Positions 1 to 29,991 of a stretch of 29,991 nucleotides of DNA are shown one piece after another; positions within the stretch are counted from its first letter, which is position 1; each line of letters opens with the position of its first letter. Position numbers and translations under genes: made by a program. This DNA comes from a virus (taxonomy: Duplodnaviria > Caudoviricetes). The notes beneath the pieces are model-generated. The model had not been told where the DNA came from and ran no database searches. It saw only the letters and a list, made by a program, of their open reading frames with translations. The stretch is taken from IMG/VR virus record IMGVR_UViG_3300020138_000097, positions 1-29,991 of that record, one strand, 5' to 3'.

Positions 1-1176
1 ATGAGGGAAGAAGACGGCCACCAGCTTGCCGCTGCATTCAACCAGCAGAACAATCGCACGGCATCACCCGCGGCGGCGAACGATACGGCACCGCCCGCAG
101 ACCTGCCCGCGCTGTTTCTCGCCGCCGTTGAAAACGGCAAATACGACGATGCCGCGCGCCTGATCGGCACCGGCGTCAACGTCAATGCGCAAAACGCGCA
201 ACGCAAATCCGCGCTGGCCGTCGCCGTCGAAAATCACGACCGCCACCTGGTGAAACTGCTGATCAAATCCGGCGCCGATGTCGCGAAATACGAACAGGAT
301 ACCGGCAGCACGCTGCTGGGCCGCCTTGCCGATGCCAAAACCGATTTCAGCCCTGCGGAGGAAGCCATCGCCGTCATGCTGATGGATGCAGGCGCGAAGG
401 CGCAGGCCTATGACCGCCACGGCATGCCGGTGCTGGTGCGTTATGCTTCCATGGGTATGAGCCGTGCGCTGGATACCGCACTGCTGGCCGGCGCCGATCC
501 GGAGACGCTGAACCCGACAACGCAGCTCTCGGCGCTATACTACGCCATCAACGGCGGCAAGACGGAGATTGTCGAAAAACTGCTCGCCGCCGGCGCGAAC
601 CCGAACGGCGCCGCGCAGGAAAAAACGTCGCCCATGGTCGCGGCGCTGCGCAACGGCGGCAAGCCCGGGATACTGGACGCGCTGATCCGCGCCGGCGGCG
701 ACCCGAACAGGGAAACCGGCAGTTTCAACGAAACCCCTTTTATGGTCGCCCTGCAGACGGGGCAGAAAGCGTTGATTGAAGCCCTGATCAACGGCGGGGC
801 GGATGTAAACGCCATCATGCCGAACGGCAAACCCGTTTTGCAAAACGCCGTACTGAATGGCGTGGACGACGACGGGATTGACCTTTTGCTCCAAAAAGGC
901 GCGAACCCGAACGATTTTTCGACCGAATTCGGCACCGCGCTGCACACCGCCGTGCACCGCAACCGGCAGGCGGTCGTCAGTCTCTTGCTGCGCCATAACG
1001 CCGACCCGCTGCGCCCGAATACGGAGGGCACGACACCGTTGCAATGCGCCATCGCCAAGCTCGGGCGGGAGAACCCGATTGTCGACCGGCTGCAAATTGC
1101 CGACGGCGCCGCACGCATGGCGCAGGAACAAACCGGACGGCAGCAACCGCCGCCGCCATATTACTTCGGACATTAA
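1..1176 (+). CDS. Ankyrin-repeat protein (391 aa)
   Basis: Repeated ANK motifs: SALAVAVEN..LLIKSGADV, SALYYAINGG..LLAAGANPN, ETPFMVALQ..LINGGADVN, TALHTAVHR..LLRHNADP. The start lies at the window edge. Confidence 0.9.
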   Translation: MREEDGHQLAAAFNQQNNRTASPAAANDTAPPADLPALFLAAVENGKYDDAARLIGTGVNVNAQNAQRKSALAVAVENHDRHLVKLLIKSGADVAKYEQDTGSTLLGRLADAKTDFSPAEEAIAVMLMDAGAKAQAYDRHGMPVLVRYASMGMSRALDTALLAGADPETLNPTTQLSALYYAINGGKTEIVEKLLAAGANPNGAAQEKTSPMVAALRNGGKPGILDALIRAGGDPNRETGSFNETPFMVALQTGQKALIEALINGGADVNAIMPNGKPVLQNAVLNGVDDDGIDLLLQKGANPNDFSTEFGTALHTAVHRNRQAVVSLLLRHNADPLRPNTEGTTPLQCAIAKLGRENPIVDRLQIADGAARMAQEQTGRQQPPPPYYFGH

Positions 1177-1246
1177 GGACGCGCGCGAAAACAGAGGGTG
1201 TTTTTGAAGCTACCGCTTAACGTCTAACGTCAAGGAAACGATCCAG

Positions 1247-3568
1247 ATGTTCCCATCGTTCAACAAATCGTCGCGGCCCGCCGGCAAGGGCATCAACGCC
1301 CCGCTGGATGACAACAGGCGCACCGCGCTGCATCTCGCCGCCGCCGACAAAGACGAGGTTTCCCTGCACCGCCTGCTGCGCATCGGCGCGAACCCCAACC
1401 AGCCCGACAAATTCGGCCAGACGCCGCTGTTCGACGCCGTCAAAAGCGGCAGCCTTGCCGCCGTCAGGACGCTGGCGGGCAAAGGCGGGCGCATGAACCA
1501 CCGCGACGACAAGGGTCGCGGCCTGATCGATTGGGCGATCGAAACCGGCGCCGCGCCTGACATGCTGGTGGTGCTGCACGGCCTCGGCGCCGCTTTCGAT
1601 GCCAGCCCCAAAACGAAACAGAACGCGCTGCATACCGCCGCCGCCGCGGGCCGACCCGAATTGTTCGAGGTGCTGGCAGCGCTCGGCCTTTCCGTGAACG
1701 GACGCGACAAGGACGGCAACACGCCGCTGCATCTCGCCGCCGCGGGCGGGCATGCGGATGCCATGCGCAAGCTGATCGACATGGGCGCGGATCCAACATC
1801 CGCAACACCAATATCCGAAACGCCGCTCTATGTCGCCGCCGAAAAGGGATTCGGGGAAGGCGTCGATCTGCTGATCACCCTGCCGCGCGTCGCGCGGGAA
1901 GTGAACAGCCATGCGAATTACAGCAGCGGCTTCACCCCACTGATGGTCGCGGCGCACAAGGACTTTCCCGCCGTCATCGAAAAGCTTTTCAACGTCGGCG
2001 CGGACATCAACCAGACGGACAACCGCAACCGCAACAGCCTTTACATCGCCGCCGAGGCCGGCAACGTGGAGGCTGCGAAAAAACTCGTGCGTCTCGGCGC
2101 CGACGCGGGCAAGGGACAATTGCCGCGCAGCAGCCATACGCCGCTTTTGCACAACATCGGCCGCGCGCAATACCGCGAGATGCTGGCCGTGCTGGTCGGC
2201 GCGGGCGCGGATATCGACGCGGCCGACACCGGCGGCAATACCGCCCTGCACCGCGCCTGCGACATGACGCATGCGGACAAGATCCGGGCGCTGCTGGATT
2301 TCGGCGCGGATCCCAATCTTGTCAACGACTACGGCCAGCGCGCGCTCGACGAGCTGATCGACAATTATACCTATCGCATGACCGACGCGCCGGAGCTGGT
2401 CGCCGCCTTGCTGCAAAAAGGCGCCAGCCCCGATATCTCCCCCGTCGCGGAAATCCAGGAAGGGCCGCTGCACCGCGCCGCGCAATACGGCCACTGCCGG
2501 AGCGTGGAGCTGATGTTGCAGCATAACGCGATGGTCGACGGCTACAGCCGCGGCTTTTCTCCCAAGACCGCTTTGCTGCTGGCGGCGGAACACGGCCATG
2601 CGACGGTCGCCGCCGCGCTGCTGGAAAAAGGCGCGAACCCGCTGAAAACCGACGGACAGGGGCGCAATGCCCTGCATCTTGCCGCCCACAACGGAAACGA
2701 GGCGCTGGTCACGCTGCTGCTGGCGCAAAAGGGCGTGGATGCGAATGCGACGGACGACATCGGCCGCAGCGCGCTGCACCATGCCTGCCTGCGCGAAAAA
2801 GACGATGCGGCGAAAATATTGCTGGCCGCCGGCGCGGATGCGGATCTTTACGACAAAAACGGCTTCACGCCGCTGCAACTGGCCATACAAATGGGCAATA
2901 CGGACATTCTTTCTGTTTTCGCCGAATGGCAGGGCGGCAAGGCGGACTGGAACGCCCGCACGGCGGAAAAACAGGAAAGCCTCTTGCACCTCGCCGTCCG
3001 CCACGGGATGGAAGCGCCCGTGCGCAAACTGATCGACCTTGGCGCCGATATCTGCGCCGTGAACGAAAAAGGCCAGAGCCCGCTGCATCTTGCCGTTGCC
3101 GATAACAACAGCGCCCTTGCCGATATGCTTTTAAAGGAGCTGGACGGCAAAAACATCCACCCCGACAGCCTGACGGACAAGGAGGGCAATACCCCGCTGC
3201 ATACGGCCGTGCTGCACGACCACACGCCGATGCTACGCCGGTTGCAAGAGGCGGGTGCGGATATGACGAAGCGCAACGGCGCGGGCGACATGCCGATCCA
3301 CATCGCGGTGCGGGAAAACCATGCCGACGCCGTGTCGTACCTGGCAAGGCAGGAGAATATCCGCGTGCTCGCGCCCGGCAAGGACGGCAAGACCGCGCTG
3401 CAGCTGGCGCTGGAGGGGCAAAACGAGCGCATCTTCTCCGCCCTTTTGCCGCGGGCGATGGAAGAACAGAGCAGACAGGCGGAAAATAACGCGCCGCCAG
3501 CGCCGGAAAATGACGCGACTCCCAAAAAGAGCAAAAAGCCGAGGCCGCCGAAACCGAACGGCCCGTAA
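1247..3568 (+). CDS. Long ankyrin-repeat protein (773 aa)
   Basis: Many tandem G-x-T-[PA]-L-H-x-A..L-L-x-x-G-A-[DN] repeats over nearly the whole length. AAGGA RBS at about 1232. Lys/Pro-rich C-terminal tail. Confidence 0.95.
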   Translation: MFPSFNKSSRPAGKGINAPLDDNRRTALHLAAADKDEVSLHRLLRIGANPNQPDKFGQTPLFDAVKSGSLAAVRTLAGKGGRMNHRDDKGRGLIDWAIETGAAPDMLVVLHGLGAAFDASPKTKQNALHTAAAAGRPELFEVLAALGLSVNGRDKDGNTPLHLAAAGGHADAMRKLIDMGADPTSATPISETPLYVAAEKGFGEGVDLLITLPRVAREVNSHANYSSGFTPLMVAAHKDFPAVIEKLFNVGADINQTDNRNRNSLYIAAEAGNVEAAKKLVRLGADAGKGQLPRSSHTPLLHNIGRAQYREMLAVLVGAGADIDAADTGGNTALHRACDMTHADKIRALLDFGADPNLVNDYGQRALDELIDNYTYRMTDAPELVAALLQKGASPDISPVAEIQEGPLHRAAQYGHCRSVELMLQHNAMVDGYSRGFSPKTALLLAAEHGHATVAAALLEKGANPLKTDGQGRNALHLAAHNGNEALVTLLLAQKGVDANATDDIGRSALHHACLREKDDAAKILLAAGADADLYDKNGFTPLQLAIQMGNTDILSVFAEWQGGKADWNARTAEKQESLLHLAVRHGMEAPVRKLIDLGADICAVNEKGQSPLHLAVADNNSALADMLLKELDGKNIHPDSLTDKEGNTPLHTAVLHDHTPMLRRLQEAGADMTKRNGAGDMPIHIAVRENHADAVSYLARQENIRVLAPGKDGKTALQLALEGQNERIFSALLPRAMEEQSRQAENNAPPAPENDATPKKSKKPRPPKPNGP

Positions 3569-3614
3569 TCAAGCAGCCCGCAACCGAACAGGTTGAAACC
3601 AAACGGAGGGAAAC

Positions 3615-4082
3615 ATGAACAAGAAGATCGCCGCCGCCGTTGCCGCACTTTGGCTCACGGCGCTTTCGCCCGCAGCGGCGCAGATGCATATTTCAAACGG
3701 GCAGCAGACGACCGTGACAGAAGGCCTTTCCCCCCAGCCTGCCATGCCGGCGGGGAACGAAATGCCGCCCGTGGGCGTTGTCAAATCGGTGACACCGGTA
3801 TCCGCCTGCCTTGACCAATTGCCGCCCGAAGAAGCGGCAGAGGTACGCGCGCGCTATCTGAAACCCTATCAGGAATGCCAGCGCCGCCTGCAGATTCACG
3901 CGATCAAAAGAGCGAAAGCGGGCGATCAGGGCGACTCCGGCGAAGAAAAAAAGGCGGAAAGCCCGCGTAACTTTATCCGCGTGCAAAAAGACGCCGCGCC
4001 CGCAGCGGCGCCGATTATCGGCCTTAAAAACAGCGATGCCGCGGCAAAACGTGGAAAAACACCCGATCTTTACAACCGTTAA
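3615..4082 (+). CDS. Secreted hypothetical protein
   Basis: GGAGGG RBS, Sec-type signal peptide MNKKIAAAVAALWLTALSPAAA, and a Cys pair (SACLDQL..YQECQRRL). Confidence 0.75.
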   Translation: MNKKIAAAVAALWLTALSPAAAQMHISNGQQTTVTEGLSPQPAMPAGNEMPPVGVVKSVTPVSACLDQLPPEEAAEVRARYLKPYQECQRRLQIHAIKRAKAGDQGDSGEEKKAESPRNFIRVQKDAAPAAAPIIGLKNSDAAAKRGKTPDLYNR

Positions 4083-4154
4083 GGCCCCCTGTCGCTTGGG
4101 GCGGGATTGTGATAAAATGTAAGGAACAGGATTTTCCCCTTCCGGAGTTTTTGC

Positions 4155-4769
4155 ATGATCCGCCCGTTTCCCTTTATCGCCTTTCTTGCCGTTGCGCTGC
4201 TGGTTTCCGGCACGCCGGTGACACTTTTCGCGCAATCCTCCTATACCGGCTCGACGGAGGGCTTTGTCGGCACGAAAGCCAAAAAGCCGCCCGCGCTGGA
4301 AGAAATGGACGAGCAGGCCTTCAACGACGAAATGGAGCGCACCCGCCCGCAACTGCCGCCCGTTTTTGAAAACGTGCAGGCCCCGACCGCCATTAACGAA
4401 GACGGCACCGCCGCCGCCACAGCGGAGGATCCTTGCGCCGCCTATCTCGGTAATTTCGACGGCTATACGCTGTGCCAGGATCGCATCCAGAAAATCCAGA
4501 AAATGAAGGACGGCCGGAAAACCCGCAAGGGGGCCTACGGCACGCAGCAGAAAATCCGCGCCTCCGAGCAGCGTCGGATAGATGCGGAAAAAGCGGCGGT
4601 GGAGGCTGCCGCGGCGGAAGAGAAAGCCAAGGAAGAAGCAACCAAGGCCGCGGATGAAAACGCCGCCGAAGACAATGCCGCCGCCGAGGAAGAAAAAGAG
4701 AAAACCCCCGCCGAAAAAGCGCGGGAACGCAAGGAGGAGCGTCTGAAGCCGAAAAAAATCGGCGGATAA
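4155..4769 (+). CDS. Secreted hypothetical protein with charged E/K/A-rich C-terminus
   Basis: GGAG RBS, signal-peptide-like N-terminus, a Cys pair (DPCAAY..YTLCQDRI) and a low-complexity charged tail. Confidence 0.75.
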   Translation: MIRPFPFIAFLAVALLVSGTPVTLFAQSSYTGSTEGFVGTKAKKPPALEEMDEQAFNDEMERTRPQLPPVFENVQAPTAINEDGTAAATAEDPCAAYLGNFDGYTLCQDRIQKIQKMKDGRKTRKGAYGTQQKIRASEQRRIDAEKAAVEAAAAEEKAKEEATKAADENAAEDNAAAEEEKEKTPAEKARERKEERLKPKKIGG

Positions 4770-4784
4770 GGCGTATGCGCCGTT

Positions 4785-5558
4785 TTACTTCTTCAACTGT
4801 ATTTTCTTCAAGACCGGCACGGCGCGGCCAGAACCTTCGGTCAGACGCTTGACATCGTAATTTTCAAACGCGCCCTTGACCAGGTCTTCCATGCCCCATT
4901 TGCGGGCGATATCCTGCACACTTTGCTGGCGGCAGTCGACCTGCGACACGTCCGCCCCCGATTTCAGCAACGCGCAGACCTTGCGCGCCGCGCCGGCACC
5001 GCGATTCAGCTGGCGCATGAGCACGGTGCGGCCGTCCTTATCCTTCGCCTCCAGATCGATCTGGCCGCGACGAAGCAAACGCACGAAAGATTTGGGCAAT
5101 CCGTCGCCTTCGGCAGCGAGCATGAGGGCGGTCGCGCCTGATTTATCCCGCGCCATCGGATCGGCGCCCCGTGCCGCCAGCGCCGTCATCAGCTGCGGCA
5201 GGTTTTTTTCCGCCGCGAGCAGATAGGCGGTTTTGCCCGTCTCGTTCGCGGCGGCGAGATTGAACGGCAGGCTGAGGCACATGGCCGCCACTTTATCCTG
5301 CCGCGCGGCGAGGGCGAGCATCAGGGCATCGCTGCCTTCGTTGTCGAGGAAATCAAGCGCCGCGCCGCGTTCGACGAGGAAACCGAACATCGCCGCATCG
5401 CCGCGCTTGGCCGCGATGAGCAGGGCATTGTCGCCCGCGCCGTCCGTTTTGTTGATCCGCGCACCGGCGTCGAGCGCGTTGCGCACGCCCGGCAGGTCGC
5501 CCGCTTTCGCGGCCTGTAACAAATCGCTGTTGGCGATATCGTTTCCCGTCTGGGTCAT
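4785..5558 (-). CDS. Ankyrin-repeat protein
   Basis: LLQAAKAGDL..LDAGARIN, GDNALLIAA, GKTAYLLAA and GATALMLAA repeats. ATG at 5558 preferred over the ORF-track start at 5582. Confidence 0.9.
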   Translation of the reverse strand: MTQTGNDIANSDLLQAAKAGDLPGVRNALDAGARINKTDGAGDNALLIAAKRGDAAMFGFLVERGAALDFLDNEGSDALMLALAARQDKVAAMCLSLPFNLAAANETGKTAYLLAAEKNLPQLMTALAARGADPMARDKSGATALMLAAEGDGLPKSFVRLLRRGQIDLEAKDKDGRTVLMRQLNRGAGAARKVCALLKSGADVSQVDCRQQSVQDIARKWGMEDLVKGAFENYDVKRLTEGSGRAVPVLKKIQLKK

Positions 5559-5903
5559 TCTTTGCGGCCCGAATCGAATCAAAGCCGCGCGGCGCGGCGG
5601 GGTTAAAACAGGCTTTTACTCTACGCTCCATATATGGAAATGTCAAAAATTCCCGCTTTTTTGTTATTTTTGGTTAAAAATCAATCCTCTATGCGAAGGG
5701 CACCGGCCGCCGATTGCCCCTTCCGCAAACGCGGGGCATGCGGCCGCCTTGACATGAAACGCCGTGAAACAATCGCGCCCGCGGGCAAAACCGCGCCGCG
5801 CCGCCAAAAAAATCCGCGCCCGCCAAAACTGCCTAACGGTTTGAAATGCCGTATCAACTTTGCCCGCCGCGACAGAAGTGCGGACGGACGCTTCGCCCTT
5901 TGC

Positions 5904-5933
5904 TTGACCGCCGGGGATCATTTCCGTTAGGGT
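5904..5933 (+). promoter_or_regulatory. Possible sigma70-like promoter for the terminase/structural operon
   Basis: TTGACC (5904-5909), 18-nt spacer, TAGGGT (5928-5933), about 90 nt upstream of the terS ATG. The -10 match is weak. Confidence 0.3.
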
Positions 5934-6021
5934 TTAAACATGCTCGCGAAGTGTCGGCGGGCAGGATCGCAAAAAACGAAAAAATTTATGGGGCGGTGCC
6001 GGATCGGCAGCCGCTTTTTTC

Positions 6022-6333
6022 ATGACCGTCAAAAAGCCCAGCCGCAAAAAAGCTGCCGTAAAAAAAACGACCGGCGTCAAACGCCCCCCGCGCCGGCGCA
6101 AAACGGCAAAGAATATCCGCGATGCCATCAACGTATTGGCGCTGATCGAGGCGCTGGAGCAACATGTTCTCGGCGAAAAGAAAATGACGGCGACGCAGGT
6201 CAGCGCCGCGCTGGCGCTTTTGAAAAAAACGCTGCCCGATATCGCGGCCGCCGCCGGCGGCAAAACGGCGGATGACGCCGCTGGCCCCGCTGCCGTCATG
6301 AGCCATGAAGACGCCTTGCAGGCGCTGGAATAA
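6022..6333 (+). CDS. Putative terminase small subunit
   Basis: 103 aa directly upstream of TerL. Helical core LIEALEQHVLGEKKMTATQVSAALALLKKTLPD and C-terminal HEDALQALE, with a basic N-terminal tail. Confidence 0.7.
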   Translation: MTVKKPSRKKAAVKKTTGVKRPPRRRKTAKNIRDAINVLALIEALEQHVLGEKKMTATQVSAALALLKKTLPDIAAAAGGKTADDAAGPAAVMSHEDALQALE

Positions 6334-6348
6334 GAACACCCGAATTTG

Positions 6349-7782
6349 ATGAACGCAAAAGAACAACGCATCCGCGCACGGCTGATGCATGATTTCGCGC
6401 ATTACGCGAAAAAATGCCTTTTCATCCGCAGCAAGAACGGCGCCATCGCCCCCTTGCAGCTGAACGCCGCGCAGCGCCATTTGCACGACCGCCTGGAGGA
6501 ACAACTGCTGACCACGGGCCGCGTGCGCGCGCTGGTTTTGAAGGGGCGGCAGCAAGGATGCTCCACCTACGCGCAGGCGCGGTTTTACTGGAAAACGACG
6601 CACCGCCGCGGCGTGCGCGCCTTTATCCTGACGCATCTCGACGAAGCGTCGCAGAACATCTACCAGATCGTGCGGCGGTTTCATGACAACTGCCCTGCCG
6701 CCGTGCGTCCGCAAACGGGGCTGGCCAACCAGCGTAGTCTTTTGTTCAGCCGCCTCGATTCCGGTTACAGCGTCGGCACCGCCAAATCGCAAGGCATCGG
6801 GCGGTCGCATACCATACAGTATTTTCACGGCTCGGAAGTCGCCTATTGGCGCCATGCCGAAGACCATATCGCCGGCGTTCTGCAAGCCGTGCCCGATGCG
6901 AAGGGAACGGAAATCATATTGGAAAGCACCTCCGCCGGCGCGACGGGGCTGTTCTATCAATTGTGCCAGGAGGCCATCAAAGGCCGGTCCGAATTCATTT
7001 TCGTTTTCATCCCGTGGTTCTGGCAGGACGAATACCGCGCCGCGCCGCCCGAAGATTTCACGCCGACGCCCGACGAAGCCGAATACAAACAGGCTTTCCA
7101 TCTGGACGCCGCGCAAATCTACTGGCGCAGGTTGAAAATCGCCGCGCTGGGCGGCATCTGGACGTTTCGCCGTGAATATCCCAGCACGCCCGACGAAGCC
7201 TTTCATAGCGACCGTCCGGGCGCGCTGTGGCAGCGCGAAACGATCGAGAAAAATCGCCGCCACGCCGACGACGCGCCCGAGATGAAGCGCATTATCGTCG
7301 CCGTCGACCCTGCCGTGACGGCAAACCGCCACAGCGACGAGACGGGCATTGTCGTCGCGGGCCTCGGCACGGACGATCATGCCTATATTCTGGCCGATCT
7401 GTCGGGTAAATACGCGCCCGCCGCCTGGGCATCGCAGGTGGTCAATGCCTATTACGCCCATGCCGCCGATTGCGTGGTCGCGGAAGTCAACCAAGGCGGC
7501 GACCTGGTCGAGCATACGCTGCGCAGTTTCGATCCGTCGATCGCCTATAAATCCGTGCATGCCAGCCGCGGCAAGATCGCGCGGGCGGAGCCCGTGGCGG
7601 CGCTGGATACGCGCGGCATGGTGCATCACATCGGCCGTTTCGCGCAGCTGGAAGACCAGATGTGCGCCTTTGACCCGGTCGAAAACGCCAAAAGCCCCGA
7701 CCGCGTGGATGCGCGCACCTGGGCGGTGACGGAATTGCTGCTGAAACGCCCCCAGCCCGCGCAGCCGCTGATCTGGCGATAA
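6349..7782 (+). CDS. terL: Terminase large subunit
   Basis: Walker A-like LKGRQQGCST, Walker B-like YFHGSEVAYW and ILEST coupling motif. RNase H-like nuclease motifs IIVAVDPA, DETGIVVAG, EVNQGGD and SPDRVDA. Confidence 0.93.
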   Translation: MNAKEQRIRARLMHDFAHYAKKCLFIRSKNGAIAPLQLNAAQRHLHDRLEEQLLTTGRVRALVLKGRQQGCSTYAQARFYWKTTHRRGVRAFILTHLDEASQNIYQIVRRFHDNCPAAVRPQTGLANQRSLLFSRLDSGYSVGTAKSQGIGRSHTIQYFHGSEVAYWRHAEDHIAGVLQAVPDAKGTEIILESTSAGATGLFYQLCQEAIKGRSEFIFVFIPWFWQDEYRAAPPEDFTPTPDEAEYKQAFHLDAAQIYWRRLKIAALGGIWTFRREYPSTPDEAFHSDRPGALWQRETIEKNRRHADDAPEMKRIIVAVDPAVTANRHSDETGIVVAGLGTDDHAYILADLSGKYAPAAWASQVVNAYYAHAADCVVAEVNQGGDLVEHTLRSFDPSIAYKSVHASRGKIARAEPVAALDTRGMVHHIGRFAQLEDQMCAFDPVENAKSPDRVDARTWAVTELLLKRPQPAQPLIWR

Positions 7783-7847
7783 TAAATGCCCTGTGTCATT
7801 CCGGGCGCAGCCGACACTTTTTATCTTTAATCATGGAGTATATCCGG

Positions 7848-9074
7848 ATGGGTTTTAAAAATCCGCTCGCCGCCCTGTTCGGCCGCAAGGAACAAAAGGC
7901 CAGCGCGGCCGCGCCGCTGCTGGTGCAATGGGGCGCGGGGCAGCCGCGTTTCACGCCGCGCCAGTACGACCAGTTGGCGCGCGAGGCCTATCAGAAAAAC
8001 GTGATCGCCTACCGCTGCATCCGCCTTGTCAGCCAGAACGCGGCGACCGTGCCGTGGATCGTGTACCGGGGCAAGGGAGAAAACCGCACGCGGCTGGAAG
8101 ACCACCCGCTCAAATCTTTGCTTGAAAACCCCAACCCCATGCAGGGCGGCGCCGAATTGTTCGAGGCGCTGTTCGGTTTTTATCTGATTGCGGGCAACAG
8201 CTATCTCGAAGGCGTCGGCGCGACGGACGCGGCCCCGCGCGAGCTTTGGACGCTGCGCCCCGACCGCATGCGCGTTATTCCCGGCAAACACGGCGTGCCC
8301 GCCGCCTACCGCTACCAGATCGGCGGGGAGGCAATGGATTTTCCCGTCGATGCCCTGACGGGCGCTTCCGCCGTGCTGCATTTGAAATCCTTTCACCCGC
8401 TGGACGACTGGTACGGCATGAGCCCGCTGGAATCCGCCGCCGCCAGCATCGACCAGCATAACGACGCCGCGCGCTGGAACGCCGCGCTGTTGCAGGCGGG
8501 CGGGCGGCCTTCCGGCGCGCTGGTGTACAAGCCCGCACATCCCGACGGGGCCGCGACGCTGACGGACGAGCAGCGCCAGTCGTTGAAAAACGAACTGGAG
8601 GCCTTTTTCCAGGGCCCCGATAACGCCGGCCGCCCGCTGGTGCTGGAAGGCGGGCTGGACTGGCGCGATATGTCGCTCTCGCCCAAGGATATGGACTGGC
8701 TGGCGGGCAAGGATGTTTCCGCGCGGGAAATCGCGCTGGCCTTCCACGTGCCGCCGCAGCTGATCGGCATCGAGGGGTCGCTGACCTTCGCGAATTTCGA
8801 GCAGGCGCGGCTCGCCCTCTTCGACGATGCCGTCATCCCCCTGCTGGACCATGTGAAGGACGAGCTGAACAAATGGCTTTGCCCGCAATTCGGCACCGAT
8901 CTTTGCATCGGCTATGACATGGATGCGATCGAGGCCTTTGCCCCCCGTCGTGAAAAAGCCTGGGCGCGCATCAGCGGCGCCGATTTCATGACGGTGAATG
9001 AAAAGCGCATCGCCCTCGGCCTCTCCCCGCTCGACGGCGGGGATGTTTTGCCCGGAATGGAGAGCAAGGCGTGA
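7848..9074 (+). CDS. Phage portal protein, HK97 family (RcGTA g3-like)
   Basis: Motifs PRELWTLRPDRM, HLKSFHPLDDWYGMSPLE, NAGRPLVLEGGLDW, AREIALAFHVPP and FMTVNEKR. The GGAG RBS at 7835 favours ATG 7848. Confidence 0.95.
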   Translation: MGFKNPLAALFGRKEQKASAAAPLLVQWGAGQPRFTPRQYDQLAREAYQKNVIAYRCIRLVSQNAATVPWIVYRGKGENRTRLEDHPLKSLLENPNPMQGGAELFEALFGFYLIAGNSYLEGVGATDAAPRELWTLRPDRMRVIPGKHGVPAAYRYQIGGEAMDFPVDALTGASAVLHLKSFHPLDDWYGMSPLESAAASIDQHNDAARWNAALLQAGGRPSGALVYKPAHPDGAATLTDEQRQSLKNELEAFFQGPDNAGRPLVLEGGLDWRDMSLSPKDMDWLAGKDVSAREIALAFHVPPQLIGIEGSLTFANFEQARLALFDDAVIPLLDHVKDELNKWLCPQFGTDLCIGYDMDAIEAFAPRREKAWARISGADFMTVNEKRIALGLSPLDGGDVLPGMESKA

Positions 9075-9379
9075 TGCAGGCGCTGCGCTTCACGCTCGGC
9101 GGCGTGCAGTATGCCATCCGGCCCGATGCGTGCCTTTTGCTGCAGATCGAGGACGAGCTTGGCGCGCTGCCCGCGCTGGCTACCGGATTTCGCACGGGCC
9201 GATGGCATTTCGCCGATCTGGTCAGCCTGTTGCACATGATGCTGCAACACGGCGGCAGGACGCTGGATTACCACGTGCTCGGCAATCTCGTCCTGCAAGC
9301 GGGCGTAGCGGAATGCCACCGCGCGGTTTTGCGGTTTTTCGATCTTTTGCACCTGCCCTTTGACAACGTTACCGAATAA
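9071..9379 (+). CDS. Hypothetical protein resembling the GTA-gp10 tail assembly chaperone
   Basis: GTGA overlap with the portal stop. Pattern FTLGGVQYAIRP..LLQIEDELGALPALATGFRTGRWHFADLVSLL..GG recalls GTA-gp10. Confidence 0.55.
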   Translation: MMQALRFTLGGVQYAIRPDACLLLQIEDELGALPALATGFRTGRWHFADLVSLLHMMLQHGGRTLDYHVLGNLVLQAGVAECHRAVLRFFDLLHLPFDNVTE

Positions 9380-9391
9380 AGGCGAGCGGCC

Positions 9392-11155
9392 ATGACATCC
9401 ATTTCGAACATCGTTTATCAAAAAACACAGTCGGAAGGGACGGGAAACATATCCCTTTCCTCCGTTGCGGGCTATCGCAGTTTTTACGCGGCCTTCGGCA
9501 CGGGCGGCAACGATATGTTTTTTTACGCCCTGCGCCATCATGCACTGGACGAATGGGAGATCGGCACGGGGCATTTGTCGGATGCGACGACGCTGGTGCG
9601 CGATACGGTCATCGCCTCCAGCAATGCGGGCACGCACGTGAGTTTTTCGGCAGGTGACAAAGACGTTGTGAACGACATTCCCGCAGAGCGGCAATTGCCC
9701 CTGCCCGCCGCGCCGCAGACGGGCGATCTGCTGCGCTATGACGGCAGCAAGTGGGAGCGCCTGTCGCGCGGCACGAGCGGCCAGATGCTGCAAAGCACGG
9801 CAGAGGCGATAAACTGGGCCACGCCCGCCATCGGCGATATCGGCGGGCTGCAATCGGCGCTGGACGGCAAAAGCGGCACGGACCATACCCATAGCAGCGC
9901 CGATATGACCGATTTCACCGCGCAAATGGCCGCCAAGGCCGATGCCGTCCACGGCCACGCCATTGACGATGTGACGGATTTGAGCGATGCGCTCGCCGCC
10001 AAAGCCGATGCGGCGCATAGCCATGCGACAGCCGATATCACCGGCCTTGCCGCCGCGCTGGCGGACAAGGCGGCGGCGACGCATACGCATGCCGTCGGCG
10101 ATGTCACGGGCCTGCAATCGGCGCTGGACGGCAAGGCGGATGCGAGCCATACGCATACCGCCGCGGCTATTACGGATCTTTCGGAAGCGCTGGCGGCCTA
10201 TGCGCCCGTGGCGCGGCAGATCGGCGGCGCGGGCAGCCTCACGGGCGGCGGGGATTTAACGGCAGACCGCAGCCTGCAACTGACAGGCGATGCCGATACG
10301 CCCGGCAATAACAAATATTACGGCACCGACGGCGCCGGCGATAAAGGCTTTCACGACCTGCCCACGGGCGCGGCGGCGGAGAATATCAGCGCCGATACCG
10401 CGGCGCTGCGCCTGATTACGGGCGGCGATGTGCAGGCGGCGCTCGCCGCCGCCGATGGCGCCCTGCTGCAAGGCGGTTTTTCACCCCGGCATTTGATTGC
10501 CTTTCATCATCTGGCGGGTAACCTGTCGGGCAGCATTTTCACGGCATCCGCCAGCGGCTCGGGCGCGAATGCCGGCACCGTCGATACGGATTATATCCGG
10601 AATACCGACGCCCTCGGCACGCTGTATATGTCTTGCGGGACGGCGGCGTCAGGCGCGGCCCTGCGCGGCTTCGGCAACGCGCCGCTGATGGTGCACGCAG
10701 ACGGCAAGACCATCAAAATCGTCAGCCGCATACAAATCGGCACGCTGATCGCGACGGGATCGCAGGAATTCTATGCCTGGGGCGGGTTGACCGCCGGCAC
10801 GGCCGCCACGACCAATCCCGATACGACCGTCGGCGTTTACTGGATCTATGATAAAACCAGCGCCAACTGGCAATTGCGCCGACGGCTTGCATCCTCCACC
10901 GACAGCGTGGATACGGGCGTCGTGGTGGAAGTGGATACCTGGTACGACATGGCTCTGACCGTCCACGGCGACAGCGACCAGAACGACGTTTCCATGACGC
11001 TCGCCATCAACGGCACCGATGTCGCCACGATCGATACGCTGCCCGCTTATGTGTCCTATAATGTCGTTTCCGCCGCGATCCAGAAAAAGCTCGGCAGCGG
11101 CGCGCGTTACCTCTACCTCGACTACGAGGGTATTTTCGCAGGGCGCAGCGCATGA
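9392..11155 (+). CDS. Virion fibre-like protein with HxH repeats
   Basis: N-terminal phage fibre-type domain (GTGNISL..EWEIGTG..TTLVRDTVIASSNAG..FSAGDKDV), central 22-aa HxH repeats and a beta-rich C-terminal domain. Confidence 0.75.
   Translation: MTSISNIVYQKTQSEGTGNISLSSVAGYRSFYAAFGTGGNDMFFYALRHHALDEWEIGTGHLSDATTLVRDTVIASSNAGTHVSFSAGDKDVVNDIPAERQLPLPAAPQTGDLLRYDGSKWERLSRGTSGQMLQSTAEAINWATPAIGDIGGLQSALDGKSGTDHTHSSADMTDFTAQMAAKADAVHGHAIDDVTDLSDALAAKADAAHSHATADITGLAAALADKAAATHTHAVGDVTGLQSALDGKADASHTHTAAAITDLSEALAAYAPVARQIGGAGSLTGGGDLTADRSLQLTGDADTPGNNKYYGTDGAGDKGFHDLPTGAAAENISADTAALRLITGGDVQAALAAADGALLQGGFSPRHLIAFHHLAGNLSGSIFTASASGSGANAGTVDTDYIRNTDALGTLYMSCGTAASGAALRGFGNAPLMVHADGKTIKIVSRIQIGTLIATGSQEFYAWGGLTAGTAATTNPDTTVGVYWIYDKTSANWQLRRRLASSTDSVDTGVVVEVDTWYDMALTVHGDSDQNDVSMTLAINGTDVATIDTLPAYVSYNVVSAAIQKKLGSGARYLYLDYEGIFAGRSA
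9830..10200 (+). repeat. 66-nt/22-aa tandem repeat (phage tail repeat-like)
   Basis: HxH codons start at 9884, 9950, 10016, 10082 and 10148. The 23-mer CTGCAATCGGCGCTGGACGGCAA is identical at 9848 and 10112, which is 4x66 nt apart. Confidence 0.9.
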
Positions 11156-11328
11156 CGGGCCAGCCGCTTTTCGCCGCGCCGATCGCTGCGGTCCTGCCGC
11201 AAGGCATGGCAAGCCTGTCCGCGGGCGGCGCGCGGTATTTCGGCATTTCCTGCCGCTTTGCCGGCGCATCGTCGCAAGCCGCGCGGTACGCGCCCGCCCG
11301 CCACATATCCGCCATACTCGTCCATTGA
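11152..11328 (+). CDS. Small hypothetical protein (58 aa, absent from the ORF track)
   Basis: ATGA overlap with the fibre gene stop. MTGQPLFAAPIAAVLPQ...HISAILVH* fills the gap up to the next RBS (GAGG). Confidence 0.55.
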   Translation: MTGQPLFAAPIAAVLPQGMASLSAGGARYFGISCRFAGASSQAARYAPARHISAILVH

Positions 11329-11346
11329 AACAAGAGGCCGCCGCCC

Positions 11347-11691
11347 ATGCATATCAACCCCCATCCCCTGATCCGTACCCATAGCGGGGAGGATATCGTC
11401 CTTGCCTTTCACGTGACGGACGCGGCGGGCGTGGCGCTGGATCTGACCGAAGCTGCCGCCACCTATAAAATCGCCCGCCGCGCGGGAGAATCCGCGCTGC
11501 TCGTCAAAACGCAGGAGGACGGCATCGTCCTTTCCGGCGGCACGGCGACGGTATCGCTGAACACGGCAGCACTGGCAGCGGACGGGCAGCCGTTGATCGG
11601 CGACTTCTGGGGGCAGCTGACCCTGTCCCTGAACGGCGCCACGCAGGTGGCGGCCGAAGGGCCGCTCGCCGTCGCCCCTGTCATTGCCTGA
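11347..11691 (+). CDS. Small beta-sandwich structural/adaptor protein (BppU-N/LtfC-like)
   Basis: GEDIVLAFHVTDAAGVALDLTEAAATYKIAR..GTATVSL pattern typical of fibre-attachment domains. Confidence 0.55.
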   Translation: MHINPHPLIRTHSGEDIVLAFHVTDAAGVALDLTEAAATYKIARRAGESALLVKTQEDGIVLSGGTATVSLNTAALAADGQPLIGDFWGQLTLSLNGATQVAAEGPLAVAPVIA

Positions 11692-11711
11692 TCTTTTCGG
11701 GAGTTTTTCGC

Positions 11712-12446
11712 ATGTCCCTGCATCTGACTTCGCCGCTGGAACTGAAATTCGTCGCCGGTGGCGGCACGTTCGAAGGCTATGCCTCCGTTTTCCACGTCAC
11801 CGACAGCGCCAACGACCGCGTGCAACCGGGCGCGTTCCGAAAATCGCTGGAAAGCGCGCGGGCGGAAAACCGCCTGCCGCCGCTGCTATGGCAGCACGAC
11901 GCGCAAAAGCCCATCGGCGTCTGGCACGAGATGTTCGAGGACAGCCACGGGCTGTTTGTCCGCGGGGAGCTGTTTGTGGAGGACATCGCCCAGGCGCGCG
12001 AAGCCTATAAGCTCATGCGCGCGGGTGTCGTCACGGGGCTGTCCATCGGCTACCGCACTATCAAGGCCGAACGCGACGCCAAAAGCGGCGCGCGGCTGCT
12101 GACCGAAGTGGAATTGCTGGAAGTTTCCATGGTCACTTTCCCCGCCAATGCGCTGGCACGGGTGCGGCATGTGAAATCCCTGCTGGCGGACGGACAAATT
12201 CCGTCCGAACGTGAATTTGAGGCTTTCCTGCGCGAGGCAGGCCTGAGCCGCAAACAAGCCAAGGGGCTGATCGCCCATGGCTATAAAGCCCTCATTTCTG
12301 ACGGCTGCAACGCCCTCGACGCGCGGGATGCGGCGTCAACGGCGGCAAGCGATGATGCCGACACCCATGCCGCCATCCGGCGGCTGGCGGAGGATATGCA
12401 TCGTGCCGCCGCTTCCCTTTCCCTCCTCTCTTTTGACAAGGAATAA
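11712..12446 (+). CDS. Prohead protease, HK97 family (peptidase S78)
   Basis: FEGYASVF, LLWQHD, GLSIGY and LLEVSMVTFPAN motifs. Confidence 0.95.
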   Translation: MSLHLTSPLELKFVAGGGTFEGYASVFHVTDSANDRVQPGAFRKSLESARAENRLPPLLWQHDAQKPIGVWHEMFEDSHGLFVRGELFVEDIAQAREAYKLMRAGVVTGLSIGYRTIKAERDAKSGARLLTEVELLEVSMVTFPANALARVRHVKSLLADGQIPSEREFEAFLREAGLSRKQAKGLIAHGYKALISDGCNALDARDAASTAASDDADTHAAIRRLAEDMHRAAASLSLLSFDKE

Positions 12447-12449
12447 CAG

Positions 12450-13736
12450 ATGACAAACGACATCCGCTCCGCGGTCTACGATCTGGGCCGCGCTTTCGAG
12501 GCTTTCAAGGAAGCCAATGACCAGCGCCTGCGCGAGATCGAACGCCGGGGCAGCGCCGACCCGCTGACCGAAATGAAAGTCAACCGCCTGAACGCCGAAA
12601 TCACCCGCGCGATCGATTCCGCCGATGCCGCCAAACGCCGCGTCGACCAGATCGAAACCGCCATGCACCGCAGCCCCGTGGGCGGCGGCGGCGACTGGAA
12701 GGAAGCCGAAACCTTCATGCTGGAGCGCAAAGGGTTCATCAGCGGCGATCTCGGCATCGACGCCTATCGCCAGTATAAAGGCGCGTTCCGCAGCTACTTG
12801 CGTAAAAACAATGCCGGCAGCGGCGTGGACGAGATCAAGGCGCTGTCCGTCGGCTCCGACCCCGACGGCGGCTATACCGTGACGCCCGATATGTCGGGCC
12901 GCATCGCGGCGCTGGTGCGCGAAACGTCGCCCATGCGCCAGGTGGCGAACGTCATCACCATCGGCACCGACGCGCTGGAGGGCATCCACGACACGGGCGA
13001 GGCGACCTCCGGCTGGGTGGGCGAAACCGAAGCCCGCACGGAAACCGCCGCGCCCAAAATCGGCGAATACCGCATTCCCGTGCACGAGCAGTATGCGGAA
13101 CCGCGCGCGACGCAAAAACTGCTCGACGACAGCCTGTTCAATATCGAGGAGTGGCTGTCCCTGAAAATCGCGGAACGCCTTTCGCGAATGGAAAACGAAA
13201 GCTTCATCCACGGCAACGGCGTGAAAAAGCCGCGCGGGTTCCTGACCTATGCGACGGGCACGCCCGGCGCGTCCGGTTTTAACGTGATCGAGCAGCTGCC
13301 GAGCGGCGGCGCGGGCGGCTTTGCCGCGGAGGATCCGGGCGACGCCCTGATCAACCTCGTCTACGCCCTGAAATCCGCGTATCGCGAGAAGGCGGTTTTC
13401 ATGATGAAGCGATCGACCCTTGCCGAGATGCGCAAGCTGAAGGACGGCAGCGATAATTACCTCTGGCAGCCGGACTTCCAGATGCAGCAGGGCGGCACGC
13501 TTTTGGGCTTTAACGTGGTGGAGGCGGAGGATATGCCCGCCATCGGCGCGGACAGCCTTTCCATTGCCTTCGGCGATTTCAACGCGGGATACCAGATCGT
13601 TGACCGCCAGGGCATCCGTATTTTGCGCGACAGCTTCACCGCCAAGCCCTACGTCAAGTTCTATACGACGAAGCGCGTGGGCGGCGACGTGGTGAATTTC
13701 GAGGCGATCAAGCTGATGAAATTCTCCGCCGCCTGA
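12450..13736 (+). CDS. Major capsid protein, HK97 family (RcGTA g5-like)
   Basis: KALSVGSDPDGGY, SPMRQVA, ATQKLLDDS, IAFGDFNAGYQIVDR and KPYVKFYTTKRVGG motifs. AAGGA RBS. Confidence 0.96.
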   Translation: MTNDIRSAVYDLGRAFEAFKEANDQRLREIERRGSADPLTEMKVNRLNAEITRAIDSADAAKRRVDQIETAMHRSPVGGGGDWKEAETFMLERKGFISGDLGIDAYRQYKGAFRSYLRKNNAGSGVDEIKALSVGSDPDGGYTVTPDMSGRIAALVRETSPMRQVANVITIGTDALEGIHDTGEATSGWVGETEARTETAAPKIGEYRIPVHEQYAEPRATQKLLDDSLFNIEEWLSLKIAERLSRMENESFIHGNGVKKPRGFLTYATGTPGASGFNVIEQLPSGGAGGFAAEDPGDALINLVYALKSAYREKAVFMMKRSTLAEMRKLKDGSDNYLWQPDFQMQQGGTLLGFNVVEAEDMPAIGADSLSIAFGDFNAGYQIVDRQGIRILRDSFTAKPYVKFYTTKRVGGDVVNFEAIKLMKFSAA

Positions 13737-13817
13737 AGCTGACCCTCGCGCAAGGCCCCCGGCGAGCCATTGCCGCCTTGCACACCCCGCCTCCCCTGAC
13801 GGCGCGGTTTTTTAAAA

Positions 13818-13849
13818 CCGGCGCCGCGCGGCGGCTTCCGGGGGTTTTT
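13818..13849 (+). terminator. Imperfect terminator-like hairpin after the capsid gene
   Basis: CCGG-c-GCCGC/gcg/GCGGC-tt-CCGG followed by GGGTTTTT. Confidence 0.4.
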
Positions 13850-13878
13850 CATTCAATACTTGAAAAAGGACAAACCAG

Positions 13879-14328
13879 ATGCACGATATTGTAAACAACA
13901 TTGCGGTCCTGCAGGTGCTGGCCCCGCAAACCATCCAGGCCGAGGCGCTCGACAGCGGCGCGATCGACATGCAGGGCTGCGATGCGCTGGCCGTGGCCGT
14001 ATTGATCGGCGCCATCGGCGATACGCTGGCCGCCGGCAAGCGTATCGACCTTAAAATCCAGCATGCCGATGACGACGGCACGGGCGCGCCCGCCGCTTTT
14101 GAAAACTGCACGGCGGAGGACGTCTTGAATGCCGATACCGTCACGAACGGCCTTTTCCTCTCGATAGATGACGATGCGCAGGAAAATGCGCGCCACGTCG
14201 TGGGCTATCGCGGCGGCAAGCGCTTCGTCAAGGTGACGGCAACGCCCGTTTCCCTGTCCACCGGCGGGCCGGTCGCCATGCTGGCGCTGCAAGGCAACGC
14301 GGCGCAAAAGCCCGTGGATAACGGCTGA
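13879..14328 (+). CDS. Putative capsid decoration/cement protein
   Basis: 149 aa directly after the MCP with AAAGGA RBS. Beta-rich pattern AIDMQG..LKIQHADD..GYRGGKRFVKVTATP recalls Bbp16-like jelly-roll cement proteins. Confidence 0.6.
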   Translation: MHDIVNNIAVLQVLAPQTIQAEALDSGAIDMQGCDALAVAVLIGAIGDTLAAGKRIDLKIQHADDDGTGAPAAFENCTAEDVLNADTVTNGLFLSIDDDAQENARHVVGYRGGKRFVKVTATPVSLSTGGPVAMLALQGNAAQKPVDNG

Positions 14329-14348
14329 TTCCCCTGCCCCCTCCCCTG

Positions 14349-14385
14349 GCCGGTGCGGCGGGCTTTTTGCCGCACCGGCTTTTTT
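14349..14385 (+). terminator. Rho-independent terminator
   Basis: Perfect 11-bp stem GCCGGTGCGGC/GCCGCACCGGC followed by T6. Confidence 0.85.
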
Positions 14386-14391
14386 CCAACC

Positions 14392-14645
14392 AAACAGTTC
14401 TTTGAAACCGGGAAATCCCGTCTGGTTGTAAAAAACTCCATGCGCGAATCTTGCGCAGACTGGACGCGCTTCATGCCGCGGAAGAAGCGGAAGACGTTAA
14501 TCTTCCCGGATTTGACTTCCACGGGTTAAGAGGTTTTAAACCGAAACGGTATACAATACATGTGAATGGGCCTTGGTGCATTACGTTCGCTTTCGAGAAG
14601 GGTCATGCAAGCGAGGTTGACTTTGAAAATTACCATCAAAATTGA
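14392..14645 (+). pseudogene. higB: HigB/RelE-family toxin, 5'-truncated and frameshifted
   Basis: KQFFETGKSRLVV in one frame and LHARILRRLDAL..LPGFDFHGLRG..RYTIHVNGPWCITFAF..DFENYH in the -1 frame. The shift is at the A6 run 14430-14435. No start codon or RBS for the first segment. Confidence 0.8.
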
Positions 14646-14661
14646 TGGAAGGAATTTAGTG

Positions 14662-14973
14662 ATGAACAATAAAAGATGCCCGTCCCATCCCGGCATTCTT
14701 TTAAAAGAAGATGTGCTTCCCGCCATGAACCTGACGAAATCGCGGGCGGCGGAGTTGCTGGGCGTTTCCCGTGCATACCTTTACCGTCTTTTGGACGGTG
14801 AAGTGCCCATGTCCGTCGAAATGTGCCTGAAGATCGGCAAGCTTGCCGGCAACGGCGGGCGGCTGTGGTGGAACATGCAGGCCGCCTATAACCTGTGGCA
14901 GGCGGAGCACGACCCGGAAATACGCAAAATAGTGAAACGCGTGCCTTCATACAAAGAACTTGAAAGCGCATAA
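14662..14973 (+). CDS. higA: HigA-family antitoxin (XRE HTH)
   Basis: HPGILLKEDVLP..AAELLGVSRAYLYRLL..WWNMQAAYNLW, with GAAGGA RBS. Confidence 0.92.
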   Translation: MNNKRCPSHPGILLKEDVLPAMNLTKSRAAELLGVSRAYLYRLLDGEVPMSVEMCLKIGKLAGNGGRLWWNMQAAYNLWQAEHDPEIRKIVKRVPSYKELESA

Positions 14974-14995
14974 AGACTACCCCAGTAAACCAGAC

Positions 14996-15020
14996 AAACC
15001 CGGCTCAAGCCGGGTTTTTT
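14996..15020 (+). terminator. Rho-independent terminator
   Basis: AAACCCGGCT-ca-AGCCGGGTTTTTT. Confidence 0.85.
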
Positions 15021-15042
15021 ATTGGCCGAAAGCGAGTTTTTG

Positions 15043-15684
15043 ATGTCCCGACCTGCTTATCACCTGATCGAAACGGCGTCGCCGGGCGCAGAGCCCGTAA
15101 CGCTGGAGGAAGTGAAGCTGCATTTGCGCATCACGCATGATCATGAAGACACGCTTTTGTCATCGCTGATCATGACGGCGCGCCTGATTTGCGAAGCGGA
15201 CACCGGCCTTGCACTGATCACCCGCGCCTACAGCCTGTGGCTGGACAGCTGGCCGTCCGCGCCGCAGCGCGAATGGTGGGACGGCGTGCGCGAAGGCATT
15301 GCCGCAGGCGGCGGGGAAACCGTTTTCCTGCCCCGTCCGCCGCTAATCGCTGTCAGCGCGATTTTAATCTATGCCGACAACGGCGCATCCGGCGCTCTCG
15401 ACCCCGAAAACTATCATACGGATACCATCCGCAAACCCGGGCGCATCGTGCTGCGCTACGGCGTCAGCGCGCCCGTTCCGGGCCGCAGTGTCAACGGCAT
15501 CGAAATCCGCTATACCGCCGGTTTCGGCGCGACGCCGCACAGCATCCCCGCCCCGCTGCGCCAGGGCATGTTGCAAATGATCGCACATTTGTACCGCCTG
15601 CGCGGCGATGCGCCGGAAACGGCCCTGCATGCCTCCGGTGCGGCGGCGCTGTTCCGCCCGTTTCAGCAGATGAGGCTGTCGTGA
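15043..15684 (+). CDS. Head-tail connector (gp6-like, RcGTA g6-like)
   Basis: AEPVTLEEVKLHLRI, TGLALITR, NGIEIRYTAGFGA and IPAPLRQGMLQMIAHLY motifs. Confidence 0.9.
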   Translation: MSRPAYHLIETASPGAEPVTLEEVKLHLRITHDHEDTLLSSLIMTARLICEADTGLALITRAYSLWLDSWPSAPQREWWDGVREGIAAGGGETVFLPRPPLIAVSAILIYADNGASGALDPENYHTDTIRKPGRIVLRYGVSAPVPGRSVNGIEIRYTAGFGATPHSIPAPLRQGMLQMIAHLYRLRGDAPETALHASGAAALFRPFQQMRLS

Positions 15685-16007
15685 TCGGCGCGATGCGGCA
15701 CCTGCTGACGCTGCAGGAAGAAGTTTTAATCCCCGCGGGCGGCGGCGGATTCACGCGCACGTGGCAAAATATTACCACCACGCCGCAGGTTTTTGCGGAA
15801 ATCACCGCCATCGGCGGCGGCATGCGAACAGACCTGCGGCAGGAAACGGCGATGGCCGTCTACCGCCTGCGCATCTATCACCGCCGCGATGTGGCGGCGG
15901 GCATGCGGCTGGTCGGCGATGCGCGCATTTATTACATCCGCCATGTCGCCGACCCCGACGGGACGGAGCGCTATCTGCACCTGACGGCAGAGGCGCACGG
16001 CATTTAA
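15681..16007 (+). CDS. Head closure / head-tail adaptor (SPP1 gp16-like)
   Basis: GTGA overlap. MRHLLTLQE..GGGGFTRTW..RLRIYHRRDVAAGMRLV..YYIRHVADPDG. Confidence 0.88.
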   Translation: MIGAMRHLLTLQEEVLIPAGGGGFTRTWQNITTTPQVFAEITAIGGGMRTDLRQETAMAVYRLRIYHRRDVAAGMRLVGDARIYYIRHVADPDGTERYLHLTAEAHGI

Positions 16008-16012
16008 CCGCT

Positions 16013-16040
16013 TTCATGAAAACAGGGTGCGCGGTATGAT
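16013..16040 (+). promoter_or_regulatory. Possible promoter of a leaderless transcript
   Basis: TTCATG, 16-nt spacer, TATGAT ending 6 nt before ATG 16047. No RBS visible. Confidence 0.35.
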
Positions 16041-16046
16041 AACGCC

Positions 16047-16457
16047 ATGTTATTCGCCGTTTTTATGATCGTGATCTGGGGGCTTGCCCTTTTCCACCGC
16101 GCGGAACACAGGGGCCTGCCCGCAGAGCTTGCCGCCATTCATCCGCAAGCCGCGCCGGATGCGGGCGCGCGGATCGCGGGAACGGACTGGCGCGTGACGG
16201 CGCATACACCGAGCCGGCTGACAGTCAAGCGCGCGTTCGAGCCCGTCGGCCGGGCGGGAAAGCTGCGCTATGCCGTGCCGGTGCTGGCGGTCGCCATCAT
16301 GATGATCTGGCTGCAAAGTGCGGCGCTGACGGCTTTTTACCTGGGGTTTTTATATCTGCGCTGGTTTGCGCTGCGCATCGAGATTGAAAAAGGCGCCGAC
16401 CGCATGTTTCACGTGCTGATCGGCGCCCATCATTTGTACGCGGATAAAATCCCGTAA
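16047..16457 (+). CDS. Hypothetical membrane protein (inserted gene)
   Basis: Hydrophobic N-terminus plus a hydrophobic hairpin (YAVPVLAVAIMMIWL..AFYLGFLYLRWF). No phage motif recognised. Confidence 0.6.
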   Translation: MLFAVFMIVIWGLALFHRAEHRGLPAELAAIHPQAAPDAGARIAGTDWRVTAHTPSRLTVKRAFEPVGRAGKLRYAVPVLAVAIMMIWLQSAALTAFYLGFLYLRWFALRIEIEKGADRMFHVLIGAHHLYADKIP

Positions 16458-16459
16458 GC

Positions 16460-17227
16460 TTACTCGGCAGGTTGCTCCTCCGGTTTTTCTTCGGCTTGCT
16501 TTTGCGCTTCCGCCGCGTCGGGGGCTGCCTCTTCCGTTGCTTTCGTTTTTGGCGTTGCTTTCGTTTCCGACCCGGCTTTATCCTTCTCGATCAGATCATG
16601 ATCAGGCGCGGGGCCCAGCTGAGAGGGAGACATCGGCCGCCATTCCTTCGCGCCGCGCTCGGCCGCCGCGCGCTCCAGCGGGTTCAGCTTTTCGCCGACC
16701 TGCTTTGCCATGTTCCCCGCGACTTGCGCCATATTGGGGAAGGCCGTGCCTTCGCTCGCGATCAGGAACCATTTATAGGATTCGGAATGATTGGGCTTGA
16801 AATCGAAGGTTTCGCCCTTGCTGCCCTGATAAAGATGCACGGCGTAGAAAAAAGCGCAGGTCTGGTCGCCCATTTTCGCGCCGCGCTCGAACCATTCGAT
16901 GGCAAGGCGCGTGTTTTGCGAAACCCCACGACCACCCTGGTAAAAAGTCGCCACGGCGCGGATGCCTTCCACGTTGTCTTTTTCCGCCGCGCGGCGGAAA
17001 AGCAAAAAGGCCTCCACATCGTCCCGGTCGACGCCGAAGCCCTGCGCGTACATATTGCCGAGCAGGATCATGGCGCGGGCATCGCCGCGCTCCGCCGCGG
17101 GGCGCAGATTGGCGATCGCCTCCCGCCACTGCCGGGTGTCATAGGCGACTTTGCCCTGGTTGAAATCGGCAAGGGCCGGCGCCGCCGTAAAAAACAGCGA
17201 CAGCAGGGCTGCAAGAACAATATGCAT
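16460..17227 (-). CDS. Exported Sel1-repeat protein
   Basis: Signal peptide MHIVLAALLSLFFTAAPALA. Sel1 repeats AAERGDARAMILLGNMYAQGFGVDRDDVEA and YQGGRGVSQNTRLAIEWFERGAKMGD. Confidence 0.9.
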   Translation of the reverse strand: MHIVLAALLSLFFTAAPALADFNQGKVAYDTRQWREAIANLRPAAERGDARAMILLGNMYAQGFGVDRDDVEAFLLFRRAAEKDNVEGIRAVATFYQGGRGVSQNTRLAIEWFERGAKMGDQTCAFFYAVHLYQGSKGETFDFKPNHSESYKWFLIASEGTAFPNMAQVAGNMAKQVGEKLNPLERAAAERGAKEWRPMSPSQLGPAPDHDLIEKDKAGSETKATPKTKATEEAAPDAAEAQKQAEEKPEEQPAE

Positions 17228-17340
17228 AGGCGGTGACACTCCTTCAGATAGCCGCGGGACGAATAACCTCATCAATGACGAGCCATTCTTTAAGGATAAT
17301 CCCTTGCGCTCCGTTTTTCAAACAGCAAGAGCATAAAACC

Positions 17341-17760
17341 ATGTCCGCAGAAACCTTGTTACATGTACAAGCCGCCGTTTACGGGCGGCTTTCGGGCGAT
17401 GACGCGGTCACGTCCCTGCTGGCGGCGGCGGATGCCGTTTACGATCAGGTGCCGCAAGGCAGCGCTTTTCCCTATATCGTGCTGGCCGATATGGCCGCCC
17501 GCCCCGCCGATACCCAGCGGTTTTCGGAAACGGCGGTTTTTTTGAGCATCGAAACCTACAGCCGCACCGCCGGCAAGCACGAATGCCAGCGCATCGCCGC
17601 CGCCATCGAAGCCGCCCTGCACGAGGCCGACTTCGCCGTAACGGAGCACCGGCTGGTGTTTTGCCGCATCGCCGCCACCGAAATTGCGCAAATCTATGAC
17701 GCCACGACCTGGCGCTGCCGCCAGAACCTGCAACTGCTTGTCGAACCCGTCGACGCCTGA
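17341..17760 (+). CDS. Tail completion/terminator protein (DUF3168, RcGTA g8-like)
   Basis: VQAAVYGRLSGD..VYDQVPQGSAFPYIVL..YSRTAGKHECQRIAAAIEAALH. Confidence 0.9.
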   Translation: MSAETLLHVQAAVYGRLSGDDAVTSLLAAADAVYDQVPQGSAFPYIVLADMAARPADTQRFSETAVFLSIETYSRTAGKHECQRIAAAIEAALHEADFAVTEHRLVFCRIAATEIAQIYDATTWRCRQNLQLLVEPVDA

Positions 17761-17794
17761 CTTTTGCCTGTATTTTTTATAAAAGGAGACCGCC

Positions 17795-18214
17795 ATGCCC
17801 AGCCATAAAGGCCGCGATTTTTTGCTCAAGATCGGCGACGGGGAGGAAAGCGAAAGCTTCCTGACCCTCGGCGCCGCGCGCATCGTGTCGCTCAGCATCG
17901 ACAACCAGCCGCTGGATGCGACGGCCATGGATTCCGCGGGCATGCAGCAACTAGACGCGGCGGGCGGCGTGCAAACCATGGTGCTGCGCCTCGACGGCCT
18001 GTTCAAGGACAGCGCGGCGGAAGAGCTGCTGCGCGCGCAGGCCTTCGGGCGCACGGCCGCGAACTACCGCATGATCTTTCCGAACGGCGACCGGTACGAT
18101 GCGCCTTTCGTGGTGGAGAGCTACAGCCGCGCGGGCAGCTATGACGGGCTGGAAAGCTTCACCGCCACCCTGCGCCGCAGCGGCGCGGGCGACTTTACGG
18201 CGGCGGAGGCATGA
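17795..18214 (+). CDS. Major tail (tube) protein, TP901-1 family (RcGTA g9-like)
   Basis: KGRDFLLKIGDG..GLFKDSAAE..AGSYDG..L.RSG. AAAGGAG RBS. Confidence 0.9.
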   Translation: MPSHKGRDFLLKIGDGEESESFLTLGAARIVSLSIDNQPLDATAMDSAGMQQLDAAGGVQTMVLRLDGLFKDSAAEELLRAQAFGRTAANYRMIFPNGDRYDAPFVVESYSRAGSYDGLESFTATLRRSGAGDFTAAEA

Positions 18215-18573
18215 TGCCGCGCCGCCTGCCTGTGCCGGAAGGCACGCTGGCTTTCGCCCCCACGCTGCAACTGGTGGAGCGGCTGGAAGCGGAAAACGGC
18301 AGCCTTTTAAAGCTTGCCGACGATCTGGTGCAAAAAAGCCTGCCGCTGTCAAAGGTGCTGGATATCCTCTGTCTCGTCTACAGCCATGCCGGCTGCGGCC
18401 TTGAAAGCGAAGCCCTGCGCCTGTTTTTATGGCGCGGGATGGGGCAATCGCCCGTGGCGCTGCTATCGGATATCCTGATCGATATCCTAACGCCGCTGCA
18501 CGACATGGACGCCGTTGAAACCAAAGGCGGTGCCCCGGGGGAGCCGCAGGCCGCGCCGGGGAAGCCTGTCTGA
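18211..18573 (+). CDS. Tail assembly chaperone (gpG/GTA-gp10-like)
   Basis: ATGA overlap, position between tail tube and tape measure, and PTLQLVERLEAENGSLLKLA pattern. Confidence 0.7.
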   Translation: MMPRRLPVPEGTLAFAPTLQLVERLEAENGSLLKLADDLVQKSLPLSKVLDILCLVYSHAGCGLESEALRLFLWRGMGQSPVALLSDILIDILTPLHDMDAVETKGGAPGEPQAAPGKPV

Positions 18574-18773
18574 ATCTCGGCAGGCTGCGCGGATTCTGTG
18601 CGGCGCTGCTGCACTGGCCGCCGCCGCTGACACGCACAATACCGCTGGCGGAAATGGCGGAGGCCTATGCCGCTTATCACCGCTATCACGCCAAACCCCT
18701 GCCCGCCGCGCCGCCCGCCACCGCGCCGCGCGATTTCATGGCGGAGATGATGCGGCGTTTCCCCGATGCATAA
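18537..18773 (+). CDS. Second tail assembly chaperone segment (gpT-like), probably reached by -1 frameshift
   Basis: The -1 frame is open from 18519 to 18773: ..LRGFCAALLHWPP..LAEMAEAY..FMAEMMRRFPDA*. The FPD ending is typical of TAC-T proteins. Absent from the ORF track. Confidence 0.7.
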   Translation, partial: GGAAGRAGEACLNLGRLRGFCAALLHWPPPLTRTIPLAEMAEAYAAYHRYHAKPLPAAPPATAPRDFMAEMMRRFPDA

Positions 18774-18784
18774 GGTAGAAGATC

Positions 18785-19243
18785 ATGGACATTGAAAACG
18801 GCACCAAAGACCTTTCCCGCACGCTGGAGGGCATGGAAGAAAAAACCCGCGCCCTGAACGACAGCCTGCAAAAGCTGGCGCGCGAAGGCTTTACCGCGCT
18901 TGAAAAAGCCGCCACCCCCAAAACCGCCGCGCCAGGCCGCGACAGCCGCGCCGGAGATATCGTCAAAAGCGAACTGACGCGGTTCATCAAACAGGAACTG
19001 CAGGAAAGTTTTAAAAACCTCCTCGGCAGCCTTGCCGGCCCCGCGGCGGGCGGACTGAACATCGTCATCCATAACAATACGGCCGCCGCCGTCACCGCGC
19101 GGGAAACCAGCGGCGCCTTTGATCGCAAATATCTTGAAATCACAATCGACCAGATGGTAGCCGACAGCCTGATCCGCGGACGCCAGACCAGCAGCGTGAT
19201 GCGCAGCCTTTTCGGCATCGCGCCGAGCCTGCTGGGCCGTTAA
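18785..19243 (+). CDS. Very short tape measure protein (152 aa)
   Basis: Canonical position, helical N-terminal half, and TMP-like C-terminus LNIVIHNNT..LEITIDQMVADSL.RG..MRSLFGI. Confidence 0.7.
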   Translation: MDIENGTKDLSRTLEGMEEKTRALNDSLQKLAREGFTALEKAATPKTAAPGRDSRAGDIVKSELTRFIKQELQESFKNLLGSLAGPAAGGLNIVIHNNTAAAVTARETSGAFDRKYLEITIDQMVADSLIRGRQTSSVMRSLFGIAPSLLGR

Positions 19244-19267
19244 CGCAAAAACAAAGGGAGCCTTTTC

Positions 19268-19624
19268 ATGTCCAACCCCACATGGCCGGAAACCCTGCCT
19301 GCCGCGCCGCTGGCGGACGGGTTTCAGGAAACCTGGCCCGATACGACGCTGCGCAGCCAGACCGATATGGGCCCTGCCAAAACGCGGCCGCGCAGCACGG
19401 CAGGCATCGGCAAGCTTGTCCTTGCCTATTACCTGACAGCGGCGCAATACGCGGATTTGAAGAGTTTTTATCAAAACGACCTGGCGGGTGGCAGCCTGCG
19501 GTTCGACATGCCGCATCCCGTCGGCGGCGCCACGATCACCTGCCGCCTTTTAAAACCGCCCGCGCCCGCCGCCGCCGCGCCGGGGCGGTTCAAGGTCGCG
19601 CTGGAGCTGGAGGTGCTGCCGTGA
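19268..19624 (+). CDS. Distal/minor tail protein (lambda gpM-like position)
   Basis: WPETLP..LRSQTDMGPAKTRPRSTA..FYQNDLAGGSLRFDMPHP. AAGGGAG RBS. Confidence 0.75.
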   Translation: MSNPTWPETLPAAPLADGFQETWPDTTLRSQTDMGPAKTRPRSTAGIGKLVLAYYLTAAQYADLKSFYQNDLAGGSLRFDMPHPVGGATITCRLLKPPAPAAAAPGRFKVALELEVLP

Positions 19625-20094
19625 GCCGCGAAATTTCCCCCGCCGCGCGCGCGGCCCTGCATGCGCCCGAAACGTCGGATGTTTTTCTGGTCTTGCTGAC
19701 GATTGACCATGCCGACATGCAAAGCCCGATCCGCGTTTGCAACAATACAACCGACATCACCAGCCGCGGCGATATCTACATTGCCTATCCGTTCCAGCTG
19801 ACGCTGCCCGATGACGAGGACAACCGCCCGCCGCGCGCGCGGCTGACGATCGATAACGTCGACCGGCAGATTGTCCAGGCCGTGCGCAGCTTGACGTCGT
19901 CGCCCACGGTCACCATCGAGATTATCCGCGCCGCCGACCCCGATGTGGCGGAGGCCCGGTTTCAGGACTTCCGCTTTACGAATATTTCCTATGATTCGCA
20001 CCGGGTGGAAGGGGACCTGACCGTCGAGGATTTCACGGCCGAACCCTATCCGGCAGCGTCTTTTTCGCCCAGCCTGTTCCCCGGATTGTTTTAA
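19621..20094 (+). CDS. DUF1833-family tail tip protein
   Basis: GTGA overlap. LVLLTIDH..PIRVCNN..YPFQLTLP..RLTIDNVDRQI..FSPSLFPGLF. Confidence 0.8.
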   Translation: MSREISPAARAALHAPETSDVFLVLLTIDHADMQSPIRVCNNTTDITSRGDIYIAYPFQLTLPDDEDNRPPRARLTIDNVDRQIVQAVRSLTSSPTVTIEIIRAADPDVAEARFQDFRFTNISYDSHRVEGDLTVEDFTAEPYPAASFSPSLFPGLF

Positions 20095-20181
20095 AAAAAC
20101 CATAAAATTAAGCATAATCAGCCCTTTTTAAGACTTCATTTAATTTTCTTATGGTAAGATATAAAAAATCGGGATAAGATA

Positions 20182-20196
20182 TTAAAAATCAGTTAA
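20182..20196. promoter_or_regulatory. CtrA-box-like site TTAA-N7-TTAA
   Basis: TTAA AAATCAG TTAA within the AT-rich 20095-20260 spacer. Confidence 0.5.
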
Positions 20197-20260
20197 AGAA
20201 ACTCGATTCACCAACGGCAAACCATACCGCGCCGCAAGGCAAGGTTTTTAGGGGGCTAGA

Positions 20261-20518
20261 ATGACGAAATCACAGTTCATGGATACCGGCGCACCGACAG
20301 CCAATGATTTTCTGACGCGCTCCCTGACCGCCGTCGCCGTCGATACCCGCCACGGCATTACGACAGCCTTCGCCGAGGAAGTAAAGTTCATCAAAGACAA
20401 CAGCCCGAACCAGGAACGCGCCGGTGTCTGGGCGGATAAGGTGCTGAAAACTGAAGAAGCCCCGAAAGCGGCATCAGCTGTGCGTCGCGCCCCGCCGGGT
20501 TCCGGCATGAAGGGTTGA
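20261..20518 (+). CDS. Small orphan protein (85 aa), inserted gene
   Basis: AGGGGG RBS, its own AT-rich upstream region and a downstream terminator. Confidence 0.65.
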   Translation: MTKSQFMDTGAPTANDFLTRSLTAVAVDTRHGITTAFAEEVKFIKDNSPNQERAGVWADKVLKTEEAPKAASAVRRAPPGSGMKG

Positions 20519-20554
20519 TCTCTTGATACGTTTCACCTGACAAAGGCATTTTCG

Positions 20555-20589
20555 AAAAAACCCGCCGCGGCATGAACGGCGGGTTTTTT
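20555..20589. terminator. Bidirectional Rho-independent terminator
   Basis: AAAAAACCCGCCG, 9-nt loop, CGGCGGGTTTTTT. Confidence 0.85.
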
Positions 20590-20626
20590 CATGCCCGCTT
20601 TTATCCCTGCGCCAAGGATATTTCAC

Positions 20627-21040
20627 ATGCCCATTCCACTCTGGGCGGGCCGGTATATCGGTCTGCCGTTCCGCGACCATGGCCGCGACCGCAACGGGCT
20701 GGACTGCTGGGGGCTGGTGCGGCTGGTGCTGTCGGAACAATTCGGGCATATGCTGCCCTCGCTGGCGCAGGAGTACCCGCACAGCCGCGCGGCGGAAAAA
20801 ATCAGCGATGTCATCCTGCGCGAAATCCCGCTGTGGGACGCCATCCCCGCGGGCGGCGAAAAAGCGGGCGATGTCATCGTTCTGCGCCTTTGCGGCAAGC
20901 CGCTACATGTCGGCACGGTGCTGGGCGATGCGCATATGCTGCACATCGAGTCCGGCATCAACAGCGCGATCGAGCGTTACGACGGCACGCGGTGGAAAGA
21001 CCGCGTTTTCGGCTTTTACCGTTACAGGAAGGTATTTTAA
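20627..21040 (+). CDS. NlpC/P60 tail-associated peptidase
   Basis: YIGLPF..GRDRNGLDCWGLVRLV (catalytic Cys), GDVIVL, PLHVG and MLH. AAGGA RBS. Confidence 0.92.
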   Translation: MPIPLWAGRYIGLPFRDHGRDRNGLDCWGLVRLVLSEQFGHMLPSLAQEYPHSRAAEKISDVILREIPLWDAIPAGGEKAGDVIVLRLCGKPLHVGTVLGDAHMLHIESGINSAIERYDGTRWKDRVFGFYRYRKVF

Positions 21041-24000
21041 TGCCCATGACCAACGCTTCGACCGGCACTTCGAGCGAGGCTTTGCCGGCAACAGGAAAGC
21101 AGGGCCGCGTCACCGTCAGTCTTGCGCCCCACCCCTTTGCCGTGGAGCGCATCCAGGCCCGCATGCCCGCGGGCGGCACGGTGGCGGGGATTCTGGCGGG
21201 CTTTGCCGGCGATGCCGCCGCCCTGCCCCACGCGCATGCCTATATCGACGGCGCCTATATCCCGCGCGATAAATGGCATGCCGTGCGCCCCAAGGCCGGC
21301 ACGGTCCTGACCCTGCGCGTCGTGCCGATGGGCAGCGGGGGCGGCAAGAACCCCTTGCGCACCGTTTTATCGCTGGCGCTGATCGCGGCGAGCCCGATGA
21401 TCGCCGCGGGCATCGCGGGCGCGCTGGGCGTCACGGCAGGGGCGGCCTTCATGGGCATCAGCGCCGCGCGGATCATCACGGCGGGCGTGAATCTCCTGGG
21501 CCGGCTGGCGCTGAACGCCCTCGCCCCGCCGGGCAAGCCGCGCTTCGGCATGGGGTTGCAGGAAAGCCCGACGCTGTTCATTCAGGGCGCACGCAACCAG
21601 GCCTATCCCTTCGCGCGCGTGCCGAAGGTTTTGGGCAGACACCGCTTTGTGCCGCCGCTGGGCGCCATGCCTTATACCGAAACGGCAGGCAACGACCAGT
21701 ATATTCGCATGATTTTCGTCTGGGGATACGGCCCTCTGCATATCAGCGACATCAAGATCGGCGAAACGCCGATCGAGCAATTTGACGGCGTGGATATCGA
21801 AACGCGGCAGGGATACCCCGACGATCCGCCGCTGACGCTGTACAGCAACAGCGTCATGCAAACCGATATGAACATCACGCTCCGGCAGGCGGACGGCTAT
21901 GTCATCCGCACGACGGAAACCGATGCCGATGAGATATCCGTCGATATTACCCTGCCGCGCGGACTGGTGGTTTTCGGCGGCAACGGCAGCAAACGCGCAA
22001 CCGAGGTGCAGCTGGAGGTGCAATACAGCCCCGTCGGCGCCGACGCGTGGAGCGCGCCCGCCACAAGCTATAAGCCGATCGCCGCCAAAAACCTGACCCT
22101 GCCCGCAAGGCCGGGCGGATATCAAAAGCCGGGCCATATAAACACGATGCAGCGCTATGACCGCATTTTTCTGGATACGGCATCGGGCGCGGTTTCCTTC
22201 GTCTCCGGGCCGGTCAAGCGTCTCGGCCATGACGGGGAAGCGCCTGCCCTGCCATCCGTGCCTTCGGGCAAAGTGCCGCTGGCGCGGATCTTGCGGCAAT
22301 CGAGCGACGGCGTACACATCCCCCCCGCCGCCGTGACAAGCGAGCGCGGCCCCGATATCGTCGCCGCCCATTTCGAGGCGGAAACCGATTTCGCCGTGAC
22401 GACCGTCAGCGGCAATAACATCGGTATCGCGGCGGGCGGGCTGAAATACCCCGGCGTTTACCTTGCGGCCAAACAAACATCCGCGCTGCGCCATGCCGTG
22501 GCGTTCAAGGTGCCGCGCGGCAGATACGATGTGCGCGTGCGCCGCATCACCGCCGATGCCGATGACGACAATACCTTCAACGATACCGTCTGGACGGCGC
22601 TGCGCACCGTGCGCAACAGCTACCCTATCCGGATGCAAAACCTCGCCGTCACCGCGCTGCGGATCAAGGCCACCGACCAGATGAACGGCATTGTCGACCG
22701 GCTGAACGGCGTCGTGCATTCCATCCTGCCCGATTGGAACGGGGAAAACTGGGTGGAACAGGCGACATCCAACCCCGCTTCCCTCTACCGCCATGTTTTG
22801 CAGGGCAGCGCGAATGCACGGCCGCTGAACGACGCGCGGCTTGACCTGCCGCGCCTGCAGGCATGGCATGCGGCATGCGCTACGACAGGACGGGAATTCA
22901 ACGCCGTGATCGATTACGACGTTTCCGTGCGTGAAGTGCTGCACGATATCGCCGCCGCGGGCCGCGCCAGCCCGACGATACTCGACGGCAAATGGTCGGT
23001 GATCGAGGATCGCCCGCAATCCGTGCCCATCCAGCATTTCACGCCCTATAACACCTACGGCTTTCAAGGGCGCAAAGCCTTTGACGAGGTGCCGGAGGCG
23101 CTGCGCATCCGTTTTATCAATCGCGAAAAAGGCTGGCTGCAGGATGAACGCCTTGTGTTCCGCGACGGGTTTGACGAAGCCACGGCGACGAAATACGAAA
23201 GCCTGACCCTGACCGGCATCACCGACCCCGCGCAGGCCTGGCGCGACGGGCGCTATCATCTGGCCACGGCGCTGCTGCGGCCGGAAACCTACAGTTTTTA
23301 TTGTGATATCGAGCATCTGGTTTGCACGCGCGGCGATTTGATCCGCTTTACGCACGACGTGCCGCTCTTCGGCCTGCACGGCAGCCGCGTGGCGGCAGTT
23401 GTGGCGGATCCCGCCGATGAAAGCATTGTTCTCGGCATCCGCATGGAAAGCGCCATGCCGATGGCGGCAGGTGAAAGCTATGCCGCAAGGTTCCGCCATG
23501 CCGACGGCAGCAGCTCGGTGGTGCCGCTGCGCACGCAGGAAGGCACGCATGACACCGTGACCTTCGCCGTGCCGCAACCGCTGACGGCCGCGCCCGAACC
23601 GGGCGATCTGCTGCTGGCGGGCATCGCGGGGCGCGAGAGCGTGGCGCTGGTGGTGCAGGCCATCGAGCCGCAAAGCGATCTCGGCGCGCGCATTACCTGC
23701 GTTGATGCCGCGCCCGCCATCCATGCGGCAGATCAGGGCAGCATCCCGCTTTATAACAGCCGGATGACCCTCCCCGCCGAACTGCAACGCCCGCCGCGCC
23801 CGCAATTGACGCGCATCCAGGCCGGGGCCGATACGGCAATTCGCCATGCCGACGGCTCCGTCACCAGCCAGACGATTTTGCATCTGGCCGCGCCCGCCTA
23901 TACGGGAGGGCTCAATGTGCGGGCGCAGGCCCGCGCGATCGGGGAAAGTTTTTATCACGACGTCACCCTGCTTTCCGCCACCCCCGCGCGCGTGGCGATC

Positions 24001-25653
24001 ACGGGGCTGGATCCTGCCGACATTTACGATCTGCGCCTGCGTTATGTGACTTCGGCGGGCATGTTCTCCGAACCGCTGGTGATTGCGGGCTACAGCGCGG
24101 CGGACGGCACGATGCCGCCGCCCGATGTGACAAGCCTGAATGTTTATACCGTAGGTCACACCAGCTATCTCGTCTGGCAAATGGCGCAGATGGAAGGGAT
24201 TACCGGTTTCAAGCTGCGCTTTGCGGCGGAAACCCATGACGCAAACTGGCAGAATGCCGCGGATATCGGCGGCGCCCTGCCGGCGGATGCGCGCTCGACG
24301 GCGCAACCCGCCCGCGTCGGCACCTATTTACTGAAAGCGATCGGCGCAAACGGGCGCGAAAGCCTGCAAGCCGTCACCGCCGTGACCGATATTGCCGCCG
24401 TTTCCGGCTATAACGCCGTGCTGACCGTCAACGAAGGGCCGGCCTTTGACGGCGCGACGAACGATGTCGTTCTGGCCGACGATACCCTGCAACTGGCCGC
24501 CGGCCATGTGGAAGGCCAGTATTATTTCGCCGAGGAAATCGACCTCGGTCAAATCTATACCAGCCTTGTCACCGCGCATGTGGCGGCGACGGGCCTTGAC
24601 CGCGCGGAAAGCCTCGACATCTGGCCCGATTTTGACAGGATCGACAATATCGACAACAACAGCGCCCCCGGCCTGTGGGATGTGCAACTGCAAATTCGCA
24701 CCACGACCGACCCGCGCTTTATCCCCGCCGTGCAAGCGCTGACACAGGAAAGCGCCTTCGACCATGCGGATTGGACGAAAACCCGCTGCGGCATCACCGC
24801 GAATGCGGCAACCGCGCCGGACGAATCAAACGCCGCCGATAAAATCGTCGAGGATGCCGCCGCCGGTACGCATATCGTTTCGCAGCCGACAACCGCCGTT
24901 GACAACGCGCCCGCCGCCTTCGGCCTTTTCGTGAAAGCGGGAGAGCGCGGCTTTGCGGGCATTTACCTCTCCACCGGCGCGACGGATCTCGACGATGCCA
25001 TCGGCGCGACGATTGATTTGTCGAGCGGCGCGACATCGTATCTTTACACCTATGGCACGGCGACCGGCATTACCGTCGCGGCGCAGGACATGGGCGGCGG
25101 CTGGTGGCGGTTTGCCGTTTCCGGCACCGTGAAGCCGGAAGGCAGCGGCGATGCCGTTTATGCCCAAATACGGCTGGCTGACGCATCGGGCAGCACCGTC
25201 TATACGGGAGACGGCAGTTCCGGCCTTTACGTCTGGGGCGCGCATGTGACGCAAACATCGCTGCCCTACCGGCCCGTCTGGTCGGACTGGCGCGATTTCA
25301 CTCTGGGCGAATATACGGCGCGGGGGTTCATGTTCCGCGCGCAATTGCGCAGTCGCATGGCGACGGTCACGCCTGTCGTATCGGATATCAGCGTCACGGT
25401 CGACATGCCCGACCGCACGGAAAGCGGCAAGGATATTGACCCCGATGCGGCAGGATCGACAGTCGGATTCGCCAAAGCCTTCCGCGATACGCCCGCGCTG
25501 ACCGTCACGCCGCAGGATATGGCGACGGGCGATTATTACACCATCACCGGCATCACGCCCACGGGGTTTCATATCCGGTTTTTCAACAGCGGCGGCGGCG
25601 GCATCAGCCGCCGTTTCGACTATGTCGCCAAAGGCTTTGGCGAACGCGCATAA
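21040..25653 (+). CDS. Tail tip / host-specificity protein J (gpI-like N-terminus fused, 1537 aa)
   Basis: TAATG overlap. GARNQAYPFARVPKVLGRHR, GYGPLHISDIKIGETPI, GRYDVRVRRIT, LRIKATDQMNG and TSNPA motifs, FN3-like segments, and C-terminal RRFDYVAKGFG. Confidence 0.9.
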   Translation: MPMTNASTGTSSEALPATGKQGRVTVSLAPHPFAVERIQARMPAGGTVAGILAGFAGDAAALPHAHAYIDGAYIPRDKWHAVRPKAGTVLTLRVVPMGSGGGKNPLRTVLSLALIAASPMIAAGIAGALGVTAGAAFMGISAARIITAGVNLLGRLALNALAPPGKPRFGMGLQESPTLFIQGARNQAYPFARVPKVLGRHRFVPPLGAMPYTETAGNDQYIRMIFVWGYGPLHISDIKIGETPIEQFDGVDIETRQGYPDDPPLTLYSNSVMQTDMNITLRQADGYVIRTTETDADEISVDITLPRGLVVFGGNGSKRATEVQLEVQYSPVGADAWSAPATSYKPIAAKNLTLPARPGGYQKPGHINTMQRYDRIFLDTASGAVSFVSGPVKRLGHDGEAPALPSVPSGKVPLARILRQSSDGVHIPPAAVTSERGPDIVAAHFEAETDFAVTTVSGNNIGIAAGGLKYPGVYLAAKQTSALRHAVAFKVPRGRYDVRVRRITADADDDNTFNDTVWTALRTVRNSYPIRMQNLAVTALRIKATDQMNGIVDRLNGVVHSILPDWNGENWVEQATSNPASLYRHVLQGSANARPLNDARLDLPRLQAWHAACATTGREFNAVIDYDVSVREVLHDIAAAGRASPTILDGKWSVIEDRPQSVPIQHFTPYNTYGFQGRKAFDEVPEALRIRFINREKGWLQDERLVFRDGFDEATATKYESLTLTGITDPAQAWRDGRYHLATALLRPETYSFYCDIEHLVCTRGDLIRFTHDVPLFGLHGSRVAAVVADPADESIVLGIRMESAMPMAAGESYAARFRHADGSSSVVPLRTQEGTHDTVTFAVPQPLTAAPEPGDLLLAGIAGRESVALVVQAIEPQSDLGARITCVDAAPAIHAADQGSIPLYNSRMTLPAELQRPPRPQLTRIQAGADTAIRHADGSVTSQTILHLAAPAYTGGLNVRAQARAIGESFYHDVTLLSATPARVAITGLDPADIYDLRLRYVTSAGMFSEPLVIAGYSAADGTMPPPDVTSLNVYTVGHTSYLVWQMAQMEGITGFKLRFAAETHDANWQNAADIGGALPADARSTAQPARVGTYLLKAIGANGRESLQAVTAVTDIAAVSGYNAVLTVNEGPAFDGATNDVVLADDTLQLAAGHVEGQYYFAEEIDLGQIYTSLVTAHVAATGLDRAESLDIWPDFDRIDNIDNNSAPGLWDVQLQIRTTTDPRFIPAVQALTQESAFDHADWTKTRCGITANAATAPDESNAADKIVEDAAAGTHIVSQPTTAVDNAPAAFGLFVKAGERGFAGIYLSTGATDLDDAIGATIDLSSGATSYLYTYGTATGITVAAQDMGGGWWRFAVSGTVKPEGSGDAVYAQIRLADASGSTVYTGDGSSGLYVWGAHVTQTSLPYRPVWSDWRDFTLGEYTARGFMFRAQLRSRMATVTPVVSDISVTVDMPDRTESGKDIDPDAAGSTVGFAKAFRDTPALTVTPQDMATGDYYTITGITPTGFHIRFFNSGGGGISRRFDYVAKGFGERA

Positions 25654-25677
25654 CATCCCTTTCAAAAGGATACAAAT

Positions 25678-26676
25678 ATGTCACAAGCAAATCCGACCAT
25701 CGGCGCGGACAAGACCGGTCTTGCCTACCGGCAGGAAGATAACGACGGCAAGAAAGCGCTGCTGACGCACCACAAAGGCGCGACCGCGCCGAGCTATGCG
25801 GAAGCGGGGCTTCTCTGGATCGACGATAGCACGACGCCATGGAAGCTGAAACTGCACGACGGCGCGGACTGGATCGTGCTGGGCAGCGTGAATGCCGATA
25901 ACAACGCCTTCCTGCCCTATCTCGGCACGGGGGCGCTGAAGCAGGTGAACTTCGCCGCCGATACGGGCACGGTCAATGCCGCCGCCATTGCGCCCGTGCC
26001 CGCCGTTGCGGCCTATGCGACGGGATTGACCGTGACGCTGCGCCCTGCCGTCACCACAACAGGCCCTGCGACCCTCGCCGTCAGCGACCTGGATGCGGAG
26101 GCCGTCAAGCTGGCGGACGGCAGCGACCTTCCTGCCGGCGCGATGCGGGCGGGCGGGATTTATTTTCTGGTCTATGACGGCACGGATTTCATTCTGGCCA
26201 ATCCGGAAATCGACACGACGCCTGCCACCGGCAGTGTGATCGGCAGCGCCAGCGCCGTTTACGACGTCAACGAAAACCTTGAAAGCGTCATCCCCCTGGA
26301 TGACAGCGTGCCGCAGGCGTCGGAGGGCACGGAGATTTTGTCCCTTGTCTATACGGCAAAATCGGCGGCGAATAAATTGCGCCTTTCCTTCCATGCCTTC
26401 GGCGCGGCGTCGGAAAGCGGCGTGGCGCTGGTCGCCGCGCTGGTCGTCGACGGCGCGCCCGCCGTGTGCGGCGGCGCCGTTGCGGGCGCGTCAAACGCCC
26501 TGCTGCCCGTTTTCTTTATCCACGAGCTGACGCCTGCAGATACGGACAGCCATACCTATGCCGTGCGCATCGGCCCCGGCGCGGCGGGCGCGGTGCGCCT
26601 GAACGGCACGATGTCCGGCAGGCTTTTGGGCGGCACGGCGGCGGCGCGGCTGGTGATCGAAGAAATCAAGGGATAA
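25678..26676 (+). CDS. Tail fibre / receptor-binding protein
   Basis: Follows J with AAAGGA RBS. N-terminal MSQ..GATAPSYAEAGLLWID..LKLHDGADWI and middle AADTGTVNA..TGPATL..IYFLVYDGTDF are fibre-type modules. Confidence 0.75.
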   Translation: MSQANPTIGADKTGLAYRQEDNDGKKALLTHHKGATAPSYAEAGLLWIDDSTTPWKLKLHDGADWIVLGSVNADNNAFLPYLGTGALKQVNFAADTGTVNAAAIAPVPAVAAYATGLTVTLRPAVTTTGPATLAVSDLDAEAVKLADGSDLPAGAMRAGGIYFLVYDGTDFILANPEIDTTPATGSVIGSASAVYDVNENLESVIPLDDSVPQASEGTEILSLVYTAKSAANKLRLSFHAFGAASESGVALVAALVVDGAPAVCGGAVAGASNALLPVFFIHELTPADTDSHTYAVRIGPGAAGAVRLNGTMSGRLLGGTAAARLVIEEIKG

Positions 26677-26681
26677 CAGCC

Positions 26682-26909
26682 ATGGGCGTTGAAGTCATTT
26701 CCATGCTGACCCTGACGCTGACGGTGATGATCCACCTTGTCAGCACGGTCTGGTGGGCGGCCAGCATCACACGGCGCGTGGAGCACATCGAAAAATGGAT
26801 CGGCCATAACGAACACACGGCCGAACGGCTGGCCGCGCTGGAGCAGCGCATCGACCATTTGAACGGCGGCATCAACCGCATCGAGCTTTTCCTGCGCCAA
26901 AGACCCTGA
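26682..26909 (+). CDS. Single-TM coiled-coil lysis-region protein (holin/antiholin-like)
   Basis: One N-terminal hydrophobic helix, then ERLAALEQRIDHLNGGINRIE, directly before the endolysin. Confidence 0.6.
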   Translation: MGVEVISMLTLTLTVMIHLVSTVWWAASITRRVEHIEKWIGHNEHTAERLAALEQRIDHLNGGINRIELFLRQRP

Positions 26910-26924
26910 ACGGAGACATCCATC

Positions 26925-27368
26925 ATGCACAGTTTTTTACTGCCCCGGGGCATCCGCAACAACAACCCCGGCAATATCCGCCTGAGCGCGACGCGCTGGC
27001 AAGGCCAGAAACCGATCCAGCAGGACACCGAATTCGTCGAGTTTGAAAATCCGCAAGACGGCATCCGCGCGTTGATGAAGCTTTTACTGACCTACCAGCG
27101 CAAATACGGCCTCGATACCGTGGAGAGCATCATCAACCGTTATGCCCCGCCGCATGAAAACGCAACCGATCATTATATCCACCATGTCTGCAAGAAGCTG
27201 GGCGTGCGGCGGCGCGATGTCATTTCGCTGGAGAACCGCGCCTTGCTGTGCCTGCTGGCCAAAGCGATCATTCACCATGAAAACGGCGCGCCGCCGTCCG
27301 CCATGCCCCGCGACTGGTTCGAGCCCGCGGTTTACGCCGCGGCGATGAACGCCCTGCCCCTTCCCTGA
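26925..27368 (+). CDS. Putative endolysin (PM2 P5-like, lysozyme-like family)
   Basis: PRGIRNNNPGNIR, GIRALMKLLLTY, IINRYAPPHEN and IIHHENG motifs. GGAG RBS. Confidence 0.85.
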   Translation: MHSFLLPRGIRNNNPGNIRLSATRWQGQKPIQQDTEFVEFENPQDGIRALMKLLLTYQRKYGLDTVESIINRYAPPHENATDHYIHHVCKKLGVRRRDVISLENRALLCLLAKAIIHHENGAPPSAMPRDWFEPAVYAAAMNALPLP

Positions 27369-27388
27369 AAAAACAAAGGATAACCGCC

Positions 27389-27598
27389 ATGAAAAGACTT
27401 TTGGACTTTTTGCTCGCCCGCGCCAGAGAACGCTCGACCTGGCTGGGCCTGATCTCCCTTATCACCGCGCTGGGAGTGACACTGACAGAAATGCAGAGCG
27501 AGGCCATCATCGCCGCCGGCATGTCGCTCGCGGGCATCGTCGCCGTTTTCACGACGGACAAGAACGATGGTAATGATAATGACGGCGCCGCCGCATGA
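27389..27598 (+). CDS. Putative holin (2 TM)
   Basis: RARERSTWLGLISLITALGV..AIIAAGMSLAGIVAVF, with AAAGGA RBS. Confidence 0.75.
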   Translation: MKRLLDFLLARARERSTWLGLISLITALGVTLTEMQSEAIIAAGMSLAGIVAVFTTDKNDGNDNDGAAA

Positions 27599-27801
27599 CC
27601 GTGCTGTTCGCCTACGGCCTGCCGCTCGGCTTCCTTCTAGCGCTTTGCTGTTATTTTGCCTGGCGCGCAGGACGCGGCGAGGGAGCGACGGCGCAAAAAA
27701 ACCTGGAAGACATAAAGGATAAGGATGCGCGCGTTATCGAAGACCGTTTGCGCCGTGATGCTGCTTATGCAAGGCGCGTGCGCCAGCGTTTCACACGGTA
27801 G
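27595..27801 (+). CDS. Putative inner-membrane spanin (Rz-like)
   Basis: ATGA overlap, N-terminal TM, then a short charged helix ending in RFTR. Confidence 0.65.
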   Translation: MTVLFAYGLPLGFLLALCCYFAWRAGRGEGATAQKNLEDIKDKDARVIEDRLRRDAAYARRVRQRFTR

Positions 27802-27913
27802 TTTTTGCAGGTTGTATACGCCGGTTTATACGGCGCCGGCCGATACGGAGGCCACCTTGCAACAGACAGACCGCAACAATGCGCTCTGGCTGCATTTTTG
27901 CAGCGGCGAATAG
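27725..27913 (+). CDS. Putative outer-membrane spanin lipoprotein (Rz1-like)
   Basis: Overlaps the 3' end of the i-spanin in another frame. Signal with an imperfect lipobox (LLMQGA-C), then GSFC..P..DT..T.QQ..NNALW..FC. Confidence 0.65.
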   Translation: MRALSKTVCAVMLLMQGACASVSHGSFCRLYTPVYTAPADTEATLQQTDRNNALWLHFCSGE

Positions 27914-27932
27914 CGCCCGAGGATCGTAAAGG

Positions 27933-28538
27933 TCAGATCCCGCCGAATTGGGCGTGATGCATCATGACCTTCAGCAGCGTTTTTTCGAGCGTTTTGTGGT
28001 TGCCCCTGGCAGCGTAATCGCGGGCGGTCTGGCCTTTGCGGTCTTCCGCCAGCGTATCGGCGCCGGCCGCGATCAGAATGCCCGCCATGCGGGTATCGCC
28101 GCGCGCGGCGGCCAGATGCAACAGGCCCTGCCCCGTCAGACGGTCGGCCACGTCGCGGCGGGCCCCCTGCGCCAGCAGCCAGGCGGCAATGTCGTGATGG
28201 CCCTGCTGCACCGCATAGTAAAGCGCGGTATAGCCGAAGGGATGCAAGGGCGCATCCATCACCGCGCCGCTTCGCACCAGGAATTTCACCATCTCGAAAC
28301 GACCGAAAAAGGCCGCTTCATGCAGCGGCCGCCGGCCTTCGTCGTCGGGAAAGTCGATTTCCCCGCCGGCAAGCATGATGACCTCGGCGCTGAGGGTATC
28401 GCCTTCGCGCGCGAGTTCATGCATGAAGCTTTGGCCGATGTGACGGTGGGACGGTTGGCCCAGCACATCCGCGAACCTGGGTATATCGAGGTTGAAGTTA
28501 TATGCCAGAAGATCAGTCATGACAGACGATGTCGTCAT
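27933..28538 (-). CDS. Ankyrin-repeat protein
   Basis: GRRPLHEAAFFG, GYTALYYAVQQG, GLLHLAAARG and GQTARDYA repeats. Confidence 0.92.
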   Translation of the reverse strand: MTTSSVMTDLLAYNFNLDIPRFADVLGQPSHRHIGQSFMHELAREGDTLSAEVIMLAGGEIDFPDDEGRRPLHEAAFFGRFEMVKFLVRSGAVMDAPLHPFGYTALYYAVQQGHHDIAAWLLAQGARRDVADRLTGQGLLHLAAARGDTRMAGILIAAGADTLAEDRKGQTARDYAARGNHKTLEKTLLKVMMHHAQFGGI

Positions 28539-28683
28539 CTGCGGCCCCCTTTCGCTGGAAACGTCGGCACACTATATCTGGTAGATGTCTTCATTATACA
28601 CCACAAGATGATGAATAAAAAGTTAACAATGCCTTTCTTTATCTAAAAGATTCAAAGACTTAATATTGTCATATTGCGCGTTT

Positions 28684-28707
28684 CCGGCCTTCGGGCCGGC
28701 TTTTTTT
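28684..28707 (+). terminator. Rho-independent terminator with UUCG tetraloop
   Basis: CCGGCC-TTCG-GGCCGG-C-T7. Confidence 0.8.
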
Positions 28708-28782
28708 GTGCCTGTTTTTAAATCGTTTGATAAAAAATTATTTCAAAAAATATGATTTTTTTGAAATACTTATTTAAATTAT

Positions 28783-28812
28783 TTGACATGAATTTTGACA
28801 CTGCATTACTCT
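28783..28812 (+). promoter_or_regulatory. Possible sigma70 promoter of the M48 peptidase gene
   Basis: TTGACA (28783), 18-nt spacer, TACTCT, with an AT-rich upstream region. A second TTGACA lies at 28795. Confidence 0.45.
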
Positions 28813-28848
28813 ATAAGACATAAGCCTGAATAACCTTATGGGAAACAA

Positions 28849-29991
28849 ATGCCTACCGCCGGCCCCAGTGGATATATCGATAAAAAAACGGGAGAGCTGC
28901 GCCGGCTGCAAACCCTGCGCGACTATTTATTGACCGAAGCACTGCCTGCTGCCGCCCATATGGGTTTGCTGGGACTTAAAAGCGCGATCGTCTATACCGT
29001 TTTTGGGCCGGGCGGCCTGATCGTGCCCGCCGCAGGCTATCTGCTCACGCGGCAAAACGTCCTGGCCGGCGCCACGCGAAGCCATGAGGCGAAATACAAC
29101 AGCCCCTTCAAGTCCGATGCTCTATCCGTGCGCTTTGACTTAACGCAAGAAAAAGACCGACAGGAATACATGCGCCGCTACGGCGGGCTGCAGCCGAACC
29201 TGTTGACCGATGTTTTGCACATAGCCAAAACGATCGGCCTGAACGAACTGCCTACCGTTGAGATCATCGATCCCGCCCGTTTTGATGTTGCGAAGAACGA
29301 ACTGGAACTGCGCAACCTGCATGCCGGCATTGCCATGACCTGCCGTCCCGACGGCAAGCGTCCCGTGCTGATGTTCGGCGCGGGCGCAATGGAAAATATC
29401 GCACCCGATGAAATGCGTGGTATTGTGGCGCACGAAATGACGCATGCGAAACTGAACCATCCCCGTCAGAAATATCTGCACACGGCCCGCATGGCGGGCA
29501 ACACGATATTGAACGTTTTTTTGTTCGGCGCAACGTTGCTCGGCGCGCTGCCGCTTTTGCCGACACTGGGATTCATTGTCGTCACCGGCCTGGCACAACA
29601 GGCCGTTGAAAGTATCCGCAGCCGCCGACGGGAGCACCTTTGCGACCAAGGCGCGGCGTTGATCACGGGACATACAAAAGAATTTACCAGCGGCCTGAAC
29701 AAGGTATCGAAGTCGCTTTCATATCTACGCACTTTCATGATTAACCGCGAGCGCCTGAAAAAAGGCTTGCCCTCTATGGAGCCCGCGGAAACGGGCAAGC
29801 TGCTGAAGTTCATTTTCGCAACCCACCCCGATGACGCCCCGCGCCTGAAGCGCGTTGCCGATTTTGGCAAAAAATATCCCGATTTCTGCACGCTGCAAAA
29901 AAGCAAATTTGCCGCAACCTTCAATGCGGTCGCCACGTATGAAAAGAAAAAACCGCCCCAGCCCGCAAGGGCGCCGCAGCGGCTTTTGTAA
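28849..29991 (+). CDS. M48-family (HtpX-like) membrane zinc metallopeptidase
   Basis: GIVAHEMTH (HExxH), TM hairpin, SRRREHLCD third-ligand motif and FATHP. Confidence 0.9.
   Translation: MPTAGPSGYIDKKTGELRRLQTLRDYLLTEALPAAAHMGLLGLKSAIVYTVFGPGGLIVPAAGYLLTRQNVLAGATRSHEAKYNSPFKSDALSVRFDLTQEKDRQEYMRRYGGLQPNLLTDVLHIAKTIGLNELPTVEIIDPARFDVAKNELELRNLHAGIAMTCRPDGKRPVLMFGAGAMENIAPDEMRGIVAHEMTHAKLNHPRQKYLHTARMAGNTILNVFLFGATLLGALPLLPTLGFIVVTGLAQQAVESIRSRRREHLCDQGAALITGHTKEFTSGLNKVSKSLSYLRTFMINRERLKKGLPSMEPAETGKLLKFIFATHPDDAPRLKRVADFGKKYPDFCTLQKSKFAATFNAVATYEKKKPPQPARAPQRLL

What the first reader, a model, noticed from the sequence alone, without database searches (positions are those of the whole stretch)
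6022..27913. Candidate distinct gene transfer agent: RcGTA-like head and neck, non-RcGTA tail tip, built-in fibres and lysis
Seen: a complete ~22 kb packaging-head-tail-lysis cluster with no integrase, repressor, replication genes or att repeats, intact structural ORFs, host-like GC and host-type genes interleaved. Known: portal, protease, capsid, g6/g7/g8, TP901-1-type tube and chaperones follow the RcGTA order. RcGTA ends in DUF2460, hub, NlpC/P60 and megatron genes and keeps its fibre, head-spike and lysis genes at other loci. Here the tip is gpM-like, DUF1833, NlpC/P60 and I-J, with fibres and lysis contiguous. Inference: a domesticated, self-contained GTA-like particle with a mosaic architecture rather than an autonomous prophage.
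Basis: partly seen in the sequence, partly recalled or inferred. Interest (0 to 1): 0.9.

Follow-up and report, generated by a model that had tools for sequence, protein, structure and literature searches.

The report
Independently domesticated phage, candidate GTA family
A family of uncultured Micavibrio-like bacteria has kept a complete, replication-less set of phage particle and cell-lysis genes at one chromosomal site about as faithfully as a core gene, with a likely on/off switch elsewhere on the chromosome, so it is likely a new kind of gene transfer agent tamed separately from the known ones, although no particle has been seen.

Summary
The 22-kb packaging-head-tail-lysis cluster is real and chromosomal. 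In the 42 species genomes of the host's GTDB family, TerL occurs in 38, capsid in 37 and the tail-tip gene in 36, against 34 for rpoB. Both flanks are conserved, the genes are under purifying selection and their tree follows rpoB. It is domesticated, not an active prophage. (1) The layout is probably not an RcGTA head with a swapped tip: one genome holds a true temperate prophage with the same head, hybrid TerL and tail tip, so the module was likely tamed whole and independently. TerS and tape measure are much shorter than that phage's, as in RcGTA. (2) It is not self-contained: a cI-like repressor, a clipped initiator and a homologue of the phage's late-region gene sit 80-107 kb away in 10 relatives, also vertically inherited, and a phage-type promoter-terminator precedes TerS. 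RcGTA-family tests fail (tail, TerL, capsid clade, GafA domain). At least 6 of 42 genomes have lost or broken it. DNA packaging and transfer are untested. The scan noted this family once before on other DNA (e1-3514842); no paper was found.

The parts
5904..5954 (+). Predicted sigma-70 late promoter: -35 (5904-5909), conserved spacer box (5914-5923), -10 (5928-5933), conserved element just past the start (5939-5954)
   Evidence: Start-site motif in 28 of 32 TerS leaders; a like unit precedes the late genes of prophage L347; further standalone copies in G002 and G017
5990..6020 (+). Predicted intrinsic terminator directly before the TerS start codon
   Evidence: Hairpin -15.8 kcal/mol plus T-run; best hairpin lies between motif and TerS in 17 of 28 motif-bearing leaders
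6022..6333 (+). Small terminase (inferred), 103 aa: basic tail, two helices, C-terminal docking helix; no folded N-terminal domain
   Evidence: Position; C-terminal motif shared with the genes before related phage TerLs, two of them Pfam Terminase_2; model; no Pfam or PHROG hit of its own
6346..7782 (+). Large terminase, hybrid: ATPase half of a P22-like phage type, nuclease half RcGTA-like
   Evidence: PF17289; domain-wise BLAST
7833..9074 (+). Portal, sister to RcGTA-like portals
   Evidence: PF04860; RcGTA portal E 1e-96; tree
9071..9379 (+). Extra GTA-gp10-type tail chaperone copy
   Evidence: PF11836; found in 30 loci
9392..11155 (+). Fibre with phage-tail repeats (variable slot)
   Evidence: PF12789, tail PHROGs; full length only in some lineages
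11347..11691 (+). Small virion accessory protein travelling with that fibre
   Evidence: phrog_1084; co-occurrence
11712..12446 (+). Prohead protease
   Evidence: PF04586
12450..13736 (+). HK97-type major capsid protein
   Evidence: PF05065; RcGTA g5 E 3e-81; tree places it among phage capsids
13879..14328 (+). Conserved 149-aa protein after the capsid gene, likely head-associated
   Evidence: phrog_5707; same slot in phages
14390..14973 (+). HigBA toxin-antitoxin insert; HigB broken, HigA intact
   Evidence: PF05015, HTH; intact in L099, L168, L186
15043..16007 (+). Head-tail adaptor (g6-like) and head completion protein (g7-like)
   Evidence: PF05135, PF05521
16047..17275 (.). Interleaved host-type genes: membrane protein (+) and Sel1-repeat protein (-)
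   Evidence: PF08238; Sel1 kept at empty sites in G014 and G026
17341..18214 (+). Tail terminator (g8-like) and tail tube
   Evidence: PF11367, PF06199
18211..18773 (+). Tail chaperone pair, second part in the -1 frame (predicted frameshift)
   Evidence: PF11836; conserved G-rich heptamer and downstream frame, fused in some lineages
18785..19243 (+). Very short tape measure protein, 152 aa
   Evidence: 32% to the C-terminus of the prophage tape measure, which hits tape-measure PHROGs; 98-164 aa in 35 loci
19268..21040 (+). Lambda-like tip: gpM-like distal tail protein, DUF1833, NlpC/P60 (with an 85-aa insert gene at 20261-20518)
21040..25653 (+). Fused I-J central fibre; carries an RcGTA head-spike-fibre-like insertion in this lineage
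   Evidence: PF06805, PF13550, PF24801; Rcc01080 E 3.5e-19; insertion in 2 of 31 rows
25678..26676 (+). Side fibre
   Evidence: tail PHROGs; 61% over the N-terminal part to the prophage gene
26682..27913 (+). Lysis cassette: holin-like, endolysin, holin-like, overlapping spanin-like pair
   Evidence: phrog_873 endolysin; holin and spanin calls rest on size, hydrophobic runs, overlap and a lipobox-like cysteine, no family hit; purifying selection
1..5582 (.). Left host flank: ankyrin array and two hypothetical genes
27933..29991 (.). Right host flank: ankyrin gene and M48 peptidase

Best explanation
The cluster is a host-owned, vertically inherited remnant of a temperate siphophage that likely makes short-tailed particles, is predicted to fill them headful with host DNA and would release them by lysing the producer, i.e. 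likely a gene transfer agent domesticated independently of RcGTA. Shown: the gene set, fixed locus, selection, vertical descent, a related true prophage, and a second conserved locus in relatives (cI-like repressor divergent from a clipped initiator winged helix and a homologue of the prophage's late-region gene). Inferred: the repressor keeps that operon off; when it lifts, the late-region protein lets RNA polymerase pass the terminator before TerS, like lambda Q or Caulobacter GafZ; a TerS without a folded DNA-binding domain and a TerL with a P22-type ATPase package DNA with little sequence preference; the 100-160-aa tape measure gives a tail shorter than RcGTA's; variable fibres set the target.
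For: Prevalence TerL 38/42, capsid 37/42, I-J 36/42 against rpoB 34/42. Downstream flank gene in 17 of 17 and upstream flank in 15 of 17 family genomes read in full. One portal per genome in 5 of 5 tested. dN/dS in chosen close pairs: TerL 0.03-0.15, capsid 0.02-0.13 (13 pairs), I-J 0.10-0.22 (8), endolysin 0.08-0.30 (6), rpoB 0.03-0.07 (9). 18 of 27 splits shared with rpoB (shuffles at most 3), no strong conflict. Head and terminase are the most conserved parts, so packaging is under selection. No integrase or replication family among flank proteins of five genomes. TerS 71-112 aa against 161 aa in the prophage; lack of the DNA-binding domain marks RcGTA TerS (PMC6854486). Regulator homologue in 36/42 family genomes and 48/301 order genomes, 42 of them among the 46 capsid-positive ones; dN/dS 0.05-0.61, 13 of 20 splits shared with rpoB; it is broken or absent in G039, G005 and G014, where the cluster is too.
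Against: No particle, packaged DNA or transfer is shown. Capsid size cannot be read from sequence; the related prophage uses a similar capsid for its own genome. Short TerS look-alikes occur in true phages (Atlas clusters 86-90% viral; L035). No cheaper amino-acid use than the prophage relatives, unlike RcGTA-type genes. At least 6 of 42 genomes have deleted or broken the cluster (G014, G026, G039, G004, G022, G005) and G026, G022 and G004 keep the regulator without a whole cluster. The regulator is not detectably related to DUF6456 by Pfam or profile comparison; the antiterminator role rests on position, promoter layout and one language-model hit. Eleven of 28 leaders lack the terminator by my scan, and the promoter unit also stands alone elsewhere in two genomes. 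The regulator locus could not be checked in the window's own genome.
Confidence: 0.6

Rival explanations
1. A domesticated particle kept for another job: killing or delaying competitors and kin (PBSX-like, recalled), acting as a decoy, or carrying cargo during life with a eukaryotic host. DNA packaging would be incidental.
For: All domestication evidence fits equally. The locus sits between Dot/Icm secretion genes and ankyrin arrays, which suggests a host-associated life; non-HGT roles were proposed for GTA-like genes of endosymbionts (PMC9254644). Fibres vary fast.
Against: TerL, portal and capsid are the most constrained genes, which a tail-only killer would not need; the tail is non-contractile and very short; no toxin cargo gene is conserved in the cluster.
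Confidence: 0.25
2. A grounded prophage that is slowly decaying, or a selfish element still moved by helper phages.
For: At least 6 of 42 genomes show deletion or decay; a related active-type prophage lives in the same family; toxin-antitoxin inserts occur in the cluster.
Against: dN/dS far below 1 at dS 0.2-1.0 in head, tail and lysis genes; 14 of 17 family loci read in full are complete; tree follows rpoB; third-position GC tracks the host from 0.58 to 0.86 in 6 of 6 genomes; no integrase or att site seen.
Confidence: 0.07
3. On origin: the element descends from the ancestral alphaproteobacterial RcGTA-like cluster and later swapped TerS, the TerL ATPase, capsid and tail tip with phages.
For: Portal is sister to RcGTA-like portals with 97 support; TerL nuclease half is 45-51% identical to 11 RcGTA-type references; gene order matches.
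Against: The G034 prophage shares the hybrid TerL (59%), portal (65%), capsid (59%), tube (53%) and whole tip (46-50%) and branches just outside the element in both trees; its promoter unit, cI and late gene match the element's controls. One capture explains this; the mosaic needs several swaps. Only 46 of 301 order genomes have the capsid. Caveat: the prophage could itself have taken modules from the element, and its two contigs are joined by inference.
Confidence: 0.15

Closest known systems
RcGTA and RcGTA-like elements (Rhodogtaviriformidae)
   Same: Head-neck gene order, portal lineage, TerL nuclease half, GTA-gp10 chaperone, short tape measure, TerS without folded N-terminal domain, regulators at a separate locus, vertical descent.
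   Different: Lambda-like tip instead of DUF2460-hub-megatron; different TerL ATPase; capsid outside the RcGTA-type clade; virus-state residues at the two TerL marker sites; no DUF6456 activator; fibres and lysis inside the cluster; no cheap-amino-acid bias.
Caulobacter CcGTA control by RogA and GafYZ (PMC9632790, PMC11150451)
   Same: Repressor opposite a two-gene operon away from the particle genes; conserved box between -35 and -10; terminator early in the cluster.
   Different: The two genes resemble a clipped phage initiator and the prophage's own late gene; no detectable homology to GafY or GafZ profiles; function untested.
Temperate alphaproteobacterial siphophages: prophage in G034 (L347, L348), Bradyrhizobium phage ppBeUSDA76-1, Rhizobium phage RHph_Y3_1
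   Same: Head-neck-chaperone order and gpM-DUF1833-NlpC-J tip; in G034 also the hybrid TerL, promoter unit, cI and late gene.
   Different: They keep cI/cro/cII, replication, longer TerS, extra head-morphogenesis and neck genes and tape measures of 338+ to 1065 aa; they are not fixed at one locus.
Bartonella BaGTA (recalled; only a search listing seen)
   Same: Separate domestication in an alphaproteobacterial lineage, near secretion and host-interaction genes.
   Different: Different phage ancestor; no run-off replication genes were seen beside either locus here.

Membership tests
GTA viriform (criteria in 10.1101/2022.06.10.494566) | Caudoviricete-derived particle proteins | tested here: met
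   particles themselves not seen
GTA viriform (criteria in 10.1101/2022.06.10.494566) | Fully endogenized, often over several loci | tested here: met
   fixed flanks, no mobility genes, second regulator locus in relatives
GTA viriform (criteria in 10.1101/2022.06.10.494566) | Vertical inheritance and co-diversification | tested here: met
   18 of 27 splits shared with rpoB, no strong conflict, 30 genomes
GTA viriform (criteria in 10.1101/2022.06.10.494566) | Packages mostly random host DNA | not testable with these tools
   only indirect: short TerS, headful-type ATPase relatives
GTA viriform (criteria in 10.1101/2022.06.10.494566) | Head too small for its own genome | not testable with these tools
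   capsid size cannot be read from sequence; loci are 80 kb or more apart in relatives
GTA viriform (criteria in 10.1101/2022.06.10.494566) | Delivers DNA to other cells | not testable with these tools
   no cultured host known to me
RcGTA-like (Rhodogtaviriformidae) | DUF2460-hub-NlpC-megatron tail end | tested here: not met
   absent from the window; DUF2460 in 0 of 5 genomes with Caulobacter control ringing; present in reference clusters
RcGTA-like (Rhodogtaviriformidae) | RcGTA-type TerL over its whole length, with Pro and Cys at the two marker sites (PMC7947584) | tested here: not met
   ATPase half has no significant hit to 11 of 11 references; 24 of 24 element or near-relative rows show Ala and Thr, 7 of 11 references Pro and Cys; column mapping to 282/292 inferred from the paper's text
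RcGTA-like (Rhodogtaviriformidae) | Capsid within the RcGTA-like clade | tested here: not met
   25-row element clade nested among phage capsids; quick tree, sampling biased to hits of the query
RcGTA-like (Rhodogtaviriformidae) | Portal within or beside the RcGTA-like clade | tested here: met
   sister, support 97
RcGTA-like (Rhodogtaviriformidae) | GafA/GafZ (DUF6456) activator | tested here: not met
   0 of 42 over cut-off; profile score within shuffles; Atlas likeness 0.95 for the prophage gene only a lead
RcGTA-like (Rhodogtaviriformidae) | Reduced carbon cost of proteins | tested here: not met
   TerL 3.01, portal 2.96 carbons per side chain against 2.85 and 2.88 in RcGTA-type references; GTA-Hunter itself not run
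Autonomous temperate prophage | Integrase, repressor switch and replication genes contiguous with virion genes; patchy, variable loci | tested here: not met

The most novel reading that the evidence does not exclude
A new family of gene transfer agents, tamed independently of RcGTA and BaGTA from a phage lineage that still infects the same bacteria, which converged on the RcGTA design: TerS without a DNA-reading domain, shrunken tape measure, and repressor-activator genes moved to a distant site. The living temperate relative gives a before-and-after pair for how a phage becomes a GTA.
Probability: 0.5. Interest if true: 0.88.

Novelty: new variant of a known kind. Interest (0 to 1): 0.72.

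Why it matters
How often GTAs arise and which changes turn a phage into one are open questions, studied mostly on a single ancient origin. Here a separate domestication sits beside a close temperate relative (59-65% identical in TerL, portal and capsid), so the differences are countable and testable: TerS swap, tape-measure shortening, loss of replication, relocation of regulators. It also shows that a deep alphaproteobacterial lineage reported to hold only small RcGTA-like clusters (PMC5721377, for cultured Micavibrio) has a complete one of another kind, and that such chromosomal loci enter virus databases as phages.

Tried and rejected
Relatives could not be drawn from the window's own record, so the host was reached through related loci. 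No RNA holder listed; contig depth is one figure per contig and cannot show amplification. Rfam gave nothing above gathering score for the leader in 7 loci. PDB sequence search found nothing for TerL or the gpM alignment. The TerS model (pLDDT 67) gave no match under E 0.001 among viral structures. My first reading 'no activator' was revised after the prophage gene search; the label 'GafZ-like' was then not confirmed. The raw terminator count, 25 of 32 against 23 of 64 shuffles, includes hairpins upstream of the promoter, so 17 of 28 is used. Medians of dN/dS over all pairs (TerL 0.25, capsid 0.16, small genes up to 0.6, rpoB 0.10) are inflated by saturation; ank4 values near 0.7 compare non-orthologous ankyrins. 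The DUF1833 tree alone shows 2 strong conflicts with rpoB. G049 and genomes with fewer than 4 cluster genes were left out of the congruence tree. No complex was predicted and the large profile search was not used. Literature searches found no description of this element; supplements, including genome lists of GTA surveys, were not read and could hold entries.
Full report
Observation. The cluster is as described: TerS, TerL, portal, chaperone copy, fibre, protease, capsid, neck, tube, chaperones, a 152-aa tape measure, a lambda-like tip (gpM-like fold confirmed; DUF1833; NlpC/P60; fused I-J), a side fibre and a lysis cassette, between ankyrin genes. No integrase, repressor or replication family was hit. 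The record is flagged as a virus but is a cut from a chromosome: the same TerS sequence lies on a 479-kb contig, and contigs of the likely source run extend beyond both ends at equal depth.

Host and spread. The best capsid matches in GTDB genomes are titled Micavibrio sp. or Alphaproteobacteria bacterium. In the 42 species genomes of the family of the closest one (G001), TerL is found in 38, capsid in 37 and I-J in 36, mostly once; rpoB, as control for incompleteness, in 34. In 301 genomes drawn from the order the capsid is in 46: 37 of the family, 7 of a sister group and 2 distant phage-type hits. Of 17 family loci read in full, 17 have the same ankyrin gene downstream, 15 the same genes upstream, and 14 are complete; 3 sister loci lie at other sites and have chaperone and tape-measure genes moved forward. 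Wider flanks hold Dot/Icm genes, ankyrin arrays and gyrB-recF-dnaN, with no phage mobility family. G014 and G026 have the flanks joined with only the Sel1 gene left, G039 keeps a part, and G004, G022 and G005 are broken, so the element is ancestral but dispensable.

Selection and descent. In 13 chosen close pairs dN/dS is 0.03-0.15 for TerL, 0.04-0.16 for portal and 0.02-0.13 for capsid; I-J 0.10-0.22 (8 pairs), endolysin 0.08-0.30 (6), rpoB 0.03-0.07 (9) (Nei-Gojobori). For 30 genomes the tree of 11 cluster genes shares 18 of 27 splits with rpoB (shuffles: mean 0.2, maximum 3), holds 12 of 13 strong rpoB splits and has no strong conflict. Third-position GC follows the host in 6 of 6 genomes.

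Relation to RcGTA. Reference clusters with DUF2460 and hub, most also megatron, were identified by Pfam. The portal is sister to RcGTA-like portals, but the capsid clade nests among phage capsids. TerL is a hybrid: residues 1-285 have no significant hit to 11 RcGTA-type TerLs and 47-58% identity to phage TerLs, among them a podovirus with P22-type portal and coat; residues 289-478 are 45-51% identical to the references. The two marker sites of PMC7947584 (passages read) are in the virus state. DUF2460 is absent from 5 of 5 genomes and DUF6456 from 42 of 42 at cut-off. No cultured phage is close: capsid at most 44%, no TerL covering 80%, I-J at most about 37%.

The likely ancestor type. Genome G034 carries a second, related set on two contigs (L347, L348; joined by inference) with cI, cro, cII, RusA and a replication protein, the same hybrid TerL (59%), portal (65%), capsid (59%), neck, tube and the whole gpM-DUF1833-NlpC-J tip, plus a longer tape measure (at least 338 aa), extra head-morphogenesis and neck genes and another endolysin. 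Bradyrhizobium phage ppBeUSDA76-1 has the same order; such head-tail layouts are common in temperate phages (PMC11409702, abstract and part of Results read). The architecture was therefore probably captured whole. Against this prophage the element has a different, short TerS (71-112 aa against 161 aa, phrog_309) that keeps only the shared C-terminal motif; its model shows a disordered basic tail and two helices. RcGTA TerS likewise lacks the DNA-binding domain (PMC6854486, passages), but short look-alikes exist in true phages. Tube-to-gpM distance is at most 1138 bp in 40 of 40 loci; RcGTA's tape measure of about 216 residues spans five tube rings (PMC7296036, passages), so a shorter tail is predicted.

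Control. A sigma-70-type promoter with a conserved spacer box and start-site motif precedes TerS in 28 of 32 leaders, followed by a terminator in 17 of the 28; the prophage has a like unit before its late genes. The prophage's late-region gene has a single-copy homologue in 36 of 42 family genomes (profile match 98.7%) and in 48 of 301 order genomes, 42 of which are capsid-positive (one clade, so not independent). It lies behind a winged-helix gene resembling the N-terminus of a phage initiator and opposite a cI-like HTH-S24 repressor, among host genes, 80-107 kb from the cluster in 10 genomes. These genes are under purifying selection and follow rpoB (13 of 20 splits, no strong conflict); they are broken or missing in G039, G005 and G014 but kept in G026, G022 and G004. 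The layout parallels Caulobacter RogA-GafYZ with its box between -35 and -10 (PMC9632790, PMC11150451, passages), yet homology to GafY or GafZ was not detected; only a language-model search linked the prophage gene to DUF6456.

Verdict. Three of the six viriform criteria (10.1101/2022.06.10.494566, passages) are met and three need experiments; membership of the RcGTA family fails on five of six tests. It most likely works like a GTA (0.6); another domesticated role is the main rival (0.25), as discussed for endosymbionts (PMC9254644, passages). Cultured Micavibrio were reported to have only small clusters (PMC5721377, passages); searches found no paper on this element, supplements unread. The scan reported the family once before (e1-3514842); the prophage relative, hybrid TerL, TerS contrast and regulator locus are not mentioned in that short note.

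Noticed in passing
G002 and G017 (L355, L361, L365, L366, L374); window 5904-6020: The roughly 70-nt promoter plus start-site hairpin unit recurs in standalone intergenic copies (3 extra in G002, 2 in G017), some followed by a terminator and no same-strand gene, two before an acyl-CoA-ligase-like gene: a possible multicopy small RNA or a regulon. No Rfam match.
   Followed up: partly
window 13879-15043; L099, L168, L186, L162, L165: The gap between the post-capsid gene and the adaptor is an insertion hot spot: HigBA in three lineages (broken HigB in the window) and about 1.5-kb inserts in G040 and G036.
   Followed up: partly
window 24730-25250: The I-J fibre of the window and G001 alone carries an inserted domain homologous to the RcGTA head-spike fibre Rcc01080.
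   Followed up: partly
L266, L276, L350 (G065, G061, G081): In the sister group the chaperone pair and tape-measure gene have moved ahead of TerL or the protease, leaving tube next to gpM; the extra chaperone after the portal in the window may be a trace of such moves.
   Followed up: partly
L352, L353, L354, L351, L262: The hosts carry a Dot/Icm type IVB system and very large ankyrin arrays (up to about 277 first-look candidates in one genome) around the cluster, close to dnaN-recF-gyrB; suggests life with eukaryotic hosts.
   Followed up: no
L218, L220, L210, L211: Another group of genomes titled Micavibrio or Bdellovibrionales has an RcGTA-type TerL, portal and capsid followed by tail genes with no Pfam hit: a second unexplained GTA-like layout.
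   Followed up: no
L007-L012: The hybrid TerL (phage ATPase plus RcGTA-like nuclease) occurs full length in several unrelated viral contigs; the genes before TerLs with this ATPase share one C-terminal motif whatever their N-terminal family.
   Followed up: partly
window 20094-20560: An AT-rich gap with its own 85-aa gene and terminator-like hairpin sits between DUF1833 and NlpC/P60; a gap of about 0.4-1 kb is kept there in most relatives.
   Followed up: no

Follow-up and report, generated by a model that had tools for sequence, protein, structure and literature searches.

A hybrid large terminase, likely born in a phage, in a chromosomal and likely GTA-like head-tail cluster of Micavibrio-related Alphaproteobacteria

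The large terminase (TerL) encoded in the window, by which we mean the whole 29,991-nucleotide stretch of DNA analysed here, is a hybrid of two terminase families. Its ATPase half descends from one family and its nuclease half from another, the two meet at the linker between the domains, and the same hybrid is spread across phages, prophages and bacterial chromosomes. We favour the reading, at a probability of about 0.7, that this is an old hybrid, likely phage-born once and now fixed in a chromosomal, likely GTA-like cluster. Full-length hybrids are labelled H, relatives of the N-terminal half A and relatives of the C-terminal half B. The features of the window are as follows.

1..5582, unstranded: upstream flank, host-like, with ankyrin-repeat genes and two small ORFs, syntenic in relatives
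6022..6333, plus strand: small-terminase-like gene, 103 aa, with a HEDAL-type tail (about 6304-6330) at its C-terminus; conserved ahead of the hybrid TerL
6349..7782, plus strand: hybrid TerL ORF, 477 aa
6349..7206, plus strand: TerL ATPase and lid-like helical subdomain, aa 1-286, family A, T4-gp17-like
7201..7212, plus strand: TerL junction, inter-domain linker (aa 285-288), from profiles, breakpoint scan and AF2 model
7207..7782, plus strand: TerL RNase H-like nuclease (Terminase_6C), family B, with D320, E379 and D454
7833..9074, plus strand: HK97-family portal
9071..11691, plus strand: GTA-gp10-like chaperone, phage-tail-repeat protein, small conserved ORF
11712..14328, plus strand: prohead protease, HK97 major capsid protein, conserved phrog_5707 ORF
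14566..14973, plus strand: HTH antitoxin-like gene inside the cluster
15022..19243, plus strand: adaptor (TIGR02215), head closure, tail terminator, tail tube, chaperone, 152-aa ORF
19268..27368, plus strand: tail tip, with phrog_384, DUF1833, NlpC/P60, lambda-TipJ-like protein, fibre-like ORF and endolysin-like gene
26925..27368, plus strand: the endolysin-like gene
27933..29991, unstranded: downstream flank, host-like, with an ankyrin gene and an M48 peptidase

All nine motifs on which the sequence-only reading had based its claim of a chimeric TerL were located in the translation. The N-terminal half carries LKGRQQGCST (aa 64-73), HGSEVAYW (160-167), QIYWRRLKI (256-264) and FRREYPSTPDEAF (aa 273-285, 7165-7203), the EAF of which ends at 7203. 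DRPGALW follows at aa 288-294 (7210-7230), and the C-terminal half carries IIVAVDPAV (315-323), EVNQGGDLV (379-387), RGKIARAEPVAAL (407-419) and SPDRVDA (449-455). A profile of 37 family-A TerLs gave high identity to about aa 286 and weak identity afterwards (487 bits), and a profile of 38 family-B TerLs aligned over aa 287-470 alone (267 bits); this switch is far beyond chance. The optimal breakpoint between A and B fell at aa 285-287, in agreement with the motif switch that had been noticed at about 7201-7212, although A identities past aa 286 are depressed by alignment noise in the breakpoint scan, so that the profile alignment is the better guide there. In the AF2 model (pLDDT 87) the junction is coil between helices 281-285 and 296-302, and the breakpoint lies at the linker from ATPase and lid to nuclease, as had been proposed. 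The only Pfam match was to Terminase_6C (aa 318-461), and the PHROG matches belong to different families for each half. No step in GC was seen at the junction beyond a change from 0.59-0.62 to 0.65. An assembly artefact was ruled out, since one contig of run X1 spans the whole stretch (run X1 may itself be its source) and the same junction occurs in more than 140 independent proteins.

The relatives of the ATPase half are a TerL family of podophages and prophages (41-58% identity to family A), and no BLAST match to family B was found. The nuclease half is 43-63% identical to family B and has no BLAST match to family A. Cultured phages gave 253 records for the N half, the best being Vibrio phage 1.182.O and Pseudoalteromonas phage H6/1, and 365 for the C half, including R26L, CRP-6, mu1/6 and R5C; the best 40 listed for each half (of 253 and 365) had zero overlap. 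Family-A TerLs (vB_PspP-H6/1, Vibrio 1.182.O, Escherichia PTXU04 and alphaproteobacterial prophages) share with the hybrid the ATPase and lid, KGRQQG, HGSE and the small terminase (TerS) tail described below. However, their own nuclease is Sf6-gp2-like by profile (E 1.5e-17), with no BLAST match to that of the hybrid, and their adjoining portals are P22-like (three checked). On the packaging mode of family-A phages nothing was found in the literature searched, most subscription papers lying outside that search.

The protein has the architecture of a phage large terminase, an N-terminal ASCE ATPase followed by a C-terminal RNase H-like nuclease (Terminase_6C, AF2/Foldseek). Among solved structures, a search by sequence yielded no useful match. 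Foldseek with the AF2 model placed T4 gp17 first (E 3e-21; ATPase domain rmsd 3.7 A) and also returned the HK97, Sf6 and D6E TerLs. The family-A ATPase profile matched the T4 gp17 ATPase at 1e-20, and the family-B nuclease profile had no match to T4 gp17. The hybrid is 15-16% identical to T4 gp17, whose Walker A Lys and Walker B Asp are both replaced. In Walker A (window 6541-6567) the invariant Lys is shifted to the start of the motif (K65), with Cys at the site of the T4 Lys, an arrangement that presumably resembles the deviant Walker A of lambda. In Walker B (window 6817-6837) Ser-Glu (E163) stands in place of the T4 Asp-Glu. Both Walker motifs are deviant throughout the hybrid TerL family. 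The catalytic residues K65, R67, E163, D320, E379 and D454 are invariant across 30 hybrids.

The nuclease half had been called RcGTA-type. Family membership supports a relationship: family B includes the TerL of a Paracoccus RcGTA-like cluster (L153, 47% identical to the hybrid nuclease) together with R5C and mu1/6, phages of Table 1 in Esterman 2021 (PMC7947584), which defines a TerL 'RcGTA-like containing group' that takes in RcGTA-like TerLs (g2). A Terminase_6C match is also common to hybrid and RcGTA-like TerLs. Unlike these, the hybrid has neither Terminase_6N, which the Paracoccus reference carries, nor a GGRG-type (GGRGAGKT) Walker A. A322 and T332 of the hybrid correspond to RcGTA positions 282 and 292, a correspondence set by motif. 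According to Esterman 2021 (PMC7947584), Cys292 occurs in 99% of GTA TerLs and Thr292/Ala282 are commonest in related viruses; group 3 TerLs there differ from the hybrid in having Cys at 292 and mostly Pro at 282. Ala/Thr was found in 138 of 146 proteins and at 52 of 55 hybrid loci (the other three were unparsed), as against P/C or A/C in 12 of 14 GGRG TerLs. The canonical GGRG clade excludes the hybrids in the best nuclease trees (support 92), though the AU test does not reject the union of the two (p=0.335). Because both GTA-diagnostic sites are phage-like, 'RcGTA-type' overstates what is, as judged from these residues, a nuclease of an RcGTA-related family that is not strictly of GTA type.

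When each half (aa 1-285, aa 288-477) was searched on its own, 120 proteins were listed per search, together 148 distinct ones. Among the matches listed, 145 of the 148 proteins matched both halves at E<1e-20; two of the remaining three have a truncated or divergent C end, and the third, P0148, matches the nuclease half alone. Genome loci (n=69) comprised 13 full-length matches, 53 matches to the N half only and 3 to the C half only. The best 80 viral loci comprised 10 hybrid, 68 A/A and 2 other, and hybrid TerLs were also present in 2 MAG prophages. In trees with P22, Sf6, SPP1 and T4 as outgroups, which came from quick searches and have very long outgroup branches, the hybrids nested in family A for the N half and joined family B for the C half (support 99*). 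AU tests on a 28-row subset rejected hybrid plus B for the N half (p=0.0003) and hybrid plus A for the C half (p=0.003). Searching and building trees for each half separately, as the sequence-only reading had suggested, therefore upheld its claim of discordant ancestry, in the relatives of each half, the profile switch, the deep topologies and the AU tests. A swap local to this element, as it had been read, did not survive: since a full-length hybrid family exists, both halves align full-length to one widespread family, some members of which are phage or prophage TerLs beside unrelated portals. The single-family test thus came out differently by depth, with one family at the shallow level and incongruent half-trees (AU) at the deep level. 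Recent local recombination was likewise rejected, as the junction is shared family-wide and dS is similar in both halves. The eight hybrid-adjacent portals scanned belong to four Pfam families (HK97, Mu, DUF4055 and Phage_portal_3), and the idea that the nuclease stays matched to the portal was left unsupported.

In the ATPase tree all 30 sampled hybrids, chromosomal and phage, fall in one clade (99*), plus L016. The 12 chromosomal hybrids form a subclade (support 86), and the phage hybrids lie outside it and are diverse. L016 (3745-5430), L033, L273 and L316 combine a family-A ATPase with a C half matching neither the A nor the B nuclease profile. A single nuclease clade of hybrids was not rejected by AU (p=0.735), but the nuclease tree is poorly resolved and the best tree needs four label changes for hybrids; several swaps onto one ATPase lineage are therefore possible. 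We infer a single origin of the hybrid, in a phage. The N part matches neither ATPase profile in 19 of 150 family-B nuclease representatives (P0155, P0167 and P0181 among them), so the family-B nuclease pairs with several motors. Judged by sequence, swaps at the ATPase-nuclease linker look recurrent. Domain exchange in terminases is already a known kind of event, and PMC12846349 describes non-congruent TerL domain trees in other phages. Our literature search, with most subscription papers and supplements outside it, found no hybrid TerL family, HEDAL-type tail or large Micavibrio cluster.

The small-terminase-like ORF upstream of TerL had no Pfam or PHROG match and appeared in the protein atlas only in unnamed viral clusters. 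Homologues were found at 80 viral loci, at 79 of which the next ORF exceeds 300 aa, mostly with Walker A or TerL-profile matches. The TerL that follows was hybrid at 8 loci, A/A at 6, B/B at 1 and other or weak at 65; a strong family-A ATPase was present at only 14 of the 80. The TerS core precedes many TerL types and therefore does not track the ATPase. Import of the whole TerS with the ATPase is thus not supported, and only the tail tracks it. This tail has the pattern H-E-D/E-A/W-L-x-x-L-D/E at the C-terminus, and within the TerS core family it occurred at 10 of 11 loci with a family-A TerL and at 0 of 66 others. Over all loci with an upstream frame it was present at 90 of 171 distinct A-ATPase loci as against 0 of 34 B/B loci (Fisher p=2.5e-10), a comparison in which the motif was defined post hoc, from L068 and the hybrids, and loci that are related do not count as independent. 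The former divide into A/A (47/98), A/other (2/18), phage hybrids (9/12) and chromosomal hybrids (32/43). The strict form is absent from 81 of the 171 A loci; the background rate is 0.6% of frames. Tail-bearing genes in the TerS position (window 6304-6330; L013-L321) fall into 12 BLAST clusters of cores. In these sequences, then, the tail co-occurs with the family-A ATPase whatever the TerS core or the nuclease, and we suggest that it may bind the ATPase half. The co-occurrence fits known contacts between TerS C-terminus and ATPase: the C-terminal helix of RcGTA TerS binds the ATPase domain of TerL and not the nuclease (PMC6854486), and residues 140-162 of P22 TerS bind TerL 1-58 (PMC9611059).

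The head-tail cluster occupies 6022-27368 (about 21 kb), with TerL between the 103-aa ORF and the HK97-family portal. HK97-type portal, protease, capsid, adaptor and tail tube are in the order of an RcGTA-like cluster. The cluster resembles the RcGTA and CcGTA clusters in its TerS-TerL-portal-protease-capsid-adaptor-tail order and chromosomal location; integrase and replication families were not found among the window ORFs scanned, some small ORFs lying outside the scan. It differs from them in its hybrid TerL, in separate portal and capsid clades and in a TipJ-like tail tip. GTA_TIM (megatron) was not found among the window ORFs scanned. Neither GTA_TIM nor DUF6456, which we take to be the GafA-type activator domain, was found in any of 5 related genomes, which may be incomplete (the Caulobacter control was positive for both). 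The portal and capsid each group as sister to their counterpart in prophage L135 (100*), to which they are 64% and 59% identical, as against 45% and 45% to the Paracoccus RcGTA-like cluster. The portal is also sister to that of virus L242, and is nested among portals adjoining family-B TerLs (99*). L135 (G013:C39) is a prophage and L242 a viral contig, both with a hybrid TerL, and G013 carries both the cluster and L135. A membrane ORF and a minus-strand Sel1-repeat gene interrupt the structural genes at 16047-17275. L001 and L002 gave no match to the HTH antitoxin-like gene. At the tape-measure position (18785-19243) stands an ORF of only 152 aa, and in some distant genomes (L137, L143) its homologue lies near terS or the portal.

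Although the window is filed as a virus record, its host-like flanks share synteny with a MAG contig of 657 kb. The flanks hold four ankyrin-repeat genes (1-5582, 27933-28538), and those upstream are syntenic in most relatives. Of 13 full-length loci, 11 have ankyrin genes 5' of the cluster (L019 lacks upstream sequence, and no such gene is seen at L008), and the M48 gene is also found 3' of the cluster in G001. Where TerL and gyrB share a contig (12 genomes), gyrB is in 9 cases 33-40 kb downstream and on the other strand. Among named loci, the nearest are labelled 'uncultured Micavibrio sp.', and the host lineage belongs to an order that we take to be Micavibrionales. Hybrid TerL was present in 46 of 251 genomes drawn from the order of G001, and in 44 of 44 genomes with a close portal. 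The cluster TerL was found in 38 of 42 genomes of the Micavibrio-related family of G001, in single copy except in G013. For 28 genomes the TerL tree recovered 12 of 14 strong GyrB splits with zero strong conflict (Mantel r=0.735). The N-half tree alone had 2 strong conflicts with GyrB, and within the family the N-half and C-half trees are correlated (r=0.76). Both TerL halves have a dN/dS of 0.043-0.079 against three relatives, and dS is similar to that of flanking host genes. The cluster TerL is thus inherited congruently with the host and under purifying selection, and the cluster, like a GTA, is a vertically inherited, conserved chromosomal locus under such selection. Rhodobacterales GTAs, themselves vertically inherited, have a nearby dN/dS of 0.06-0.08, as cited in PMC9254644. 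The host lies where Shakya 2017 (PMC5721377) reported only small clusters, in Micavibrio.

The simplest reading of these data would be formation of the hybrid in a phage, followed by domestication of a prophage. Recombination at the flexible linker would have joined the ATPase and lid half to the nuclease half in a phage; PMC5389665 describes DNA being gripped by the terminase ATPase, and flexibility in the linker that follows the lid. In the proposed mechanism the ATPase half would grip and pump DNA, and the small terminase would recruit it through the C-terminal HEDAL-type tail, so that tail and ATPase would move as one unit. The nuclease half would be loosely tethered and exchangeable, with likely headful cutting, and the swap would change which small terminases dock and would not confer a new cutting specificity. 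A prophage with the hybrid TerL and an HK97-type head would then have been domesticated in the ancestor of the Micavibrio-related family, separately from RcGTA. Headful packaging, particle production and packaging of host DNA may be expected of the cluster. As a gene set it probably represents a GTA-like element with a domestication of its own, apart from that of RcGTA. Vertical inheritance and selection, together with the TipJ-like tip and searches that found no GTA_TIM or DUF6456 in the 5 genomes, argue that it likely works like a GTA but stands outside the RcGTA family.

That the hybrid is real and the cluster does something other than transfer DNA, as a retained defective prophage or as a source of particles for another use (decoy, delivery), we consider rather unlikely. 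A tail tip unlike that of RcGTA, a search that found no GafA-type regulator domain in the 5 genomes and a gene order that differs in more distant genomes would suit such a role. Yet the genes for TerL, portal and capsid have stayed intact, selection on them is strongly purifying, 38 of 42 genomes retain them, and the decay of a defective prophage would not leave packaging catalytic residues invariant. Still less probable is a swap inside an RcGTA-like cluster already resident in the host lineage, with a prophage supplying TerS and ATPase and the phage hybrids being later escapees; of the rival readings this one comes nearest to the sequence-only reading. A portal nested among family-B-paired portals (99*), RcGTA-like adaptor and chaperone families, and an AU test that does not reject a union of hybrid and canonical RcGTA nucleases speak for such an origin. 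Against it, the phage hybrids are diverse in the ATPase tree and lie outside the chromosomal clade (86), A/T sites occur at 52 of 55 hybrid loci as against P/C or A/C in 12 of 14 GGRG TerLs, portal and capsid are nearer to prophage L135 than to the Paracoccus RcGTA-like cluster, and GTA_TIM and DUF6456 were not found in the 5 genomes. An ordinary TerL subfamily whose domains merely evolve at different rates is scarcely credible: 145 of the 148 matches listed do align over both halves and the half-trees correlate within the family (r=0.76), but each half resembles a separate family (N 41-58% to A, C 43-63% to B) with no cross BLAST match, the crossover is sharp, AU tests reject congruence, and rate variation alone would not nest the halves in different families.

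An old phage-born hybrid, fixed in a likely GTA-like chromosomal cluster, bears on how terminases are used as evidence. TerL is a widely used single marker for phage phylogeny, packaging strategy and GTA origin, and in the hybrid family, where the join is sharply mapped, the two domains of TerL give conflicting answers throughout. The contact between TerS and TerL is poorly defined, and the co-occurrence of tail and ATPase offers for it a short docking motif that can be tested. Large RcGTA-like clusters have been reported from one clade, and the host-congruent cluster points to a GTA-like element beyond it, which bears on how often GTAs have been domesticated. Somewhat short of even odds, in our view, is the fuller picture of a working, independently domesticated GTA in Micavibrio-related Alphaproteobacteria together with a portable TerS tail read by family-A ATPases. 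If true, unrelated DNA-recognition cores and nucleases would plug into one motor, which would amount to a natural modular packaging code.
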